From Burkholderiales bacterium (lineage in GTDB: Bacteria > Pseudomonadota > Gammaproteobacteria > Burkholderiales > JACQAP01), in NCBI GenBank assembly GCA_035548375.1, contig DASZTG010000021.1, positions 66,965 to 130,964 of the forward strand: DNA of 64,000 nt, given 5' to 3'. Below the pieces are notes generated by a model. That model saw only the letters and a list, made by a program, of their open reading frames with translations. It ran no database searches and was not told the DNA's origin. The translations under genes were made by a program, and so were the position numbers. The stretch's first letter is position 1. The number at the start of each line of letters is the position of its first letter. Below, in pieces: positions 1 through 64,000 of the stretch.

Positions 1-1
1 C

Positions 2-334
2 TATTCGAAGGCAGTCCCATGTGTCGGCAAGGCGGGGTCGTGCTCCTTCCATCATGTTCGCCTCGTGCATGGCTCGGCGCAGAACACGTCGGACAGGCCG
101 CGCCAGCTGCTGCTCTACGAAGCCACGGCGGCCGATGCGTGGCCGCTGGTCAACTTCAAGGATCTCGACGAATTCAACAGCCGCATGATCTGCGGCGAAC
201 CGACGCTGGAGCCCCGCACCGAGCACGTACCGATCCGCATGCCGTTGCCGCCCGCGCTGGCGCAGGGCTCGATCTACGAGAACCAGACGGCATTGCGCAA
301 CCGTTTCTTCGAGGTCAAGGCAGCGGCGACCTGA
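2..334 (+). CDS. 3' end of a phytanoyl-CoA dioxygenase (PhyH)-family Fe(II)/2-oxoglutarate oxygenase gene; 5' end lies outside the window
   Basis: The frame is open from base 2. The translation ..GSCSFHHVRLVHGSAQNTSDRPRQLLLYE.. resembles the C-terminal His/Arg region of PhyH-type oxygenases and the paralog at 15556..16416 (GEMSLHHVRIVHGSEPNRAHYRR). Confidence 0.55.
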   Translation, partial: YSKAVPCVGKAGSCSFHHVRLVHGSAQNTSDRPRQLLLYEATAADAWPLVNFKDLDEFNSRMICGEPTLEPRTEHVPIRMPLPPALAQGSIYENQTALRNRFFEVKAAAT

Positions 335-351
335 GAAGTTTGCATTTACCG

Positions 352-381
352 ACGGCGGGCGATCCCCGCCGTTTGTTTTTT
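352..381 (+). terminator. Rho-independent terminator after the partial PhyH gene
   Basis: Stem ACGGCGGG (352-359) pairs with CCCGCCGT (365-372) around a 5-nt loop, followed by TTGTTTTTT. Confidence 0.7.
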
Positions 382-444
382 GGGTTGCCTCCGGCGGTGC
401 ATCCGTACAGGGCAGTCAGAACATAACAACGACAAGGAGCAGTC

Positions 445-1557
445 ATGGATGTTCGCGCAGCAGTCGCGCACAAGGCCGGCGCGCCGCTTTCTCTGGAAAC
501 CGTGCAACTTGAAGGGCCGAAGTCAGGCGAGGTGCTCGTCGAGATCAAGGCCACCGGAATTTGCCACACGGATGAGTTCACGCTCTCCGGCGCCGATCCG
601 GAAGGACTGTTTCCTTCCATTCTCGGCCACGAGGGTGCGGGCATCGTGGTCGACGTCGGCCCGAACGTGAAAAGCCTCAAGAAGGGCGACCACGTCATTC
701 CGCTCTACGTGCCCGAGTGCCGGGAATGCGAGTACTGCGTTTCGCACAAAACCAATCTTTGCCAGTCGATCCGCGTGACGCAAGGCCAGGGCTTGATGCC
801 CGACGGCAGCAGCCGCTTCTCGCTCGGCGGCAGGAAGCTGCACCATTACATGGGCACGTCGACGTTCGCGAATTTCACCGTCGTGCCGGAGATCTCGCTG
901 GCAAAAATCCGCGAGGACGCGCCCTTCGACAAGGTTTGCTACATCGGCTGCGGCGTGACCACCGGCATCGGCGCGGTCATCAACACCGCGAAGGTCGAGC
1001 CGGGCGCGAACGTGGTGATCTTCGGATTGGGCGGCATCGGGCTGAACGTCGTGCAGGGCGCACGCATGGCCGGCGCGAACATGATCGTCGGCGTCGACAT
1101 CAACCCGAAGCGGCGCGCGCTGGCCGAGAAGTTCGGCATGACGCACTTCGTGAACCCGAAGGACATGGCCGACAACGAGCTGGTGCCCTACCTCGTGAAC
1201 CTGACGAAGGGCGGCGCCGACTACAGCTTCGAATGCATCGGCAACGTCAAGCTCATGCGCCAGGCGCTGGAGTGCTGCCACAAGGGCTGGGGCGTGTCGG
1301 TCATCATCGGTGTGGCGCCGGCAGGCGCGGAAATCGCGACGCGTCCGTTCCAGCTCGTCACCGGGCGCGTCTGGAAGGGCACGGCTTTCGGCGGCGCGCG
1401 CGGCCGCACCGACGTGCCGAAGATCGTCGACTGGTACATGGAAAAGAAAATCAACATCGACGACTTGATCACGCACAAGCTCAGGTTCGAGGACATCAAC
1501 AGGGGCTTCGACCTGATGCATGCGGGCGAGTCGATTCGCTCGGTAGTCGTTTTCTAA
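445..1557 (+). CDS. frmA: S-(hydroxymethyl)glutathione dehydrogenase / class III alcohol dehydrogenase
   Basis: 370 aa. Carries class III Zn-ADH signatures (GICHTDEFTLSG, GHEGAGIV, GLGGIGL). AAGGAG lies upstream of the ATG. An S-formylglutathione hydrolase gene follows. Confidence 0.95.
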   Translation: MDVRAAVAHKAGAPLSLETVQLEGPKSGEVLVEIKATGICHTDEFTLSGADPEGLFPSILGHEGAGIVVDVGPNVKSLKKGDHVIPLYVPECRECEYCVSHKTNLCQSIRVTQGQGLMPDGSSRFSLGGRKLHHYMGTSTFANFTVVPEISLAKIREDAPFDKVCYIGCGVTTGIGAVINTAKVEPGANVVIFGLGGIGLNVVQGARMAGANMIVGVDINPKRRALAEKFGMTHFVNPKDMADNELVPYLVNLTKGGADYSFECIGNVKLMRQALECCHKGWGVSVIIGVAPAGAEIATRPFQLVTGRVWKGTAFGGARGRTDVPKIVDWYMEKKINIDDLITHKLRFEDINRGFDLMHAGESIRSVVVF

Positions 1558-1562
1558 AAATT

Positions 1563-1722
1563 ACATCCAACGCAGAGGCGCCGAGAGCGCAGAGTGCACA
1601 GAGGAAACGACTCAAAATGAGAAATGATCGCCAATCGCGGTTCAATCTCTACCAATTCTGCTTGTGTGCCCCCGAGTTCTCTGCGTTCTCCGTTTCTTCT
1701 CTGCGCCTCTGCGTTGGGTTTC
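1563..1722. repeat. Composite inverted-repeat intergenic element, copy A (CAGAG type)
   Basis: Left terminal CCAACGCAGAGGCGC (1567-1581) is the perfect reverse complement of GCGCCTCTGCGTTGG (1703-1717). The arms are made of CGCAGAG-like units around an AT-rich centre. It lies between the frmA stop and the fghA start. Confidence 0.8.
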
Positions 1723-1729
1723 GACTTAG

Positions 1730-2566
1730 ATGAAAACCATCAGCGAACACAGATGCTTCGAAGGCGTGCAGGGCTATTACTCGCACGCGTCGAAGGAGAT
1801 CGGCCTGGAGATGAAGTTCTCCGTGTTCGTCCCGCCGCAGGCGAAGGCCGGCAAGGCGCCGGTCCTGTATTACCTCGCGGGCCTGACGTGCACGGAGGAA
1901 ACGTTCGCGATCAAGGCGGGCGCGCAGCGCCTGGCGGCCGAACTCGGCCTGGTTCTGGTGGCGCCGGATACCAGCCCGCGCGGCGCGAACGTGCCGGGCG
2001 AAGCGGATTCATGGGATTTCGGCGTTGGCGCGGGCTTCTACGTCGACGCCACGCGCGAGCCCTGGTCGAAGCACTATCGCATGTACAGCTACGTGACCCG
2101 CGAGTTACCGGCGCTCGTTGCCGGGAAATTTCCGGTGGACACGGCAAGGCAAGGGATCTTCGGCCACTCGATGGGCGGGCACGGCGCGCTGGTCTGCGCA
2201 CTGCGCAACCCCGGCCAATACCAGTCGCTCTCGGCTTTCGCGCCGATCGCCGCCCCCATGCGATGCCCGTGGGGCAAGAAGGCGTTCAAGGGCTACCTCG
2301 GAGACGATCATGAAACCTGGAAGGAATACGACGCCAGCGATCTCATCAGGCGCATGTCGTTCGCGGGCCCGATCCTGATCGACCAGGGCCTCGCGGATAA
2401 ATTCCTGCCGGACCAGTTGTACCCCGAGGTCTTCGAGACCGCCTGCCGCGAATCGGACCAGCCGCTGGTCCTGAATCGCCGCGAGGGCTACGACCACGGC
2501 TATTTTTTCATTTCGACGTTCATGGAAAACCACCTTCGGCACCACGCCGACCAGCTCAAGAGGTAA
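1730..2566 (+). CDS. fghA: S-formylglutathione hydrolase (esterase D family)
   Basis: 278 aa. Motifs FSVFVPPQA, PVLYYLAGLTCTEE and the GHSMGGHGAL nucleophile elbow are typical of FghA/FrmB. It is the genomic partner of frmA. Confidence 0.93.
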   Translation: MKTISEHRCFEGVQGYYSHASKEIGLEMKFSVFVPPQAKAGKAPVLYYLAGLTCTEETFAIKAGAQRLAAELGLVLVAPDTSPRGANVPGEADSWDFGVGAGFYVDATREPWSKHYRMYSYVTRELPALVAGKFPVDTARQGIFGHSMGGHGALVCALRNPGQYQSLSAFAPIAAPMRCPWGKKAFKGYLGDDHETWKEYDASDLIRRMSFAGPILIDQGLADKFLPDQLYPEVFETACRESDQPLVLNRREGYDHGYFFISTFMENHLRHHADQLKR

Positions 2567-2569
2567 GCC

Positions 2570-3433
2570 ATGCAAAAACTACTCGTGTACCAATCGCTTT
2601 GGGCCATGGAACGCCGCCGTCCCGACGGCCTGGAATGGACCATGGACCAGAAGCTCGACATGATCCAGAAGGCGGGCTTCGACGGCTGCGGCGTGCGCTT
2701 CTTCGACTACAAGTACGCGAAGGAGATCACCGATTTCCTGCGCGCGCATGACATGACCTGGCAGGCCCAGTGCTATCCACAGAAAATAGACGACCTGAAG
2801 CCCATCCTCGAGCACGTGAAGGAACTCGGCGCGGACCACATCAACCTGCAGCCCGACGTGCGGCCTTATTCGATCCAGGAATGCATTCCCTACGTCGAGG
2901 GCTGGCGGCGGCTCGCGCACGACGCGAAGATCCCGGTGCACATCGAGACGCATCGCGATCGCATGACCACGGACCTGTTCTTCACGATGCAGCTGCTGGA
3001 CTGTTTCCCCGACCTGCGCCTGACGGGCGACCTGTCGCATTACGTGGTCGGCCGCGAATTCGCGTGGCCGATCAGCGAGGTCAACCATGGCTACATGCAT
3101 CGCATCCTCGACAACTGCTGGGGCTTCCACGGCCGCGTGGCGAGCCGCGAGCAAGTGCAGGTGCAGATCAGCTTCCCGCACCACAAGGACTGGCTCGACT
3201 TGTTCATGGGCTGGTGGGAGTACGGCCTGCGCAGCTGGCGCAAGCGCGCGCCGCGGGATGCGACGTTCACTTTCCTGTGCGAACTCGGGCCGAAGGAATA
3301 CGCGATGACCGGCCCGGACGGCTACGAGTTGTCGGATCGCTGGCAGGAAGCCCTGATGCTCACGGACATGATCAGGCAGTTATGGCAACGTCTTGAAAAC
3401 GAGGAAGCGCTGGGGTCGGCAAGGGCCGCGTGA
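2570..3433 (+). CDS. Probable xylose-isomerase-like TIM-barrel protein (sugar phosphate isomerase/epimerase family), tentative
   Basis: 287-aa ORF starting 4 nt after the fghA stop with good coding frame. The family call rests only on general resemblance of the N-terminal region (KLDMIQKAGFDGCGVRF) and length. Confidence 0.45.
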   Translation: MQKLLVYQSLWAMERRRPDGLEWTMDQKLDMIQKAGFDGCGVRFFDYKYAKEITDFLRAHDMTWQAQCYPQKIDDLKPILEHVKELGADHINLQPDVRPYSIQECIPYVEGWRRLAHDAKIPVHIETHRDRMTTDLFFTMQLLDCFPDLRLTGDLSHYVVGREFAWPISEVNHGYMHRILDNCWGFHGRVASREQVQVQISFPHHKDWLDLFMGWWEYGLRSWRKRAPRDATFTFLCELGPKEYAMTGPDGYELSDRWQEALMLTDMIRQLWQRLENEEALGSARAA

Positions 3434-3669
3434 ACGACGCCCCGGCGCCGGGGCGGGCAACGGGGGCTTTCCTAAAGGCCGGTAACTGGATAGAGTGGGT
3501 CGAAAGAACCGCCACCGGGCACGGTGATTCCTGGTTTTTCTTCCAGAAGAACCCGAGAGGCGCGATGCAAACACCATAATGATCACGGTGGGTCGCGTTC
3601 ATGCGTTTCAAGGGAGAAGTACCGCGCAATCCTGCGCGGCAGGGGATATCGCCTGGCCTGCGGCGCTGC

Positions 3670-4536
3670 ATGGCCGCGGCGGGGCTTGCCTGTATCGTGC
3701 AATGGGCGCCATGCGCCAACGCCGACCTCAACGGCTTGCGCTTCCGGGTCACGGCTGACGCCACCTACGACGACAACGTCTCGCGCGCCCGCGGCGACGA
3801 CAAGCTCCATGACACCTTCGAAACGCTGAACCTGGGCGCCAGCCTGCCCTGGCAATTGTCCGCAAGCTCCCGGCTGGTGCTGACGGGCAACGCCGGCGGC
3901 GAAAAATTCCAGCGTTACACCGGACTGGATCGTCTCTATGCAAACATCCAGGGCGAATTGCAGTACCGGGCGTCCGGCCAGTTCAGCACGCCGATCTGGG
4001 GAATATTCGTCAAGCAGGGCGAAGACTGGTACGACTCCGACCTGCGCGACGGCTATCGCACTTCCGCCGGGGTGTCGGTCAGGAAGCCGCTCACGGACAA
4101 GCTGTTCTTCTTCAGCGCGCTTGCCTACAACCAGCGCGACGGGCGCAGCAAGGTATTCGACACCAAGGAAGTGTCGCTGCGCGCGAACCTCGATTACGCG
4201 CTCACACGCAGGCAGACCCTCTACTTCGGCCTGGAGGGCCGCGACGGCGACATCGTCTCGACTGCCAGCGCGAAGCTCGCCTACTTCGACATCGCGGATG
4301 CCGTGATCCAGGACGATGTGTTCACCGACACGCAGCGCTTCTCCTACCGGCTCAAGGCCTATACCGGCATCGGAACGATCGGCTACAACTTCGCGATGGG
4401 CGAGCACGCGGCGCTCGACCTTGCCTATCGCATTGCCTATTCCCGCCCGCATGACCAGCCGCCCACCGCTGTCACGACGGATACGATCGACTACGTGGAC
4501 AACCAGGTCACGTTGTCGCTGCTGATCCGGTTCTGA
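3670..4536 (+). CDS. Predicted outer-membrane beta-barrel protein
   Basis: The internal Met gives signal peptide MAAAGLACIVQWAPCANA followed by D. About 12-14 alternating amphipathic strands are visible. The C-terminus LSLLIRF ends in the Phe typical of OMPs. The stop lies 13 nt before the lipoprotein gene. The ORF track starts at 3601, but those 23 residues are Arg-rich and non-signal-like. Confidence 0.6.
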   Translation: MAAAGLACIVQWAPCANADLNGLRFRVTADATYDDNVSRARGDDKLHDTFETLNLGASLPWQLSASSRLVLTGNAGGEKFQRYTGLDRLYANIQGELQYRASGQFSTPIWGIFVKQGEDWYDSDLRDGYRTSAGVSVRKPLTDKLFFFSALAYNQRDGRSKVFDTKEVSLRANLDYALTRRQTLYFGLEGRDGDIVSTASAKLAYFDIADAVIQDDVFTDTQRFSYRLKAYTGIGTIGYNFAMGEHAALDLAYRIAYSRPHDQPPTAVTTDTIDYVDNQVTLSLLIRF

Positions 4537-4549
4537 AAGGGCTGAAGCT

Positions 4550-7500
4550 ATGAACCGCGTCCTCCTGCTCGTGTTGACGACGTGCCTGCTCCTCGCCGGC
4601 TGTACGCAGGGCAATTCGGGCGACGAGGCGGCGACTGCGAGCGCGGACGCGCCTTCCGGCATCAATCGCTTCCTGCTGTTTCCGAACCCGATCGTCGATA
4701 CCGCCGGAAACTTCCAGACGGACACCGACGCCTACGCGCAGGCTTACTACGCCTCGGTGGATCCGAACGGCGAAAGGACGACGCTGGATTCCTGGAAGTC
4801 GAAAAACCAGTTCGGCCAGGGCGGCAGCGAGTTCGTCGCGGTATTCCGCGACGTGCGCGACCTGGGCTACGGCCGGCGCATGACGGGCCGTCGCAATGCC
4901 GACGGCAGCATCGCCTTCTACGTCGAGAACTACAACGTGGCCAACGCACCCGGCGGCTACTCGCAGGTCAACGTCGACGCCGCGGTCGCGCGCGATTCGA
5001 AGTGGCACGTGGGTACCAACGCCATCGAATGGAGTCCGGCCCAATGCACTGCGGCCGATCCCTCGAACTGCGACGCGACGGTGAAATACACGAAGTATTT
5101 CAACTTCGACCCTTCTTCCGGCCAGCGCCAGACCATGCTGAACCTCGACGGCCGCGGCCCGAAGGCGATGCCGGGCATCTGCGTGAACTGCCACGGCGGC
5201 CGACTCGACCCGCTCACGCCGCAGTCGACTTTCGCGCTGGTCGAGAACGCGGCATCGCGCAAGCGCGGCGACGTGCAAGCCAGGCTGCAGGGGTTCAACG
5301 TGGACAGCTTCGAGTGGTCGACGTTCGCCGGATTCAGGCGCGCGGACCAGGAAGCCGTCCTCAAGGCTTTCAACCAGTGGGTGCTGTGTTCCTATCCCGG
5401 CGGCGGAACGGTCTCCGGCACGTGGGGTAGTTGCACGCGGCCGTCCGCGGGCAGCAACGACTGGCAGGGTGCGGCGGCTCCCATGATCCAGAGCTGGTAC
5501 GGCGGCGCGGCCATGGCCAACGCGCAATTCTCCGACACCTATCTGCCGGCCGGCTGGACTGGCAACGCCTCGCTCTACCAGCAGGTCGTCGTGCCTTATT
5601 GCCGCACCTGCCATTTGTTGCGCGGCACCGCGAACCAGAGCGACATCGACTTCGACAGCGAGTCCAAGTTCAGCGGGTACGGCGCGCGCATCAAGGCGCA
5701 TGTGTTCGACCGCGGCAACATGCCGCTTGCCTTCCTGGTCTACCAGGGTTTCTGGAAGTCGAATGCGCCGTCCATCCTCGCGTCATACATCAATTCGCTC
5801 GCGATTTCCGGGTTGACGGCGACCGACGCCGGCGGCGCCCCGTTGCGCGCTGGCCGGCCGGTTGCGAATCCCGGCCCGGATCGCATGGTGCGCACGGGTG
5901 CGAACGCGAAGCTCTACGGCGGCGACAGCCTGTTCGCGAGCAGCTATAGCTGGACGCTGGATTCCGCGACGCCGGGTGCGACCATCAGTAATCCGAATTC
6001 CCCGACGGCGACGTTCTTCTCGAATTTTGCGGGCGCCTATACGGTGCATCTGACCGTGAGCAACCGCGGCGTCTCCGATTCGAAGGCCGTGACCATCACG
6101 GTCGACAACAATTTCCACGATCCGGCCACGATCAAGTTCGCGCACGTGAAATCCCTGTTGCAAAGCGCTTCGGCCACCTGCACCACCTGCCACCTGGTCC
6201 GTGCCGTGCCGCAGCCCGCCGCGACACCGCCGATCTGGTACACCGACTTCGATCGAAATTCCAGCGGAGGCGCGCCGGATGCCACCGACGACGCATGGCT
6301 CTACGAGGAAATAATGGGCCGCGTGAACCTGACCGAGCTGGCCGCCAGCCCGTTGCTCGGCAAGCCCGCGGGCAATCACCACAACGGCGCGACCCTGTTC
6401 AACCTCTCGGCCAACGCCGGCCTGACGAGCTATTCGATGCTGTACAACTGGATTCTGAACGGCGCGCCGGCAGGCGGCGTGGCGGCAAGCATCACGGCCA
6501 ATGCCGCCCCGGCGGTATCGTTTGTCGGCAGCCCACCCACGGCAACGATCCCGCTGAGCGGAACCGGCAGCATCGGCGCGACGACCTACGCCTGGACGAT
6601 TGCCCCGACACCGGTCCCGCCGGCTGGCGCGAGCCTCTCGACGCCGAACGCATCCACCGCCGTGCTCAATGTCCAGAACGTGGGCACCTACGTCGTGCAA
6701 CTGCTCGTCGGCAATGGAACGGAAAGCGACACCGCCACGCAACAGATCGTCGTGACCGAAACGCCATTGGCGTTCAGCCTTACTGTGGCCGGTCTGTCCG
6801 CGGGCAGCGTGGCAGTGCCGTTCAGCGGGGTGGGGCCGACAGGTACCATCAGTGTCACCACCTCCCAAAGTACCGGCAGTCCGTTGTCATGCAACTGGCA
6901 GGTGCTGCCGCCATCCTCCGGCGTCACGGTCGGGGCGAATTCGTGCGCCGGCGCGACGCTGAACGTAACGACGGCGGCGATAGGCAATAACTACACGTTA
7001 GAGCTGACCGAGCAAAACGTATCGCAGCCGCCGGTGACCGCGAGCCAGTCGTTCGTGGTGACGGCCGCGGCCGGATCCAGCCCGAGCGGCGCCAACTTCA
7101 CGCCGACTTCGGCCGCCATCGGCTTCACGATCAACAACAATCCCGGAAGCACGCCGACAGCCACCTCGGCCAGCCGACTGTTGACCGGCAGTGCTACCGG
7201 ACCAGGGACGCTGACCTACGCCTGGAGCGCGACGGCCGGATCGGCCGGGTGCTCGATTCCGGGCGGGGCGAGCACTTCGACCACCCGGACGCTGAGCTAC
7301 TCGGGCGTGGGGACGTGCAGTGTGACGCTGACGGTAAGCAACGGCATCCCGCCCGATGCCACCGTCAACCACACAGTGACGATAGCCTCGACCGTCGTCT
7401 TGTCCGACGTGGCCACCCTGCTGAACTCGGGTGCCGGCTGCACGTCTTGCCACAACGGTACGACGGCGACACCGTCCTGGATCAACGATTCCGGCCTCAA

Positions 7501-7681
7501 GTCTCGATTGCTCTCGACCATCAACCTCGGCGCGCCACAATCCAGCCTGTTGCTGGTTTGTCCGCATGACGCCAGCGCGCCCGCCTGCTCCGGCATGTCG
7601 GCGCCCCAGCCGGGTTTCGGTGCGGGGGACTTCACGAACTACGATGCGATCCTGACCTGGATCATCAACGGCACGCCGTGA
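4550..7681 (+). CDS. Large lipoprotein with four CxxCH motifs (cytochrome-c-like, PSCyt-type context) and PKD/Ig-like repeats
   Basis: 1043 aa. Lipobox LLLAGC, with Cys18 at 4601-4603. CxxCH motifs are CVNCH 5180-5194, CRTCH 5600-5614, CTTCH 6179-6193 and CTSCH 7439-7453. Repeated Thr/Ser/Gly-rich beta modules such as YSWTLDSATPGATISNPNSPTATFFSNFAGAYTVHLTVSNRGVSDSKAVTITV look PKD-like. Confidence 0.8.
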   Translation: MNRVLLLVLTTCLLLAGCTQGNSGDEAATASADAPSGINRFLLFPNPIVDTAGNFQTDTDAYAQAYYASVDPNGERTTLDSWKSKNQFGQGGSEFVAVFRDVRDLGYGRRMTGRRNADGSIAFYVENYNVANAPGGYSQVNVDAAVARDSKWHVGTNAIEWSPAQCTAADPSNCDATVKYTKYFNFDPSSGQRQTMLNLDGRGPKAMPGICVNCHGGRLDPLTPQSTFALVENAASRKRGDVQARLQGFNVDSFEWSTFAGFRRADQEAVLKAFNQWVLCSYPGGGTVSGTWGSCTRPSAGSNDWQGAAAPMIQSWYGGAAMANAQFSDTYLPAGWTGNASLYQQVVVPYCRTCHLLRGTANQSDIDFDSESKFSGYGARIKAHVFDRGNMPLAFLVYQGFWKSNAPSILASYINSLAISGLTATDAGGAPLRAGRPVANPGPDRMVRTGANAKLYGGDSLFASSYSWTLDSATPGATISNPNSPTATFFSNFAGAYTVHLTVSNRGVSDSKAVTITVDNNFHDPATIKFAHVKSLLQSASATCTTCHLVRAVPQPAATPPIWYTDFDRNSSGGAPDATDDAWLYEEIMGRVNLTELAASPLLGKPAGNHHNGATLFNLSANAGLTSYSMLYNWILNGAPAGGVAASITANAAPAVSFVGSPPTATIPLSGTGSIGATTYAWTIAPTPVPPAGASLSTPNASTAVLNVQNVGTYVVQLLVGNGTESDTATQQIVVTETPLAFSLTVAGLSAGSVAVPFSGVGPTGTISVTTSQSTGSPLSCNWQVLPPSSGVTVGANSCAGATLNVTTAAIGNNYTLELTEQNVSQPPVTASQSFVVTAAAGSSPSGANFTPTSAAIGFTINNNPGSTPTATSASRLLTGSATGPGTLTYAWSATAGSAGCSIPGGASTSTTRTLSYSGVGTCSVTLTVSNGIPPDATVNHTVTIASTVVLSDVATLLNSGAGCTSCHNGTTATPSWINDSGLKSRLLSTINLGAPQSSLLLVCPHDASAPACSGMSAPQPGFGAGDFTNYDAILTWIINGTP

Positions 7682-7735
7682 CGCGGACAATGGCCGGGGT
7701 CACGGCCGGGCCGTGTTCCCCAGCCCGGACGCGCT

Positions 7736-8467
7736 TCAGTAGTCCTTGCGCGGCCCGCCGTAGTCTTCCGAGGGAAACACGAAGGGCGGAGAGCGCCCGA
7801 CCAGGGTTTCGATCAGCATCAGTTCCTGGTCCGTGTGGTTGATGAACGGCGCCTTGCGGATGGCCTTGCCGTCCTTAGGCTTCGCCAGGATGTACACCGG
7901 CTCGTCGTGGTGCTTGGACGTCACGGTCTTGCGGCTGTTGGGATCGCTGTTCGCGTTGATGTCCGTGACGCCGTAGCAGGTACAGAAGTAGGTCTGTTCC
8001 GGATCGGTCTCGGCATAGACGCCGGTGCCGCGAATGCCTATCGTCGCCGTCGCGGTGGAGATGCGCTGAGGAACGCCGGGGCCGAACACCGCCAGTATTT
8101 TCCCGGTAAGCAGGCGCAATGCGCTGGCCACGGCGCTGCTGGACGACGCTTGTTGCGAGAGGCTCATGCGGCTGGATTCGCGCAGGATGAAGGCGTTGCT
8201 GCCGCTGACGAACACCACCTCCGAATTCCTGCCCGTCTCTATGGTGTCGTTGCCACCGATGCGGGTTTTCAGGTTCGCGGGCGATCCGTTGACGCTGACC
8301 GTGCCGCTGAGCCGGTAGATGGAGCGGTCCGGCGGCAGTTTCTCGGGCTTTTCGCCGAGCACGTCGGCCAGGACGCGGTGGATCGGGAGGGATGCCAGGC
8401 TGCCGGCAGCCAGCAGCTTGACCAGCAGGCGACGACGCGGATCGTCGGGATCACGTAGCAGGTACAC
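7736..8467 (-). CDS. FecR-domain protein with twin-arginine signal
   Basis: 243 aa. The N-terminus DPRRRLLVKLLAAGSLASLP looks like a Tat signal. The segment IYRLSGTVSVNGSPA..IETGRNSEVVFVSGSNAFILRESSRMSL matches the FecR-domain pattern. Confidence 0.6.
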   Translation of the reverse strand: MYLLRDPDDPRRRLLVKLLAAGSLASLPIHRVLADVLGEKPEKLPPDRSIYRLSGTVSVNGSPANLKTRIGGNDTIETGRNSEVVFVSGSNAFILRESSRMSLSQQASSSSAVASALRLLTGKILAVFGPGVPQRISTATATIGIRGTGVYAETDPEQTYFCTCYGVTDINANSDPNSRKTVTSKHHDEPVYILAKPKDGKAIRKAPFINHTDQELMLIETLVGRSPPFVFPSEDYGGPRKDY

Positions 8468-8692
8468 GGTAGCCCCCTTAGGCGGATTGCGGCGGCGTGT
8501 GTCGGTGAGTCGGGTTTGCTTTGATTTCTAGTTTGGCGTGAGTGTACCGTCGCGATACGCCGACTGGAAGGCGTGGGATCGGCGGCGTGCGTCGCGTGTC
8601 CTTTCCAGGTTTTCGTCCGGCAAGGCCTTGAATCCGCGTTGCCATGGCCCTACAGTGTTTGCGTCCTGCATGTCCAGGTGAGGGAAGTCGCA

Positions 8693-9382
8693 ATGGGCGA
8701 AGAGCACATGGTGATGGCGGGCCGGCTGCTCGCCTCCGTCCTCGCCGGAGGGCTGATCGGGCTCGAGCGCAGCTATCGCGGCCGTCCGGCCGGATTCCGC
8801 ACGCATACGCTCGTCTGCATGGCGTCCACCGTGCTGATGCTGATCACGGTGTACGAATGGCAATGGATAGAAGCCACGGCCGACAGCATCCGCATGGACC
8901 CGACGCGCATGGCGCAGGGCATCATGACCGGCATCGGCTTCCTCGGCGCGGGCGTGATCTTCAAGGAAGGCATCACGGTGCGAGGGCTGACCACGGCCGC
9001 GTCGATCTGGATCACGGCCGCGCTCGGCATCCTGATCGGCATCGGGTTCTATTTTCCCGCGACGGTGACGACCGCGCTGGTGTTGTTCGTGCTGTCGATC
9101 TTCCGCTGGATCGAATCGCGCATGCATACGCAGAACTACGCGCGGCTCGACGTTGGCTTCAGCCGCGCGGCGCCGCTCGACGAGGAAGCGTTGCGCGCGG
9201 AACTCTCCCGCAACGGCTTCGATACCGCGCCGGTGCACTATCGGGTCAGCGAGACCGACAACCGGTTCGAATACCGCCTCATGATCCAGACCACGAAGCC
9301 GGAGAACTTCGGCAAGCTGGCGCAGGCGCTCTGCGCCAACCCGTTGGTCAAGGAATTTCGCATCGCGCCGACCGGCGATTGA
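8693..9382 (+). CDS. mgtC: MgtC/SapB family membrane protein
   Basis: The LLASVLAGGLIGLERSYRGRPAGFRTHTLV motif is typical of MgtC. ATG at 8693 is preceded by GAGGGAAG. The ORF track start at 8573 would add 40 non-homologous residues. Confidence 0.85.
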   Translation: MGEEHMVMAGRLLASVLAGGLIGLERSYRGRPAGFRTHTLVCMASTVLMLITVYEWQWIEATADSIRMDPTRMAQGIMTGIGFLGAGVIFKEGITVRGLTTAASIWITAALGILIGIGFYFPATVTTALVLFVLSIFRWIESRMHTQNYARLDVGFSRAAPLDEEALRAELSRNGFDTAPVHYRVSETDNRFEYRLMIQTTKPENFGKLAQALCANPLVKEFRIAPTGD

Positions 9383-9406
9383 GCGCGCGGAGGCGCTTCG
9401 CGTTGC

Positions 9407-11962
9407 TCAGCTCGCGGTTTCGCGCGCCAGGACGTTCGCCAGCGCATCGGCGATCTGGCGCAGCTCCAGCGGCTTGGTGAGGATCCGGTCAATTCCCGAT
9501 GAATAGGCCTGCTGCGAGAGCACCGGGCCGGTGTAGCCGCTGATCAGCACGACCGGGATGTCGGCGCGGGCCTGGCGCATCTGGCGGGCGAGCTCCGTGC
9601 CCGTCATGCCGGGCATGAGCTGGTCGAGGATGACCGCGTCGAAGCGCGACGGATCGAGGCAGAATTCCGCGAGCGCCTCGGCCGAACTGGTGAATCCCGC
9701 CGGCTCGTAGTTCAGCGCCGCCAGCATTTCCTCCGTGAGCAGCATCAGGGGCTTTTCGTCCTCCACCAGCAGCACGCGTTCGCCGTTGCCGCGCGGCAGC
9801 GGGCCGGCATCTTCGGCTTCCTCGATCGCCTCGGTGTCGGATCGGGGCAGGTAGATGTCGAACGTGCTGCCCCGTCCCGGCAGGCTTTCCACGTCGATGG
9901 CGCCGCCCAGCTCGGTCACGATGCCCTGCACCAGCGCGAGGCCGAGGCCGGTGCCGCTGCCGGATTCCCGCGTGGTGAAGAACGGCTCGAATATGCGGGC
10001 GGCGACTTCCGCGGTCATGCCGCAGCCCGAATCCTGCACGCGCAGCCGCACGTAGCGTCCGGCGGGTAGCAGGGAGTGCGACAGCGGCGCATCCTCGGCG
10101 GCGTCGATTTCCTCGAGCGCGACCGTGAGCTTGCCGCCGGCGGACATCGCGTGCTCGGCGTTGCGGCAAAGATTCATGATCAGCTGGTGCAGGTGCGTCG
10201 GATCTCCGATCACGGCGGCGTGGCGCGCATTCAATTGCAAGTCGAGCTCGATGGATTCCGGCAGCGAGACGAGGATCAGGTCCAGCGTTTCCTCCAGCAC
10301 GTCGTCCACGTTGACCACGGCGCGCTGGCCGCGCGTGCTGCGGCTGTAGGTCAGGATCTGGTCGATCAGCGCCTTGGCCCGGTGCGCCGCCGCCAGCACG
10401 TTGCCGACGTAGCGCTTGAGCGTGCTGCCCTCGGGCGCGGCGTTCTGCGCCATGTCGCCATAGCCGAGGATGGCGGCGAGGATGTTGTTGAAGTCGTGGG
10501 CGATGCCGCCGGCCATGGTGCCGATGGCCTCGAGCTTCACTGCCTGGCGCAGCCGCGTCTCCAGCTTGTCGCGCTCGGCGTCCGCGAGCCGACGCTCGGA
10601 GATGTCGCGATAGATCGCGTAGGTCGCGATCTGCCCGCTCGAGACGAGGATGGGCGCGCCGAGCTCGGACACGTGCAGCAGCGTGCCGTCGCTGCGCTGG
10701 CGCTCGGTCTCCATGCTGGTATGCCGGCCGTTGCGCACCGATTGCGCCAGGCGTTCCCACTCCGACCGCAAGTCCGCGGGGACGATCAGTTCGTCGAGCG
10801 AGCGTCCGCGCACCTGGTCCGCCGTGTAGCCGAACATGCTGGTGAATTCCCGGTTCACCCGGATCACGTGCTGGTCGAGGTCGAGCATGACGATGGCTTC
10901 GGGCGCGCTCTCGAAGAGCTCGTCGAGGAGCGCCGTCTGCACGCGTAGCTGGTCCTCGGCGCGTTCGCTGCGGCGCAGGTGGCGGAGCACGAGCCAGACC
11001 AGCGCGATCACGCTCAGGCAGAGCAGGGTGGTGCGCACCGTGCTGTGCATCACTTGTTCGGCCCACTTTTCGAGGACGGCGTTTTTCGCCACGCTCACGC
11101 CGATGGCGAGCGGAAAATCGGGAACGGCCTGGGCCGCGTAGATGCGCTCCTCCCCGTCGACGCGGCTTTTGAGAACCCTGCCGGGTTCGTCCGGCCGGCC
11201 CGTCAGCCCACGATAGAGTTCCGCGTCGGCGAACGGGTATCCGAGTGCATTGCCGGACCGCGGATAGCGCGCAAGCACGTCCCCGTCGCGACGCCACAGC
11301 ACGATCTCGCTGCCCTTGCCCAGATCGATCGCCTTGTAGAAATGCTCGAAGTAATCGACGTCCACCCATGCCGCCGCCACGCCGCGGAAATTGCCGGCGC
11401 TGTCGCCGATCCGGCGGCTCAGGGCGATCGTCCACTGTCCGGCGTCACCGGACCGGAACGGCTCCGAGATGAACAAGCCGATGTCCGGCGATTGCGCGTG
11501 GGATGCGAAAAAGGACTGGCGTGCGATCCAGTCGCGGCCGGCCTGCGTGCCGCTTGCCGAGGCGAGCACGCTGCCGTCCGCGCCGGCGACGAGCAGGTCG
11601 CGCGCGGGTGCGATCAGTTGCAGGCGGGTGCGCAGGCGCTCGTCCGCCTGCGGGGTGCCCGCGCGTGATTGGATCGGCTGGGCGTCCTTCGCGGTTTCCT
11701 GCACCACGACGTCCACGGCCTGGACGGCGCTGCGCGCCTGCTCGGCCAGGGTTCGCGAAAGGCTGCCGTAGCTGTGCTGCGTCGTCTCGGTGACGATTTC
11801 CAGCCTGCGCACGATGTCGTAGATCTGCACGCTGGCCATGACGACGACGACCAGCATGCCGGCGATCTTCAGCGAGAGCTGGAAACTGACGCGAGGACGA
11901 CTGTTCGCGTGGGCCCGCGACAGCGGTTGCGCTGGCGCGGGGATGTCGGTCCGGTCGTTCAT
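9407..11962 (-). CDS. Hybrid sensor histidine kinase / response regulator (periplasmic sensor, PAS, HisKA, HATPase, REC)
   Basis: 851 aa. One TM segment precedes a large extracytoplasmic domain and a second TM segment. A PAS region follows (FESAPEAIVMLD). H-box is IAHDFNNILAAILGY. The ATPase G-box is GTGLGLALV. The C-terminal REC domain reads VLLVEDE...DQLMPGMTG. Confidence 0.9.
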   Translation of the reverse strand: MNDRTDIPAPAQPLSRAHANSRPRVSFQLSLKIAGMLVVVVMASVQIYDIVRRLEIVTETTQHSYGSLSRTLAEQARSAVQAVDVVVQETAKDAQPIQSRAGTPQADERLRTRLQLIAPARDLLVAGADGSVLASASGTQAGRDWIARQSFFASHAQSPDIGLFISEPFRSGDAGQWTIALSRRIGDSAGNFRGVAAAWVDVDYFEHFYKAIDLGKGSEIVLWRRDGDVLARYPRSGNALGYPFADAELYRGLTGRPDEPGRVLKSRVDGEERIYAAQAVPDFPLAIGVSVAKNAVLEKWAEQVMHSTVRTTLLCLSVIALVWLVLRHLRRSERAEDQLRVQTALLDELFESAPEAIVMLDLDQHVIRVNREFTSMFGYTADQVRGRSLDELIVPADLRSEWERLAQSVRNGRHTSMETERQRSDGTLLHVSELGAPILVSSGQIATYAIYRDISERRLADAERDKLETRLRQAVKLEAIGTMAGGIAHDFNNILAAILGYGDMAQNAAPEGSTLKRYVGNVLAAAHRAKALIDQILTYSRSTRGQRAVVNVDDVLEETLDLILVSLPESIELDLQLNARHAAVIGDPTHLHQLIMNLCRNAEHAMSAGGKLTVALEEIDAAEDAPLSHSLLPAGRYVRLRVQDSGCGMTAEVAARIFEPFFTTRESGSGTGLGLALVQGIVTELGGAIDVESLPGRGSTFDIYLPRSDTEAIEEAEDAGPLPRGNGERVLLVEDEKPLMLLTEEMLAALNYEPAGFTSSAEALAEFCLDPSRFDAVILDQLMPGMTGTELARQMRQARADIPVVLISGYTGPVLSQQAYSSGIDRILTKPLELRQIADALANVLARETAS

Positions 11963-11981
11963 GCTGGCGGCGCGCGGACCG

Positions 11982-12350
11982 TCAATCCGGCAGGACTTCT
12001 TCCACGACAGCCAGCAGCGCCTCGCGGCCGAAGGGCTTGGCCAGCGTGCGTGCGGCGCCGGAGGCGCGTGCCGCCGCAGCCCAGCTCTTCCTGCCGCTGC
12101 GGGCGCCGCCCGAGATCGCGATCATCGCGAGGTCAGGTTGCAGGCGCCGCGCTTCGGTCAGGGTCTGCGCACCGTCACGGCCGGGCATGTCCATGTCGGT
12201 GATCAGGAGGCGGGCCGGCCCGGAACTGAGCATGTACAGCGCATCCGTGCCCGATTGCGCCTGGCGCACGCGGTAGCCTGCCGCGCTCAGCCACTCGGAC
12301 AGGAGCTCCAGCATCAGGACGTCATCGTCCACCACGAGGATTTCTTTCAT
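11982..12350 (-). CDS. Single-domain response regulator (REC only)
   Basis: MKEILVVDDDVLMLELL...ITDMDMPGRDG is a CheY-like receiver domain. It ends 19 nt upstream of the kinase gene. The start is taken at the internal ATG (12350) rather than the ORF-track start 12404. Confidence 0.85.
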   Translation of the reverse strand: MKEILVVDDDVLMLELLSEWLSAAGYRVRQAQSGTDALYMLSSGPARLLITDMDMPGRDGAQTLTEARRLQPDLAMIAISGGARSGRKSWAAAARASGAARTLAKPFGREALLAVVEEVLPD

Positions 12351-12455
12351 GCAGCGATTGTCCCACCGCCGTGAACCGCTGTCTGCCGCGCCGGAAGCGG
12401 CCATATTTCACTTTGAAATCCTGAAACCCACGCATGCCGCTATACTGAAATCACT

Positions 12456-13223
12456 GTGAACATGACCTCGGCCAACAGCGAAGTCCTGCCCTCAGCCATG
12501 AGCATTCCGAGACATGTGCTCGTCGTCGACGATGATGCGGACCTTCGTCGCATGGTCGCCGAATACCTCGGCGACTACGACCTGCGCGTCACCGGCGCGG
12601 CGGACGGCGCGGCCATGCGCGAGGCCATGTCGCGCGAAGCCATCGACCTGGTCCTGCTCGACTTGAAGCTGAACTCCGAGGACGGCATGACACTGGCCCG
12701 CGAGTTGCGCGAGACCTCGAGCGTGCCGATCGTGATCCTCACCGGCCGCAAGGATGACGTCGACCGCATCATGGGCCTGGAGCTGGGCGCGGACGACTAC
12801 CTGACGAAGCCGTTCAACCTGCGCGAGTTGCTGGCGCGCATCCGCGCCATCCTGCGCCGCACGCAGGCGCATCCGGCAATGCATGCAGAGGGCCGCGCGT
12901 CGCGGGCATTTCGCTTCGCCGGCTGGGAGCTCGACCTGCGTTCGCGCCGGCTCACCTCCAACGAGGGCGACCGCGTCGAACTCACGCACGCCGAGTTCGC
13001 GTTGCTTGCGGCCTTCCTCGGCGCGCCGGAGCGCATCCTGAGTCGCGAGCAGTTGCTCGAGTTAAGCCGCGGCAATGACGACAACGTCTTCGATCGCAGC
13101 ATAGACGTGCAGATCCTGCGCCTGCGGCGCAAGATCGAAACCGATCCCAGCCGTCCGAAATTGATTCGCACCGAGCGCGGTGCCGGCTACTTCTTCAACG
13201 CCAAGGTGGAAATCGTCGCCTGA
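12456..13223 (+). CDS. OmpR-family DNA-binding response regulator
   Basis: 255 aa. Receiver domain (HVLVVDDDADLRR...LLDLKL) plus a winged-helix output domain (LTHAEFALLAAFL...RTERGAGYFF). It is divergent from the REC/kinase operon. Confidence 0.9.
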   Translation: MNMTSANSEVLPSAMSIPRHVLVVDDDADLRRMVAEYLGDYDLRVTGAADGAAMREAMSREAIDLVLLDLKLNSEDGMTLARELRETSSVPIVILTGRKDDVDRIMGLELGADDYLTKPFNLRELLARIRAILRRTQAHPAMHAEGRASRAFRFAGWELDLRSRRLTSNEGDRVELTHAEFALLAAFLGAPERILSREQLLELSRGNDDNVFDRSIDVQILRLRRKIETDPSRPKLIRTERGAGYFFNAKVEIVA

Positions 13224-13372
13224 GGCGAACCACCCTGTGGCCGCTCCCCGCGCGCCGCAGATCTGCGCATCGAATCGCATTCACCCCCACGACGTCCGCA
13301 CGTGTCGCATGCCTCTGCATGCCGCGGGCGAGGATCGCAACCGCGGCAAGCGCAAGTGCCGAAGCCGGGACG

Positions 13373-14206
13373 TCAGGCCGGCAGCTTCGATCCGGCGCGC
13401 TTCACGCGCTTCGCGTCGCGGGCATCCGACCAGCCCAGGGATCGTGAAATCTGCTGCGAAATATGGCGCAGGTGTTCGCGTGCATCCGGAATCGATACCT
13501 TGGTGTCGCGGTGGCGCATGTAGACGACGTTCAGCGATGCGACCGCGCTGAAATGGTCGAAGATCGGGAAACAGATGTCATGCACGCCGCTGATCGTGTC
13601 GCTCGGGCCCTCGTCGAACCCGCGCTCGCGCAGCGCCAGCAAGCGGACGTCCAGCGAGCGCCGGCGCGCTTCGCGGCCCTTGCCTTCCCCGGCGAGCTCG
13701 TCGAGGTATTGCTCCCGTCGCAGGCCGTCCTGGAAGGCGGTGATGACGCGCGCGGAAACGCGGTCGTCGTGGAAGGGAAAATGCGAACCCTGGCGCACGG
13801 AATAACTCATGGGCTCGGGCGATTCGGCGCGGGCCAGTACCACCAGCCGCGTGTCGTGGTGCACGCACAGGTGGTTCGATTGGCTGGTACGTCGCGCCAG
13901 CTCCTGCATGAACGGCATGGCGCAATCGAGCAGCCGGTCGATGGGCGGATGCCGGTGCGCAAGCTCGAAGAGGCGCAGCGTGAGCACGTAGCTGGCGTCA
14001 GGCTGGCGCGACAGGAAGCCGCGGCGCACCAGCACGTCGAGCATGCGGAACAGCTCGTTCGGCGAGCGGTTTAGTTGCTGGGCGATTTCCTGCAGGCTGA
14101 GTCCGTGGGCCTCTACGGCCAGCAACTCGAGCACGTCCAGCCCTTTTTCCAGCGCCGGAGCGGAATAGCGGGCATCGGTACCCGATTTTGTGGTTGACAA
14201 GGCCAT
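13373..14206 (-). CDS. IclR-family transcriptional regulator
   Basis: 277 aa. The N-terminal HTH PALEKGLDVLELLAVEAHGLSLQEIAQQLNRSPNELFRMLDVLVRRGFL is typical of IclR. It is divergent from the lactonase gene across an AT-rich spacer. Confidence 0.9.
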   Translation of the reverse strand: MALSTTKSGTDARYSAPALEKGLDVLELLAVEAHGLSLQEIAQQLNRSPNELFRMLDVLVRRGFLSRQPDASYVLTLRLFELAHRHPPIDRLLDCAMPFMQELARRTSQSNHLCVHHDTRLVVLARAESPEPMSYSVRQGSHFPFHDDRVSARVITAFQDGLRREQYLDELAGEGKGREARRRSLDVRLLALRERGFDEGPSDTISGVHDICFPIFDHFSAVASLNVVYMRHRDTKVSIPDAREHLRHISQQISRSLGWSDARDAKRVKRAGSKLPA

Positions 14207-14408
14207 CCCCGGTTTTTATAGTTGAAAGTGATTTTTATATGTAAAGGCCGCTGCGTTTGCGGCCTGTCATAAAAATAGCAAGGTATCCGGAGTTTGTCAG
14301 GAGGCTGCGTTGACGGTCCGCAGGTCGTGGTCACAAGTCCGTCGTTCGTGCCAAAAGGCACGGAGTCCAATAGTCAAATAGTTCAAAAAAACACATCTGG
14401 AGGAGACC

Positions 14409-15479
14409 ATGATTACCAAGCACCTGTTTGCCGGCGCACTGCTGGCTTTGTCGGCGGGGGCCTTCGCGGCGGATCCGTCGACTTTCCCGGCCCCGGTCGG
14501 GGATACCAAGTTCGTGCCCGCGGGCGCGAAGCTCGAGATGGTGTTCGACGGCGGCTGCATGCTGACCGAAGGTGTCGCCGCCGGCCATGACGGCATGATC
14601 TATTTCAGCGACATCACGTTCACCAAGTTTTGCAAGGATCCGTCGGGCAAGTTCCTGCAGGCCGGTAACATCTGGAAGCACAATCCGAAGACCGGCGAAA
14701 CGACGATCTTCCGCAGCCCGAGCGGCATGTCCAACGGCATCAAGTTCGACCGCGAAGGCAACATGATCGCGGCGTTGGGCGCCGATTACGGCGGCCGCAT
14801 GCTGGTCAAGACCGACATGAAGACCGGCAAGACCTACATCCTGTCCGGCCTCTACGACGGCAAGCCCTATAACGCGCTGAACGACGTCACCATCGACGAG
14901 AAGGGCCGCATCTATTTCTCCGATCCGCGCTACCTCGGCCACGAGCCGATCTTCCAGGACGGCTATGCCGTCTACCGGCTGGATCCTGACGGGACCGTCA
15001 CGCGCGCGGCCACCGATTGCGGCAAGTGCAACGGCGTGCTGATCTCGCCCGACCAGAAGACGATGTACATCATCGGCAACGACAACGGCTGGTTCGAGTT
15101 CCAGAACCTGAAGGAAGGCGAAGCCACGCTGCAAGGCCACCACCAGTTGCAGGCCTATGACGTCGATCCCGCCACCGGCAAGTTGAGCAACCGCCGCGTG
15201 CTGATCGACTACACGGCCCGCGACAAGCCGTGCAGCGGCCCGGACGGCATGATCGCCGACTCCGAAGGCAATATCTGGCTGGCCTCGCGCTGCGAATACC
15301 GGCCGGGCATCCAGGTCCTCGATCCGCACGGCAAGGAACTGGCCTATATTTCCACCGGCAAGGAGCTTCCGACCAACGTCGGCTTCGGGCGCGGAGCGGA
15401 TTCCAATCTGCTGTATCTGACCTCGGGCCACAGCCTCTACAAGATCCGGGTGGGGAAGAAGGGTTACCAGCTTCCCTGA
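14409..15479 (+). CDS. SMP-30/gluconolactonase/LRE-family protein, secreted
   Basis: 356 aa. Signal peptide MITKHLFAGALLALSAGAFA. Beta-propeller motifs such as PDGMIADSEGNIWLA are present. GGAGGAG lies upstream of the ATG. Confidence 0.85.
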   Translation: MITKHLFAGALLALSAGAFAADPSTFPAPVGDTKFVPAGAKLEMVFDGGCMLTEGVAAGHDGMIYFSDITFTKFCKDPSGKFLQAGNIWKHNPKTGETTIFRSPSGMSNGIKFDREGNMIAALGADYGGRMLVKTDMKTGKTYILSGLYDGKPYNALNDVTIDEKGRIYFSDPRYLGHEPIFQDGYAVYRLDPDGTVTRAATDCGKCNGVLISPDQKTMYIIGNDNGWFEFQNLKEGEATLQGHHQLQAYDVDPATGKLSNRRVLIDYTARDKPCSGPDGMIADSEGNIWLASRCEYRPGIQVLDPHGKELAYISTGKELPTNVGFGRGADSNLLYLTSGHSLYKIRVGKKGYQLP

Positions 15480-15502
15480 AGGTTTCGCGCAGTAGCAAGT
15501 TG

Positions 15503-15540
15503 GTCGCAGGGGCTCCAAGCCTCTGCGACTTTTTTCTTTG
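15503..15540 (+). terminator. Rho-independent terminator after the lactonase gene
   Basis: A 10-bp stem GTCGCAGGGG / CCTCTGCGAC (one G-U pair) with a 7-nt loop is followed by TTTTTTCTTT. Confidence 0.75.
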
Positions 15541-15555
15541 CAACAGGAGAGATTC

Positions 15556-16416
15556 ATGGGTAGCGCGCAGCATGCCGAGGCGGGCAAGCCCCTCAAGGTC
15601 CTGACGCAAGGCCAGGTGGAAGCGTTCAACCGCAACGGCTACCACTTCCCCGTGCGCGTGCTTTCCGAGGCGCAGGCGGACGGCTATCGGGAAAAGATCG
15701 AGAACTTCGAATTCGAGCACGGCCTCGTGATGAAGACGCCCTTCAGGAACAAGCCGCACATGGTGTTCAAGTGGGCGAACGAGCTGATCCGGCACCCGCG
15801 CATCGTCGACACGGTCGAGGACATCCTCGGCCCCAACCTGCTGGTCTGGGGAACGAGCTTTTTCATCAAGGAGCCGAACGATCCGGCTTACGTATCCTGG
15901 CACCAGGACTCGACTTACTGGGGCCTCTCGCATCCCGACATCGTGACCGCCTGGGTCGCACTATCGTCGAGCGACGTTCCCAACGGTGCCATGCGGGTGG
16001 TGCCGGGCACGCACCTGAAGGACCAGCTGCCGCACACCGACACGTTTGCCGAAAACAACCTGCTCACGCGCGGCCAGGAAGTCGCCGTCGACGTGCAGGG
16101 CGACAACGCGGTCGACATGACGCTGGAGCCCGGGGAAATGTCGCTGCACCACGTGCGCATCGTGCACGGCTCCGAGCCGAATCGCGCGCACTATCGCCGC
16201 CTCGGCCTGGCGATCCGCTACGTGCCGACCTACGTGCGGCAAACCGAAGGCCCCAGGGACTACGCAACCCTCGTGCGCGGCAAGGACGATTTCCACCATT
16301 TCGAGTACGAGCCCCAGCCGCGTATCGACCTGGGCGCGGAAGAAGTTGCCGCGCACAAGCGCATCACCGAAGAGGCAAACAAGATCCTGTATCGTGGGAC
16401 CGAGAGGGCAAAATAA
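15556..16416 (+). CDS. Phytanoyl-CoA dioxygenase (PhyH)-family oxygenase
   Basis: Motifs FNRNGYHFPVRV, VSWHQDSTYWGL and HHVRIVHGSEPN are present. ATG at 15556 follows AGGAGAG. The ORF-track TTG start at 15538 lies inside the terminator T-tract. Confidence 0.85.
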   Translation: MGSAQHAEAGKPLKVLTQGQVEAFNRNGYHFPVRVLSEAQADGYREKIENFEFEHGLVMKTPFRNKPHMVFKWANELIRHPRIVDTVEDILGPNLLVWGTSFFIKEPNDPAYVSWHQDSTYWGLSHPDIVTAWVALSSSDVPNGAMRVVPGTHLKDQLPHTDTFAENNLLTRGQEVAVDVQGDNAVDMTLEPGEMSLHHVRIVHGSEPNRAHYRRLGLAIRYVPTYVRQTEGPRDYATLVRGKDDFHHFEYEPQPRIDLGAEEVAAHKRITEEANKILYRGTERAK

Positions 16417-16537
16417 CAGGCAGCAAGAACGTCGGGTGGAGGATGAGAGAGTGCGAGTCGCGGGCTGCAGCCCGGTGCCGGACTCTGCCTGATCCGCTTC
16501 CGTAGTTTCCAGCTGCCCCAATAAAGGGGGAACCACA

Positions 16538-17812
16538 ATGCTTACCGGCATTTTGCTGCTGGCCGCATTCCTGATCGTCGTATTCGCGATCGTGCGCGGC
16601 CAGAGCCCGATCATCATGCTGTTGCTGCTCGCCATCGTGTGGGCGCTGCTCGCCGGCATCGGCATCAACGACATCCAGGCGAAAGTCCTGCAAGGCGGCG
16701 GGGTGCAGTACGCCTCGGCGGTCATCATCATCGTGTTCGGTGCCTGGTTCGCCCAGGTGCTGATCCAGACCGGCATTGCCGAAAGCGTGATTCGCTCAGC
16801 CGTCGAACTGACCGGCGACCGACCCATTATCACGGCGATGACCATCAACCTCGTGACGGCGCTGCTCTTCACGTCCATGTATGGCGTCGGCGCGGCGATC
16901 GCGATCGGCGTCATCGCGTTGCCGATCATGCTGAGCCAGGGTATTCCCCCACGCGTAGCCGCACCGGTATTCAGCATGGGCGTGGGCGCGGGAGCATTCG
17001 TCAACCTGGTGCAGTTCGGCACGCTCGAAAAGCTGTTCCCCGGCATCAAGTACGAAGCGCCGTGGCTGACCTATTACTTCATCGGCATGGCTGTCTATGT
17101 GTTGATCGCCTGGCTGATGATCTGGATCAACTTGCGCAAGCTCGGGGTGCGCCACGCGGCTTCCGTCGACACCGCCGCTACCGCGCCGCGCAAGCGCACG
17201 CCGTATTTCACCTACATCGTGCCGATATTTCCGGTGGTGATGGTCATGGCGTTCAAGTGGCAGATCATCCCGACCTTCCTGCTGTCCATCGTGCTCGCGC
17301 TCGCGTTGACGGCGAAGCAGCGCAGCTTCCAGGGCACCTTGAACCTGTTCAACAAGACGTTCTTCGACGCGTTCCCGGACATCGCCACGATCGCCGCGCT
17401 GTGGACCATCTGCGGCATGATCATCGTAACCGGCCAGACGCCGGAAGTGCAACAGGCGCTGAAGCCGATTTTCGCTCCCATCCTGCCGCACAGCATGCTG
17501 CAGGCGGCGATTTTCTTCGGCGTGCTCGGCGGCATCGGCAGCATTTATCGCGGCCCGCTGGTGGTCGTGGGTACGGGTGCGGCGTTGCTGGCCATCATCC
17601 TCGGCAACAACGAGATTCCGGTGCCCTTCCTGTACGCGCTCTGGCTCGCCCCCACGGTGATGCAGGGCAGCTGCGACCCGACCAATTCCTGGACGCTGTG
17701 GACCATCGGCTATGCGAAAGTGCCGCACGGCCAGTTCCTGAAGACGGCGATGCCCTTCGGCTGCCTGATGGTCGCCGTCATGGCGACCATCTGCTACTAC
17801 ATGTTCGGCTGA
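16538..17812 (+). CDS. Polytopic anion/organic acid permease (GntP/CitMHS-like, ion-transporter superfamily)
   Basis: 424 aa and almost entirely hydrophobic, with more than 10 TM segments. The N-terminal layout resembles GntP-type permeases. AAGGGGG lies upstream of the ATG. Substrate is unknown. Confidence 0.7.
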   Translation: MLTGILLLAAFLIVVFAIVRGQSPIIMLLLLAIVWALLAGIGINDIQAKVLQGGGVQYASAVIIIVFGAWFAQVLIQTGIAESVIRSAVELTGDRPIITAMTINLVTALLFTSMYGVGAAIAIGVIALPIMLSQGIPPRVAAPVFSMGVGAGAFVNLVQFGTLEKLFPGIKYEAPWLTYYFIGMAVYVLIAWLMIWINLRKLGVRHAASVDTAATAPRKRTPYFTYIVPIFPVVMVMAFKWQIIPTFLLSIVLALALTAKQRSFQGTLNLFNKTFFDAFPDIATIAALWTICGMIIVTGQTPEVQQALKPIFAPILPHSMLQAAIFFGVLGGIGSIYRGPLVVVGTGAALLAIILGNNEIPVPFLYALWLAPTVMQGSCDPTNSWTLWTIGYAKVPHGQFLKTAMPFGCLMVAVMATICYYMFG

Positions 17813-17813
17813 C

Positions 17814-19985
17814 GTGGAAGCACGAGTGGGAGAGCGCAAGACCTACCGCATCGGCATCGACGTCGGCGGCACATTCACCAAGGCAGTCCTGATCGACAAC
17901 GCCGGCTTCGACGTGGTCGGTCGCTATTCCGTCATGACCACGCACAGCGACTCGCGCGGGGTCGCCGCCGGCGTCGTCGAAGTCTTTCGAAACGTGCTGG
18001 AAAAATCGGCCGTCGATCCGGCCGACGTCGTGTTCCTCGCGCATTCGACGACCCAGGCGACCAATGCGCTGCTCGAGGGCGACGTCGCCGAAGTCGGCGT
18101 CGTCGGCATGGCGAGCCGCGTCGAATCCGTGCTCGCGCGGGGACAAAGCAACGTCAAGGAGATCGAGCTGGCACCTGGACGCTTCCTGCGCCCTGGCCAC
18201 CGGTTCATCACCACCGACAAGCTGGAAGAGGCGCTGGTGCGCGAAACGCTTTCGGCCTTGCGAGATGAAGGCGCGCATGTCGTCGTGGCGAGCAGCGCGT
18301 TCAGCGTGGATGACCAGAGCGCCGAAGAGCTTGTGATCCGCGTCGCAGGCGAACTCGGCCTCGCGGTGACCGGCGGCCACGAAATCACGAAACTCTACGG
18401 CCTGACCACGCGCACGCGCACCGCCGTCATCAACGCCAGCATCCTGCCGAAGATGATCGGCACCGCCAACATGACCGAGGAGGCCGTACGCGAGGCCGGC
18501 ATCGGCGCGCCGCTGATGATCATGCGCGGCGACGGCGGCGTCATGGACGTGCAGGAGATGCGCAAGCGGCCAGTGGTTACCATGCTGTCAGGCCCGGCCG
18601 CCAGCGTCGCCGGCGCGCTCATGTACCTGCGTGTTTCCGACGGCATCTACTTCGAGGTCGGCGGCACCAGCACGAACATCGGTGTCATCCGCAACGGCCG
18701 GCCCACGATCAAGCATGCGCGCGTCGGCGGCCACGATACCTATGTGAATTCCCTCGACGTGCGCGTCATCGGCATCGCCGGCGGCAGCATGGTCCGCGTG
18801 CGCGGCAACGACATCCACGACGTCGGTCCGCGCAGCGCCCACATTGCCGGCCTGCACTACGCCGCGTTTGCGAAGCCCGAGGACATCGTCGATCCGAAGA
18901 TCGAATTGTTCTGTCCCAAAGAGGGCGATCCCGATGACTACCTCGCGATCCGTTGCGCCAACGGCGAGCGCTATGCGCTCACCAACACCTGTGCCGCCAA
19001 CGTCCTCGGCTACGCGAGGCCGGGCTGGCATGCGCACGGCAACGCCGAATCCGCGCGGCTCGCATTCGCGCCGCTCGCGCAGCGCATCGGCACGACGGTG
19101 GAAGAGGCGGCGCGACGCGTCCTGCAAAAGGCCGCCGCCAAGGTCACCGGCGTCGTGGACGACCTGATCGCGGAATACAAGCTCGATCGCGACCAGGCTG
19201 TGCTGGTCGGCGAAGGCGGGGGGGCGGCCTCGCTGATTCCGTTCGTCGCCGAGACCATGAAGCTCGACTTCAAGATTTCGCAGGACGCCGAGGTGATCTC
19301 GTCGATCGGCGTTGCGCTCGCGCTCGTGCGCGAGACCGTGGAGCGCGTGATCCCGAATCCGTCGCCCGAGGACCTGCAGCGCATCAAGCGCGAAGCCTTC
19401 GACGCCGTGGTCAAGCTGGGTGCCGCGCCCGAGAACGTCGAAGTCACGATAGAAGTCGATCCGCAGACCCAGCGCGTGCGGGCAACGGCGATGGGCGCCT
19501 CGGAAATGCGCTCGCAGGACATGCGCAAGCAGGTCAGCGAGGAAGAAGCCGCAGGCATCGCCGCGACGTCGATGGGTCTCGCGCCCGACACCGTCAAGCT
19601 GGCGGCGGCGACGGACGACGTACGCGTCTTCCAGGCCGAGGTCCAGGAAAAGAAGTGGAAGATTTTCACGAAGAAGCGCATGCCGGTGCGGGCCGTCGAC
19701 CGCGAAGGCGTCATCCGTATCCAGCGCAGCGATGGCGTGGTCGCGCAGGCGAGCGCGTCTGACGGCTTGCAGCAGCTGCGTGCGTTGTGGGAATCCGTGA
19801 CCATCTACAACGGCGACAGCGTGATCGCGCCCGACATGTTCGTCGTCGCCGGCAGGCGCATCGTCGACTTGTCCGGCGTGACCGCGCTCGACCAGGCCAT
19901 TGCCATCAGCCGCGGCGAACTGGAAGGCTTGCCGCCCGAGGCGCCGGTCGTGCTGATCAGCGTGCAGGGCGCTCGCGGCATATGA
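17814..19985 (+). CDS. Hydantoinase/oxoprolinase (HyuA-like, ASKHA fold) family protein
   Basis: 723 aa. YRIGIDVGGTFTKAVLID and a second GGTSTNIG phosphate-binding motif are typical of hydantoinase A-type ATPases. The start abuts the permease stop. Confidence 0.8.
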   Translation: MEARVGERKTYRIGIDVGGTFTKAVLIDNAGFDVVGRYSVMTTHSDSRGVAAGVVEVFRNVLEKSAVDPADVVFLAHSTTQATNALLEGDVAEVGVVGMASRVESVLARGQSNVKEIELAPGRFLRPGHRFITTDKLEEALVRETLSALRDEGAHVVVASSAFSVDDQSAEELVIRVAGELGLAVTGGHEITKLYGLTTRTRTAVINASILPKMIGTANMTEEAVREAGIGAPLMIMRGDGGVMDVQEMRKRPVVTMLSGPAASVAGALMYLRVSDGIYFEVGGTSTNIGVIRNGRPTIKHARVGGHDTYVNSLDVRVIGIAGGSMVRVRGNDIHDVGPRSAHIAGLHYAAFAKPEDIVDPKIELFCPKEGDPDDYLAIRCANGERYALTNTCAANVLGYARPGWHAHGNAESARLAFAPLAQRIGTTVEEAARRVLQKAAAKVTGVVDDLIAEYKLDRDQAVLVGEGGGAASLIPFVAETMKLDFKISQDAEVISSIGVALALVRETVERVIPNPSPEDLQRIKREAFDAVVKLGAAPENVEVTIEVDPQTQRVRATAMGASEMRSQDMRKQVSEEEAAGIAATSMGLAPDTVKLAAATDDVRVFQAEVQEKKWKIFTKKRMPVRAVDREGVIRIQRSDGVVAQASASDGLQQLRALWESVTIYNGDSVIAPDMFVVAGRRIVDLSGVTALDQAIAISRGELEGLPPEAPVVLISVQGARGI

Positions 19986-20641
19986 ACCCGGACCCGCTGG
20001 CGCTTGGCTTGGGACAACTTCGCCAGGATCCGCAGTACCCGCGCATTCCCGTCGCCAGGCACACGCAGTTGGTCGAGGCTGCACTGGCGGACGGCCGCGT
20101 GCTCGCTGCCGAAGTTGCCGCGAACCATGGCAACGATCCCGAAGCGATTGCCGTGCAGTGCGCGATCCCGGTCGATCGCAGTGAGCGGGACGCGGGCTAC
20201 GGCAGCGTCGTCGTTCACGCCGAGTATGTGGAGAGACCGCCCCGGATCACGCTGTACGTTCGATCGATTGCCGCGCTGGCGCGTCGCAGCGTGGGGACGC
20301 AGACAGCCGTCGACCAGGCCGCGTTGGAACGCGTGTTCCTGGCTCACGAGCTCTACCATCATTTCGATTGCGCGCGCGGCGAGCATCGGCTCGCGCGCCG
20401 CCATCGCGTGGACATCGTCCGCATCGGCGCCTGGCGTTGGACGTCGGGCCTCGCCAGCCTCGCGGAAATCGCGGCCGGGTCTTTCGCGCGCGAATTGCTC
20501 GGATTGCCGTTTCATCCAGTCATTCTGGATTTCCTGTTGGTCCAAACCATGAACCACGGAGAACATTCTTTTTTATACCCCCTTGAGGGGTGCGGAGATT
20601 ACGGAGCAGAAAGAAGTGAAGGGCAAGGCAATGGATTTTGA
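19982..20641 (+). CDS. Hypothetical protein with HExxH motif (possible metallopeptidase-like fold)
   Basis: Its ATG overlaps the hydantoinase stop (ATGA). HELYH lies at 20345-20359. The last ~30 codons and the stop codon fall inside repeat copy B. Confidence 0.5.
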   Translation: MNPDPLALGLGQLRQDPQYPRIPVARHTQLVEAALADGRVLAAEVAANHGNDPEAIAVQCAIPVDRSERDAGYGSVVVHAEYVERPPRITLYVRSIAALARRSVGTQTAVDQAALERVFLAHELYHHFDCARGEHRLARRHRVDIVRIGAWRWTSGLASLAEIAAGSFARELLGLPFHPVILDFLLVQTMNHGEHSFLYPLEGCGDYGAERSEGQGNGF

Positions 20642-20737
20642 GTTCATCTGGCGGGACGAGACATGCGGAGACCCTGATGGGGCCGCGTCCCGACTATCCA
20701 TTGCTTTTCTCCGTGATCTCCGTGCCCTCCGTGGTTC
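20551..20737. repeat. Composite inverted-repeat intergenic element, copy B (CGGAG type, with 28-nt module)
   Basis: GAACCACGGAG (20551-20561) is the reverse complement of CTCCGTGGTTC (20727-20737). The module ATTCTTTTTTATACCCCCTTGAGGGGTG lies at 20565-20592. Confidence 0.75.
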
Positions 20738-20755
20738 AAGATCGAGACGAATCAA

Positions 20756-21859
20756 ATGAAATTCAAAGCCGCCGTGCTGAACAAGGTCAACGAGCCGATG
20801 ACCCTGGACACGCTGGACATGGCGCCGCTCGCGCCGTCCGACGTGCTCGTGAAGGTCAAGGCCAGCGGCCTGTGCCACACCGACCTCGAGGTGATCCAGG
20901 GTTCGCTGGCTTATCCGCTGCCGATCGTGCTGGGCCACGAAGGTGCGGGCATCGTCGAAGCCGTCGGCAGCGAGGTCACGCAGGTCAAGCCCGGCGACCA
21001 CGTCATCTGCTCGTGGAACCCGCACTGCGGCCACTGTTTCTATTGCGAGCGTGACCTGCCTATCCTGTGCGAGCCGTTCGCGCGCAACCAGCCGAAGGGT
21101 TTCCTGCTCGATGGGCGCTCGCGCATGAAACGCGATGGACAGCAGGTGCACCACTATTCCGTCACCTCTACGCATGCCGAATACACGGTCATCCCCGAGT
21201 CCGGCGCGATTGCCGTGCCTCGCGAGTTGCCGTTCGACCTTGCTTGCATCATCGGCTGCGGCGTCATGACCGGCGTGGGCGCCGTCGTGCGCAAGGCGAA
21301 GGTCGAAGCCGGGGCCAGCGTGGCGGTCATCGGCTGCGGCGCGGTGGGGCTGAACGCCGTCCAGGGCGCCAAGCTCGTCGGCGCCGGCAAAATCATCGCG
21401 GTGGATGTCAGCAAGGACAGGCTGGCTCGCGCGGTCACGTTCGGCGCGACGCATACCGTCGATGCGTCGGCGGCGGACGCCGTGGAGCAGGTCAAGGCGC
21501 TGACCGGCGGCAGGGGGGCGGATTACGTCATCGAGGCGGCGGGCAACAAGAACGCTTTCCGGATGACCGTGGAGGCCGTGCGGCCCGGCGGGCAGGTGGT
21601 GTGGATGGGCAAGATCAATGTGAACGAGGATGTGAGCTTTCGCTGGGGCGCGCTGATGGGCGAAAAGCGCATCGTGCGCTCCAGTTACGGCGAGGCGCGG
21701 CCGCGTCGGGATTTTCCGTGGATCGCGAACGAGTACCTGCAAGGCCGGCTCAAGCTCGACGAGCTCGTCACGAACCGCATCAAGCTGGAGCAAATCAACG
21801 ACGGCTTCGCTGCCCTTGCGCGCGGCGAGGGCATTCGTACCGTCGTCATGTTCGACTAA
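20756..21859 (+). CDS. Zn-dependent alcohol dehydrogenase family oxidoreductase
   Basis: 367 aa. Motifs GLCHTDLEV, GHEGAGIVEAVG and GCGAVGL (Rossmann) are present. Confidence 0.9.
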   Translation: MKFKAAVLNKVNEPMTLDTLDMAPLAPSDVLVKVKASGLCHTDLEVIQGSLAYPLPIVLGHEGAGIVEAVGSEVTQVKPGDHVICSWNPHCGHCFYCERDLPILCEPFARNQPKGFLLDGRSRMKRDGQQVHHYSVTSTHAEYTVIPESGAIAVPRELPFDLACIIGCGVMTGVGAVVRKAKVEAGASVAVIGCGAVGLNAVQGAKLVGAGKIIAVDVSKDRLARAVTFGATHTVDASAADAVEQVKALTGGRGADYVIEAAGNKNAFRMTVEAVRPGGQVVWMGKINVNEDVSFRWGALMGEKRIVRSSYGEARPRRDFPWIANEYLQGRLKLDELVTNRIKLEQINDGFAALARGEGIRTVVMFD

Positions 21860-21872
21860 GGCCTCGTCCCTC

Positions 21873-22047
21873 CATCCAACGCAAAGGCGCAAAGGACGCA
21901 AAGAACGCAAAAGTAACGAAAGAAAAAGAGCATGAGCGTGCGAATCGACGGTGATAAGGATCTCCCGCCGCTGGAGAATCGACATCTACCCCGTGCATTC
22001 CTTGCTTTTGCTTTTCTTCGCGTCCTTTGCGCCTTTGCGTTGGGTAT
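21873..22047. repeat. Composite inverted-repeat intergenic element, copy C (CAAAG type)
   Basis: The first 15 nt of CCAACGCAAAGGCGCAAAGGACGC occupy 21876-21890. Their perfect complement is 22029-22043, and complementarity runs to 24 nt in all. Confidence 0.8.
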
Positions 22048-22053
22048 AGACAG

Positions 22054-23103
22054 ATGAATAGATTCAACCACCCGCCCCTGGCAGCAGGCCACATCGACTC
22101 GGAGCACCGCTTCGAGGACATGGGCGACATCGAACTGGAGTCCGGCGAAATCCTGCAGGGCTATCGCCAGTCCTATGTCACGCACGGCAAGTTGAATCGC
22201 GACAAGTCGAACGCCATCCTCCTTTGCATCTCGCTGACCGGAAACCATCACCGGCTGGATTTCCTGATCGGACCGGGCAAGGCACTGGATCCGTCGCGTT
22301 ACTTCATCATTGCCGCCGATCCGATCTCGAACGGGCTCTCGTCGTCCCCCTCCAACAGCGGGCGGCAGCCGGGCATGCGCTTTCCGCAATTCACCATTCG
22401 CGACATGGTGGAATTGCAATACCGCCTGCTGACGCGCCGCTTCGGCATTCCGCGCCTGCATGCGGTGGTCGGCGCTTCCATGGGCGGCATGCAGGCCCTG
22501 CAATGGGCAGTGAGCCACCGTTCATACGCGCGTGCATGCGTGGCGATGACACCGATGGCGAAGACTTCCCCCTGGGCCGTGCTGGTGACGCAGACTGCAA
22601 GGTCCTGTTTGATGGCTGACGCAAACTGGACGAGCGAGGGCTTTCGCGCGCCGCCCGAACGCGGGTGGCGCGCTTATACGGGGCTCATGACAGCGCTGTT
22701 GAGCCGCACACCCGCGGCCCTGGCGGAATTCCTGCCGGACAGCGCCGCGGCACATTTGTGGTTCGAGAAAATTCACGCGCAGAATCGCGCCAACGGATTC
22801 GATGCACACGACTATCTCTACCAATCCTGGGCATACGAAGCGCACGACGTCGGCATGAGTCCCGGCTTCAACGGTGATACCGCCGCGGCGCTGGCGTCGA
22901 TCGATGCCCGGACGCTGGTGCTGGCTCCCCCGCTCGACCTGTTCAATCCCGCGGAGGCCGCACGCGATGCCGCCGCAAAGATCCCCGGCGCGCAATTCGT
23001 GGAGATCCCGTCGGCTCAGGGCCACCAGGCGGCGACCAGCACCAAACCGGAGGATGCGGCTTTCCTGAACCGCGCGATCGGAGAATTCCTTTCGCGCGGG
23101 TGA
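22054..23103 (+). CDS. Homoserine O-acetyltransferase (MetX)-family alpha/beta hydrolase
   Basis: Motifs NAILLCISLTGNHH and GASMGGMQALQWA (GxSxG) are present at a MetX-like length. The start is taken at ATG 22054, because the ORF-track start 22027 lies inside repeat C. Confidence 0.8.
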   Translation: MNRFNHPPLAAGHIDSEHRFEDMGDIELESGEILQGYRQSYVTHGKLNRDKSNAILLCISLTGNHHRLDFLIGPGKALDPSRYFIIAADPISNGLSSSPSNSGRQPGMRFPQFTIRDMVELQYRLLTRRFGIPRLHAVVGASMGGMQALQWAVSHRSYARACVAMTPMAKTSPWAVLVTQTARSCLMADANWTSEGFRAPPERGWRAYTGLMTALLSRTPAALAEFLPDSAAAHLWFEKIHAQNRANGFDAHDYLYQSWAYEAHDVGMSPGFNGDTAAALASIDARTLVLAPPLDLFNPAEAARDAAAKIPGAQFVEIPSAQGHQAATSTKPEDAAFLNRAIGEFLSRG

Positions 23104-23180
23104 GGCGAGAGGGGTGAGGCGTGAGGGGAAAGCTATAATTCACGCCTAACGCCTTTTTCCTCACCCCTCACTCCTCACCG
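23103..23180. repeat. Miniature imperfect hairpin element, copy D (GTGAGG type)
   Basis: GGTGAGGCGTGAGGGGAAAG opposes CTTTTTCCTCACCCCTCACTCCTCACC. The loop contains TATAAT (23134-23139) and ATTCAC. It lies directly after the MetX-like stop codon. Confidence 0.45.
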
Positions 23181-23196
23181 TTCCGAAGGAACCCCA

Positions 23197-23532
23197 ATGA
23201 TCGTCGACCATCGCACCTACAACGTCAAAATCGGCAAGCTCGGCGAATTTCTCAAGCTCTACGAGGCCGAATGCCTGCCGTTGCAACTGAAGCACCTCGG
23301 CCACTGCGTCGGCTGGTATGTCTCCAACGAGATCGGCCCGCTGTCGCAAGTGGTGCACATGTGGGCCTACCAGGACCTTGCCGACCGCGATGCGCGGCGC
23401 GCGAAAATGGCCGCCGAGCCCGGCTTTGCAAAATACCTCGAGAAGGCGGGGCCGCTGCTGGCCAGCATGGAGAACAAGATCCTGAAGCCGGCACCCTTCT
23501 TCAAGGCGCCCGAGCTCAAGGGGCAAGCCTGA
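23197..23532 (+). CDS. NIPSNAP family protein
   Basis: 111 aa. MIVDHRTYNVKIGKLGEFLKLYE...VVHMWAYQDLADRDARR shows the typical NIPSNAP pattern. Confidence 0.8.
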   Translation: MIVDHRTYNVKIGKLGEFLKLYEAECLPLQLKHLGHCVGWYVSNEIGPLSQVVHMWAYQDLADRDARRAKMAAEPGFAKYLEKAGPLLASMENKILKPAPFFKAPELKGQA

Positions 23533-23588
23533 GCGTCGAAGTCCGGCGGTTCGACGCCGCGGCCGACGCGGAATGGTCGGCGCGCACC

Positions 23589-24002
23589 ATGGCATCGTCG
23601 GAGCCCTGGCTCACGCTGGGTACCGGTTACGAACGCAGCCTGAAGTTGCTAAACAGCGAAACCCGCGAGCGCTATCTGGCGAAGGTAGCGGGTGAGCCCG
23701 CCGGCTTCCTCGTCGTCAGCATGCAGGGCGCATTCGTCGGCTACATCCAGTTGCTCGGCGTCGCAGAAAAATTTCGCGGCCAGGGCGTGGGCAGGGCGCT
23801 CATTGAGTACGCGGAGCAGCGGATATTCCGCGACACGCCAAACGTGTTCATCTGCGTTTCCGATTTCAACCGTGTTGCCCGTGCCTTCTATGCCCGAATG
23901 GGCTACCAGTCCGTTGGCGAGCTGAAGGACTTCATCGTTGCCGGCCACTCGGAGATCTTGTTGCGCAAGACCATCGGCCCGATCCGCGGCAAGAAAGACT
24001 GA
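23589..24002 (+). CDS. GNAT-family N-acetyltransferase (start uncertain)
   Basis: The acetyl-CoA site is VAEKFRGQGVGRALIEYAE, with ARAFYARMGY downstream. The reading frame stays GNAT-like upstream of ATG 23589 (VEVRRFDAAADAEW), but only a CTG (23529) is available there. Confidence 0.7.
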   Translation: MASSEPWLTLGTGYERSLKLLNSETRERYLAKVAGEPAGFLVVSMQGAFVGYIQLLGVAEKFRGQGVGRALIEYAEQRIFRDTPNVFICVSDFNRVARAFYARMGYQSVGELKDFIVAGHSEILLRKTIGPIRGKKD

Positions 24003-24012
24003 AAGGGCGCTC

Positions 24013-24231
24013 ATGAAGCGCGCCTGCACGAGGTTCGCAATTTTCGTGGCGATCGCAGGCCTCGCGGCAGGTTGCACCAGCCGGCAGATCTACCAGTCCG
24101 CCGCAGGCTGGCGGCAGAACGAATGCCAGAAAATCCTGGAAAGCGCCGACCGCGCGCAATGCATGGATTCGGCCAACAAGGACTACGACACCTATAGCAA
24201 GGAAAGAGGCGTCAACCCGTCGGGCAAATAA
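24013..24231 (+). CDS. Small lipoprotein, unknown function
   Basis: 72 aa with lipobox AGLAAGC. ATG 24013 lies 11 nt after the GNAT stop. Confidence 0.55.
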   Translation: MKRACTRFAIFVAIAGLAAGCTSRQIYQSAAGWRQNECQKILESADRAQCMDSANKDYDTYSKERGVNPSGK

Positions 24232-24276
24232 TGCCACGTCATTTGCGGCGGCCGAAAGTCCGGCGATAATCCCGCC

Positions 24277-25521
24277 ATGAATAAACTTCTCCCGGCAATT
24301 TCAATTTGCCTGCTCGCCGGCGGCTGCCAGACCTTCGACAAGACCCTGGACTCTGCGGATCGCGCGGTCGCCGCCGCGAAATCCCCGTCGGCGAAGACCA
24401 TCACCGACATCGCGAAATCCGACGACCGCGAAGCGGTGATCCGGGAAGGGTTGAAGCGCCGCGCCGACCTCTACGAACGCGATCCGCAAGCCGCTATCAA
24501 CGACCTGAAGGGCCTGCGGCGCGAGTACGACAACCTCGTGGCCATCCTGACGGGCAACGTGAACCGCAACTGGGGCAAGAAGGAGACGAAGCTTCCCGCC
24601 CGGACCAGCTACGTCAAGTACACGCAGAATTATCGCAGCCGCGCGATCGTCGATTTCGATGCCGGGAACATCACGGTCGAGACGGTGGACGACAAGGATC
24701 CGAAGGCGAGCCTCAGGAACGCGATCGTCACCACGCTGCTGACGCCGGACGATCCGCGCGCGGTCGATCTGTTCTCCGACAAGCAGGTGACGCTCAGCAG
24801 CGCAAAGGATCCCTATCTGCTCGGCCTGGTCCAGGACCAGCACGGCAAGCCGGTGTCCACGCCTGCGCAGGCCGAAGCGTTTGCCGACTATCTGCTCGAC
24901 AAGCAGGCCGCGAAGCGCAAGGTCGAGGTGCAGGAGGGCGCGAAGGATGCGCTGTTCGTCAGTATCGCGATGGTGGCGAACTTCCAGAACAAGCAGGCGG
25001 AAAAATATCGCGACGTCGTCAATAAATACGCCGCGCAATACAAGGTCAGCCCCAGCCTCGTCTTCGCGGTCATCCGCACGGAAAGCAATTTCAATCCGTT
25101 CGCGGTGAGCAGCGCACCGGCGTACGGCATGATGCAGCTGGTCCCTTCCAGCGGCGGTCGCGAGGCTTTCCGCGCCGCGAAGGGCCGCGACGAAGCGCCG
25201 ACCAAGGAATACCTGTTCGACGCCGGCAACAACATCGAGCTGGGCACGGCCTATCTGGGCGTGCTGGGATCGAAGCAGCTCGACTACGTCACCAATACGA
25301 CCTCGCGCGAGTATTGCGTCATCTCGGCCTACAACACCGGTCCATCCAATGTCCTGAAGGCGTTTTCGAAGGACAAGGTGGCGGCGGTCAACAGCATCAA
25401 CGGCCTCGAGCCGCCCGGCGTCTACGAGAAGCTGCGCACGAACCTGCCCTACGAGGAGACCCGGCAGTATCTCGTCAAGGTCACGGGCTACCGCAAGCAA
25501 TTCCTGAGCTTTGGTAAATAG
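24277..25521 (+). CDS. mltC: Membrane-bound lytic murein transglycosylase (MltC-like lipoprotein)
   Basis: 414 aa. Lipobox LLAGGC. The SLT catalytic region is VFAVIRTESNFNPFAVSSAPAYGMMQLVP. Confidence 0.85.
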   Translation: MNKLLPAISICLLAGGCQTFDKTLDSADRAVAAAKSPSAKTITDIAKSDDREAVIREGLKRRADLYERDPQAAINDLKGLRREYDNLVAILTGNVNRNWGKKETKLPARTSYVKYTQNYRSRAIVDFDAGNITVETVDDKDPKASLRNAIVTTLLTPDDPRAVDLFSDKQVTLSSAKDPYLLGLVQDQHGKPVSTPAQAEAFADYLLDKQAAKRKVEVQEGAKDALFVSIAMVANFQNKQAEKYRDVVNKYAAQYKVSPSLVFAVIRTESNFNPFAVSSAPAYGMMQLVPSSGGREAFRAAKGRDEAPTKEYLFDAGNNIELGTAYLGVLGSKQLDYVTNTTSREYCVISAYNTGPSNVLKAFSKDKVAAVNSINGLEPPGVYEKLRTNLPYEETRQYLVKVTGYRKQFLSFGK

Positions 25522-25686
25522 CAGCTTCGGCAAGAAGCGGCTCCTGCAATTGGCGCGGGTTCGCTTGCCTCGGCGGTTGACCTTGGCATATCGTGTGCGG
25601 CACCGGAAGCCTGGAGGGAGCATCCGATCGCTTCATCGCGCACCATCGAGCATCGCAAGGCGGCCAGTCGCGCCGGCCTGAACTAT

Positions 25687-26688
25687 GTGACCGACGGCAT
25701 CGCCGGCATCACCCGCCGGCGCGCCGGCAAGGGCTGGATATTTTTCGAGCCGGGCGGCGCGCGCATTAGCGATGCCGCCGAGCGCCGGCGCATCAATTCG
25801 CTGGTCATCCCGCCCGCCTGGACCGACGTGTGGATCAGCCCCGACCCGAAGGGCCACATCCAGGCCACGGCCCGCGATGCGCGCGGGCGCAAGCAGTATC
25901 GCTATCACGCGCGCTATCGCGATGCGCGCGACCAGTCTAAGTTCCGCCACATGCTCGAGCTGAGCGAAGTGCTGCCGGCCATTCGCGGCCGCGCCGAGCG
26001 CGACCTGCGCGCACCCGAGTTGAGCCGGCGGCAAATCCTCGCCACCGTGGTGCAGCTGCTCGACAAGACATTGATACGCGTGGGCAACGACGAGTACGCG
26101 CGCGAGAATCGTTCCTATGGCCTGACCACGCTGCGCATGAAGCACGTCGAGATCAACGGTTCCAGGCTCGACTTCAGCTTTCGCGGAAAAAGCGGCGTGC
26201 AGCATGCCATTTCGGTGACGGACAAGCGCATCGCGAACATCGTGCAGCGCTGCCAGGACCTACCGGGCCAGGAACTGTTCCAGTATCTCGACGGCAACCG
26301 CAGGCGGCAGACCGTGACTTCCGACGACGTCAACGGTTATTTGCGCGAAATTTCCGGGCGCAACATCACCGCGAAGGATTTCCGCACCTGGGGCGGCACC
26401 ATGCTCGCCGGCGTGGAATTGCGCGCGATGGGCGTGGCCACGACGCAGCGCGACGCCAAGCGCAACGTGATCCGCGCGATCGACGCGGTGGCGGAGCGCC
26501 TCGGCAACACGCGTTCCGTTTGCCGCAAATACTACGTGCATCCCGCGCTGCTGCACGCCTATATGCAGGGGCTGGTGCCGGGCGCGTCGGTGACGGAAAA
26601 ACCGCAGAACAACCGCCGCCGGCGGCCGATGCCCGCGCTGCGCCGCGACGAAGTGGCGATCCTGCAATTCCTGGAAGAGGTGTTGTAG
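25687..26688 (+). CDS. Type IB DNA topoisomerase (poxvirus-like bacterial TopIB)
   Basis: 333 aa. Motifs IPPAWTDVWISPDPKGHIQATARDARGRKQYRYH, FRGKSG and the C-terminal active-site context SVCRKYYVHP are present. GTG is the only canonical start in this frame. Confidence 0.85.
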   Translation: MTDGIAGITRRRAGKGWIFFEPGGARISDAAERRRINSLVIPPAWTDVWISPDPKGHIQATARDARGRKQYRYHARYRDARDQSKFRHMLELSEVLPAIRGRAERDLRAPELSRRQILATVVQLLDKTLIRVGNDEYARENRSYGLTTLRMKHVEINGSRLDFSFRGKSGVQHAISVTDKRIANIVQRCQDLPGQELFQYLDGNRRRQTVTSDDVNGYLREISGRNITAKDFRTWGGTMLAGVELRAMGVATTQRDAKRNVIRAIDAVAERLGNTRSVCRKYYVHPALLHAYMQGLVPGASVTEKPQNNRRRRPMPALRRDEVAILQFLEEVL

Positions 26689-26827
26689 GCAGGCGAACGA
26701 AATACGCCAGTGCTGTCGTGTCCCTACGACAGGCGGCCCCGGCCGGCGCATGGATTTGTCATGAATATGAGCCAGATAGCGCATCCGGCCCGCTCCTTGC
26801 GTAATGAAGGGTACGTCTCGTTGACGG

Positions 26828-27145
26828 TTGCCTGCCATGACGCGCGAACTTGCCAATTCCGAACTGACGCCCGCTGACGTTCCATCGTTCAAGGAAAGCT
26901 GGGGGAGGATAGAACCCTTTGCCCTGACGTTCGACGGCTTTCGCTATTGGGGCTCTGTCGAGAAATGCGCGGAAGTCGCGCAGGACAAGAGCCCCGGTTC
27001 CCTGACCGAACTGCGCACCTGCCTGTTCTACGAGGCGCGACGCTGGAAGCTCGAGGGAAAGTCGCCGGACGTGAAGTCGATGCGGTTCGTGCGCGCGCTG
27101 GTTTATGCGATACGCGAGAAAGTCAGCAGCGGGGATACCCGCTAG
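26828..27145 (+). CDS. Hypothetical protein
   Basis: 105-aa ORF with no recognisable motif. Its composition is more coding-like than the overlapping antisense frame. Confidence 0.35.
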   Translation: MPAMTRELANSELTPADVPSFKESWGRIEPFALTFDGFRYWGSVEKCAEVAQDKSPGSLTELRTCLFYEARRWKLEGKSPDVKSMRFVRALVYAIREKVSSGDTR

Positions 27146-27153
27146 GCCGCGAT

Positions 27154-27642
27154 CTAGCCGCGCTTGAACTGCGCCCTGCGCTTGATGCCCCCGCCGTAGG
27201 CGGCCCGGCTGGGCAGGCGGTACGACGGTTTTTTCTCCGGCAGCCTGGCAGGCTTCTCTTCTTCTTCGCCATCCTCTTCCGCGGTGCCTTCTTCCGCCAG
27301 CAAGGTTTCGCCGCCCGGCTCCGCGCTCTCCACCGCATCCGTCAATTCCGGCGGCTCGGGTGGCTGCGCGCGCTCGGGCGCGGGCGGCTTCGGCTCCTGC
27401 GGCCGGCGCGTGGTGAACACGACCTTGTCCGGCCGGATTTCCATGTCCAGGTTGGCGGGCATGCCCGGCGCAATGCTCTTGCACCAGGATTCGAGAGGGC
27501 GGCCGCTGCTTAGCTTGCCGTCCGTGAACCCCATGTCGATGAAAAAATGCTCTTCGATCATGTCGGGTTCGGGGGCGGGCCGGCGGGCACGGGCGGCAAA
27601 CCAGCCGCGGTAGTAGGCGTTACGAAATTCGAGGATTGCCAT
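27154..27642 (-). CDS. Hypothetical protein with Pro/Glu-rich and basic C-terminal tail
   Basis: 162 aa counted from the internal Met (MAILEFRNAYYRGW...). The longer ORF (to 28092) runs antisense through the pirin gene and is rejected. Confidence 0.4.
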   Translation of the reverse strand: MAILEFRNAYYRGWFAARARRPAPEPDMIEEHFFIDMGFTDGKLSSGRPLESWCKSIAPGMPANLDMEIRPDKVVFTTRRPQEPKPPAPERAQPPEPPELTDAVESAEPGGETLLAEEGTAEEDGEEEEKPARLPEKKPSYRLPSRAAYGGGIKRRAQFKRG

Positions 27643-27789
27643 GAAAGGGTGCGAGGCAGGGGATTCCCCCGATATTTCGGCGCGATGGCCGCAAGCTTTA
27701 GTGCCTACATTGCCGTGCGGCTTGAAAATCGGCGTCGGCGGCCCCAGATTGCCGGGCATTGCGGTGAAAAATCCTGCCTGGAGAATTGC

Positions 27790-28632
27790 ATGCGATACGT
27801 AGCCAAGAAAGTCGCCGGCGTGCCGGCAACCGATGGTGCCGGCGTCAAGCTGAAGCGCGTGATCGGCAGTCCCGCGCTGGACATGATCGATCCCTTCCTG
27901 ATGCTGGACGAATTCGGTTCGGACGACCCGGACTCCTGGATTGCCGGGTTTCCCGAGCATCCGCACCGCGGTTTCGAAACCGTCACGGTCATGCTGGACG
28001 GCAGGGTCAGGCACGGGGATTCGGCCGGCAACAAAGGCGTCATCGAGGCGGGCGACGTGCAGTGGATGACGGCCGGCCGCGGCATCATCCATTCCGAGAT
28101 GCCGGAGCGCGCCGAAGGCCGGCTGCGCGGATTCCAGCTATGGGTGAACCTGCCAGGCAAGCTCAAGATGATCGCGCCGCGCTACCAGGACGTGCGCTCC
28201 GGGCGCATCCAATCGGTGACGCGCAACGGCGTGACCTTGCGCGTGATCGCGGGTGAAGCCTTCGGCGTGAAAGGCGCGGCCGAAACCTTGATGCCGGTGC
28301 GCCTGCTCGATGTTTCCATCGAGGCCAATGCGGCTTTCGAGATCGACGTGCCGGACGAGCACGCCTGCTTCGTATATGCCTACGAGGGTGATGTGCGCGG
28401 CACGGATCGCGACGGCAGGCCGCTGGACGTCGTAGCAGGTTCCGCCGCCGTCCTGGCCGGTAGCGGCGAGGTCAGGCTGGAAGCGGGCGAGAAGGGCGCG
28501 AAGCTGCTGTTCGCCGACGGCAAGCCGATTCGCGAGCCGGTCGCGCGCTATGGCCCGTTCGTCATGAATACGCGCGATGAGCTGCAGCGCGCGTTCGAGG
28601 ATTATTCGCGCGGGGAACTGGTCGGGGCGTGA
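27790..28632 (+). CDS. Pirin family protein
   Basis: DPFLMLDEFGSDDP..GFPEHPHRGFETVTVMLDG..HGDSAGN..WMTAGRGIIHSE is the canonical pirin cupin motif set. Confidence 0.9.
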   Translation: MRYVAKKVAGVPATDGAGVKLKRVIGSPALDMIDPFLMLDEFGSDDPDSWIAGFPEHPHRGFETVTVMLDGRVRHGDSAGNKGVIEAGDVQWMTAGRGIIHSEMPERAEGRLRGFQLWVNLPGKLKMIAPRYQDVRSGRIQSVTRNGVTLRVIAGEAFGVKGAAETLMPVRLLDVSIEANAAFEIDVPDEHACFVYAYEGDVRGTDRDGRPLDVVAGSAAVLAGSGEVRLEAGEKGAKLLFADGKPIREPVARYGPFVMNTRDELQRAFEDYSRGELVGA

Positions 28633-28669
28633 GGCGGCGCGTATGCTGGGTGCACGCGAAGGAGGTGCC

Positions 28670-29155
28670 ATGAAACCAATTGCCAAGACCGCCACCACGA
28701 TATCCCTGGCGAAAACGTCCGCGGCGAAAGCCATACGGAGGCTGTCGCTGCCGTTGTTGCTCGTCGCGGCCACGCATGCCTGGGCCGCGGCCGACACGCA
28801 GGAGGATCGCATCGCCGCCGCGCACCGCTATCTCGAGGTCGCGCAGATGGGCAAGATCATGGACGATGCCCAGGCCGAGATGGCGAAGTCGCTGCCGCCC
28901 GAGCAGCAGCAGAAGTTCCTGGATTTTATGCGCCAGGCCGTGCGTCTGGACGTGCTGGAAAAGGCCGCGATGGACAGCATGGTCAAGATCTTCACGGCCG
29001 ACGAAATGAACGCGCTGGCGGATTTCTTCAGCTCCCCCGCCGGCAAATCGGCGATGGGCAAGTTCGGGCTGTACATGGCCGACGTCATGCCCATCATCCA
29101 GCAGGAAATCTTCCGCGCGGTGCAGACCATGGCAACGGAGCAGGGCAAGCGGTAA
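28670..29155 (+). CDS. DUF2059-like secreted protein
   Basis: ATG is preceded by GGAGG. Signal peptide LLLVAATHAWA. The motif TADEMNALADFFSSPAGKSAMGKF is typical of DUF2059. Confidence 0.7.
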   Translation: MKPIAKTATTISLAKTSAAKAIRRLSLPLLLVAATHAWAAADTQEDRIAAAHRYLEVAQMGKIMDDAQAEMAKSLPPEQQQKFLDFMRQAVRLDVLEKAAMDSMVKIFTADEMNALADFFSSPAGKSAMGKFGLYMADVMPIIQQEIFRAVQTMATEQGKR

Positions 29156-29173
29156 CGCCGGCGACAACGCCAG

Positions 29174-29203
29174 GGGCGGCATTCTTGCCGCCCTTTTTCA
29201 TTT
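29174..29203 (+). terminator. Rho-independent terminator
   Basis: Stem GGGCGGCA / TGCCGCCC with loop TTCT, followed by TTTTTCATTT. Confidence 0.75.
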
Positions 29204-29278
29204 GGGCTCCGCATTTCCCGGTTCGCAGCCACCCGCGAATGTGCAAGAATCAGCGCACTTTTCGGGGGAGATCAAGAC

Positions 29279-30259
29279 ATGAAGACAACCATCCCGGCAG
29301 CGGTCGCGGCGGGACTTTTCTGCGCAGGATTGCCGGCATTCGCGGATGGCCCGGACGATCTCTGGGAAATCACCATGAAGATGGAGATGGCCGGCATGCC
29401 TTCCATGCCGGAGCGGACTTCCAAGGTCTGCCAGCGCAAGGGCAATCCCGATCCCTCGAAAATGAGCGACAAGGACAGCGATTGCCAGACCACCGACAAG
29501 AAGCAAACCGGCAACAAGGCCTCGTGGAAATTCAGCTGCACCAAGCCGCAGCCCATGACCGGCAGCGGCGAGGTGACCTACGGCGACGGCTCTTACCAGG
29601 GCATCATGAAAATGAAGTCCGACAAGATGGACGTTACGCAGACGTTTTCCGGCAAGAAGGTCGGCACCTGCGCCTATGAAGACCCGATGAAGAAAGTCGA
29701 GCAGATGCAGGCGCAGAACAAGGCGATGATGGCCAAGGAGTGCGACAAGCAGATCGAGCAGTTGAACCCGATGATGGTGTTCGGCGGGCACGACCTTCCC
29801 GAAAGCGCGCTCCTTTGCAAGGACCGCAAGGCGGACTTCTGCGCGCAGACCGGCAAGGTCACGCAGTCGATGAAGGATCCCGCGGGCTATGCCGGTGCCA
29901 CCAAGAAGTATCCGGGCTGGCGCGAGGCCATGAAGGCCTGCGGCAGCGATCCCGCCACGGTCAGCGGCCCCGTTTGCAAGGTTGCGGTCGACAAGAAGGA
30001 TTGGCCGTTCGTCGGCGAGAACTGCCCGGACGAGGGCCGCGCCGTGGCGCTGCAGAACTGCACCGGCATGGACTATACGGCGATGATGTCCTCGCCGTAT
30101 CGCGAGGTCTGCCAGAAGTACGGTGCCGACCTCGCCAAGAAAAAAGTGGCGGACGACAAGGCTGCGCAACCCGCCGCAGCGCCGAAGTCGGACAAGGACA
30201 AGGCCGTCGATGCCGTCAAGGACGGCGCAAACAAGCTCAAGAGCCTGCTGAAATTCTAA
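29279..30259 (+). CDS. DUF3617-like secreted protein with Cys-rich C-terminal extension
   Basis: 326 aa with a signal peptide ending AFA. GPDDLWEITMKMEMAGMP...WKFSCTKP...GSGEVTYGDGSYQGIMKM matches the DUF3617 pattern. The extra ~180 aa are Lys/Cys-rich. Confidence 0.65.
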   Translation: MKTTIPAAVAAGLFCAGLPAFADGPDDLWEITMKMEMAGMPSMPERTSKVCQRKGNPDPSKMSDKDSDCQTTDKKQTGNKASWKFSCTKPQPMTGSGEVTYGDGSYQGIMKMKSDKMDVTQTFSGKKVGTCAYEDPMKKVEQMQAQNKAMMAKECDKQIEQLNPMMVFGGHDLPESALLCKDRKADFCAQTGKVTQSMKDPAGYAGATKKYPGWREAMKACGSDPATVSGPVCKVAVDKKDWPFVGENCPDEGRAVALQNCTGMDYTAMMSSPYREVCQKYGADLAKKKVADDKAAQPAAAPKSDKDKAVDAVKDGANKLKSLLKF

Positions 30260-30274
30260 AGCCTACGGATCAGA

Positions 30275-30482
30275 TTTCACCACGGAGAACACGGAGAGAC
30301 ACGAAGAAAGGCCAAAGACAATACTGGAGATATTCTTCGCTGACGAAGTTTCCGGTTCCAAAATATTCGCGTCCAACGTCATATTCGCCAATTTTTATTC
30401 CGATCCTTCGTTTTTCTCTGTGTATCTCCGTGTTCTCCGTGTGCCCCTCAAGGGGGCATTAAAGTGAATCTCCGTGGTGAAA
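30275..30482. repeat. Composite inverted-repeat intergenic element, copy E (CGGAG type, 28-nt module in opposite orientation)
   Basis: TTTCACCACGGAG (30275-30287) opposes CTCCGTGGTGAAA (30470-30482). The module TGCCCCTCAAGGGGGCATTAAAGTGAAT lies at 30442-30469. Confidence 0.8.
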
Positions 30483-31292
30483 AGTAGACTTGTCATTGCG
30501 ATAGCGGCCGCCGTCGCAATAGCGTTACCGGCATATGCGGAGCAAGTGCCGGATCGTTTTCCGCAAATCGCAGATGCCTACCTGGTCCAGATCGGCGATC
30601 GTGACCTCTGGGCGCGCGGCGCGGATGAGCGCCTGCCGCCGGCCAGCCTGACGAAAATCATGACGGCGCTGCTGGTGATCGAAGACTACCAGCCCGATCG
30701 CGTTGTGGTCGTCAGCGAAAAGGCGGCACGCGCAAGCGGCGCCTTAAAGATTCGCGCCGGAGAGCAATTCACCATCGAAGCTTTGCTGACCGCGACCCTG
30801 GTCGCCTCCGCCAACAACGCCTGCACGGCGCTCGCGGAATCCGCGGCCGGCAGCGTTGCGGCATTCGTCGCAAAAATGAACGCCCGCGCAATCGCGCTCG
30901 GCCTGGCCAACACGCATTTCGCCAATCCCTGCGGTTTCGATGCGTCCGATCACTATTCGAGCGCGCGCGATCTTGCCCGGGTCACGCACACCGCGCTTGC
31001 GCACCCGGAATTCGCCGCAATCGTGGCGAAGCCCGAGGCGGCGATCGCCACGACCGACGGCAAGCGCCAATACCGCTTCCGCAACCGGAACGCATTGATC
31101 GGCAACTACGCGCCGGCGATCGGCGTGAAGACGGGTTACACGGCGAAGGCGGGTACCTGCCTGATCGCGCTGGCGCGCGAGGGCGATGCGGATGTGCTTC
31201 TCGTCATGCTGAACGCGAAGCGCCGCTGGTGGGATGCCATCGGGGTCATCGAAAACGCGTTCGAAGTATCCGCCGCCCATGCTGCGAAGTGA
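30474..31292 (+). CDS. D-alanyl-D-alanine carboxypeptidase (S11, PBP5/6-like)
   Basis: 272 aa with a signal peptide ending AYA. The active site is PPASLTKIMT (SxxK). The GTG start lies inside the right arm of repeat E. Confidence 0.85.
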   Translation: MVKSRLVIAIAAAVAIALPAYAEQVPDRFPQIADAYLVQIGDRDLWARGADERLPPASLTKIMTALLVIEDYQPDRVVVVSEKAARASGALKIRAGEQFTIEALLTATLVASANNACTALAESAAGSVAAFVAKMNARAIALGLANTHFANPCGFDASDHYSSARDLARVTHTALAHPEFAAIVAKPEAAIATTDGKRQYRFRNRNALIGNYAPAIGVKTGYTAKAGTCLIALAREGDADVLLVMLNAKRRWWDAIGVIENAFEVSAAHAAK

Positions 31293-32643
31293 CACGACCG
31301 CCGTCGCGGCGCTGGTCGTCGCCGTGCTGCTGGCGTATTTCAACGCGCTTGGCGCCGCCTTCCAGTTCGACGATATCAATGTCATCGTCGATAACCTCGC
31401 AGTGCACTCCTTCGCGGCCTGGTCGGATTCGATGCCCGGCATACGGCCGCTGCTGAAATTTTCCTATGCGCTGAACTGGACGCTGCACGATTCGCCGTTC
31501 GGGTTTCATCTTTTCAACGTCGCGTTGCATGCGGTCAACACCGTCCTGGTCTATCGCCTGCTGCAGTCGCTATCCCGCGCGCAGTCGCTGGCACCCGAGG
31601 CGAACTGGTGCCGGGCACCGCTCATCGGCGCAATGCTGTTCGCGCTGCATCCGGTGCAGACCGAGGCGGTGACTTATATATCCGGCCGCTCGGTGTCGCT
31701 GATGGCGTTGTTCTACCTCGGCAGTGCATTGGCGTGGATGCGCGTGGGCCACGACGAAGCGGGTCGATCATGGCGATTGTTCTCCGCTTTGCTATTTGGC
31801 CTGGCGTTGCTGGTGAAGGAAACGGCCGTTACCTTGCCCCTTGCGTTGCTTTTGCTGGATGCGTGGGCCTTGCACGAGCCGGGCGACTTGCGCCAGCGGC
31901 TGTTGCGCCTGCGCTGGCATTTCCTGGTGCTGGCGTTTTCCGTCGGCGTGATGCTCGCGAGCACGACCTACCGGCATCTGCTCGATGTCAGCTTGTCCGC
32001 GCGCGGCATGCTGGACAACCTGCTGACCCAGGTGAACGCGGTGTGCTGGCTGGCGCGGCAGATCATCATGCCGTGGAATCTGAACGCGGACCCCGACCTG
32101 CCGGTCATTACTGCGATGTCGCTGCCGCTGCTGCTGCAAGTGATCGTCGTGGCGGGAATCCTGTATGCCGGATTTCGCGGCATTCGCAGCCGGCGCTGGC
32201 TGGCGTTCGCGGTCCTGTGGCTTTTCCTCCACCTGCTGCCGACGAATTCTTTGCTGCCAAGGCTAGACGTTGCGAACGATCGCCAGCTCTATCTCGCGCT
32301 CATCGGCGGTTTCTTCGTGATCGGTCTGGGAGTGGAGGCGCTGGCAACGCGGTTTCGACGCCCGCAATGGCTTGTCGGCGTTGCGCTGGCACTGCTGCTC
32401 GCGCTTGGCATCGGCACGTTCCAGCGCAACGAGACCTATGCTTCGCCGATTGCCTTCTGGGAGGACGCGCTGGCGAAATCGCCGCGCAAGGCGCGGGTGG
32501 CCAACAATCTCGGCTATGCCTACCAGCAGGCCGGCCGGCTTGCTGAAGCGAAACTCGCCTACCAGCAAGCCATCGCTGCGGACCCGGACTACTGGCGGGC
32601 CCGCATCAACCTCGAAGCGCTGGAAGCGGCGGAGAAGCGCTGA
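31279..32643 (+). CDS. Polytopic membrane protein with C-terminal TPR repeats (TMTC/PMT-like glycosyltransferase family candidate)
   Basis: The N-terminus has about 9-10 TM segments (FQFDDINVIVDN.. is typical of TPR-membrane proteins). The C-terminus reads NNLGYAYQQAGRLAEAKLAYQQAIAADPDYWRARINL (TPR). Confidence 0.65.
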   Translation: MLRSDTTAVAALVVAVLLAYFNALGAAFQFDDINVIVDNLAVHSFAAWSDSMPGIRPLLKFSYALNWTLHDSPFGFHLFNVALHAVNTVLVYRLLQSLSRAQSLAPEANWCRAPLIGAMLFALHPVQTEAVTYISGRSVSLMALFYLGSALAWMRVGHDEAGRSWRLFSALLFGLALLVKETAVTLPLALLLLDAWALHEPGDLRQRLLRLRWHFLVLAFSVGVMLASTTYRHLLDVSLSARGMLDNLLTQVNAVCWLARQIIMPWNLNADPDLPVITAMSLPLLLQVIVVAGILYAGFRGIRSRRWLAFAVLWLFLHLLPTNSLLPRLDVANDRQLYLALIGGFFVIGLGVEALATRFRRPQWLVGVALALLLALGIGTFQRNETYASPIAFWEDALAKSPRKARVANNLGYAYQQAGRLAEAKLAYQQAIAADPDYWRARINLEALEAAEKR

Positions 32644-32667
32644 CCGGTACGGCTTTGATGACAACGC

Positions 32668-33981
32668 CTAGGCTGACGCGGCCTGTCCTTCCGGGTTGAC
32701 CCGCGCAACCTGGCGGCCCACGATCAGCGCGACGATGGCGCCGATCAGCAAGCAGGTCGCGAGGAAAGTCAGCCCGGCCTTGAAACCGCCGGCGTTGTCC
32801 TTCAGCCAGCCCACGGCGAACGGGCCAATGAAGCCGCCGAGGTTGCCCACGGAATTGATGAATGCGATGCCGCCGGCAGCGGCGACGCCCGTCAGATAGC
32901 CGGTCGGCATCGCCCAGAACGTCGGCTGCGAGCAATACATGCCGATCGCCACCACCGTCATGCAAGTCATTGCCAGCACCGGGGATTCGACGCCGGCATA
33001 GGCGCTGCACAGCATGGCGATGCCGGCAAGTCCGAGTGCACCGGCGCAGTGGAAGGTGCGCTCGCCGGTCTTGTCCGAGTGCCGCGACCACAGCACCATG
33101 CAGATCGTCGCGATCAGGTACGGGATAGCCATGACCAGGCCGATGTCGAGCTTGTCCTTCACGCCCATGGCATTGATGAGCTGTGGCATCCACAGGCTCA
33201 GGCCATAAATGCCGATGGCAAGCGACGTATAGACCACCGCGAACATCAGGATCTTCGGGTGCCCGATCGTCTGCCAGAGCGACAGGTGCTTCGTTTCGAC
33301 GCGCGCCGCGGCCTCACGCTCGAGCGTGGTCTTGAGGTATGCCTTCTCGGCGTCGGTCAGCCACTTCGCGTTTTCCGGCTTGTCGATGACGGCCTTCAGC
33401 GTGATGAACCCGAGGACGACGGAGGGGATGCCTTCGATGATGAACAGCCAGCGCCAGCCCGGATAGCCGAGCGTGCCGTCGAAGTATTTGAGGATCAAGC
33501 CGCCGAGCGGCGCCGCGATGGTGTTGTTCAGCGGGCTGATGATCAGGAACAGGCCGAAGATGCGGCCGCGGTACTCGGCAGGGAACCAGAGTGTCAGGTA
33601 GTAGATCACGCCCGGGAAGAACCCTGCTTCCGCCACGCCGAGCAGGAAGCGCGTGACGAAGAAGCTCACGTCCCCGGTGATGAAGCCCATCGCGACCGCC
33701 ATGATCCCCCAGGTGATCATGATGCGCGCGAACCAGATGCGCGCGCCGATCTTCGACAGGATCATGTTGCTGGGCACCTCGCCGATGAAGTAGCCGATGA
33801 AGAACAGGCCCGCGCCCCAGCCGAACACGGTCGCCGTGAATCCCAGTTCGGCGTTCATGGTCAGCGCCGCGAGGCCGACGTTCAGGCGGTCGATGATGCA
33901 GATCAGGTAAGTCAGCAGCAGGAAGGGCAATACCTTCCACGCCATCTTGCGCACCAGCGCCTGTTCTTCGGCTTTCGTCAT
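32668..33981 (-). CDS. MFS transporter, anion:cation symporter (ACS) family
   Basis: 437 aa with 12 TM segments. ICIIDRLNVGLAALTM...GYFIGEVPSNMILSKIGAR is typical of the ACS family (tartrate/phthalate/galactonate-type). Confidence 0.9.
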   Translation of the reverse strand: MTKAEEQALVRKMAWKVLPFLLLTYLICIIDRLNVGLAALTMNAELGFTATVFGWGAGLFFIGYFIGEVPSNMILSKIGARIWFARIMITWGIMAVAMGFITGDVSFFVTRFLLGVAEAGFFPGVIYYLTLWFPAEYRGRIFGLFLIISPLNNTIAAPLGGLILKYFDGTLGYPGWRWLFIIEGIPSVVLGFITLKAVIDKPENAKWLTDAEKAYLKTTLEREAAARVETKHLSLWQTIGHPKILMFAVVYTSLAIGIYGLSLWMPQLINAMGVKDKLDIGLVMAIPYLIATICMVLWSRHSDKTGERTFHCAGALGLAGIAMLCSAYAGVESPVLAMTCMTVVAIGMYCSQPTFWAMPTGYLTGVAAAGGIAFINSVGNLGGFIGPFAVGWLKDNAGGFKAGLTFLATCLLIGAIVALIVGRQVARVNPEGQAASA

Positions 33982-34017
33982 GGTCCTCTCCCCTGGAAAA
34001 CTATTACCTGATTATTT

Positions 34018-34158
34018 TTACCACGGAGGACACGGAGTAAACACAGAAAAGCATTACGAGAAACGGAGCAGGTGAATCGGGTGTCCAAAAATTTCGACCG
34101 CGTCGACCTGTTCCGTCCTTCTCTTCTCGATGGATGTTCTCCGTGTTCTCCGTGGTTC
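34018..34158. repeat. Composite inverted-repeat intergenic element, copy F (CGGAG type)
   Basis: CCACGGAGGACACGGAG (34021-34037) opposes CTCCGTGTTCTCCGTGG (34139-34155), with one mismatch. Confidence 0.75.
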
Positions 34159-34178
34159 ACGCCTTGGATCTTGGTGTA

Positions 34179-35435
34179 TCAGTTTTTGCTTTCGCTCGAC
34201 GCCCATTTCTTCATGAGCATGTTCGACGGGAAGTGCTCGTCCACCAGCTTGCGCGCGGTTTCCGCGCCTGCAACCGGCAGCCCGGTTTTCTTCGGGTCGA
34301 GCAGGCCGATCTGCACCAGCACCGAAGCCTGGTCCCAGTAGATGTGCTCGTGGTAGAGCTTGTCGCCGCGGAAATTCACGATCGCGACCAGCGGGATCTC
34401 TACGTATTTTCCCGTCGGCGCCACGCCGGGCAGCATCCAGTCGATCTCGATGTCGTGCGTGAAGCAGAACAGCATCTCGTCGACCAGCCGGTCCGAGCCG
34501 ATGGTGCGCGAGATCGGGATCAACTTCGTGTCCTTCGGCGTGGTCGGAATGAAATGATGTTTGTAGAAGCGCTTGAGATGATCGTGCCCCACGCCGCCGG
34601 TGATGGTCGGGATGTGGTTCACGTAGGGCTCGGGCACCATGGTCTTCATGGTGGCGTCGACGTCGCGCGTGCCGAACTCGTGCATCGTATGCGCTTCCCA
34701 CAACGCCGACAGGTCGTAGTGCGGGCCCATGACCCTGCGGAACAGCGCGATGGAACGCGAGTGCGCCATCATCGCGGCGGGACGGTCGAAATGCATGCCG
34801 CCGGTGCGCGCGAACGCGTGGTCCACGCCGGGATAGACATAGATCTCGACGTCGTTGCGGCCCTTGAACGTCTCCTTGATCTGGTCCACCACCGCGGGCG
34901 GCGCGTACTTGTCCTCGGCCGCAAAATGCAGTTGCAGCGGCACCTTGATCTTGCCGGCTTCGTTGAGATATTTCTCGATGGTCACGCCGTAATAGCCGAC
35001 TGCGCAGTCAACACCCGAGCGGGCCGCCGCGAGATAGGCGAGGCGCCCGCCCAGGCAGAATCCCAGCGCGCCGACCTTGCCGGTGTGCTCCGGCCGCGTG
35101 CGCAGGGTCCGTACCGCGGCGGTGATGTCGTCCATGGCCTTGTCGACGTCCAGGCGCTGCAGCAGATCGAAGGCCTTCTTCCACTCGGTTTCCGAGTATC
35201 CAAGGTCGACGTCCTTCTCGAGGCGCCAGAAGAGATCGGGTGCCAGCACCACGTAGCCTTCCTCGGCGTAATACTCGGCGACCTCGCGGATGTATGCGTT
35301 GATGCCGAAGATTTCCTGGCACAACACGATGCCCGGGCCCTTGCCCGATGCCGGGACCGTGAGATAGCCACGGAACTTGCCGCCGTCGGCGGCCTTGATT
35401 TCTATCCACTGCCCCTTCGATGCGGACCCAGCCAT
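34179..35435 (-). CDS. Dienelactone hydrolase (carboxymethylenebutenolidase-like) fused to an NTF2/SnoaL-like domain
   Basis: 418 aa. The N-terminal ~235 aa carry GPGIVLCQEIFGIN..GALGFCLGG..HAF (DLH family). The C-terminal ~180 aa form a separate globular domain of NTF2-like length and pattern. Confidence 0.8.
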   Translation of the reverse strand: MAGSASKGQWIEIKAADGGKFRGYLTVPASGKGPGIVLCQEIFGINAYIREVAEYYAEEGYVVLAPDLFWRLEKDVDLGYSETEWKKAFDLLQRLDVDKAMDDITAAVRTLRTRPEHTGKVGALGFCLGGRLAYLAAARSGVDCAVGYYGVTIEKYLNEAGKIKVPLQLHFAAEDKYAPPAVVDQIKETFKGRNDVEIYVYPGVDHAFARTGGMHFDRPAAMMAHSRSIALFRRVMGPHYDLSALWEAHTMHEFGTRDVDATMKTMVPEPYVNHIPTITGGVGHDHLKRFYKHHFIPTTPKDTKLIPISRTIGSDRLVDEMLFCFTHDIEIDWMLPGVAPTGKYVEIPLVAIVNFRGDKLYHEHIYWDQASVLVQIGLLDPKKTGLPVAGAETARKLVDEHFPSNMLMKKWASSESKN

Positions 35436-35512
35436 GACGCTCTCCAGTTATTGTTCTTGCTGCATCGCAGTGCGCGGCAGCGTGGACAGCGGACCTTTTA
35501 CCGTGGGGAACT

Positions 35513-35569
35513 GCGCCGTGTCAAACCACGGCGCAGAGAATAGCCAGGCGCCGTGTCAAACCACGGCGC
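35513..35569. promoter_or_regulatory. Two copies of a 22-bp perfect palindrome in the divergent DLH / binding-protein promoter region (candidate operator)
   Basis: GCGCCGTGTCAAACCACGGCGC occurs at 35513-35534 and again at 35548-35569. Confidence 0.5.
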
Positions 35570-35714
35570 GGGGGAAATTCCCGTGCGGCGCGAAAGGTGT
35601 GGCGCGGCTTGACAAGCAGGGGCCGCCAACCTAGATTCCCGCCGGTCCTTTCGTCATACAAAACAAGCGCGTCGAATCCTCGATCGCGCCTTCGCATTCA
35701 ACCGGGGGTACCAC

Positions 35715-37262
35715 ATGAATCCGTTCACGCGCCGACGCTTCCTGCAGGCATCGGGAGCAGCCGCCCTGACCGCGCCGCTCGCCAGTTCCCTGATCCTCAC
35801 GAACGAGGCCCATGCGCAGTCCGGCAAGGTCCTCACGATTGCCTACAACGTCGCGCTGCCGTCATGGGATCCGACCACCGGGCCGTCGGCGGTGAATCCG
35901 ACCATCCAGTCGCTCTACAAGGCGGTGTTCGATTCCTACATCGACCAGAATCCCGACCTGTCCTTCAAGCCGGGCCTGCTGACGAAGTGGGGCTGGAACA
36001 AGGACAAGACCAAGGTCGAGATGGAAGTGCGCAAGGATGCGTTCTGGCACGACGGCACGCCCGTCACGCCCGAGGACGTGGTGTGGTCGCTGGAGCGCGC
36101 GGGCGACCCCAAGAGCGGCAACCCGATCCAGTTCGTCTGGGGCAAGATCGGCAACTTCAAGATCGACGGCCACAAGGTCACGGCCGACGTGAAGGAATTC
36201 GAGCCGGCGCTGTTCAAGTGGATGGCTTTCCTCACGGGCTACGTGCTGCCGAAGAAAGCCTACACCGCGGCGGGAGCAGAAGGATGGGAAGCGAAGCCCG
36301 TCGGCAGCGGCCCGTACATGGTCGAGAAGTTCGAGCGCAACGCCTACATCCGCCTCAAGGCGTTCCCGAAATACTGGGGACCCAAGCCTGCCTTCGACAC
36401 GGTCGTGTTCAAGCTCGTTGGCGACGCGTCCGCGCGCGTGGCGGAAATCGAAAGCGGCTCGGCCGACCTGACGCTGGAAGTGCCCTACGAGGAATTCGAC
36501 CGGTTGAAAGCGAAGAGCGGCCTGGCCGGCGTAGCGCACCCGGTGTCCGACATCGGCATGATCTTCATCACCAACATCGAGCCCATGCTCGATGCCAACG
36601 TTCGCCAGGCCATGGTGCAATCCATCGACAAGAAGGCGATCGTCGACAAGCTGTTGCATGGCTACGGCACCGTCATCGATACGCTGGAAGCCCCGCAGTA
36701 CGCAGCCTTCGATGCGTCGATCAAGACCAAGTACGACCCGGAAGCCGCGAAGCAACTGCTCGCCAAGTCTGGATTTTCCACGTCGAAGCCGGTGAAGTTC
36801 ACGATCCAGACCACGCGCGGCTTCAAGCCCAAGGACTACGAAATGATCCAGGCCGTGGTCGGCATGTGGCGCAAGGTCGGCATCGAGGCGAACGTCGAGA
36901 CTTATGAAATTGCCAAGCACTTCGAGCTGCGCATGCGCCACGGCCTCGCTCCCGCAGCGTTCTACAACTGGGGCAATTCCATCGGCGATCCGTCGACCTC
37001 CACGGGGTTCGCCATGTTCAGCCACTCGCCGCACTCGGCGTGGAAGACCGACGACGTCGACGCGAAGATCGGCCCGCTGTGGGGCGAGAAGGACGAGGCA
37101 AAGCGCATCGCCGGCTGGAAGGCCGCCGATCGCTACATCGCGGACAACGCCTACGTAATCCCGCTGCTGCAGTATTCGCAGCCCGTCGTGTACAAAAGCA
37201 GCATCAAGTTCACGCCCCACGTCGCCGGGTTCATCCTGCCGCAGAACATCAGGCCTGCTTAG
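35715..37262 (+). CDS. ABC transporter substrate-binding protein, family 5 (peptide/nickel/opine type), paralog 1
   Basis: 515 aa. Tat-type signal RRRFLQASGAAALTAPLA. The body is family-5 SBP-like (GSGPYMVEKFERNAYIRLKAFPKYWG). Confidence 0.9.
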   Translation: MNPFTRRRFLQASGAAALTAPLASSLILTNEAHAQSGKVLTIAYNVALPSWDPTTGPSAVNPTIQSLYKAVFDSYIDQNPDLSFKPGLLTKWGWNKDKTKVEMEVRKDAFWHDGTPVTPEDVVWSLERAGDPKSGNPIQFVWGKIGNFKIDGHKVTADVKEFEPALFKWMAFLTGYVLPKKAYTAAGAEGWEAKPVGSGPYMVEKFERNAYIRLKAFPKYWGPKPAFDTVVFKLVGDASARVAEIESGSADLTLEVPYEEFDRLKAKSGLAGVAHPVSDIGMIFITNIEPMLDANVRQAMVQSIDKKAIVDKLLHGYGTVIDTLEAPQYAAFDASIKTKYDPEAAKQLLAKSGFSTSKPVKFTIQTTRGFKPKDYEMIQAVVGMWRKVGIEANVETYEIAKHFELRMRHGLAPAAFYNWGNSIGDPSTSTGFAMFSHSPHSAWKTDDVDAKIGPLWGEKDEAKRIAGWKAADRYIADNAYVIPLLQYSQPVVYKSSIKFTPHVAGFILPQNIRPA

Positions 37263-37267
37263 GGATT

Positions 37268-37514
37268 ACATCCAACGCAAAGGCGCAAAGAACGCAAAGA
37301 ACGCAAAGAACGCAAAGGACGCAAAGGATTCACTTCAATACTCCCTTGCGGGGTACGCAAAGAAGGCCAGGACGGTATTTGCATTCGGCCGATGGCGCGA
37401 GGGCTTGATGTGCCAGCGTGCTCGACGATGATCGCCCATGTCAGATTCCTGAAGGATATTTCGGTTTCGGGTTTCCTTTGCGATCTTTGCGTTCTTTGCG
37501 CCTTTGCGTTGGGT
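37268..37514. repeat. Composite inverted-repeat intergenic element, copy G (CAAAG type, with 28-nt module)
   Basis: CCAACGCAAAGGCGC (37271-37285) opposes GCGCCTTTGCGTTGG (37497-37511). Five tandem 9-mers CGCAAAGRA span 37283-37327. The module ATTCACTTCAATACTCCCTTGCGGGGTA lies at 37327-37354. Confidence 0.85.
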
Positions 37515-37534
37515 TGAAATGAGGAGGATCTAGA

Positions 37535-39067
37535 TTGTCGGACGAATTCTCGAGAAGGCGCTTTCTGCAAGCATCCGGCGCGACGGCGCTGTCAGCGTTG
37601 CTGTACGGGCCATATGCGCGCGCGCAATCCGGCAAGACGCTGACCATCGCGTACAACACGTCGCTGCCTTCGCTCGATCCGACCAGCAGCGCGAAGACAT
37701 CGAGCCCCGCGGTGCAGTCGATCTTCAAGGCGATTTTCGATCCCTACGTCGACCAGAATCCGGATCTTGGTTTCAAGCCCGGCGCGCTGACCAAATGGGG
37801 CTGGAACAAGGACAAGAGCGCGATCGAGCTGACGTTGCGCCGCGGCATGCTCTGGCATGACGGCACGCCGGTCACCATCGACGACCTGGTGTGGTCGCTG
37901 CAACGCGCGGGCGACGAGAAGAACGGCAACCCGATGCAGTTCATGTGGCGCAAGCTCGGCGGCTTCAAGGTGAGCGGCGACACCGTCAGCGTCGAGGTGA
38001 AGGAATTCGAGCCGGCATTGCTCAAGTGGCTGGGTTTCCTCACGGCCTACATCCTTCCTAAGAACGCATTCACCGCTGCCGGCGGGGCCGCGGGCTGGGA
38101 CGCGAAGCCAATCGGCAGCGGCCCCTACATGGTCGAGAAGTTCGAGCGCGATGCCTATATCCGGCTCAAGGCATTCCCGAAATACTGGGGGCCGAAGCCG
38201 GCGTTCGAGACAGTCGTCTTCAAGTTCGTGCCGGATGCCGCGAGTCGCGTTGCCGAAATCGAGAGCGGCGCGGCCGACATGACGCTCGAAGTGCCGTACG
38301 AGGAATACGACCGGCTCATTGCGAAGCCGGGGCTCGCTGGCGCGGCATATCCGATGTCCGACATCGCCATCCTGTTCATCACCGATCGCGAGCCCATGCT
38401 GGATGCGAACGTGAGGCTTGCCGCGGCGCACGCCATCGACAAGAAGGCCATCGTCGACAAGCTCATGCGCGGCTACGGTCGTCCGCTCGACACGCTGCAG
38501 GCGCCGGACTACGCCGCCTACGATACATCGATCAAGGTGAAATACGATCCCGAGCTGGCGAAAACCCTGCTCGCGAAATCCGGTTATTCGCCGTCGAGGC
38601 CGGTCAAGTTCACCGTGCAGACCACGCGCGGCTACAAGCCCAAGGACTACGAATCCGTGGCGGCCATCGTGGCGATGTGGAAGAAAGTCGGCATCGAGGC
38701 AGACATCGAGGTGCTCGACGTCGCCAAGCACTTCGACCTGCAGTTGCGCCACGCGCTGGCGCCCGCGTCGTTCTACAACTGGGGCAATTCGATCGGCGAT
38801 CCATCGACCTCGACGGGCTTCGCGTTCATCGGCCCGTTCGCGGTATGGCGCTCGCCGGACGTCGAGAAGATGGTCGGACCGCTGTTCGTGGAGCGCGACG
38901 AGGCAAAACGCATCGGCGGCTACAAGGACGTCGATCGTTATCTCGCCGAACAGGGCTATGTGATCCCGTTGTTCCAGTACTACCAGCCGGTCGTGCACAA
39001 GAAGAGCATTACCTTCACGCCGCACGGCGCCGGCACCATCGCTCCTCAGTCGATAAGGCCGGTCTAA
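37535..39067 (+). CDS. ABC transporter substrate-binding protein, family 5, paralog 2
   Basis: 510 aa. TTG start after GAGGAGG. Tat-type signal RRRFLQASGATALSAL. It is collinear with paralog 1 and roughly two-thirds identical by eye. Confidence 0.9.
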   Translation: MSDEFSRRRFLQASGATALSALLYGPYARAQSGKTLTIAYNTSLPSLDPTSSAKTSSPAVQSIFKAIFDPYVDQNPDLGFKPGALTKWGWNKDKSAIELTLRRGMLWHDGTPVTIDDLVWSLQRAGDEKNGNPMQFMWRKLGGFKVSGDTVSVEVKEFEPALLKWLGFLTAYILPKNAFTAAGGAAGWDAKPIGSGPYMVEKFERDAYIRLKAFPKYWGPKPAFETVVFKFVPDAASRVAEIESGAADMTLEVPYEEYDRLIAKPGLAGAAYPMSDIAILFITDREPMLDANVRLAAAHAIDKKAIVDKLMRGYGRPLDTLQAPDYAAYDTSIKVKYDPELAKTLLAKSGYSPSRPVKFTVQTTRGYKPKDYESVAAIVAMWKKVGIEADIEVLDVAKHFDLQLRHALAPASFYNWGNSIGDPSTSTGFAFIGPFAVWRSPDVEKMVGPLFVERDEAKRIGGYKDVDRYLAEQGYVIPLFQYYQPVVHKKSITFTPHGAGTIAPQSIRPV

Positions 39068-39072
39068 GGACT

Positions 39073-39254
39073 ACACCCAACGCAAAGACGCAAAGGACGC
39101 AAAGGAAAGCAAGAACAAGAAAAAAGATCGGGGAAGATAACTGCTGGCCAGGCGATGGTCGCTGAGGGTTTCGCCTGAAGTCGCCAAAGATTGAATTTCC
39201 TCGTTCCCGCTTTCTTTGCGACCTTTGCGTTCTTTGCGTCTTTGCGTTGGGTGG
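39073..39254. repeat. Composite inverted-repeat intergenic element, copy H (CAAAG type)
   Basis: CACCCAACGCAAAGACGCAAAG (39074-39095) has a perfect complement at the right end, ..CTTTGCGTCTTTGCGTTGGGTG (39232-39253). Confidence 0.8.
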
Positions 39255-39262
39255 AGACAGCT

Positions 39263-40837
39263 CTAGAAATTCGCATAGGTCCTGACCAGGAATTGCACCG
39301 ACTGGATGCTGGGATCGCGGTTCAGCGGAAACGCCACGTCGGCATGCACGACATTGCCGAAGGACGAGCGGTCGCTGAGGATGCGCAGCCCGAAGCCGAC
39401 GTCGCTCAGCCAGCCTGGATTCACCTGATTCTCATACGGGCCGCCCCAGGCCCGGCCGACGTCATAGAACACCGCGCCGCCGATGCGGAACAGCCGCAGC
39501 GGATACCAGTCCGTGTACACGCGTTCCTCCATCGTGAAGATCGCGCGGTGCTCCCCGCTCTGGTAGCGCAGCGGATAGCCGCGCAAGCCGTTGTCGCCGC
39601 CCAGCAGCAGCAGGTCTGTCGATTCCGGGTTCTTCAACGTATCGCCTGAAATCGCCGCGTAGAACAGCGAGCGCCGGCTTTGCGGCACGTAGTAGTGAAG
39701 GGAACCGCTCAATAGCTGGCGTTCCGCGCGTCCATCGCCGTATTGGCCGGACAGCGAGATTGCGCCCAGCAAGTCGTTGCCGCGCGGCACCTGCAAGCCG
39801 TCGCTGGCCGTCGCGGAATACAGCCAAAGCTCGCGGGTGGACCCGAGGCCGCTGAGCGAACGCCCGACCTGGACTTTCGAGCTGAACCCCATCGCAAAGA
39901 ATTCAGGTCGCTGGATCTTGTCGCGGTTCGTGACCTTTTCGTAGTTGTCCTGGACGATTTCATAGCGCAGGAAGGGCGAGACGAGGGTCTGGTCGGCGGG
40001 CACTTCCGCCGGCGGTATGAGCGCAGGGTCGGTGGCATAGGCGTCCTTCTGGTAGCTCAACCCGACCGAATAGCGATGCGTCCAGTCGTCGATGAGGCCA
40101 TTGGACAGGCCGCCATAGATTTCCGCCGCGTCCTGCTGGTGGCGAAACTGGCCGACTATCGAGGCGTCCTGGTAGATCGAATCGACACGCTCGTCATGCA
40201 ACCCCGAGACGCCGGCTGCCCAGCGCGTGTCGAGCGAGTAAAAGGGCCGCGCGAAGTTGAAGGCCTGGCGCTTGCCGTCGCTGTTGTCGGCTGCCGAGAG
40301 CTCGATGTCCGTCCATCCGCCGAACGCGTGGTGCTGCGCGATGGAGAATTCCGTGCTGTCGCGGTCGACGTCCGAACTCTGCTTGAAGCCGATCGAGATG
40401 CCGGTGCCGAGCAGGTTGTTCTCGTCGAGCGACAGCCCGGTCGAATTCGAGCCGCCCGAGCGGCTGAAATGGAAGCCGGGCTGGATGGTCCAGGTGTCCC
40501 GCGTTCTCACCTCGATGTCGACGACGCCGTCGTGCCAGGCGACCGGCTTGATCTCGACCGCGTAAAGGTAGCTGTTGGCGAGCAGCAGGCGCTCGGTTTC
40601 GTCGATCTTCTGCACGGACACCACGTCGCCGGGCTTGAACAGCAGGGTGCGGCGAATCACGCTCGGCCGCGTGCGAATGTGCAGGGTGTTGGCGAGGCGG
40701 AACAGGAAGTTGTTTTCCTTCGGATCGTCCAGGTCGAAGATGTCGTCGTTGACGATGCGAACCTCGCCGATGACCGCACCCGCCGCCTGCAGCTCCGCGA
40801 AGCCGGGGATGGGGTCCTCCGCCGCGTCGTCGGCCAT
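39263..40837 (-). CDS. Omp85/BamA-TamA-family outer membrane protein (single POTRA-like region plus beta-barrel)
   Basis: 524 aa counted from the first canonical ATG. The POTRA-like segment is IGEVRIVNDDIFD..LLFKPGDVVSVQKIDETERLL. The barrel start is LSLDENNLLGTGISIGF. The C-terminus VRTYANF ends in Phe. The signal peptide is encoded upstream of this ATG (see findings). Confidence 0.8.
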   Translation of the reverse strand: MADDAAEDPIPGFAELQAAGAVIGEVRIVNDDIFDLDDPKENNFLFRLANTLHIRTRPSVIRRTLLFKPGDVVSVQKIDETERLLLANSYLYAVEIKPVAWHDGVVDIEVRTRDTWTIQPGFHFSRSGGSNSTGLSLDENNLLGTGISIGFKQSSDVDRDSTEFSIAQHHAFGGWTDIELSAADNSDGKRQAFNFARPFYSLDTRWAAGVSGLHDERVDSIYQDASIVGQFRHQQDAAEIYGGLSNGLIDDWTHRYSVGLSYQKDAYATDPALIPPAEVPADQTLVSPFLRYEIVQDNYEKVTNRDKIQRPEFFAMGFSSKVQVGRSLSGLGSTRELWLYSATASDGLQVPRGNDLLGAISLSGQYGDGRAERQLLSGSLHYYVPQSRRSLFYAAISGDTLKNPESTDLLLLGGDNGLRGYPLRYQSGEHRAIFTMEERVYTDWYPLRLFRIGGAVFYDVGRAWGGPYENQVNPGWLSDVGFGLRILSDRSSFGNVVHADVAFPLNRDPSIQSVQFLVRTYANF

Positions 40838-41043
40838 GGCGGGCAGGCAGAAACAGGATGCCGCGGCGCAGTGGCCAAGCAGGCGCAGGGCCTTTTTCAG
40901 CGGGCGACGAGATGCGATGGCGATCCTCCCGGGTCCGGCTGCGACAAGCTTTCTAGCCGCCGCTCTATCGCGAATGCATGCATGGCGCGAGTCTGCCGGA
41001 ACATGCCGGAGCGGGGAAGCACTAGAATGCGGTCAAGGGAAAG

Positions 41044-41060
41044 GCCGTGATCGTCACGGC
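41044..41060. promoter_or_regulatory. Palindrome GCCGTGATCGTCACGGC upstream of the permease genes, sharing half-sites with the 35513-35569 palindromes
   Basis: An inverted repeat GCCGTG / CACGGC with a 5-nt spacer lies 63 nt upstream of the permease ATG (41123). Confidence 0.35.
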
Positions 41061-41122
41061 TTGATCGTTGTGGCTGGGGCGGTCGCGCAGTCACGAATTA
41101 CGCCAGTCAGATAGTCACATCG

Positions 41123-42130
41123 ATGTCTTCCGCATATTTTCTCAAACGGCTCCTGTGGGCGCTGCCGACCTTGTTCGGCGTGGCGGTGATCGTTTTCGTG
41201 CTCGTGCGCGTGGTACCCGGCGACCCGATCGCGATGATGCTGCCGCCGGGTGCGACCGCCGAAGACGTCGGCCGCCTGCGCGCGCTCTACGGCCTGGACG
41301 CGCCGATCGCGAAGCAGTTCTTCGCATGGATGGGCGACGTGCTGCGCGGCAATTTCGGCACGTCCATCAGCCTGCGCGAAGGCGTGGCGTCGCTGGTCCT
41401 GAGCCGCTTGCCGGCCACCCTGGAGCTCGTGCTCGTGGCGGTCGGCATCGCCTGCGTGATGGCTTGCATCGGCGCGATCGGCGCGGTGATGTTTCGAGGG
41501 CGCTGGCCCGAGCTGGCGGTCGATGGGTTCACCGGATTGGCGCTCGCCATTCCCGATTTCCTTTGGGGATTGCTATTCGTCCTCGTGCTCGGCGTGCTGC
41601 TGCCGGTACTGCCGATATCCGGGCGCATCGATCCGACCCTGGATTTCAATCCGGCGACCGGCTTCTATCTTGCCGAAGCGGCGTTGCGGTTGCGCGGAGG
41701 CGTCCTGCTTGACCTCGTGAAACACATCCTGCTGCCCGCCTTCGCGCTCGCTTTGCCGTTGGCCGCTGCGCTGACGCGCGTGCTCAAGGGCTCGCTCATC
41801 GAGGCGATGAACCAGGACTACGTGACGCTGGCTCGAGCGAAAGGCTACTCCACCGCGGCGGTGCTCTGGCGCGTGGCCTTGCGCAACGCGCTGATTCCGA
41901 CGGTCACGCTGACCGGCGTGCAATTCTCCTTCCTGATCGGCGGCACGGTGCTCATCGAATACCTGTTCTCCTATCCTGGCATCGGCAACCTCGCGATCGC
42001 GGCGGTCAACCAGCGCGACCTGCCGCTGATCCAGGGATTGATCCTGATGTTCGCGGTGCTGTTCATCCTCGCGAACCTCGTCGTCGACCTCGCGTACTCG
42101 ATGCTCAATCCGAAGGTCAGGCAGTCATGA
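41123..42130 (+). CDS. ABC transporter permease (DppB/OppB-like)
   Basis: 335 aa. The N-terminus YFLKRLLWALPTLFGVAVIVFVLVRVVPGDP is the canonical DppB-type N-terminus. Confidence 0.9.
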   Translation: MSSAYFLKRLLWALPTLFGVAVIVFVLVRVVPGDPIAMMLPPGATAEDVGRLRALYGLDAPIAKQFFAWMGDVLRGNFGTSISLREGVASLVLSRLPATLELVLVAVGIACVMACIGAIGAVMFRGRWPELAVDGFTGLALAIPDFLWGLLFVLVLGVLLPVLPISGRIDPTLDFNPATGFYLAEAALRLRGGVLLDLVKHILLPAFALALPLAAALTRVLKGSLIEAMNQDYVTLARAKGYSTAAVLWRVALRNALIPTVTLTGVQFSFLIGGTVLIEYLFSYPGIGNLAIAAVNQRDLPLIQGLILMFAVLFILANLVVDLAYSMLNPKVRQS

Positions 42131-42960
42131 AAGCGGCGCTGCGCAATCCGCGCGTCATCTTCGGTCTCGTCGTGCTGCTGATGCTCGTCGTCGCAGCGCT
42201 GGCCGCGCCGTGGCTCGCACCGCATGATCCGCTCGAGCAGGACCTGCTCAATTCCTTCCAGCGTCCCGGCATCGCCGGTGGTGACCACGCCTATCCGCTC
42301 GGTACCGACAGCCTCGGCCGCGACATCCTGGCGCGCCTGATCTATGGCGCGCGACCGGCGCTGATCGTGGCCTTCGTGGCGGCGTTGCTTGCCGGGCTGC
42401 TCGGCACCGCGCTGGGGTTGGCCGCGGGCTATTTCGGCGGCAAGACAGACGCCGCGATCTCACGCCTGGTCGATGTCTGGATGAGCTTTCCGTCCGTGCT
42501 GTTGTGCATCGTGCTCGCCGCCGTGCTCGGTGCGGGCTTGCACACGGTGGTCATCGCCATCGTCATCATCGACTGGACGCGCTTCTGCCGCGTCGTGCGC
42601 GCGGAAACGCTGGTGCAAAAGAGCCATGACTACGTCGCCTCCGCCGTCACCATCGGCCTGCGCCCGATGCGCATTCTCATGAGCGAGATCCTGCCCAACG
42701 TCGCGCCGTTGTTGCTGACCTTGTTCACGCTGGAGATGGGCATCGCAATCGTCGTGGAGGCCATCTTGTCCTTCGTCGGGTTGTCCGTGGCCTCGGGCGT
42801 GCCGACTTGGGGCGGCATCATCCAGGAAGGCCGGCTGTACGTGAACCAGGCGTGGTGGCTGATGGGATTGCCCGTCGCCTGCATCATTGTCGCGGTGCTG
42901 GGATTGAACGCGCTCGGCGACGGCTTGCGCGAGGCGCTGGACCCAGTCAAATCCAGATGA
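42127..42960 (+). CDS. ABC transporter permease (DppC/OppC-like)
   Basis: 277 aa with a 4-nt overlap with the upstream permease gene. Contains PLGTDSLGRDILARLIYGAR, the typical DppC motif. Confidence 0.9.
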   Translation: MKAALRNPRVIFGLVVLLMLVVAALAAPWLAPHDPLEQDLLNSFQRPGIAGGDHAYPLGTDSLGRDILARLIYGARPALIVAFVAALLAGLLGTALGLAAGYFGGKTDAAISRLVDVWMSFPSVLLCIVLAAVLGAGLHTVVIAIVIIDWTRFCRVVRAETLVQKSHDYVASAVTIGLRPMRILMSEILPNVAPLLLTLFTLEMGIAIVVEAILSFVGLSVASGVPTWGGIIQEGRLYVNQAWWLMGLPVACIIVAVLGLNALGDGLREALDPVKSR

Positions 42961-43835
42961 GCGCGCTGCTCGACATTCGCGCGCTCGACCTGCGCCTCGC
43001 CGGACAATCCGCGCGGTTGTTGCGTCAGTTTTCCCTGGCGATCGAACCCGGACGCATCGTCGGTCTGGTCGGCGAATCCGGCGCGGGCAAGAGCATGGTT
43101 GGCCGCGTCGTGCTTGGCATTGCGCCGGCAAATGCGCGCATCACGGGCGGCAGCGTCATGTTCGACGGCCGCCACATCACGCACCTGACCGCGAAAGAGC
43201 GCCGGCATTTGCTCGGCCGTGAAATCGCCTTCATCCCCCAGAATCCGATGACCGCGCTGAATCCGGTGGAGCGCATCGAGCCGCAAATCACCGATGTGCT
43301 GCGCATGCACCTCGGCTTGGAGCGGTCCGCGGCGCGCGAGCGCGCGGCCACGCTGCTGCGCGACGTGCATTTACGCGACGCAGAGCGCGTGCTGAGGCAA
43401 TACCCGCATGAATTGTCGGGCGGCATGCGCCAGCGCGTGCTGATCGCCATCGCGTTTGCATGCCGGCCGAAACTGATCATCGCTGACGAACCGACGACCG
43501 CGCTCGACGTGACGGTGCAAAAGCAGATCCTGCGCCTCATTCGCGAAATGCAAAGCCAGTCCGGCACCGCGATCCTGTTCATCTCGCACGATTTCGGTGT
43601 CGTCGCCAAGCTGTGCGACAGCATCGCCGTCATGCATGGAGGGCGCATCCTGGAAACGGCGGCTGCCGCGCGGATTTTTTCGCGGCCGTCGCATGACTAC
43701 ACGCGGGCGTTGCTTGCGGCGACGCCGCGCTTCGACCGGCCGGGCGAAACCCTGCGGCCGGTGCCGGCGGCGCTCGCGCAACGCCTTGCCGACGAGGCGC
43801 GCGAGCTGGACGCGAACATGTTGGCGCAGCCGTGA
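42957..43835 (+). CDS. ABC transporter ATP-binding protein (DppD-like)
   Basis: ATGA overlap with the permease stop. Walker A is GESGAGKSM, the signature is LSGGMRQRV, and Walker B is LIIADEPTTALD. Confidence 0.9.
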   Translation: MSALLDIRALDLRLAGQSARLLRQFSLAIEPGRIVGLVGESGAGKSMVGRVVLGIAPANARITGGSVMFDGRHITHLTAKERRHLLGREIAFIPQNPMTALNPVERIEPQITDVLRMHLGLERSAARERAATLLRDVHLRDAERVLRQYPHELSGGMRQRVLIAIAFACRPKLIIADEPTTALDVTVQKQILRLIREMQSQSGTAILFISHDFGVVAKLCDSIAVMHGGRILETAAAARIFSRPSHDYTRALLAATPRFDRPGETLRPVPAALAQRLADEARELDANMLAQP

Positions 43836-45430
43836 CCGCGTTGATCGAAGCCCGAGGATTGGGCTTGCAACTGCCGGACCGGTCGGCATCGCGTTCACTC
43901 ATGGGCGCGGCGCCGCTCACGAGCATCTTCCGCAACGTCGACCTGCGCATCGAAGCCGGCGAGTCGGTCGGCATCGTCGGCGAATCGGGCTCCGGAAAAA
44001 CCTCCGTCGCCCGTACCCTGCTGCGGCTCTACGAGCCGACGGCAGGCAGCCTGCATTTCGGCGGGCGCGACATCACGCACCTGCCGGAAACCGATTTGCG
44101 TCCGCTGCGTACGCGCATGCAGGCCGTCTTCCAGGATCCGCTGTCGTCGCTGAATCCCCGGCATCGCATCGGCACTATCCTTGCGCAACCGTTGCTGGCC
44201 TACGAACGAGTCTCGGATCGCCGCGAAGCCCTGCGTGAGGCTGGCGCGTTGCTGGAGCGTGTCGGCCTGCCCGCCGCGTACGCGGACCGCTTTCCGCATG
44301 AGCTCTCCGGCGGCCAGCGCCAGCGCGTGGGCATTGCCCGCGCCATCGCGCTCAAGCCCGACCTCATCGTCGCGGACGAAATCGTTTCGGGGCTGGACGT
44401 GTCGACACAGGCTCAGATCCTGACGTTGCTGAGGGAACTGAAGACCGACGGTTCGCTGATATTCATCAGCCACGATCTTTCCGTCGTGCGCGTGCTGTGC
44501 GACCGCGTGCTGGTCATGCGCCAGGGCGAGGTCGTCGAAGCCGGGCGCTGCGAGGCGCTTTTCGCGAATCCGGCGCAGGCCTACACTCGCGAACTGCTGG
44601 AAGCCATTCCGCTGCCGGATTTCGACCCGGACTGGGTCACGCGCGGCGCGGCGGACGACGGATTGCAGGGACAACCACAAGGGGAGAAGGGCATGAAGAT
44701 CGCAGGTGCCGTCGCGCTGGTGACGGGTTCCAATCGGGGCATCGGGCGCGCATACGTCAAGGTGCTGCTGGCAATGGGCGCAAAGAAGGTTTATGCCGCC
44801 GCGCGCGACGTCAGCGGCGTGGAAGACCTCGTCAAGTCCAGCTCCGGCAAGGTGGAAGCCCTCCAGCTCGACGTGACCGATGAAGCCCAGATCGCCGCGG
44901 CGGCACGCCGCTGCGCGGATGTCACGCTGCTCATCAACAACGCGGGCATCAACCAGAAGAAGGCATTGCTCGCCGCGGCCAGCCTGGATGATGCGCGCAG
45001 GGAAATGCAGACGAATTATTTCGGTCCGCTGCAGATGTGTCGCGCGTTCGCGCCTGTCCTGAACAAGAACGGCGGCGGCGCCATCATCAGCATGCTCTCC
45101 ATCTTGTCCCGCGTCAGCCTGCCGGCGATGGGTTCCCTATGCGCGTCCAAGGCGGCGGCACTGAGCATGTGCCAGGGCGTGCGCGCGGAACTGGCGAAGC
45201 AAGGCACCTTGGTCGTCGGCGTCATGCCCGGCGCGGTCGATACCGACATGGCGCGCGACTTTCCCGGGGCGAAGGACGATCCTGCCGATATCGCAAAGGC
45301 CGCGCTGCAGGCGGTGGAATCGGGGACGGAGGACGTCTATCCCGGCGGCATGGCGCAGGGGATTTCCGCCGGGCTTGCCAAGGATCCCAAGGCGGTGGAA
45401 AAGGAGTTCGCTGCTTACCTGCCGGGGTGA
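43832..45430 (+). CDS. ABC transporter ATP-binding protein (DppF-like) fused in frame to a short-chain dehydrogenase/reductase (SDR) domain
   Basis: 532 aa. Residues 1-287 carry Walker A GESGSGKTS, signature LSGGQRQRV and Walker B LIVADEIVSGLD. Residues 288-532 begin MKIAGAVALVTGSNRGIG with NNAG. No stop codon separates the two parts. An internal ATG at 44693 follows GGGGAGAAGGG. Confidence 0.8.
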   Translation: MTALIEARGLGLQLPDRSASRSLMGAAPLTSIFRNVDLRIEAGESVGIVGESGSGKTSVARTLLRLYEPTAGSLHFGGRDITHLPETDLRPLRTRMQAVFQDPLSSLNPRHRIGTILAQPLLAYERVSDRREALREAGALLERVGLPAAYADRFPHELSGGQRQRVGIARAIALKPDLIVADEIVSGLDVSTQAQILTLLRELKTDGSLIFISHDLSVVRVLCDRVLVMRQGEVVEAGRCEALFANPAQAYTRELLEAIPLPDFDPDWVTRGAADDGLQGQPQGEKGMKIAGAVALVTGSNRGIGRAYVKVLLAMGAKKVYAAARDVSGVEDLVKSSSGKVEALQLDVTDEAQIAAAARRCADVTLLINNAGINQKKALLAAASLDDARREMQTNYFGPLQMCRAFAPVLNKNGGGAIISMLSILSRVSLPAMGSLCASKAAALSMCQGVRAELAKQGTLVVGVMPGAVDTDMARDFPGAKDDPADIAKAALQAVESGTEDVYPGGMAQGISAGLAKDPKAVEKEFAAYLPG

Positions 45431-46013
45431 GTCGAACCAGCCTTGGAGCTGAACAGGCGCAACGTCCTCCCCCGTCAAGGGTGATCGTGCCGCCCAGGTG
45501 ACAGGCATCCTCGGGCGTAGTGGTTATTCGCGTCGGGAGCGGCGTCGACGGCGCCAGGCGTGAAACAACTGCCTTGGATCGGAGACTGTCGTGGCATGCC
45601 GTTAGCCATATCCGACACCCCGGGAAGTTTTTGCCTGTATCGGGCTGCGTCAACGGCACATCCCGGCGCGGCCATGATAGAGTGACATCGGTTGTTCTTC
45701 GAGACGCGCTTCCATACGAGCCCCATTCCGGCCGTCCGGACTCCATCGAAGAAAAACAATAATCGAGAGCCCGTGCGTTTGCCTTGATCCTGGGAGGAGA
45801 TCATGCAATCGGGCAGCTTCCCACCCGCAGCTTCGTTGCCGTGCGCATCCTGTAGCGCGCCTCCAGCGACGCGCATCCTTGCCCCCGCATGGGGCATCTC
45901 ACTTCCTTCCTGGCACCGACGCGCCTTTCCAAGGCGTTTACGTCCGTCGTCGCGCAAGCGACCCCAGGCTCGATCCCTCGCCTCCGCATGGCGCCGCAAG
46001 CGGCGGTCCCGTC

Positions 46014-49000
46014 ATGAATGATCGCTATTCGAAGTTCGTCGCCCGACGCGGCCTCACGCTGCTCGCGGGTTGCATCGCCTCGGCACTCGGAGTTGCGGTC
46101 CTTGTCGGATGGACGTTTGACATCGATTGGCTCAAGACCGCCTTGCCCGGCCTTGTCCCGATGAAAGTGAACACGGCGATCGGCATGCTCTTGTCCGGCA
46201 TTGCACTGATTCTGGTTGCAAGAGCGAAGAGGGGAATGCCTGTCACCGCAATTGCAGCGTCCATCATCGCAATCGCGGCACTTACGCTTGCGCAGTATCT
46301 TTTCGGCTGGCACCTCGGACTTGACTACTGGATCTTCCCGGATCTCGCACCAGGTGCAAATCCTGCAAATATGCGCGTGCCGCCATCGGTTGCTTTCTGC
46401 TTCCTGCTATTTGGCATTGCATTGCTGCTGGTCCGTCGGCCGACTCCCGGCAGGCTGCGCGACTCCGTCGTCCTCGGCCTCACCACCTCGATCGCCTTGA
46501 TCGGTTTTCTGGGAGTGCTGGGGCATGTTTCCGTTCTCCTCGCGGGGATGAGCTGGTGGAACTACGCCGGCATGGCCTTGCATACGAGCCTAGGGCTAGT
46601 CGTACTGGCAAGCGGGTTGGCCGGCTTGATGCGGACTGGGATCCGCATGTCGTGGTCGCTCGACCGTACGACGACTGCCGTCTTTTGCGTCGGCATGGTC
46701 GCACTCATCGCGATTACCGCGGTCTCCCACCAATTCATAACACGCCTCAACCGGGACGCTGCGTGGGCCTCTACCAAACAGGAAATCCTCAAGGAAATCG
46801 AGGAACTCAAGTCTCGCCTCGCGGCACTCGAAAGCAGCCAGCGGGGCTACATCATCACGGGCGACGAGAAGCTCCTGAAATCGCGTGACGCCGAGATCGC
46901 TGCACTACAAGCCAATCTCGCGCGCACCCGCGACCTCACAGTGGAAGATGAGAAACAGCAAAAGCGCCTGGACGAACTGCGACAACTGATCGCAGAGCGG
47001 CTGGAATTCGCCCGCCGGACCATCAGCCGGCGGCAGGAACAGGGTTTCATGCCCGCCGCCGATTTGATCGCCTCGGGCGTGGGCATTTCGCTCAGCGCGC
47101 GCATCGGAGATTTATTGGAGAGCATGAGGGATTCCGAATACCGCGTACTCGACCAACGGCGTGGCGAGGCGAATGAATTTGCCATGGCCACCTTCCTCAT
47201 CCTGCCGCTCGGCGCTTTCCTGGCAATGACCATGCTCAATCTCGTCCTTTCGCTGCTGAATTTCGATGCGGGCGCGCTCATGCGCAGCACGGCCGCGTTG
47301 CGGGAAAGCGAGCTCAAGTACCGGCAGCTCATCGAACAGGCATCCGACGGAATCTTCGTCCTGGATCTGCAAGGCCGATACGTTCTCGCCAATGCTCGCG
47401 CCTGCGAGCTTCTCGGCTACCGTGAAGCGGAACTGCTCGGCGCGTCCCATGCGATTACCTATGTGCAGGCCGACAGCCATGTGCCGGAAAACCGCCTCGA
47501 TCTGGTGAAGACTGGCGAGTTGCTGCGCTACGAGCGCATGGTGAAACGCAAGGACGGCAGCCTCTTTCCGGCGGAATTCAGCAGCCGCATGGCGGATACC
47601 GGCGTCATCCAGGTCATCTTCCATGACATCACGGAACGCCGCCGCGCGGAATCGGCGCTGCGCGAAAGCGAAGAGAAGTTCCGCCAGCTCATCGAGCAGG
47701 CTTCCGACGGCATTTTTCTGAGTGACGCTGACGGCAATTTCCTCCTGGTGAACTCGATCGGCGCCCAGATGCTCGGATATGCCGCGCAGGAGATGATCGG
47801 CCTCAACGGCAGCGTGACCTACCTCGACGAGGAGCGCGAAATCCACGCCCGGCGCATGCGCGAGGTCCGCGCCGGCGCCACACTGAGCTTCGAGCGCATG
47901 GTCAAGCGCAAGGACGGCTCGACGTTCCCGTCGGACATCAGCATAAAGAAGCTCGAGAACGGTCTCGTGCAGGTGATTTTTCGCGACATCACCGAGCGCA
48001 AGCGTGCCGATGAGGCGCTCGCATCCGAGCGCACGCTGTTGCGCACCCTGATCGACGCCCTGCCTGACGTGGTATTCACCAAGGACATGGACGGACGCTT
48101 CACCATGTGCAACGCGGCTGCGTACAGCCACAGCGGCTTTTCGCGCGAGAGCGACATGCTCGGGAAGTCGGTCTACGACCTCTACGAGCAGGAGTTGGCA
48201 GACCAGTACCACGCCGACGACCTGCAAACCTTGCACGGCAAGTCCGTCTTCAACAGGGAGGAACCGGGCGTCACCGCCACTGGCATGCCACGCTGGTTCC
48301 TTACTATCAAGGTGCCGCTGCGCGAAGCTGCCGGAAAAATCACCGGATTGATCGGCGTGAGCCGCGACGTCACCGAGCGCAAGCAGCATGAAGAGAAGAT
48401 CGCGCGCCTGAACAGGATCCAGGCCATGCTGAGCGGCATCAATTCGGCGATCGTCCGCATCCACGAGCCGCGGGAGCTTTTCCGCGAGGCCTGTCGGATC
48501 GCGACGGACCTGGGCAGGTTTCCCATTGCGCTGATCGGAATGCTGGATGCGGATGGCCAGCTCGTTACCGTCGGCACCGGAGGGGCGGGCGCGGCCCTGC
48601 TCGCCGCACTGCCGGCAGGAGCGCGCGGCGGGCCTCGCGGCGTGGCCATGCGTTCCATTGCCGCCAGGTCCACGATCGTTGAAAACGACATCCTGCAGGA
48701 GCCCGACGTCGACGAGATCCGCAAGGGGGCCGTAGCCTTCGGGTGCCGCTCCGTCATCTCGTTGCCGCTATTCAAGGAGAGCAGGCCTTTCGGCATGTTC
48801 ATGCTCTATGGCGCGGAAAGAAACGCTTTCGACGCGGACGAAATCAAGCTGCTCGAGGAGCTGGCGGGCGATGTCTCCTTTGCGCTGACATTCATCGCAA
48901 ACAAGGAGAAGATCGAGTATCTCGCGTACTACGACGCGCTGACGGGATTGCCCAACCGCACGTTGTTCTTCGACCGCCTGAACTGGCAGGTGGCGGCTGC

Positions 49001-50207
49001 ACATCGCGAGCGCGACGTCGTCGTCCTGGTGCTGCTCGATCTCGATCGCTTCCGCATGGTCAACGAGACACTGGGGCGCAACGCCGGCGACGAACTGCTC
49101 AAGGCCCTGGTCAAGCGCATCGGCGCGTCCGTTCGCGAGCAGGACATCGTCGCTCGCCTCGCGGCCGACACATTCGCCATTGCCGCGGTCGGCGACTGGC
49201 GCGCCCAGGAGCTGGCGCACCTGATCGAGATACGCAACCGGAACCTGTTCAGCACGCCATTCTTCATCGGCAGCGAGGAATTGCGCGTGTCGGCGACGAC
49301 TGGCGTGGCCGTCTACCCCGGCGACGCATCGAATGCCGAGGCGCTGGTCGCGAACGCGGAGGCCGCCCTGCGCAGCGCGAAGCAGCAGAACGTGCCATTG
49401 CTCTTCTACGGTCCCGAGATGAACGCCAAGGCCGCGGAGTCATTGCGGCTGGAAAGCCGGATGCGGCGAGCACTCGAGCTGCACCAGCTCGTGCTCTGGT
49501 ACCAGCCCAAGATCGACGCGGGCACCGGCAAGCTCAAAGGGTTTGAAGCCCTGATGCGCTGGAACGATCCCGAGGCGGGCATGATATCCCCGGCAAAATT
49601 CATCCCCATACTCGAGCAGACCGGCCTCATCCTCGAGGCGGGCAACTGGGCGCTGCTGCAGACGGCCAACGACTGCGCCGGCTGGACGGACGGGACGATG
49701 ATCGCGCCGCGAATCGCGGTCAACGTTTCGCCGCTTCAGTTGCGCGACAGGAATTTCGTCGCGAACGTGGTTGCGGCGGCGGAGCGGGTGGAGGAACGCG
49801 GTGGCCATCTGGACCTGGAGATTACCGAGAGCGTGATCATGGAGAACGTCGACTCCATCATTCCGAAGCTGCAGACGGTACGCGGCCTCGGCGTGCAAAT
49901 CTACATCGACGATTTTGGCACGGGCTATTCCTCCCTTGCCTACATCGCCCGGCTTCCCATCCATGCCCTGAAGATCGACCGCAGCTTCGTCGTCGGCATG
50001 ACGCAAAATGAGGACAGCCTGAGCATCATCAAGTCCGTCATCTCGCTCGCGCATGCCCTGAAGTTGCGCGTGGTCGCGGAAGGCGTGGAAACGCAGGAGC
50101 AGTCCGACCTCCTGCGCAAGCTGGAATGCGACGAGCTGCAAGGCTATCTGTTCAGCAAGCCGGTGGCGCCTGAGAACGTGCCCGGGCTGTTAAGCAAATA
50201 CGCTTGA
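46014..50207 (+). CDS. Multidomain c-di-GMP signalling protein: N-terminal polytopic membrane domain, CHASE3, three PAS, GAF, degenerate GGDEF, EAL
   Basis: The start is taken at MNDRYSKF (the ORF track begins 45 codons earlier). CHASE3-like segment: SSQRGYIITGDEKLL. Three PAS repeats each begin YRQLIEQASDGIF or FRQLIEQASDGIF. The GGDEF position reads AADTF (49161-49175). EAL motifs FEALMRW, DDFGTGYSSLAY and EGVETQEQ are present. Confidence 0.9.
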   Translation: MNDRYSKFVARRGLTLLAGCIASALGVAVLVGWTFDIDWLKTALPGLVPMKVNTAIGMLLSGIALILVARAKRGMPVTAIAASIIAIAALTLAQYLFGWHLGLDYWIFPDLAPGANPANMRVPPSVAFCFLLFGIALLLVRRPTPGRLRDSVVLGLTTSIALIGFLGVLGHVSVLLAGMSWWNYAGMALHTSLGLVVLASGLAGLMRTGIRMSWSLDRTTTAVFCVGMVALIAITAVSHQFITRLNRDAAWASTKQEILKEIEELKSRLAALESSQRGYIITGDEKLLKSRDAEIAALQANLARTRDLTVEDEKQQKRLDELRQLIAERLEFARRTISRRQEQGFMPAADLIASGVGISLSARIGDLLESMRDSEYRVLDQRRGEANEFAMATFLILPLGAFLAMTMLNLVLSLLNFDAGALMRSTAALRESELKYRQLIEQASDGIFVLDLQGRYVLANARACELLGYREAELLGASHAITYVQADSHVPENRLDLVKTGELLRYERMVKRKDGSLFPAEFSSRMADTGVIQVIFHDITERRRAESALRESEEKFRQLIEQASDGIFLSDADGNFLLVNSIGAQMLGYAAQEMIGLNGSVTYLDEEREIHARRMREVRAGATLSFERMVKRKDGSTFPSDISIKKLENGLVQVIFRDITERKRADEALASERTLLRTLIDALPDVVFTKDMDGRFTMCNAAAYSHSGFSRESDMLGKSVYDLYEQELADQYHADDLQTLHGKSVFNREEPGVTATGMPRWFLTIKVPLREAAGKITGLIGVSRDVTERKQHEEKIARLNRIQAMLSGINSAIVRIHEPRELFREACRIATDLGRFPIALIGMLDADGQLVTVGTGGAGAALLAALPAGARGGPRGVAMRSIAARSTIVENDILQEPDVDEIRKGAVAFGCRSVISLPLFKESRPFGMFMLYGAERNAFDADEIKLLEELAGDVSFALTFIANKEKIEYLAYYDALTGLPNRTLFFDRLNWQVAAAHRERDVVVLVLLDLDRFRMVNETLGRNAGDELLKALVKRIGASVREQDIVARLAADTFAIAAVGDWRAQELAHLIEIRNRNLFSTPFFIGSEELRVSATTGVAVYPGDASNAEALVANAEAALRSAKQQNVPLLFYGPEMNAKAAESLRLESRMRRALELHQLVLWYQPKIDAGTGKLKGFEALMRWNDPEAGMISPAKFIPILEQTGLILEAGNWALLQTANDCAGWTDGTMIAPRIAVNVSPLQLRDRNFVANVVAAAERVEERGGHLDLEITESVIMENVDSIIPKLQTVRGLGVQIYIDDFGTGYSSLAYIARLPIHALKIDRSFVVGMTQNEDSLSIIKSVISLAHALKLRVVAEGVETQEQSDLLRKLECDELQGYLFSKPVAPENVPGLLSKYA

Positions 50208-50219
50208 CTCTAAAGTGAT

Positions 50220-50254
50220 GAAAATCGCGCGAAGACGTGTTTCTCGCAATTTTC
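50220..50254. terminator. Possible bidirectional hairpin between convergent genes
   Basis: Imperfect stem GAAAATCGCGCGAAG / TTTCTCGCAATTTTC with A/T-rich flanks. It is weak. Confidence 0.3.
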
Positions 50255-50282
50255 CGGTTCGGCGTCATGTCACCTCATGGAA

Positions 50283-51248
50283 TTATTGCTGTGCCGCCGG
50301 CCGGAAGAAAACCTGCTTGTCGCGCTCGACGACTTCGTAGGTCTGGTTGGGCGTAACGATGAATTGCTCGACGCGGCTGCGCACGGAGAGCCCGCGTTCG
50401 GAGTAACCCTGTCCACGCTTCCACAGGTTGTCTAGGAACCATTTCTCGAGGCCCTTGTGCCCGAGGTTCATGCGCTCCGAGCCGAGGAAGGCCATCGGGA
50501 TCACGCGGTGATAGCCGATCAGTTCGTGATCGACCTGCAGGTATTCGAAGCCGATCATGCCCTGCGGCAGGGTAAGCGGCTTGCCGTCGATGCGCGCGAT
50601 GGCGCCTTCGCCGACCGGGATGCGCCACATGACCGCTTCCTCCACCGGCCGCGATTCGATGGCGAGGAATAGCGAGACGGCCAGCACGCCCGTGATCGCC
50701 ATGGAGAAAACGAGGTCGCGCAACCGTGCGATCGGCCCGTGCGTGCTGATGTCCAGGATGCGCGCCGCGGTCCAGCCCAGGCCGACCCAGCACAGGATCG
50801 CGATGCCGATGAACAATTGCTGCAGCGGGCCCGACAGCTCCCATGGCTTGATCGCGAACAGACCGATCAGCGTAATGGCAATGAACAATACGAGGCCGAG
50901 GATGTCCCACGTCCAGCACGTCCAGCGAAACCATTTCGGATGCCGGCGCAGCCGGATGAAATGCCATGCGCGCAGGCTCCAGGGCAGGCCGATGCTCTTG
51001 CGGCAGAAGGAGCACTGGCTGTCGTGCACGATGGTTTCGCGATGGCAGTAGGGGCACTCCATCATGATGCTTTCCATGACCTTCAGGCGCGCCGCGACCA
51101 TTTCCATGCGCAACCGGAAAATCGGCGCGACGATGCGATGGACCAGCAGCGCGATGGCGGCCCAGTACACGATGGCGGCGACCGTGGCGAGGGAGGGACC
51201 GAGGGATTGCTCGATGGCCTGGAACAGGCTGCGCAGCATGGGCGGCAC
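50283..51248 (-). CDS. Hypothetical membrane protein with zinc-ribbon (CPYC...CSFC) between TM segments
   Basis: 321 aa. One N-terminal TM segment is followed by MECPYCHRETIVHDSQCSFCRK, then about 4 TM segments and a ~110-aa soluble C-terminal domain. No family is recognised. Confidence 0.5.
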   Translation of the reverse strand: MPPMLRSLFQAIEQSLGPSLATVAAIVYWAAIALLVHRIVAPIFRLRMEMVAARLKVMESIMMECPYCHRETIVHDSQCSFCRKSIGLPWSLRAWHFIRLRRHPKWFRWTCWTWDILGLVLFIAITLIGLFAIKPWELSGPLQQLFIGIAILCWVGLGWTAARILDISTHGPIARLRDLVFSMAITGVLAVSLFLAIESRPVEEAVMWRIPVGEGAIARIDGKPLTLPQGMIGFEYLQVDHELIGYHRVIPMAFLGSERMNLGHKGLEKWFLDNLWKRGQGYSERGLSVRSRVEQFIVTPNQTYEVVERDKQVFFRPAAQQ

Positions 51249-51393
51249 TCCGTTTCTTCAATCCGATGTCATTATAGGCAGCGCGGCGGCCGGATCCTGA
51301 GGCAGGACTGACGCCAATCGGCGACAGGCGGCGCCTCGTGGTAATTTATCGCCCGTCCAGCATGATTTACGGCAGGCGCGCAAAGGAGCACAC

Positions 51394-52368
51394 ATGAACC
51401 AGCTCGAATCCCTGAAAAAATATTCCGTGATCGTCGCCGACACCGGCGACATCGATTCCATCGCCAGGCTCAAGCCGCAGGACGCGACCACCAATCCCTC
51501 GCTGCTTTTCCAGTCGGCGCAAAACCCGAAATACCGGCCGCTGGTGGACGACGCGCTCGCGCATGGCATGCGTGCCAAAGGTGATCGCACGGCCAAGGCC
51601 GAAGCCATCATGGAAAAGCTCGCCGTCAATTTCGGCCGGGAGATCCTGAAGCACGTCGAGGGCCGCGTCTCGACGGAAGTCGACGCCCACCTGTCCTTCG
51701 ATGTCGAGGGCAGCATCGCGAAGGCGCACAAGTTCATCGCGCTGTACGAGGAAGCCGGCATCGCGCGCGAACGCATCCTCATCAAGCTCTCCAGCACCTG
51801 GGAAGGCATCCGCGCGGCGGAAAAGCTCGAGCGTGAAGGCATACGCTGCAACATGACCCTGTTGTTCAGCTTCGCGCAGGCGGTGGCGTGCGCCGATGCC
51901 GGCGTGCGACTGATCTCGCCGTTCGTCGGCCGCATCTACGACTGGTACAAGGCGGCGCGCAAGGTGGACGACATTCCGGCCGCGGAAGATCCGGGCGTCC
52001 AATCGGTGGTACGCATCTACAACTACTACAAGAAGTTCGGCTACAAGACCCAGGTCATGGGGGCCAGCTTCCGGAAGGTCGAGCAGATCACAGGCCTTGC
52101 CGGTTGCGATTTGCTGACCATCAGCCCGGAATTGCTCGACAAGCTGAAGGCGGCGAACGGCGAGCTCACGCGCCAGCTTTCCGAGGACAAGGCAAAGGCC
52201 AGCACCGCGGAAAAAATCTCGCTGGACGAAAAGGCTTTCCGCTGGATGCATAACGACGACGCGATGGCGACCGAAAAACTTGCGGAGGGCATCCGCAAGT
52301 TCGACGCGGACCACCACAAGCTGCAGGACTACGTGCTGGCGTTGGTGTCGGGTAGCCAGGCCGCCTGA
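51394..52368 (+). CDS. tal: Transaldolase (TalB type)
   Basis: 324 aa. [38 protein letters not shown] and the active-site region [12 protein letters not shown] are present. Confidence 0.95.
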
Positions 52369-52392
52369 TCGGCCCGCGCCGTTTCGTTTCCC

Positions 52393-53112
52393 ATGGCCAA
52401 CGGGGTTCGGGTCGCGCAGCCGACCGGATTGTCGCGTGCGTTGCTGGCGGCGATCGTGCTGACTGTCGTAATCGGCCTGCTCGTGGACAGGTATTTGCGC
52501 GTGCCCGGGCAGGTCGTGGTCAGCGTGTGGACGTGGGGAATGTTTCTGGTTCTGCTCGCGCGCGTCAATCGGCAGGTTCGGTTGCCGCTGCTGCTATGCC
52601 TCGTCATTTCCACCGCGGGCGAATGCGCGCTATCGCTTGGATGGGGGCTCTACACTTACTGGCTGCACAACGTGCCCTTCTTCGTGCCGCCAGGTCACGT
52701 GTTGTTGTTCGCTTTCGGCCTGACCGTGGCGCCGCGCATGCCGCGCTGGGGCATGCTGGTCACGACGTCGGCCGCCGCAGGCTATGGCGTATCGGCGTAC
52801 CTGACGTCCATCGATACGCTGAGCGTGCCCTTCGCCATCCTGTTCCTGGCGTTCATGGCGTTCGGCAGCAATCGCAAGCTGTACGCGACGATGTTCCTGA
52901 TCTCGCTCGTCATGGAACTGTACGGGACCTGGCTGGGCAACTGGAAGTGGTCATACTGGGTGCCGGGATTGCCGCTCACGAGTTCCAACCCGCCGATCTG
53001 CGTCGGCGCCCTGTATTGCGCGCTCGATCTCGCCGTCGTCAATGCAGACCGCCTGCTGCGAAAATGGCGGCAATCGATCCGTCCGCCGATGCGCACGGAT
53101 TCGGTCGGCTAG
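52393..53112 (+). CDS. Hypothetical polytopic membrane protein
   Basis: 239 aa with about 6-7 hydrophobic segments. No motif is recognised. Confidence 0.45.
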   Translation: MANGVRVAQPTGLSRALLAAIVLTVVIGLLVDRYLRVPGQVVVSVWTWGMFLVLLARVNRQVRLPLLLCLVISTAGECALSLGWGLYTYWLHNVPFFVPPGHVLLFAFGLTVAPRMPRWGMLVTTSAAAGYGVSAYLTSIDTLSVPFAILFLAFMAFGSNRKLYATMFLISLVMELYGTWLGNWKWSYWVPGLPLTSSNPPICVGALYCALDLAVVNADRLLRKWRQSIRPPMRTDSVG

Positions 53113-53137
53113 CAGTCAACCACCAGGGGAGAGTCCG

Positions 53138-53539
53138 ATGGCTGTCAAGACCTTCGTCAATCCGGCCGGTGTGCGCCGCATCGGCGCGTTTTCGCACGGC
53201 GCCTGCGCAACCGGCGGCACCACGGTCTATGTGAGCGGGCAGATATCGCTCGATGCCGACGGCAACCTGGTCGGCAAGGGCGACCTCAGACGCCAGAGCG
53301 AGCAGGTATTCGACAACGTCAAGGCCGTGCTCGAGGCCGCGGGCGCTACGTTCGCGGATGTCGTCAAGCTCACGCATTTCGTCGTGGGGCTCAAGCCCGA
53401 ACAGCGTGCAGCCATCACCGAAGTGCGCAACCGCTACGTGAACCAGGCACAGCCGCCGGCCAGCACCATGGTCGGCGTCGACGCGCTGGTGATGGATGGC
53501 CTGCTGATCGAGGTGGAGGCGGTCGCGGTCATCGACTGA
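53138..53539 (+). CDS. RidA/YjgF family reactive-intermediate deaminase-like protein
   Basis: 133 aa counted from ATG 53138. VYVSGQISLDADGNLVGKGDLRRQSEQVFDNVKAVLEAAGATFADVVKLTHFV is the typical RidA pattern. Confidence 0.85.
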   Translation: MAVKTFVNPAGVRRIGAFSHGACATGGTTVYVSGQISLDADGNLVGKGDLRRQSEQVFDNVKAVLEAAGATFADVVKLTHFVVGLKPEQRAAITEVRNRYVNQAQPPASTMVGVDALVMDGLLIEVEAVAVID

Positions 53540-53622
53540 AGGACGGCATCGCCTGCGTGGGCTAAAATTTCGACCTGAACGAAGGGCGCGACGGATCGTC
53601 GCCCGGCCGAGGAGAACAACAA

Positions 53623-54393
53623 ATGGCGAGGCTCGCCAACAAAGTGATTGTCATGACCGGCGCCGGCAGCGGCATCGGCCTCGCCGCAACGAAGCTGTTC
53701 GCGGCCGAGGGCGCCAAGCTCATGCTGGCGGGGAGAAACGAGTCCGCGCTGGACGAGGCGGTCAAAACGGCAGGCAAGGGCAACGCTGCCTATGTTGTCA
53801 CGGACGTGTCGCGCCCGGAAGACAACGCGAAACTCATCGAAGCGGCGGTACGCAAATTCGGCGGCATCGACGTATTCGTCGCCAACGCGGGTACCGAAGG
53901 GGCGATGCTGCCCATCGTCGACTACCCTGTCGAGGCCTTCGACGAGGTCATGGCCATCAACGTGCGCGGCGTGTTCCTCGGTTTGAAGTACGCGATCCCC
54001 GCGCTGAAGAAGCGCGGCCGCGGCAGCATCATCATTACGTCGTCGATCGCCGGCATCAAGGCGCGCGGCCAGGGTAACTCCGCTTATGTCGCCAGCAAAC
54101 ACGCCGAGATCGGCCTGATGCGCACCGCGTCCGTCGAATGCGCGCCATTCAACATCCGCGTCAACTGCGTGAACCCGGGGCCCACCGAGACGCGCATGAT
54201 GCACTCCATAGAGGAAGGCCGCTCGCCCGGCGCGCCGGAAAAAGCGCGTGAGACCATCCTCGGCGGCCTGCCGCTGAAGCGTTATGGCACGGCTGACGAG
54301 ATAGCGAACGTCATGCTGTTCCTCGCATCCGACGAATCCAGCATCTGCACCGGCAGCGTGTATGGCGCCGACGGCGGACTGTCCGCAATCTGA
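53623..54393 (+). CDS. Short-chain dehydrogenase/reductase (classical SDR)
   Basis: 256 aa. Carries TGAGSGIG, the NAG motif, and the catalytic AYVASKHA (YxxxK). Confidence 0.9.
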   Translation: MARLANKVIVMTGAGSGIGLAATKLFAAEGAKLMLAGRNESALDEAVKTAGKGNAAYVVTDVSRPEDNAKLIEAAVRKFGGIDVFVANAGTEGAMLPIVDYPVEAFDEVMAINVRGVFLGLKYAIPALKKRGRGSIIITSSIAGIKARGQGNSAYVASKHAEIGLMRTASVECAPFNIRVNCVNPGPTETRMMHSIEEGRSPGAPEKARETILGGLPLKRYGTADEIANVMLFLASDESSICTGSVYGADGGLSAI

Positions 54394-54412
54394 GTATCGC
54401 AACAAGGCAGCC

Positions 54413-56044
54413 ATGAATCCCCCCAAGAGCAAGGCCGGCGACAAACACGATTTCGACGCGCTGGTCATCGGCGCGGGATTCTCGGGCCTGTACCAGCTAC
54501 TCTGCCTGCGCGACAAGCTGAAACTTTCGGTCAAGGTGCTGGAAGCCGGCGCGGGCGTGGGCGGCACCTGGTACTGGAACCGCTACCCGGGCGCCCGCTG
54601 CGACTCCGAGAGCCATTCCTACTGCTACACGTTCTCCGAGGAGCTGTGGAAGGAATGGGAGTGGTCGGAAAAATATCCCGGCCCGCCGGAAATCATGCGT
54701 TACCTGAATCATGTCGCCGACAAGTTCGACCTGAAGCGCGATATTCGCTTCAACACGAAAGTCGAATCGGCGACCTGGGATGATGCGGCCAGCCGCTGGC
54801 GCGTGACGACGGACGCGGGCGAGACGCTCAGCGCGCAATTCCTGATCACCGCCGTGGGCTGCCTCTCGACGGCCAACATCCCCAACATTCCCGGTCTCGA
54901 GAATTTCCGCGGCAAGTGGTATCACACGGGGCAATGGCCGCACGAAGGCGTCGACTTCCGCGGCAAGCGCGTCGGCCAGATCGGCACGGGGTCGACCGGC
55001 ATCCAGGCCGCGCCGGTGATCGCGGAAACCGCCGCGCACCTGACGGTGTTCCAGCGCACGGCGAACTACAGTGTGCCGGCGCGCAACGGCCCGCTGACGC
55101 CGAAGTTCCGCGAATGGATCCGCGACAACATGGGCGAGATCTGCACGACCATGCGCGCCGCCGTCAACGGGCATCCCTTCCTGCTTTCGAAGCAGCGTGT
55201 ATTCGACGTCTCCGCGGAAGAGCGCGAGAAGATCTACGAGAAGGCCTGGGAAACCGGCGGGCTGCGCTTCCGCGCATCCTTCCTGGACCTGGTGACGAAC
55301 AATGAAGGCAATGCGACGGCGGTCGAATTTCTCAAGCGCAAGATCCGCGAGATCGTGAAAGACCCGGAAACGGCGCGAAAGCTTTCCGACATCGACCATC
55401 CGTACGCCGCGAAGCGCCCGCCGATCGACACCGATTACTTCGAGACCTTCAATCGCGAAAATGTCGCGCTGGTCGACGTGCGTGCCGATCCCATCGAGCG
55501 CGTGACGCCGGCCGGGATCAGGCTGAAAAGCGGCGCCGAGCACGCGCTGGACATCATCGTGTTCGCGACCGGCTTCGACGGCATGACCGGGTCGCTCTTG
55601 AAGATCGACATCCGCGGCCGCGACGAGCTGTCACTGAAGCAGGCCTGGGCTGCGGGGCCGCGCAACTATCTCGGCCTGCAGGTTGCGGGTTTTCCGAACC
55701 TGTTCATGGTCACCGGGCCTGGCAGTCCCTCCGTGCTGTGCAACATGCCGGTGGCGATCGAGCAACATGTCGAGTGGATCACCGACTGCATTGCCTACCT
55801 GCGTGGCCACGGCCTGACGCGCATCGAGCCGCAGGAGAAATCGGTGGAAGAGTGGATCGAGAAGGTCAACGCGGCCGCCAATGCGACGGTGCTGCCGCAG
55901 GCGAAGCACTCGTGGTACCTGGGGGCCAACATTCCCGGCAAGCCGCGCGTGTTCATGCCCTACGCCGGCGGCATGGCGCATTACCGGAAGATCTGCGCCG
56001 ACGTGGCCGCCAACGACTACGAAGGATTCAAGCTCACCGCCTGA
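54413..56044 (+). CDS. Type I Baeyer-Villiger monooxygenase (cyclohexanone monooxygenase-like flavoprotein)
   Basis: GAGFSG, GGTWYWNRYPGARCD, the BVMO fingerprint FRGKWYHTGQWP (54905-54940) and a second Rossmann GTGSTG are all present. Confidence 0.9.
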   Translation: MNPPKSKAGDKHDFDALVIGAGFSGLYQLLCLRDKLKLSVKVLEAGAGVGGTWYWNRYPGARCDSESHSYCYTFSEELWKEWEWSEKYPGPPEIMRYLNHVADKFDLKRDIRFNTKVESATWDDAASRWRVTTDAGETLSAQFLITAVGCLSTANIPNIPGLENFRGKWYHTGQWPHEGVDFRGKRVGQIGTGSTGIQAAPVIAETAAHLTVFQRTANYSVPARNGPLTPKFREWIRDNMGEICTTMRAAVNGHPFLLSKQRVFDVSAEEREKIYEKAWETGGLRFRASFLDLVTNNEGNATAVEFLKRKIREIVKDPETARKLSDIDHPYAAKRPPIDTDYFETFNRENVALVDVRADPIERVTPAGIRLKSGAEHALDIIVFATGFDGMTGSLLKIDIRGRDELSLKQAWAAGPRNYLGLQVAGFPNLFMVTGPGSPSVLCNMPVAIEQHVEWITDCIAYLRGHGLTRIEPQEKSVEEWIEKVNAAANATVLPQAKHSWYLGANIPGKPRVFMPYAGGMAHYRKICADVAANDYEGFKLTA

Positions 56045-56069
56045 GCGCGTGCGGGTCGCGTACAGAGCC

Positions 56070-57572
56070 ATGATTCCGCAAACCAGTGACGTCGTGGTGG
56101 TCGGTGCCGGCAACGCCGCCATGTGCGCTGCACTGGCCGCGAGAGAACAGGGCGCGAAGGTCATCGTGCTGGAGCGCGCCCCGGAGGCGGAATCCGGCGG
56201 CAACACGCGCTTCACCGCGGGCGCGATCCGCTTCGCCTATCGCGGCGTCGAGGATCTGCGCGAATTGATGCCCGATCTTGCCGACGAGGAAGTCGCGCGC
56301 ACCGATTTCGGCACCTACGTCGAGGAACAGTTCTTCGACGACATGGCGCGCGTGACCGAGAATCGCGCCGATCCCGACCTCGTCGAGCTTCTGGTCCGGC
56401 GCAGCCGGCCGACCATGATGTGGCTGCGCGGCAAGGGCTTTCGCTTCGTGCCGATCTATGGTCGCCAGGCGTTCAAGGTCGACGGACGCTTCAAGTTCTG
56501 GGGCGGGCTCACCGTGGAAGCCTGGGGCGGCGGGCCCGGGCTCGTCGAGGCGCACAGGAAGGCGGCGGCGGCGAACGGCATCGACGTTTTCTACGGCGCG
56601 CGCGCGATGTCCCTCTTGCACGGCGACCAAGGCGTGTCCGGCCTCAACGTGCGATACCAGGGCAGGACGCAGGCCCTGCGCTGCAAGGCCGTGGTGCTGG
56701 CGGCCGGCGGGTTCGAGTCGAACCCGGAATGGCGAACGCGCTACCTCGGCCCGGGTTGGGATCTGGCAAAGGTGCGCGGCACGCGCTTCAACACCGGCGA
56801 CGGCATCCGCATGGCGCTGGAGGCCGGCGCATCGCCTTGCGGCAACTGGTCCGGCTGCCACGCGGTGGGCTGGGATAGGAATGCGCCGGAATTCGGCGAC
56901 CTCGCGGTCGGGGACGGCTTCCAGAAGCATTCGTATCCGTTCGGCATCATGCTCAACGCCAACGGCGAGCGCTTCGTCGACGAAGGCGCGGATTTCCGCA
57001 ACTACACCTACGCGAAGTACGGCGCGGTCATCCTGCGCCAGCCCGGCCAGTTTGCCTGGCAGGTATTCGACGCGAAGGTGACCCACCTGCTGCGCGACGA
57101 GTATCGAATCCGCCAGGTAACGAAGGTCACGGCGAACACGCTGGAAGAGCTCGTGGCCAGGCTCGACGACGTGAACGGCGCCAACGCGCTGGAAACCATC
57201 AAGGCGTACAACGCCTCTGTTCGTGCGGACGTGGCGTTCAATCCGAACGTCAAGGACGGTCGCTGCACGCGCGGACTGGCTGTGCCCAAATCCAACTGGG
57301 CCAATCACATCGACAAGCCGCCATTCGAGGCTTACGCGGTGTCCTGCGGCATCACGTTCACGTTCGGCGGCCTGCGCATCGATGCGAATGCGCAGGTCAT
57401 CGACACCGAAGGCGCGGCCATTCCGGGACTGTATGCGGCCGGGGAGCTCGTGGGCGGGCTGTTTTATTTCAACTATCCCGGCGGCACGGGCCTGATGTCC
57501 GGCGCGGTGTTCGGGCGCATTGCGGGCAACAGCGCGGGCAGCGTAGCGACTGCCGTTCGAGGCGGGATCTGA
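56070..57572 (+). CDS. FAD-dependent oxidoreductase, fumarate reductase/TcuA-like flavoprotein
   Basis: The N-terminus DVVVVGAGNAAMCAALAAREQGAKVIVLERAPEAESGGNTRFTAG resembles tricarballylate dehydrogenase TcuA-type flavoproteins. The C-terminus carries GLYAAGELVGG. Confidence 0.8.
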   Translation: MIPQTSDVVVVGAGNAAMCAALAAREQGAKVIVLERAPEAESGGNTRFTAGAIRFAYRGVEDLRELMPDLADEEVARTDFGTYVEEQFFDDMARVTENRADPDLVELLVRRSRPTMMWLRGKGFRFVPIYGRQAFKVDGRFKFWGGLTVEAWGGGPGLVEAHRKAAAANGIDVFYGARAMSLLHGDQGVSGLNVRYQGRTQALRCKAVVLAAGGFESNPEWRTRYLGPGWDLAKVRGTRFNTGDGIRMALEAGASPCGNWSGCHAVGWDRNAPEFGDLAVGDGFQKHSYPFGIMLNANGERFVDEGADFRNYTYAKYGAVILRQPGQFAWQVFDAKVTHLLRDEYRIRQVTKVTANTLEELVARLDDVNGANALETIKAYNASVRADVAFNPNVKDGRCTRGLAVPKSNWANHIDKPPFEAYAVSCGITFTFGGLRIDANAQVIDTEGAAIPGLYAAGELVGGLFYFNYPGGTGLMSGAVFGRIAGNSAGSVATAVRGGI

Positions 57573-57657
57573 AGCACTCTCGTCCGACCCCGGCGCCTTG
57601 CGTCGAGGGCGAAGCGCGTAGAATGCGCGTTCCGCGCGCAATCCCTGGGAGACGACG

Positions 57658-58524
57658 ATGATTCCGCAATGGAAGCTGGCGACACGAATCTTGCTGGCGT
57701 TGTTGGTCCTGGCGTGCCAGCACCAGGGCGCTGCCCGCGCGGCCGACGCATCCGGCGTGCAGAAACTGTACGTGCTCAATTGCGGCGAGAACGACACGAA
57801 GGACCTGTCCGCGTGGTCGCCCGGCTTCAACGAAGGAAAGGCCTTCGAGTTCAGCGACAGCTGCTATCTCATCCGGCACGCGAGGGGCTGGATGCTGTGG
57901 GAATCGGGAGTCTCCGACGCGGTTGCGGAAAAGCCGGACGGCGTCGTCGTCGGCAACGGCATGCTGACCCTGCACGTGCCGAAGACGCTGCGTTCGCAAC
58001 TGCACGAGCTCGGCGTCGCCCCATCCGACATCCAGTTCCTCGGCTTCTCGCACTTCCACGGCGACCACGTGGGCAACGCCAACCTGTTCACCTCCGCAAT
58101 CCTGTTCATCCAGCGCCCGGAATACGATGCCGCGTTCGGCCCGGACGCCGCGAAGTTCGGGTTCAACCCGGCGTTCTACGACAAGCTGCGCAACCTGCCG
58201 ACGGTCAAGCTCGACGGCGACTACGATATTTTCGGCGACGGCTCCCTGGTCATCTATTCGACGCCGGGCCATACGCCCGGGCACCAATCGCTGCTGATCC
58301 GGCTGCCGAAAAGCGGGCCGGTGCTGCTCTCCGGCGATGCCGTGCATTTCCAGGAGAACTGGGATAATCGCCGCGTGCCGGCACGCAACTTCAACAGGGA
58401 ACAAAGCCTCGCTTCCATGCAGAAGCTGGCGGACATCCTGGATTGCGAGCATGCGAAGCTGTGGATCAACCACGACAAGGCGAACACGGACACGCTGCCG
58501 CACGCGCCGGATGCAATCGAATGA
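57658..58524 (+). CDS. Secreted MBL-fold lactonase (N-acyl homoserine lactonase family-like)
   Basis: 288 aa with a signal peptide. KLYVLNCGE.., the HFHGDHVGN (HxHxDH) motif and TPGHTPGHQS are present. Confidence 0.8.
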   Translation: MIPQWKLATRILLALLVLACQHQGAARAADASGVQKLYVLNCGENDTKDLSAWSPGFNEGKAFEFSDSCYLIRHARGWMLWESGVSDAVAEKPDGVVVGNGMLTLHVPKTLRSQLHELGVAPSDIQFLGFSHFHGDHVGNANLFTSAILFIQRPEYDAAFGPDAAKFGFNPAFYDKLRNLPTVKLDGDYDIFGDGSLVIYSTPGHTPGHQSLLIRLPKSGPVLLSGDAVHFQENWDNRRVPARNFNREQSLASMQKLADILDCEHAKLWINHDKANTDTLPHAPDAIE

Positions 58525-59393
58525 AGCGGTCGTCTTTTCGCGCGCTATCGTGCGCGCTGCTGCTCTTGCTTGCGTCCGCGGCGGCGCAGGCCGGCATCGT
58601 CGTCGTCCGCGAATTCCATTCGGCCGCGCTGGATCGCGACTGGTCGTATTCGATTTACCTGCCGGATGGCTACGACGCGGCAAACCTGCGTTATCCGGTG
58701 CTCTACCTTTTGCATGGCAACGGCGGCAGCCTTTATAGCTGGGTCAACGAAGGCCGCATCCAGCAGACTGCCGACGCGCTGATCGCCCGCGGCGACATCC
58801 CGCCCTGTTTGATCGTCATGCCGGACGCCGGCACGAGCTGGTATGTCGATCGCAAGGAGAACATGGAAACCGCGGTCATTCATGACCTGATTCCGGATGT
58901 CGAGAATACCTGGAAGGTGCTGCCGAACCGCATGGGCCGGGTGGTGGCGGGCCTGTCGATGGGCGGCTATGGCGCCATGCGCTTCTCGATGAAGTATCCG
59001 GAAATGTTTGCGGCAGCGGCGCTGCTGTCGCCGGCCATCTACAACCCGGAGCCGCCGCCGACGTCCTCCACGCGCCGGATTGGCGTGTTCGGGGCGCCGG
59101 ACTACGACGCCCAAGTGTGGAAGTCGCTCAACTATCCGGCGCTGTGGGACGAGTATCTCGCAAAGAAAATGCCGGTGCCGATGTACATCAATTCCGGCGA
59201 CGACGACGACTACTTCATCGAGGCCGAGGCGACGCAGTTCTACTCCCTGTTGCGCCGGAACAAGCAACCCGCCGAGTTGCGCATCGTCGATGGCGCGCAT
59301 GTCTGGGCGGTGTGGGAAAGCACGATAGGCGATGCGATGAAGTACATGTTCCGGTTTGCGGCGCGCCCGGCCGTCGGCGCCCCGGCGCGCTGA
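58521..59393 (+). CDS. Secreted esterase (esterase D / putative esterase family alpha/beta hydrolase)
   Basis: ATGA overlap with the lactonase stop. Signal peptide ends AAAQA. YPVLYLLHGNGGS and the nucleophile elbow GLSMGGYGA are present. Confidence 0.8.
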   Translation: MKRSSFRALSCALLLLLASAAAQAGIVVVREFHSAALDRDWSYSIYLPDGYDAANLRYPVLYLLHGNGGSLYSWVNEGRIQQTADALIARGDIPPCLIVMPDAGTSWYVDRKENMETAVIHDLIPDVENTWKVLPNRMGRVVAGLSMGGYGAMRFSMKYPEMFAAAALLSPAIYNPEPPPTSSTRRIGVFGAPDYDAQVWKSLNYPALWDEYLAKKMPVPMYINSGDDDDYFIEAEATQFYSLLRRNKQPAELRIVDGAHVWAVWESTIGDAMKYMFRFAARPAVGAPAR

Positions 59394-59427
59394 TTCCGTC
59401 GCACGTACCGCCCCGCGCTACCCCTCG

Positions 59428-59904
59428 ATGCCGCTTGCGATCAATTCCCGCGGCAACCTTTGTCGTGAAATTCCACGCGGCCAATATTTCGCCGCGGCCT
59501 TGTCGTTTGCCGTTGCGGCGCTCGTGCTTGGCGTATGGATCACCCGGGATGCCGGCCCGAGCGCGATCGTGCCGGGCTGGTTTCCGTATTTCGGCTTGAT
59601 GCTGAGCGCGGCCGGCGCGGCCGGATTTCTCTGGCTGGCATTGCGTGGCCAACCGCTCGAAATCGACACGGATCGCGAAGCCCTCGTGCGCGGCTCGAGG
59701 GTCGTTGCCCGGCTTGCGCAGATCGCGCACGTGGAAATCCTCGAAGTGCGCGCGGAAAACCACGAATACTGGCGGGTCCGGCTGCGCCTCGATTCGGGGC
59801 GAACCATCGACTTCGGCGTGCAGTCTTCGCAGGTCGATGCCTCCATGACGGCCGCGCGCATCGCCACGGTCATCGACAGGCCGGTAGAGGTGGTGCGCCG
59901 CTAG
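59428..59904 (+). CDS. Hypothetical protein with two TM segments
   Basis: 158 aa counted from the internal Met. Two hydrophobic helices are followed by a ~85-aa soluble domain. No family is recognised. Confidence 0.4.
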   Translation: MPLAINSRGNLCREIPRGQYFAAALSFAVAALVLGVWITRDAGPSAIVPGWFPYFGLMLSAAGAAGFLWLALRGQPLEIDTDREALVRGSRVVARLAQIAHVEILEVRAENHEYWRVRLRLDSGRTIDFGVQSSQVDASMTAARIATVIDRPVEVVRR

Positions 59905-60034
59905 CCGCCTCACCTCCGGCGGCGGGACTTCGACAGCACTGCCGCATTCCCGATATCATCGCGCCGAACCGGCGGCCGATCGGCGCGTATCGCCGGAGCA
60001 TTCAAGAAAACGCGCAACGACCCCGCCCGATGCC

Positions 60035-61591
60035 ATGCAGATAGACGACATCCTCGCCGAAGATTTCCGCACCCTGCCCGAACTCGTCCGGTTGCATGCC
60101 GCGCACCGGCCGGAACATGTCGCCGTGCGCCAGGACGCACGCGTGCTCGACTATCGTGCGTTCGATGCGTTGCTCGACCGTATTGCGTCGGCGCTGCAGC
60201 GCGACGGCGTGAACCCCCGCGAGGCGATCGCAGTGTGCGCGACCATGTCCGTCGAATATGCCGCCTTGTTCGTCGGTGCGCTGCGCGCCGGCGTCGCGGT
60301 GGCCCCGCTTGCGCCGTCGTCGACCGCCGCAGGCATTGCGACGATGGTTGCCGATGCCGGCGCGCGCCTGTTGTTCGTCGACGCCGGCGTTGCCGCCGCG
60401 CTGCAACCGGTAGGCGACAGGATCGCCGCGAAGTGGATCGCGCTGGACGGCTCGCCCGCCGGAATGCCGTTCGACGCCTGGCTTGCCGTTCCCGGAGCGA
60501 AGCCGCGGGATGTGGCCGCGGGGCCGGAGGATGCGTTCAACCTGATTTATTCCTCCGGCACGACGGGTACGCCCAAGGGCATCGTGCAATCGAACAAGAT
60601 GCGCTGGCGGCAATGGCAGCGCGCTTCGGCCTACGACTACAAACCGGACTCGGTCACCATCGTTTCGACGCCGCTGTATTCCAACACCACGCTGGTGAGC
60701 TTCCTGCCCACGCTCGCGGTCGGCGGCACCGTCGTGCTGATGGCGAAATTCGACGCGCGAAAATTCCTCGAGCTGTCGCAGCAACATCGGGCGACCACGG
60801 CGATGCTGGTGCCGGTGCAGTACGCGCGCATCATGGCGCTGCCGGAATTCGACCGTTACGATCTGTCAAGCTACCGCGCGAAGTTCTGCACGAGCGCGCC
60901 GTTCGCCGCCAACCTGAAGGCCGATATCCTCAAGCGCTGGCCGGGGCGCCTGATCGAGTACTACGGCATGACGGAAGGCGGCGGCACCTGCGTGCTCGAA
61001 GCGAGCAAGTTCCCGGACAAGCTGCATACGGTCGGCATGCCCGCACCCGGACACGACATCCGCCTGGTCGACGACGAAGGCCGCGAGCTTCCGCCGGGTT
61101 CGACTGGCGAAGTCGTCGGATATTCCGAAAGCATCATGAACGGCTATCACAACCAGCCCGCGAAGACCGCGGAGGCCGAGTGGTATGACTCGTCCGGCAA
61201 GCGCTTCATCCGCACCGGCGACATCGGGCGCTTCGACGAAGACGGCTTCCTGATCCTGATGGATCGCAAGAAGGACATGATCATCACCGGCGGCTTCAAC
61301 GTCTATCCAAGCGACCTGGAGGCGGTGCTGCGCGCGCACGCGGATGTGGCGGAAGCCGCCGTCGTCGGCGTGCCCTCCGAGCGCTGGGGCGAGACGCCGG
61401 TCGCCTTCGTCGTGCCGAAGCGCCGGAGTGGCGACCTCGCTACGACGCTGCTGGAATGGACCAACGCGCAACTCGGCAAGACGCAGCGCCTCGCCGCGGT
61501 CGAGCTGGTCGATTCGCTGCCGCGCAGCGCCATCGGCAAGGTGCTCAAGCGCGAGCTGCGCGATAGCTGGCACGCGAAAGAAACTACATAA
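60035..61591 (+). CDS. AMP-dependent acyl-CoA synthetase/ligase
   Basis: 518 aa. The AMP-binding motif LIYSSGTTGTPKGIV, plus YGMTEGGG, GDIGRFDEDGFL and the C-terminal SAIGKVLKREL, are present. Confidence 0.9.
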   Translation: MQIDDILAEDFRTLPELVRLHAAHRPEHVAVRQDARVLDYRAFDALLDRIASALQRDGVNPREAIAVCATMSVEYAALFVGALRAGVAVAPLAPSSTAAGIATMVADAGARLLFVDAGVAAALQPVGDRIAAKWIALDGSPAGMPFDAWLAVPGAKPRDVAAGPEDAFNLIYSSGTTGTPKGIVQSNKMRWRQWQRASAYDYKPDSVTIVSTPLYSNTTLVSFLPTLAVGGTVVLMAKFDARKFLELSQQHRATTAMLVPVQYARIMALPEFDRYDLSSYRAKFCTSAPFAANLKADILKRWPGRLIEYYGMTEGGGTCVLEASKFPDKLHTVGMPAPGHDIRLVDDEGRELPPGSTGEVVGYSESIMNGYHNQPAKTAEAEWYDSSGKRFIRTGDIGRFDEDGFLILMDRKKDMIITGGFNVYPSDLEAVLRAHADVAEAAVVGVPSERWGETPVAFVVPKRRSGDLATTLLEWTNAQLGKTQRLAAVELVDSLPRSAIGKVLKRELRDSWHAKETT

Positions 61592-61628
61592 AACGCAAGG
61601 GTGGTGAAAAAGCAAAGAGGGGATAGCC

Positions 61629-62420
61629 ATGACTGACCAAACCGAAGGTCGCATCACGACGGCGCTTGAGGACGGCGTGTTCCTGATCGGCATCGACAGG
61701 CCCGCGAAGCTGAACGGCTTCACGCCCGCGATGTTGCGCGGCATGGCGCAGGCCTATACGCGCTTCGAGCGCGAGCCGCAGGCGCGTTGTGCGGTGGTGT
61801 ATGCGGAGGGCGCGAACTTCACCGCCGGGCTGGACCTGCCGACGGTCGCGCCGCATCTCGGCGGCAATACGCTGCTGGTGGAAGCGGACGAGATCGATCC
61901 CTTCGAGTCGCGCCCGCCATATCGCACCAAGCCTGTCGTGTTTGCCGTGCACGGCATCTGCTTCACGCTCGGCATCGAGATGATGCTCGCGGCGGACATC
62001 GTCATTGCGGCCCACGGTACGCGCTTTTCCCAGCTCGAGGTCAAGCGCGGGCTCATGCCCACTGGTGGTGCGACGGTGCGCATGGTCGAGCGCGCGGGAT
62101 GGGGCAACGCCATGCGCTACCTGCTGACCGGCGATGAGTTCGACGCGCAAGCTGCGCTGCGCCTGGGCTTCATCCAGGAGATCGTGGAAGCCGGCCGGCA
62201 GAAGGAGCGTGCGATCGAGATCGCCCGCTCGATCGCCGCGCAGGCGCCACTGGCCGTCAGCGCAACCATCGTGAATGCGCGGCTGGCCCTGCGCGACAGC
62301 GTATCGGCGGCACAGTCGCGTTTCGGCGCAACGCAGCGCTCGTTGCTGGCGTCGGACGATTTCCAGGAAGGCCTGCGCAGCTTCAAGGACAAGCGTCCGG
62401 CGAAGTTCGGAGGGAAGTAG
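61629..62420 (+). CDS. Enoyl-CoA hydratase/isomerase (crotonase) family protein
   Basis: 263 aa. GVFLIGIDRPAKLNGF, GANFTAGLDL and FSQLEVKRGLMPTGG are present. Confidence 0.9.
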   Translation: MTDQTEGRITTALEDGVFLIGIDRPAKLNGFTPAMLRGMAQAYTRFEREPQARCAVVYAEGANFTAGLDLPTVAPHLGGNTLLVEADEIDPFESRPPYRTKPVVFAVHGICFTLGIEMMLAADIVIAAHGTRFSQLEVKRGLMPTGGATVRMVERAGWGNAMRYLLTGDEFDAQAALRLGFIQEIVEAGRQKERAIEIARSIAAQAPLAVSATIVNARLALRDSVSAAQSRFGATQRSLLASDDFQEGLRSFKDKRPAKFGGK

Positions 62421-62490
62421 GTCGCGCCGCGCAGCAAACCATCGCATACCGCCGGGAATACGGAAAGAGTCAGGCGTGGGAGCATAGACC

Positions 62491-63333
62491 TTGTCGAGCT
62501 TCGTGATGGCGGCCGTGCTGTTCGGGGCGCTCCTGCATGCGTCCTGGAATGCCTTGCTTCGCTCCGGCAGGGGCGACAAATACCTGGACATCGCGCTGAT
62601 CGTTTGCGGCGGAGGGCTCGTTGCGGGGGCCACGCTGGTTTTCCTGCCGCTGCCCGCATCGGCGAGCTGGCCCTATCTGGTTGCCTCGGCAATCATCCAG
62701 CTTGCCTATTTCTGGCTGCTCGCGGCGGTTTATCGCAAGGCGGACCTGAGCTACGTCTATCCGATGATGCGCGGCGCGGCACCGCTGTTCACCGCACTGG
62801 TCGCCGGCATTTTCGTAGCCGAGCAGCTCGCGGCCGGTACGTGGGCCGGCATCGCCCTGATCGCCGCCGGCATCGCGCTGCTGGCGGCCAGCCAGTGGCG
62901 ATCCGGCCGATTCGATCCCGTACTGCTGTTGATGGCGTTCGGCACTGCCGGACTGATCTGTGCCTACACGGTCATCGACGGCATCGGCACGCGGTTGTCG
63001 GGCAACGCCTTCGCTTACGTGGGCTGGATGATGGCGCTGGACGGCATCGCCATGGCAATCTTCGTGCTCATTCGATTTCGCGACAAGCTGCGTCAACTGG
63101 CCGGGCGCTGGCGCGCCGGCATCGGCGGCGGCTTCTGTGCCTGGGCTTCCTACGGCATCGCGCTATGGGCGATGACGAAGGCACCGATCGCGACGGTGGC
63201 GGCGCTGCGGGAAACGTCGGTGATATTCGCGGCATTCATCGCGGCCGCGTATCTCAAGGAGAAGCTCGATGGTTCGCGCTATGCGGCGGCGGCGCTGGTC
63301 TGCGCGGGCGCGGTGCTGCTGAAGCTTTCCTGA
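62491..63333 (+). CDS. EamA/DMT-family transporter
   Basis: 280 aa with about 10 TM segments. It has the pattern of two repeated EamA halves. TTG start; ATG 62506 is an alternative. Confidence 0.75.
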   Translation: MSSFVMAAVLFGALLHASWNALLRSGRGDKYLDIALIVCGGGLVAGATLVFLPLPASASWPYLVASAIIQLAYFWLLAAVYRKADLSYVYPMMRGAAPLFTALVAGIFVAEQLAAGTWAGIALIAAGIALLAASQWRSGRFDPVLLLMAFGTAGLICAYTVIDGIGTRLSGNAFAYVGWMMALDGIAMAIFVLIRFRDKLRQLAGRWRAGIGGGFCAWASYGIALWAMTKAPIATVAALRETSVIFAAFIAAAYLKEKLDGSRYAAAALVCAGAVLLKLS

Positions 63334-63336
63334 AGA

Positions 63337-64000
63337 TTAGCGGTTCGACGCGTTCGCGTCGCGGGCGAGGCGGATGCCGGCCACCTGCCAGCGCGCCGTG
63401 GCGGGAAAGAAATTGCGATAGGTCTTGCGGCTGTGCCCGGCCGGCGTCAGACAGGAACTGCCGCGCAGCACGTACTGGTTGACCATGAACTTGCCGTTGT
63501 ATTCGCCGACGACGCCTTCGGGCCAAGTATATCCGGGGTAAGCGGCGTAGCTGCTGTGCGTCCACTGCCACGCCTCGCCGAACATCTGCCGCAGGCCGGC
63601 TCCGGATGCGGCGCGCGGATGCAGCCGGTCATCCTGCACGGCGTCATCGGAAATGTCGGCCAGGCGCGCCGCGTGCTCCCATTCCGCCTCGCTCGGCAGG
63701 CGGGCACCCGCCCAGCGCGCGAACGCATCGGCCTCGTAGTAGGAGATATGAGCGGCCGGCGCGGCCGGATCGAGGCGGCGCATCCCGCCCAGCGTGAATT
63801 CCTTCCAGGCATCGTCGACGCGCTCCCAGTAGATCGGGTGCGCGAGATGGTTGGCGCGGATCCAGTCCCAGCCCTCGGATAGCCACAGGCGCGGATCGTG
63901 ATAGCCGCCGTCGGCGATGAAGTCGAGGAATTCGGCGTTGGTCGTGAGTCGCGAGGCCAGCGAATACGGATTCGCGTACTGGCGATGGCGCGGCGATTCG
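63337..64000 (-). CDS. egtB: Ergothioneine biosynthesis sulfoxide synthase EgtB, C-terminal part (5' end outside window)
   Basis: The frame is open to the window edge. ..TNAEFLDFIADGGYHDPRLWLSEGWDWI..YYEADAFARWAGARLPSEAEWEHAA..GEAWQWTHSSYAAYPGY..RGSSCLTPAGHSRKTYRNFFPATARWQVAGIRLARD is the FGE-sulfatase-like C-terminal domain typical of EgtB. Confidence 0.8.
   Translation of the reverse strand, partial: ESPRHRQYANPYSLASRLTTNAEFLDFIADGGYHDPRLWLSEGWDWIRANHLAHPIYWERVDDAWKEFTLGGMRRLDPAAPAAHISYYEADAFARWAGARLPSEAEWEHAARLADISDDAVQDDRLHPRAASGAGLRQMFGEAWQWTHSSYAAYPGYTWPEGVVGEYNGKFMVNQYVLRGSSCLTPAGHSRKTYRNFFPATARWQVAGIRLARDANASNR

Follow-up and report, generated by a model that had tools for sequence, protein, structure and literature searches.

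Inverted arrays of a nine-base unit behind genes of a Burkholderiales bacterium belong to a hairpin repeat family that spans at least eight phyla

Eight elements (A to H) in a 64,000-nucleotide stretch of a Burkholderiales genome, here called the window, are true copies of a non-coding hairpin repeat in which the two arms are mirror-image runs of a nine-base unit. Related copies follow genes in at least eight bacterial phyla, and the family seems to be undescribed. The best explanation, to which we give an even chance, is that A to H are copies of a non-coding, non-autonomous repeat of REPIN or foldback type with slippage-prone arms. A preliminary description of the window had listed eight elements with inverted arms, tandem units and the capacity to fold, and all of these features were borne out at the positions given.

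Copy A (1563-1722), between frmA (445-1557) and fghA (1730-2566), has the CCAACGCAGAGG end box and CGCAGAG and CACAGAG units, and its arms pair partly in a shifted register (RNA fold of -70.2 kcal/mol, z = -6.4). Copy B (20551-20741) is of the CCACGGAG type, with 2.9 TCTCCGTGA units in the right arm (z = -6.0). Copy C (21873-22047), with a gene for a zinc-type alcohol dehydrogenase (20756-21859) on one side and one for a hydrolase on the other, has 3.8 ACGCAAAGG units (RNA fold of -86.8 kcal/mol, z = -9.2), and copy D (23095-23185) is a short version built of GGGTGAG/GTGAGG units (z = -4.3). Copies E (30275-30482) and F (34018-34158) are also of the CCACGGAG type; E has three CACGGAGAA units per arm (z = -7.2), and F (z = -5.6) is flanked by two minus-strand genes, for an MFS transporter (32668-33981) and a DLH hydrolase (34179-35435). 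Copy G (37268-37514), between two tandem SBP_bac_5 genes, has 6.0 AACGCAAAG units in the left arm and 4.0 in the right (z = -9.4), and copy H (39071-39256), in the convergent spacer after the second of these genes, has about three units in the left arm and 3.9 in the right. Three arms hold a small nested hairpin: ACATTCTTTTTTATACCCCCTTGAGGGGTG on the plus strand in the left arm of B (20563-20592), as seen in the sequence, the reverse complement of ATTCACTTTAATGCCCCCTTGAGGGGCAC on the minus strand in the right arm of E (30441-30469), and ATTCACTTCAATACTCCCTTGCGGGGTAC on the plus strand in the left arm of G (37328-37356). The motif of the small hairpin in B recurs in G, in E (in reverse orientation) and in L117, a locus in another genome, where a near-identical copy of the small hairpin of G occupies the same position within an arm.

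The inverted arms measure 37 nt in G (97% complementary), 35 nt in H (94%), 38 nt in E (82%), 30 nt in C (97%), 20 nt in A (95%), 21 nt in D (90%), 18 nt in F (94%) and 25 nt in B (76%, with a perfect 11-nt terminal match). All are tandem arrays with a period of 7-9. Tandem Repeats Finder, with which the units were called, gave period 9 with 6.0 copies at 37274-37326 (G) and 3.8 copies at 21879-21911 (C); about 3-4 copies at 39080-39106, 39213-39246, 30281-30308, 30414-30442 and 20708-20733; and period 7 with 4.4 copies at 23098-23128 (D). All eight sites form long hairpins when folded as RNA or DNA (z = -4.3 to -9.4), and the complementarity of the arms far exceeds that of shuffled sequence; no shuffle folded as well as the copies, either as RNA (A to D, with stem-loops of -45 to -90 kcal/mol) or as DNA (G, z = -7.1; H, z = -8.9). 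Among 27 spacers of 50-320 nt, z was -5 or lower in the seven holding A and C to H and nowhere else (B, being split by a gene call, was folded separately), and no other spacer in the window behaves alike. There was no Rfam match except spurious microRNA-precursor matches to D, far below threshold, and the centres resemble neither one another nor the other DNA compared. The centres are comparatively AT-rich, as previously noted (42-56% GC against about 63% for the window), and are purine-rich in the left half and pyrimidine-rich in the right half.

Seven of the eight copies form one superfamily, with D set apart by its GTGAGG units. The superfamily layout opens with an end box YCCA(A)C and two to six CRCRRRG units, each with one or two spacer bases, which degenerate towards the middle; a centre unique to the copy comes next, and the array then returns in mirror image. 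The unit variants CGCAGAG, CGCAAAG, CACAGAG, CACGGAG, CACGAAG, CACGGGG and CGCGGAG differ by transitions and all go with a CCA(A)C end, which unites them in one superfamily; the two terminal boxes described earlier are likewise no separate families but variants of one unit series that differ by transitions. The window holds 29 CRCRRRG unit pairs, 27 of them inside the elements, against a mean of 2.2 and a maximum of 6 in block shuffles.

The preliminary description had suggested a genome-wide family, and the family in fact reaches far past this genome: a scan of public genomes found at least 117 loci. A partner arm, counted when at least 17 of 24 bases matched, was verified in 77 of the 117 loci listed and in one of 126 shuffled controls. 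The hosts belong to at least eight phyla, those listed being Beta- and Gammaproteobacteria, Acidobacteriota, Verrucomicrobiota, Planctomycetota, Bacteroidota, Myxococcota and Chloroflexota, and the loci include Mb-scale contigs and the complete genome of Sorangium cellulosum (Myxococcota). One 19-mer, together with additional units, recurs across these phyla at dozens of loci that are not linked, and elements are dispersed over many contigs of a single genome. A near-identical 19-mer in distant phyla is awkward for any known bacterial MITE or REPIN system, since these are lineage-specific.

DNA-uptake sequences (DUS and USS) are frequently found as inverted pairs at gene 3' ends. We give next to no credence to the idea that the arms are arrays of a genome-wide signal word of this or a Chi-like kind, piling up as inverted pairs behind genes. 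The placement is similar and the unit "dialects" differ between genomes while agreeing within one, but outside the elements the words show no enrichment, with 9 occurrences of CGCAAAG against 7.4 expected and with CGCAGAG, CACGGAG, CACAGAG and GGTGAGG below expectation. CACGAAG is the only unit heptamer above expectation outside the elements (15 against 7.5), and it occurs once inside an element. One word shared by many phyla is also unlike a species-specific signal.

The family is dispersed at the 3' flanks of genes, as had been proposed: 63 of 71 elements are no more than 60 nt away from the 3' end of a gene. Divergent spacers hold elements less often (3 of 17 against 18 of 37, p = 0.04), and some copies nonetheless occur there. 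In six copies the stem base lies 3-20 nt past the upstream stop, and B and D overlap the end of the upstream ORF. For B the overlap had been understated. Its left part provides the final 30 codons, stop included, for the ORF at 19982-20641, which reads 90 nt into B; GC3 in this ORF is 0.77 up to 20551 and 0.33 beyond. The ORF that stops at 20552 uses a frame that is not coding (GC2 0.75-0.78), and 19982-20641 is the true upstream gene. In D, the first unit includes the TGA stop of the upstream gene. On the other side, seven copies have a downstream gene on the same strand, and in five of these 8-20 nt separate the end of the stem from the next start codon.

Some of these features recall the attC sites of integrons, and A to H would then be cassette boundaries in an integrase-less array (CALIN), recombined by IntI on a folded strand. 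A, C, G and H have ends that fit RYYYAAC ... GTTRRRY (ATCCAAC/ACCCAAC ... GTTGGGT), B, C and D bracket single genes with each hairpin starting just past a stop codon, and two adjacent elements in L072 have their flanks interchanged in the manner of cassette junctions. Such an identity is nevertheless very improbable. Neither the window nor the adjoining 8.3 kb upstream encodes an integrase, and only three weak tyrosine-recombinase matches were found among the 117 loci listed. The CCACGGAG and GTGAGG types lack AAC/GTT, and the stems are near-perfect from the base, without unpaired central spacer or extrahelical bases. The flanking genes are core genes in an order shared with relatives, such as the frmA-fghA operon pair, and a single genome has elements scattered over many of its contigs. 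Variation between GTTGA and GTTAG at one end is a consequence of a search pattern that demanded CCAAC at the other, so that the view of the ends is biased by the selection of loci.

A classical identity is quite improbable too, whether as REP or BIME elements or as intrinsic terminators of unusual shape. The copies are extragenic palindromes at 3' ends, and in many Burkholderiales copies CTAC ... GTAG stands just beyond the CCAAC box, at a distance of a few bases; however, the arms do not have the form of short 20-40 bp palindromes, their GTAG is on the 3' rather than the 5' side, and classical GTAG-headed REPs form a separate class in the same genomes. REPs have small internal palindromes and a 5' GTAG/CGTC tag, and the arms of A to H are without both. 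The one RAYT-like gene found adjoins such a GTAG-headed REP, not a unit hairpin. As for terminators, A to H do not look like intrinsic ones: none of the eight copies has a U-tract, a terminator scan detected none of them, and canonical terminators exist apart from the copies, at 29172-29195 in the window and at 6290-6330 in L130. The family resembles REP, BIME or MITE elements and matches none of them, as the preliminary description held. Its layout was less novel than had been thought, since the nearest published precedent is found in Xanthomonas, in which inverted tandem arrays of the heptamer GGGAATC lie immediately behind stop codons (PMC4692102).

The same placement would suit an RNA element selected by the host, in which hairpins stabilize or process polycistronic mRNA, for example by blocking 3' exonucleases or offering RNase III sites, or couple translation, and in which a conserved RNA-binding partner sets the sequence. 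In its favour are the high stability of the stems and their location at the 3' ends of genes and within operons; each of the two substrate-binding-protein genes is followed by one, in the classic REP position. Most close relatives have a hairpin in the frmA-fghA spacer and in the one that separates the two binding-protein genes. A Polaromonas subfamily of about 91 nt combines conserved arm sequence with free loops, and it preserves two G.U pairs on one strand. We nonetheless consider this reading unlikely, and the structural or RNA-level role first suggested gained no support from the stem pairs. Stem mismatches give G.U on the transcribed strand in 27 cases and on the other in 29 (p = 0.89), a lack of strand bias as expected of a symmetric process at the DNA level, and none of 31 pairs is compensatory in the Polaromonas subfamily, the one that could be aligned. 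Sites can be empty in close relatives without replacement, copies occur in divergent spacers, B and D overlap coding sequence, and elements turn over fast beside a canonical terminator conserved in four genomes.

Comparisons between relatives show that the arms gain and lose units independently, that copies come and go, and that other unit families can take their place at the same sites. In genomes L028 and L085 (88% DNA identity), two elements at shared sites have the same centre and different numbers of units per arm (4 against 3 and 4 against 5; 5 against 4 and 3 against 4), and a third shared site has CACGGGG units in one genome and CGCAAAG in the other. The frmA-fghA spacers of relatives L120 and L121 hold elements with other unit variants than copy A, whose centre cannot be aligned with theirs (z = 1.9 and 0.6) while promoter spacers there align at 61-77%. 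The G site has CGCAGAG, CACGAAG, CGCGAAAG or CACAGAG variants in relatives, and the H site has CGCAAAG, CGTGACT or CGTGAAT elements, the latter two in L133 and L135, with a partly deleted version in L137. The spacer after fghA is 3 nt long in the window and contains an element in L120, L121 and L124; the DUF3299 junction is filled in L121 and L124 and empty in the genome of the window and in L120. An element of about 190 nt in L072 is absent from the same site in L049, which retains GGTGTAGG, the outer 8 nt of one end. The comparisons also show that copies can persist at one site for long, and that arms can recombine and so invert the centre, which is found inverted between strains 99.8% identical.

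Many of these changes could arise without any movement between loci, if a seed palindrome at each site expanded by slippage and its arms were corrected by template switching. The elements would then be an inverted form of the "long simple sequence repeats" of Burkholderia, Xanthomonas and cyanobacteria. Unit number varies per arm at shared sites, unit variants form a continuum by transitions, both arms of one element share lineage-specific variants (as in L120), and the centre halves have the composition that decayed units would have. Abundant repeats of 5-11 nt are reported in Burkholderia (PMC4679880), and the Xanthomonas arrays vary at the same sites in similar fashion (PMC4692102). We regard purely local growth as rather unlikely, however. 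Chance convergence on one 19-mer and its units at so many loci and in so many phyla is implausible, genomes 88% identical carry unrelated unit families at a shared site, copies within a genome resemble each other more than the same-site copies of relatives, and Polaromonas copies at separate loci share the same differences between their arms.

These shared differences, identical across loci and genomes while the loops are unrelated, point to copy-and-paste descent, and are among the reasons for preferring a REPIN- or foldback-like repeat. The arms of such a repeat would change unit number independently by replication slippage, and the hairpin survives gain or loss of units because repetitive arms still pair in a shifted register. 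Spread would be served in trans, as is thought for REPINs moved by a single-copy RAYT. The window encodes no integrase, transposase or RAYT by Pfam and tblastn, as first described, no mobility gene recurs near the elements, no conserved core or parent IS of which they could be fragments was found, and neither a target-site duplication nor a sharp boundary of insertion could be made out. The 8-base remnant in L049 fits the asymmetric excision reported for REPINs, which leaves about 6 bp of one end (PMC3116915). Recent simple copy-and-paste is countered by C, G and H, with near-identical arms yet unrelated centres; this requires either old copies with arms constrained in sequence or fast replacement of centres. 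The want of REP palindromes and tags in the arms, the 19-mer in distant phyla and the failure of the centre of A to align with those of L120 and L121 weigh against the preferred reading as well.

For the host, a transcribed stem could act as a barrier to 3' exonucleases or as a cleavage site for RNase III, by analogy with the REP elements after malE and hisJ, and it would hold a stop codon and the next start close together, so that translation of the operon would be tolerated. Such an effect on host mRNA is regarded as a side effect that may let the element persist, and not as the reason for its sequence.

The eight hairpin elements first noticed by eye are all present in the sequence, at 1563-1722 (A), 20551-20741 (B), 21873-22047 (C), 23095-23185 (D), 30275-30482 (E), 34018-34158 (F), 37268-37514 (G) and 39071-39256 (H), and the preliminary description of them is largely right: the feature is real and statistically strong. 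Their arms are among the strongest inverted repeats that a repeat finder returns in the window (18-38 nt, 76-97% complementarity); the remaining inverted pairs shown are mostly 71-80% matches within GC-rich coding DNA. Tandem Repeats Finder gives period-9 arrays of ACGCAAAGG, CACGGAGAA and their complements in the window, as well as a period-7 GGGTGAG array in D. As RNA, elements A-D fold at -45 to -87 kcal/mol (z -4.3 to -9.2), and G and H folded as DNA have z values of -7.1 and -8.9; in no run did a shuffled control fold as well as A-D (RNA) or G and H (DNA). When 27 intergenic spacers (50-320 nt) were folded, z was -5 or lower in the seven holding A and C-H and ranged from -3.1 to +0.9 in the others; B is cut by a gene call and was folded separately from this set. 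Pairs of CRCRRRG units number 29 in the window against 2.2 expected, with 27 of the 29 inside elements, and this count gives no further copies at 39.3-64 kb.

The two terminal boxes that had been distinguished are not separate, but variants of one design, in which a CCA(A)C end box is followed by CRCRRRG units with one or two spacer bases. The unit is CGCAAAG in C, G, and H, CGCAGAG or CACAGAG in A, CACGGAG in B, E, and F, and GTGAGG in D. Stems are unbroken from the base over 17-37 bp. The centres have nothing in common, either mutually or with other DNA then compared, and within them residual complementarity is absent (mean z 0.6), the left halves being purine-rich and the right halves pyrimidine-rich. 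The elements have, in short, two inverted conserved ends and a less conserved spacer that together form a hairpin.

The genes around the elements, in the window and in 8.3 kb upstream of it, are ordinary metabolic, transport, and regulatory genes by Pfam, and the closest named relatives of the window are Burkholderiales metagenome-assembled genomes (MAGs). Pfam is negative for an integrase, transposase, or RAYT both in the window, as had been said of it, and in that upstream stretch; a tblastn search with approximate IntI1 and RayT sequences gave no match in the window. The gene at 25687-26688 encodes a bacterial type IB topoisomerase (Pfam Top1B_N_bact, Topoisom_I), a kind of enzyme that is uncommon in bacteria. 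The spacers of seven copies separate co-directional genes and that of the eighth separates convergent genes; all six divergent spacers of the window are free of copies. A sits within the frmA-fghA pair, and G and H come after two tandem substrate-binding-protein genes with the Pfam domain SBP_bac_5. In the loci fetched from other genomes, 63 of 71 family elements are flanked within 60 nt, on one side or both, by the 3' end of a gene, with gene calls that are heuristic except in annotated loci and MAG taxonomy as labelled. In the annotated loci, a unit hairpin occupies 3 of 17 divergent spacers and 18 of 37 others (p = 0.04), the three divergent cases being a single element at a common site counted in three genomes. 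A CGTGAAT-unit hairpin at one site in three genomes (L120 5080-5223; L121 4991-5412; L130 5304-5458) lies in a divergent promoter spacer with a total length of 144-422 nt, so promoter regions are not strictly avoided.

The statement that each copy starts just after the upstream stop codon applies to six copies, with the stem 3-20 nt after the stop, but not to B and D, which overlap the end of the upstream ORF. In D the upstream TGA stop is inside the first unit. B does overlap a stop codon, as described, but not simply: the upstream gene (frame 19982-20641, GC3 0.77, GC2 0.47) reads 90 nt into B, and therefore B supplies its last 30 codons and stop. The final 30 residues of the annotated 219-aa product, NHGEHSFLYPLEGCGDYGAERSEGQGNGF, are thus encoded by B, where GC3 is 0.33, and this drop at the junction suggests a C-terminus that is probably not native to the protein. 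At the other end, in five of the seven copies with a same-strand downstream gene, 8-20 nt separate the foot of the stem from the next start. With the stem near both, folding would bring the stop and the next start close, and this proximity may preserve translational coupling.

A role at the RNA level, which had been suggested as one possibility, is not demonstrated. Across 42 strand-assigned elements, 27 mismatches would form G.U on the mRNA strand and 29 would do so only on the other strand (p = 0.89). In a Polaromonas subfamily that is alignable over about 91 nt, with arms conserved in sequence around unrelated loops, none of 31 predicted pairs has compensatory changes. The hairpins are not intrinsic terminators either, as no T-runs follow the eight stems, a terminator scan of 20001-40000 reported none of A-H, and canonical terminators occur elsewhere in the genome, apart from the hairpins. 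Because strand bias and compensatory changes are both absent and terminators are separate, the evidence favours a symmetric origin and upkeep of the hairpins at the DNA level; an RNA effect is plausible. The idea that the arms are binding arrays for CsrA (GGA), Hfq (ARN), or Rho (YC) was set aside, since these motifs would be buried in the stem and are missing in many unit variants. The sequence CUGCG-UUGGAUC presumably resembles the 3' end of 16S rRNA (CUGCGGUUGGAUC), but the resemblance is limited to a subset of flanks and mimicry was dropped as coincidence. A canonical two-way intrinsic terminator (AAAAAACCGGCG..CGCCGGTTT) is kept in four genomes, and the unit hairpin adjoining it differs in family in each (L130 6206-6353, about 2 kb upstream of the window; L124 3393-3590; L121 6163-6308; L120 5995-6299).

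Rfam has no match at gathering score in the whole window; with the limit relaxed to E <= 1, positions 1-40000 give spurious microRNA matches to D and no others. A REP unit is a 20-40 bp imperfect palindrome with GTAG or CGTC at the 5' end; the arms here are tandem 8-9 nt units with no internal palindromes and no such 5' head, and the classical REP was rejected. The sequence CTAC...GTAG does occur outside some copies, yet on the 3' side of the arm. A standard MITE was rejected as well, there being no common core and no parent IS; no target-site duplication was seen either, direct repeats being absent around A-H. Integron attC sites were suggested by RYYYAAC ... GTTRRRY ends, which fit A, C, G, and H, but not B, E, F, or D; they were rejected, as there is no attC fold or cassette context, and no integrase in the window or in the 8.3 kb upstream. 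The unpaired central spacer and extrahelical bases of attC are likewise not seen in these stems, which are continuous from the base, and an attC-like pattern, "non-complementary after G|TT", proved to be an artefact of a search pattern that fixes CCAAC at one end. Nor is the region a gene-cassette array, since no intI is nearby and gene order is conserved with relatives, including the frmA-fghA operon. DNA uptake or Chi-like words were also rejected, because five of the six unit heptamers do not exceed expectation outside the elements in the window; the exception is CACGAAG, with 15 occurrences outside against 7.5 expected and just one inside an element. Telomerase-like repeat addition at both ends of a break accounts for the mirror layout, but many templates would be needed, and the differences between arms are conserved across copies, which argues against fresh arm synthesis each time.

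The family extends beyond the window. A scan of 185,579 species genomes with the pattern CCAACGCARAGRCGCARAG, which fixes CCAAC at one end and so biases the view of the spread, gave at least 117 loci. Nearly all of the matches listed (117 loci) carry on into further units, and 77 of these 117 have a partner arm, defined as a reverse complement matching at least 17 of 24 bases within 450 nt, as against 1 of 126 shuffled controls. Loci with a partner arm number at least 34 in Gammaproteobacteria, 23 in Betaproteobacteria, six in Acidobacteriota, five in Verrucomicrobiota, two each in Planctomycetota, Bacteroidota, and Myxococcota, and one each in Chloroflexota, Hydrogenedentota, and a Bathyarchaeia bin, where the locus is on a 5-kb contig and doubtful. 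This breadth is not explicable by mis-binning, because clean hairpins are present in the complete genome of Sorangium cellulosum So0157-2 and on Mb-scale contigs of Vicinamibacterales and Dehalococcoidia. Other tandem-unit arms at the listed loci include CACAGAG, CGCGGAG, CACGGGG, CACGAAG, CGTGAAT, ACAGGATT, and TTCAAAA, among others. A periodicity filter for counting tandem-armed hairpins in loci L133-L212 was too strict, missing known copies, and only its qualitative gradient was used. No neighbouring gene family recurs among the 117 loci listed, where the ORF clusters represent widespread domains, for example those of histidine kinases or ABC ATPases. Carriage by phages or plasmids was rejected, since the two viral matches are by chance and without arrays and there is no plasmid match. 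A literature search by literal sequence found no relevant paper.

Classical GTAG-headed REPs also occur at the listed loci, as a class separate from the unit hairpins. In one of them (L038), a RAYT-like gene fragment at 112-384, the single RAYT-like gene found, matched with an approximate RayT query and then confirmed by Pfam (Y1_Tnp, E = 1.8e-7), adjoins such a REP (GTAGGGCCGAATTCATTCGGCC) at 436-494; thus a REP/RAYT system coexists with the unit hairpins, yet is distinct from them.

Relatives with the same gene order, retrieved through FghA and the binding-protein gene, show how the elements change at shared sites. Loci L028 and L085, with 88% DNA identity, share two elements that have the same centre, and unit counts differ between them (left 4 versus 3 and right 4 versus 5 in one; 5 versus 4 and 3 versus 4 in the other), so that unit number changes on each arm independently, as by slippage. 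At a third site shared by this pair the families are unrelated (CACGGGG versus CGCAAAG), and such replacement is also seen at the site of H, which has CGCAAAG, CGTGACT, or CGTGAAT elements in different relatives. Unit variants also shift together: in the frmA-fghA spacer the window carries CGCAGAG, L120 CACAGAG/CACGGAG, and L121 CGCAAAG, with the same unit variant on both arms in each, and the spacer between the two binding-protein genes has CGCAAAG, CGCAGAG, CACGAAG, CGCGAAAG, or CACAGAG, depending on the relative. No alignment is possible between the centre of A and those of L120 and L121 (z 1.9 and 0.6), while promoter-bearing spacers of those same genomes align at 61-77% (z 11-23). Whole elements are also gained or lost. 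The spacer 3' of fghA is 3 nt in the window and holds an element in three relatives, and the DUF3299 junction is empty in the genome of the window and in L120 but filled in L121 and L124. At another site L072 has an element of about 190 nt where L049 has a 10-nt spacer, which retains GGTGTAGG, the outer 8 nt of one element end; after REPIN excision, about 6 bp of one end reportedly remain (PMC3116915). No target-site duplication is seen in this filled/empty pair, but its genomes are only about 75% identical. A CCCCTCTCCCC-type hairpin at L124 1885-1967 has its centre inverted with respect to L125 and L127, metagenome contigs with 99.8% identity, while the arms are unchanged, which points to recent recombination between both arms.

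Smaller features accompany these elements. A mini-hairpin of about 29 nt with CCCC/GGGG, ATTCACTT..ATACCCCCTTGNGGGGTAC, is nested in one arm of B (20563-20592), G (37328-37356), and E (30441-30469, reverse), and at the same place within the arm in a Burkholderiales MAG (L117, reverse strand from about 871); from its placement, it looks like a tiny element inserting into larger hairpins. A related mini-hairpin, GATACCCTACGTGC...GCACGTCGGGTATC, occupies the very tip of short CCAACGCAG...CTGCGTTGG elements in relatives (L124 9925-9975; L133 3913-3979; L137 1280-1345; L143/L144 5558-5614). The composite occurs at three unrelated sites in different genomes, which would mean that the composite is mobile as one piece or that the mini-hairpin has hairpin tips as its target. 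In an element shared by L049 (6270-6450) and L072 (3520-3640), the left part of the centre is conserved, and the Shine-Dalgarno sequence AAGGAG, a short gap, and ATG/TTG open a possible small ORF through the right arm (MSDGMDEFYL... / LSDGLARFYL...), which may be chance. Between frmA and fghA, one group of relatives has a PKD-like gene (weak Pfam match, 809 aa; L124 7460-9889), and a 1043-aa protein with similar Pfam matches is encoded further downstream in the window (4550-7681); as its place differs within an otherwise conserved order, this gene has moved.

Several known systems share part of this description. Inverted arrays of tandem heptamers have been reported as GGGAATC in Xanthomonas and GGGGA(C/T)T or STRR in Nostoc (Rehm et al. 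2015, PMC4692102). Those of Xanthomonas occur as convergent pairs able to form a stem-loop in 70-75 cases per genome, between co-directional ORFs and within 50 bp of a stop, and are rare between divergent ORFs; they have no IS link or known function, and their length and sequence vary at the same site in related genomes (PMC4692102). The present elements are like them in position behind stops, scarcity in divergent spacers, and variability at shared sites. However, they differ from the Xanthomonas and Nostoc arrays in the CRCRRRG unit, which has a period of 8-9 and is not G-rich (D alone has quadruplex potential), in the defined CCA(A)C end box and unique centres of 30-130 nt, and in having a unit common to several phyla and evidence of whole-element gain, loss, and replacement. 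Both belong among long simple sequence repeats, with units of 5-11 nt (Mrazek et al. 2007, as summarised in PMC4679880), which are abundant in Burkholderia, Xanthomonas, and cyanobacteria. At least two tandem units of 5-11 nt, convergent pairs, intergenic position near stops, and copy number that varies between relatives are all found here, and the unit hairpins fit that loosely defined class, more precisely the inverted-array form of Xanthomonas GGGAATC.

REPINs, hairpin-forming REP doublets mobilised by RAYT (Bertels & Rainey 2011, PMC3116915), are extragenic as well, measure about 70-250 nt, and combine conserved ends with a spacer of low conservation; they too are non-autonomous, with the transposase not nearby, and their gain or loss leaves a few bases of one end. 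Unlike REPINs, the unit hairpins have non-palindromic tandem-unit arms, no 5' GTAG/CGTC head, and no cognate RAYT in the window or in the 8.3 kb upstream, and REPIN families are lineage-specific whereas the CRCRRRG unit spans phyla. In population behaviour, the unit hairpins most resemble REPINs, with conserved ends, a free spacer, presumed service in trans, and an asymmetric footprint. In architecture they are closest to eukaryotic Foldback elements (Drosophila FB; Galileo, PMC3573991), which have long terminal inverted repeats made of short tandem repeats, a variable or absent middle, and a very dynamic structure. The resemblance is in architecture only, as Foldback elements are eukaryotic and kilobase-sized, and Galileo has a known P superfamily transposase. 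Bacterial MITEs such as Correia, ERIC, and Nezha are small, non-coding, and intergenic with terminal inverted repeats, and sometimes lengthen neighbouring ORFs, as B does here, but MITEs have a conserved core, target-site duplication, and parent IS that were not found. Integron attC sites share the hairpin just after a stop and, in the CCAAC type, RYYYAAC/GTTRRRY-like ends; they differ in that the present elements have a core-gene context without integrase and include other unit types without AAC/GTT. The REP/BIME elements of Escherichia coli, differing in sequence, size, and architecture, offer a functional parallel: reportedly, work of the Higgins laboratory in the 1980s placed them after malE and hisJ, and stable stem-loops in operons directly after substrate-binding-protein genes are what G and H represent. 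By analogy, the hairpins would likely protect upstream mRNA from 3' exonucleases.

A reading with about an even chance of being correct is that the family is a non-autonomous repeat of REPIN- or foldback-like character, whose arms are prone to slippage; it would be tolerated at the 3' flanks of genes, and any REP-like effect on mRNA would be a side consequence. A bolder and rather unlikely reading is that it represents the first bacterial counterpart of Foldback, a non-autonomous family of many phyla whose arms would be arrays of binding sites for a widely conserved enzyme acting in trans, with the centre rebuilt or exchanged at each move. Such rebuilding would explain conserved arms around unrelated cores; candidates for the enzyme are a RAYT-like HUH clade not described before and a recombination or repair protein of the host, and the family would have crossed phylum boundaries horizontally.

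The novelty lies in the unit family and end box, in the dynamics of the elements, and in their cross-phylum breadth. Little in bacterial genomes is understood as poorly as short dispersed repeats of the REP, REPIN, and long simple sequence repeat kinds, and this family unites slippage-prone tandem repeats with hairpin-forming dispersed repeats, which are usually treated apart. Unit and end box are nearly unchanged from Burkholderiales to Sorangium, Acidobacteriota, and Chloroflexota, which is unusual for non-coding DNA, and this breadth points to horizontal spread with a broadly available mobilising function or to a conserved partner that reads the unit. The elements have practical consequences as well: they break short-read assemblies (the contig of L002 ends within or just beyond B and C), they lengthen gene calls by spurious C-terminal ends, as B does, and they flag fast-changing positions within operons that are otherwise conserved. 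If they are REP-like, the hairpins would also determine how strongly adjacent genes are expressed relative to one another in uncultured Burkholderiales of soil and groundwater.

Follow-up and report, generated by a model that had tools for sequence, protein, structure and literature searches.

Intergenic DNA in many bacteria is enriched in tandem repeats of seven nucleotides, and for decades these have had no accepted explanation. In Xanthomonas the heptamer GGGAATC forms arrays of 2–26 tandem units, about 90% of them intergenic and mostly located between same-strand genes. Each genome carries 70–75 convergent pairs of these arrays, which lie close together and are capable of forming stem-loops or cruciforms. 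The position and type of an array (single or paired) are usually kept between two species, its length varies, and the G-rich unit has been read as a G-quadruplex former (Rehm et al., 2015, PLoS One; PMC4692102). Direct repeats of a second heptamer, TAACTGA, are found in Beggiatoaceae, Cyanobacteria and Bacteroidetes; a Beggiatoa genome has 169 direct sets and one indirect set (MacGregor, 2015; PMC4679880). The REP, BIME and REPIN families are abundant intergenic palindromic repeats within operons, for which a role in stabilizing mRNA has been proposed; in a REPIN, two REPs in inverted orientation evolve together as one element. Mazel et al. are said to have reported another group of heptamers, the cyanobacterial STRR, in 1990.

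Eight intergenic palindromes, A to H (Table 1), were found in a 64-kb stretch of DNA, hereafter the window, from a soil bacterium of an uncultured Burkholderiales lineage. Each is a long intergenic DNA palindrome in which short heptamer arrays enclose a freely diverging centre. The left arm is made of tandem 7-nt units and the right arm of their reverse complements, with 2–8 units per arm as found by TRF and our own chain search; the 30–170 nt between the arms are unconserved in all eight copies. Within a copy the two arms are of one variant, CGCAAAG, CGCAGAG, CACGGAG or GGTGAGG, and all eight copies listed in a first-pass annotation of this DNA are present with the unit types given there. The variants differ by purine transitions and can be written as a general unit CRCRRAG, or GGTGARR for element D. 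Units repeat every 7 nt in D and every 8–9 nt in the other copies, since spacers of 1–2 nt separate their heptamers, and these spacers are likewise complementary across the arms (g, ga and aa in C, for example). The outermost units are almost perfect and decay inward into purine-rich runs on the left and pyrimidine-rich runs on the right, which the first-pass annotation had not recorded. Every copy folds as one long hairpin closed from its outer ends, with RNA minimum free energy (MFE) z-scores between -4.4 and -10.7 on both strands; as DNA, copy C folded with z = -9.8.

Table 1. Palindromic elements of the window and associated features, with positions counted from the first nucleotide of the window.
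Feature	Position	Strand	Units	Remarks
Class-III-like Zn-ADH gene	445-1557			neighbour of A
A	1565-1719		left 1565-1604 CGCAGAG; right 1679-1719 CTCTGCG	MFE z -7.1
Esterase gene	1730-2566			neighbour of A
B	20551-20737		left 20551-20606 CACGGAG; right 20709-20737 3 x CTCCGTG	
Nested small hairpin module in B	20562-20592	+		core CCCCCTTGAGGGG; between units 1 and 2, left arm
Zn-dependent alcohol dehydrogenase (ADH) gene	20756-21859	+		bracketed by B and C; outside repeat
C	21874-22045		left 21874-21922 CGCAAAG (inward decay); right 22005-22045 CTTTGCG	z -9.0; arms 97% complementary
D	23099-23179		GGTGAGG 23099-23128 facing CCTCACC 23159-23179	short member, period 7
E	30277-30480		CACGGAG arms	
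Nested module in E	30442-30469			as in B, reverse orientation; right arm
F	34018-34158		CACGGAG arms	between dienelactone-hydrolase and MFS genes, both minus strand
G	37270-37514		6 CGCAAAG facing 4 CTTTGCG	between two tandemly duplicated SBP_bac_5 genes
Nested module in G	37327-37355			
H	39075-39252		CGCAAAG arms	after second SBP_bac_5 gene; z -10.7

Co-directional gene pairs flank seven of the eight copies, and the elements can lie very close to their neighbours. The ADH start lies 18 nt after B, whose left arm is entered by an upstream ORF (19982-20641); C begins 15 nt past the stop of the ADH gene, and the next start codon follows 9 nt after the end of C. The bracketing of this gene by B and C, noted in the first-pass annotation, agrees in its coordinates. 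The nested module of B is missing from the orthologous elements of the related loci L123, L124, L132 and L134.

These elements belong to a class that has been little characterised, that of paired, convergent heptamer arrays; their closest published relatives are the arrays of Xanthomonas. The two share tandem 7-nt units, convergent and closely spaced intergenic arrays, conserved position and variable length. They differ in that CRCRRAG units have no G-tracts of the kind expected of a G-quadruplex former (a GGG run is absent from CGCAAAG, CGCAGAG and CACGGAG, and only D, with GGTGAGG/GGGG, is G-rich), in the period of 8–9 nt with variable spacers (D excepted), and in the presence of several unit variants within one genome. 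Arm covariation and variant switching were outside the scope of the Xanthomonas paper (PMC4692102), and our literature search found no paper on arm covariation of such heptamer arrays. A paper on intrastrand triplexes was set aside as a precedent, the motif there being different. With the TAACTGA and STRR repeats the elements have in common that they are intergenic tandem heptamers near start codons, with a unit that occurs in distant phyla without a known transfer mechanism; those arrays, however, are almost all direct, whereas the elements of this lineage are obligately paired and inverted. They resemble REP, BIME and REPIN sequences as well, but a REP arm is a single conserved imperfect palindrome of 20–40 nt tied to a RAYT transposase, and here each arm is a tandem array of 7-nt units whose full-length sequence is not conserved.

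The first-pass annotation had claimed that the arms co-vary in a way that preserves pairing, and the statistics bear this out. If the eight right arms were dealt randomly to the left arms, the chance that all types would match is 3!*3!/8! = 0.0009. When the outer 31 nt of both arms were aligned for 30 elements from this Burkholderiales lineage, 93.9% of cells were paired, compared to 80.8% in shuffles, and both sides changed in 19 of the 31 pairs. There were 139 compensatory cells (51.6±7.3 in shuffles), a value reached by 0 of 500 shuffles, and slid controls gave 33–52% pairing. A search for mixed-type arms, which the same annotation had proposed, found none among about 33 elements of the lineage, but in a cross-phylum sample the partner array was of a different variant in roughly 15–17 of about 65 paired CGCAAAG arrays, or about a quarter. 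Unit positions C1, C3, A6 and G7 were invariant across the 30 elements; neither pairing nor copying alone accounts for them.

Strong covariation is what would be expected of a classical structured RNA, that is, a transcript hairpin under purifying selection in which independent compensatory substitutions pass through G·U intermediates. The variant differences, all of them purine transitions (AU to GC or the reverse) with a few G·U intermediates, and the conserved positions within operons also suit this explanation. On the sense strand the transition mismatches numbered 60 G·U versus 41 (p=0.073), and MFE was lower on that strand in 22 of 34 elements (p=0.12); these slight biases are not significant, and both strands fold about equally well. 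The weak G·U excess (60:41) tilts slightly to RNA-level constraint. The centre, which would form the loop, is wholly unconserved. A scan of the whole window with Rfam 15 at gathering thresholds gave zero matches, and relaxed thresholds over G–H gave chance-level matches only, such as a plant miRNA that scored 29.7 bits where the cut-off is 184. We consider a classical structured RNA unlikely. A promoter and terminator scan around B–D (20300-23400) found nothing above shuffles and no promoter-like site; the elements are therefore neither intrinsic terminators nor obvious promoters. Nor was a promoter found within an invertible segment in this interval, as sought for an inverton, and the centres are unconserved.

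The invariant positions, four of the seven in each unit, could also point to arrays of binding sites, in which a DNA- or RNA-binding protein reads CRCRRAG units 8–9 nt apart, the inversion suits a symmetric oligomer and the arms match in order to fit the same protein. Related heptamers recur in several phyla, and binding of the S1, Csp or CsrA type has been proposed for TAACTGA repeats just upstream of start codons (MacGregor, 2015; PMC4679880). Several variants are present in one genome, however, and a single protein would not force the arms within a copy to match; covariation of the spacers is not predicted by site recognition, and the window offers no candidate protein with a link to the elements. 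This explanation appears very improbable.

Sites B, C, D, E and F were compared in L123, L124, L128 and L132-L161. Position and paired state are preserved among these related species and array length varies. Site C carries CGCAAAG in L121, L128 and L132, CACAGAG in L123, L133, L135, L136 and L137, and CGCAGAG in L124 and L147. Site B carries CACGGAG in eight loci, CACAGAG in L128 and L133, and CACGAAG in L137, and at both sites the arms are always matched. Site E has either CACGGAG or CACGAAG, the latter on both arms in L123. The site orthologous to F in L128 has CGCAGAG/CACAAAG units, and those orthologous to D have GGTGAAG-like (L124), GGTGAAA-like (L128) or GTGAC (L123) arrays. In the ADH tree the variants are interspersed and sister taxa differ. 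Between sister lineages 3–8 units per arm change variant together, a joint switch that counts against independent substitutions in a structured RNA. Spacers differ between species yet remain complementary across the arms, and array length changes independently in each arm (in L135 the arms have 4 and 8 units, in G they have 6 and 4). The arms of B are identical in L121, L123 and L124 while their centres are unalignable.

As a fallback, the first-pass annotation had suggested subfamilies that are each copied as a whole palindrome. This is insufficient, since orthologous sites switch variant with their arms matched and the centres are unrelated. Mobile MITE-like subfamilies, in which a variant would mark a lineage of whole palindromes that transpose or are acquired horizontally, with loss and re-insertion in hot spots, would fit the high copy number (eight in 64 kb), the presence of CGCAAAG arrays in many phyla and in viral contigs, and the small GxxExxY/PDDEXK_3 genes found, at 6 of 120 loci, next to such arrays or between them. 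Orthologous sites are also patchily occupied: next to ADH, L135 is without B, L134 without C, and L129 and L127 without both. The terminal 4-nt flanks of site C vary by lineage (CCAA, TTGC, TCAC, AGGA), so that some of the "orthologous" elements could be replacements or re-insertions, not descendants. On the other hand, L121, L123 and L136 share the flanks cccaa...ttgggtgta though their variant differs. Non-orthologous copies have no common centre sequence; in an all-against-all BLAST of centres the sole strong match was the orthologous pair L132_B/L134_B, and the remaining match, between the non-orthologous L136_B and L133_C, covered 24 nt (87.5%, E 6e-4). Comparison of filled with empty sites revealed no target-site duplications, and no transposase is evident near the elements. 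H is a paralogue of G that arose with its gene by a 1.8-kb tandem duplication, not by transposition; the two are 88–93% identical in their arms, 75% in their genes and about 50% in their centres. Mobility of this kind is, in our judgment, quite unlikely. A composite transposon formed by B, ADH and C was also rejected, as ADH stays syntenic across relatives, whether or not they carry B and C. A megablast of 12 kb against plasmids gave one weak Burkholderia ADH match only.

Copying between the arms is indicated at two sites. At site C of L133 both arms contain a 39-nt nested insert, in mirrored positions, and an aligned arm stretch of 62 nt contains a single difference (an A·A mismatch). Point compensation in a structured RNA cannot make a mirrored insert. 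In element B, the centres of L132 and L134 are inverted relative to each other: they align in reverse orientation only (140/189 identical, z 24 vs 1), and from this flipped centre it follows that the arms recombine. Other centre inversions were sought, and L132/L134 alone was convincing. The one clear inversion and the one mirrored insertion both come from metagenome assemblies, in which inverted repeats can in principle be mis-joined.

Judged from the mirrored insert, the flipped centre, the joint switching of whole arrays and the lack of a significant G·U strand bias, arm-to-arm exchange at the DNA level would explain the matching better than independent compensatory mutation. The explanation that best accounts for the whole, and that we favour with modest confidence, is that each copy evolves in place as one unit, its arms homogenised by copying at the DNA level; the two arms of a copy would share a variant for this reason. 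The first-pass annotation had read the covariation as the mark of a structure under selection. The covariation is real, but selection is not established by it, and the data favour DNA-level arm copying. A change in one unit would spread along its own array by slippage or unequal exchange. The opposite arm would acquire it through gene conversion, through recombination, or when replication switches templates across the hairpin (quasi-palindrome correction).

Processes of this type are familiar elsewhere. The Y-chromosome palindromes and the inverted repeats of plastids undergo arm-to-arm gene conversion, and quasi-palindromes in E. coli are corrected by replication template switching. As in those systems, the arms here are near-identical, the middle can be flipped, and many changes, insertions included, appear to be moved at once by mutual copying. 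The scale is tens of base pairs, not kilobases, and the mechanism here is an inferred one. Unlike the large palindromes, the arms are internally repetitive, and slippage would therefore add a second homogenising process.

With less confidence, we suggest that selection may also keep the long stem, given that the arms persist longer than either the centres or the coding DNA beside them. The most plausible putative role is that of a stable stem-loop in operon transcripts, which might serve as a processing site or exonuclease barrier, similar to what has been proposed for REP and BIME.

The raw abundance of CGCAAAG x3 (>120 genome matches) was rejected as evidence. Composition-matched controls were equally common in viral contigs (at least 120 matches for CGACAAG x3 and 55 for CCGAAAG x3, mostly 9-nt coding repeats), and abundance alone is therefore uninformative. 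Close pairing of plus and minus arrays is specific to CGCAAAG; of 120 genome loci about 25 showed it, as did 3 of the 80 viral loci listed, and neither control showed any. No GxxExxY/PDDEXK_3 genes were found in the window or in the related Burkholderiales loci. It is a rather remote speculation that heptamer-array palindromes form a self-homogenising class across phyla with its own ecology, which would act as landing sites for tiny nested hairpin modules and as short-homology handles for the capture, duplication and movement of small selfish genes (GxxExxY / PD-(D/E)XK_3 nucleases). If this were true, the shared CGCAAAG unit would reflect horizontal spread of cassettes rather than convergence.

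The sites described here amount to a natural experiment, in which a single intergenic site, traced across about 20 related genomes, retains its hairpin as the units change on both arms together. Predictions open to testing include flip-flop of the centre, the correction of mismatches introduced by engineering, and processing by RNase III. Covariation is the usual signature of a selected RNA structure, and it can be produced, or strongly assisted, by copying between inverted arms at the DNA level; this is a caveat for covariation-based discovery of RNAs in repeat-rich genomes.

The eight palindromic elements (A–H) that the first-pass annotation had located and typed are all present in the window, which has a G+C content of 64% and whose closest alcohol dehydrogenase (ADH) homologues are labelled as Burkholderiales, Casimicrobiaceae and Usitatibacter. 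They share a single architecture, with a left arm of tandem 7-nt units lying 0–3 nt apart, an unconserved centre of 30–170 nt, and a right arm of reverse-complement units. The outermost units are near perfect and decay inward into purine-rich runs in the left arm and pyrimidine-rich runs in the right. All eight form one long hairpin, folding from the ends (RNA z −4.4 to −10.7, either strand; z = −9.8 for C folded as DNA). Seven lie between same-strand genes and one between convergent genes. A, C, E, G and H start ~7–18 nt downstream of the preceding stop codon, B and D overlap the 3′ end of the upstream gene, and the elements end ~9–40 nt ahead of the next start codon where that start is clear. 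B and C do bracket the Zn-dependent ADH gene; no promoter-like or terminator-like signal stood out around B–D, and an Rfam search of the window gave no match. The 219-aa ORF that precedes ADH extends through the left arm of B and into its centre, and repeat sequence therefore encodes the C-terminus of this ORF. In a relative without B (L135), the corresponding ORF stops at the start of ADH, with an apparent overlap; B thus seems to have separated two genes that were tightly abutting.

Unit types, variants at orthologous sites in relatives (L-numbers, loci in other genomes), and positions of modules and genes
Feature	Unit type or sequence	Locus and position	Remark
Element A	CGCAGAG	window	
Elements B, E, F	CACGGAG	window; B 20551-20737, E 30277-30480	
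Elements C, G, H	CGCAAAG	window; C 21874-22045	
Element D	GGTGAGG	window	
Site B	CACGGAG	eight loci	upstream of ADH
Site B	CACAGAG	L128, L133	
Site B	CACGAAG	L137	
Site B	no element	L135, L129, L127	
Site C	CGCAAAG	window, L128, L132	downstream of ADH
Site C	CACAGAG	L123, L133, L135, L136, L137	
Site C	CGCAGAG	L124, L147	
Site C	lone remnant of right end	L148	
Site C	no element	L129, L131, L146, L138	
Site D	GGTGAGG; GGTGAAG-like; GGTGAAA-like; GTGAC	window; L124; L128; L123	
Site E	CACGGAG; CACGAAG	window; L123	
Site F	CACGGAG; CGCAGAG/CACAAAG	window; L128	
28–31-nt module	ATTCACTTYAATRCCCCCTTGAGGGGYA (consensus)	window 20562-20592	B left arm; small hairpin
28–31-nt module	ATTCACTTYAATRCCCCCTTGAGGGGYA (consensus)	window 37327-37355	G left arm
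28–31-nt module	ATTCACTTYAATRCCCCCTTGAGGGGYA (consensus)	window 30442-30469	E right arm, reverse orientation
~39-nt module	TACCCT + small hairpin + GGAGTACCCTYTTAGGA	L124 11130-11170; L132 ~2500-2545; L136 ~330-365	
~39-nt module		L133 2634-2672 and 2790-2828	mirrored in both arms
GxxExxY / PD-(D/E)XK_3 gene		L118 4645-5115; L103 ~3400-4000; L040 ~4290-4800; L017 4058-4950; L024 ~3700-4300; L016 ~5700-6260	
ADH gene		window 20756-21859 (+)	
219-aa ORF		window 19982-20641	
Tandem duplication		window 35715-39255	~1.8 kb; G and H
Three short elements	CGCAAAG left, CTCTGCG right	L095 ~3050-3420	
Nested hairpin	CACGGAG	L193 373-560	
Direct array	CTTCACC/TCCTTCAC	L139 1-125	

The claim that each copy carries the complement of its own variant was borne out in 8/8 window elements (chance probability 0.0009 with arms paired at random). 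Relatives of the ADH locus were gathered by exact-protein look-ups and one metagenome scan, and the outer 31 nt of each arm were aligned, gap-free, for 30 elements of this lineage. This alignment contains 139 compensatory cells compared to 51.6±7.3 in shuffled pairings (0/500 shuffles), and 93.9% of cells pair compared to 80.8±0.8% with shuffled partners. Both sides have changed in 19 of the 31 pairs, and sliding the partner by 1–3 columns leaves pairing at only 33–52%. The covariation is real. Variation is confined to unit positions 2, 4 and 5, each toggling between A-U and G-C, with positions 1, 3, 6 and 7 invariant, which gives the unit CRCRRAG. The variants are linked by single purine transitions (CGCAAAG – CGCAGAG – CACAGAG – CACGGAG – CACGAAG), and the 1–3-nt spacers and 4-nt flanks likewise co-vary between arms.

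Gene order around ADH is kept in relatives whose ADH is 77–89% identical, which allows a site-by-site comparison of the intergenic regions. The majority variant was identical on both arms in every case, and mixed-type arms were found in none of ~33 elements of this lineage. It had been suggested that subfamilies, each copied as a whole palindrome, could give the same pattern. Variants are interspersed on the ADH tree, sister taxa differ (the window locus, L121, from L123; L124 from L135), and no sequence is common to the centres of different copies; ready-made palindromes are therefore not the whole story, and the variant changes over time at a site that stays put. A caveat is that the 4-nt flanks of site C vary among lineages as well, so some elements may have been replaced or have inserted anew at a preferred site. 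L121, L123 and L136, by contrast, have identical flanks (cccaa...ttgggtgta) and different variants.

Other observations bear on how the arms stay matched. In L133, both arms of the site-C element carry a 39-nt nested module (TACCCT-hairpin-GGAGTACCCTCTTAGGA), one copy mirroring the other in position, and the aligned 62-nt arm stretch contains a single mismatch (A·A); L124, L132 and L136 have the module in one arm only. In the sister loci L132 and L134, the centre of B aligns in reverse orientation only (140/189 identical; z 24 reverse vs 1 forward), which indicates that arm-to-arm recombination has inverted the segment; the residual caveat is a misassembly, the inverted repeat being 35 nt long. 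Transition mismatches were G·U-compatible in 60 sense and 41 antisense cases (p=0.073), and the sense strand folds better in 22/34 elements (p=0.12), at best a hint and short of the clear asymmetry expected under an RNA-only constraint. The mirrored module, the flipped centre and the lack of clear strand asymmetry point to physical arm-to-arm copying rather than independent compensatory mutations. Slippage is at work inside the individual arms too, since the two arms of one copy can differ in unit number (4 vs 8 in L135, 6 vs 4 in G). We read the matching as concerted evolution, in which slippage would homogenise the units inside each arm, and recombination, gene conversion or template switching across the hairpin would homogenise the arms with each other.

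Selection on the structure, as first proposed, is partly supported: the underlying observation is confirmed and strengthened and the arms outlast their surroundings, but copying between arms would explain their matching, and the stem is probably under selection. Three species with unalignable B centres have identical B arms. Tandem duplication of an SBP_bac_5 gene and its downstream element produced the paralogues G and H, with arms 88–93% identical, genes 75% and centres ~50%. Arm-to-arm copying alone accounts for mutual matching, but not for the persistence of arrays at the same sites or for the four fixed unit positions. The most economical function would be a stable stem in a polycistronic transcript, where the RNA would be processed or exonucleases halted.

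Outside this lineage, 185,579 genomes were scanned and at least 120 loci with three CGCAAAG units came to light; the matches listed include Acidobacteriota, Chloroflexota, Cyanobacteria, Planctomycetota, Verrucomicrobiota, Myxococcota, Bacteroidota and several Proteobacteria. Raw abundance was dropped as evidence because, in viral contigs, composition-matched control heptamers were just as common, most of them being 9-nt coding repeats. What is specific to CGCAAAG arrays is inverted pairing, not number: among the matches listed, an exact inverted CTTTGCG partner follows 10–420 nt downstream in ~45–48 distinct elements, and control heptamers gave no close +/− pairs. The pyrimidine arm comes first much more rarely than the purine arm (13 vs 63 among matches listed in the wider sample). 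Some ~15–17 partners among those listed deviate by one or two substitutions (CTTGGCG, CCTTGCG, CTTCGCG, CTCTGCG and others), and a few are unrelated heptamers (CTCAGTC in L083, CTAACCA in L011). Mixed arms do occur across phyla, and by the refuting criterion that the first-pass annotation itself had set, frequent copies with arms of two types, strict matching is a trait of this lineage, not of the whole class. An Anaerolineaceae MAG (L095) repeats one mixed arrangement in three consecutive elements, G·U-compatible on one strand only.

Several arrays contain further sequences. The 28–31-nt module in B, G and E falls precisely at the junction of two heptamer units. It is absent from orthologous elements, which identifies it as an insertion, and it looks like a tiny mobile sequence targeting arrays. 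The ~39-nt module always enters after the sixth base of a unit, and its internal hairpin varies compensatorily between loci (ACGTGC..GCACGT vs CGC..GCG). Small GxxExxY / PD-(D/E)XK_3 genes (TIGR04256, PF13366) lie within or adjoin the hairpins at 6 of the 120 loci listed, and none is in the window. One forms the centre of its element (L118), and another is flanked by a direct duplicate of a left arm (L103). In L193 a hairpin lies within a hairpin, inside the centre of a CGCGAAG/CGCAAAG element. In the ADH relative L139, at least 13 units fill the region upstream of ADH as a single long direct array, not a pair, though the contig breaks off at that point.

The elements do not fit the definition of a MITE, lacking shared centres and target-site duplications, nor that of an invertible promoter, with no promoter-like signal standing out around B–D. 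REPs have arms of a single conserved sequence, whereas here the arms are arrays. The nearest description is that of the GGGAATC array pairs of Xanthomonas, whose genomes carry ~185 arrays, 89–93% intergenic, with 70–75 convergent pairs; where an array lies, and whether it is paired, is conserved from species to species, and the authors read the arrays as G-quadruplex formers (Rehm et al., 2015; PMC4692102). Direct TAACTGA heptamer repeats just upstream of start codons are common to Beggiatoaceae, Cyanobacteria and Bacteroidetes (MacGregor, 2015; PMC4679880). For heptamer-array elements, our literature search turned up no account of covarying arms, switching of variants or copying from arm to arm. 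The present elements are a CRCRRAG, multi-variant, strictly self-matched form of a repeat type that has been described but not explained. Their interest lies mainly in the mechanism of concerted arm evolution, and they are a warning for covariation-based RNA discovery.
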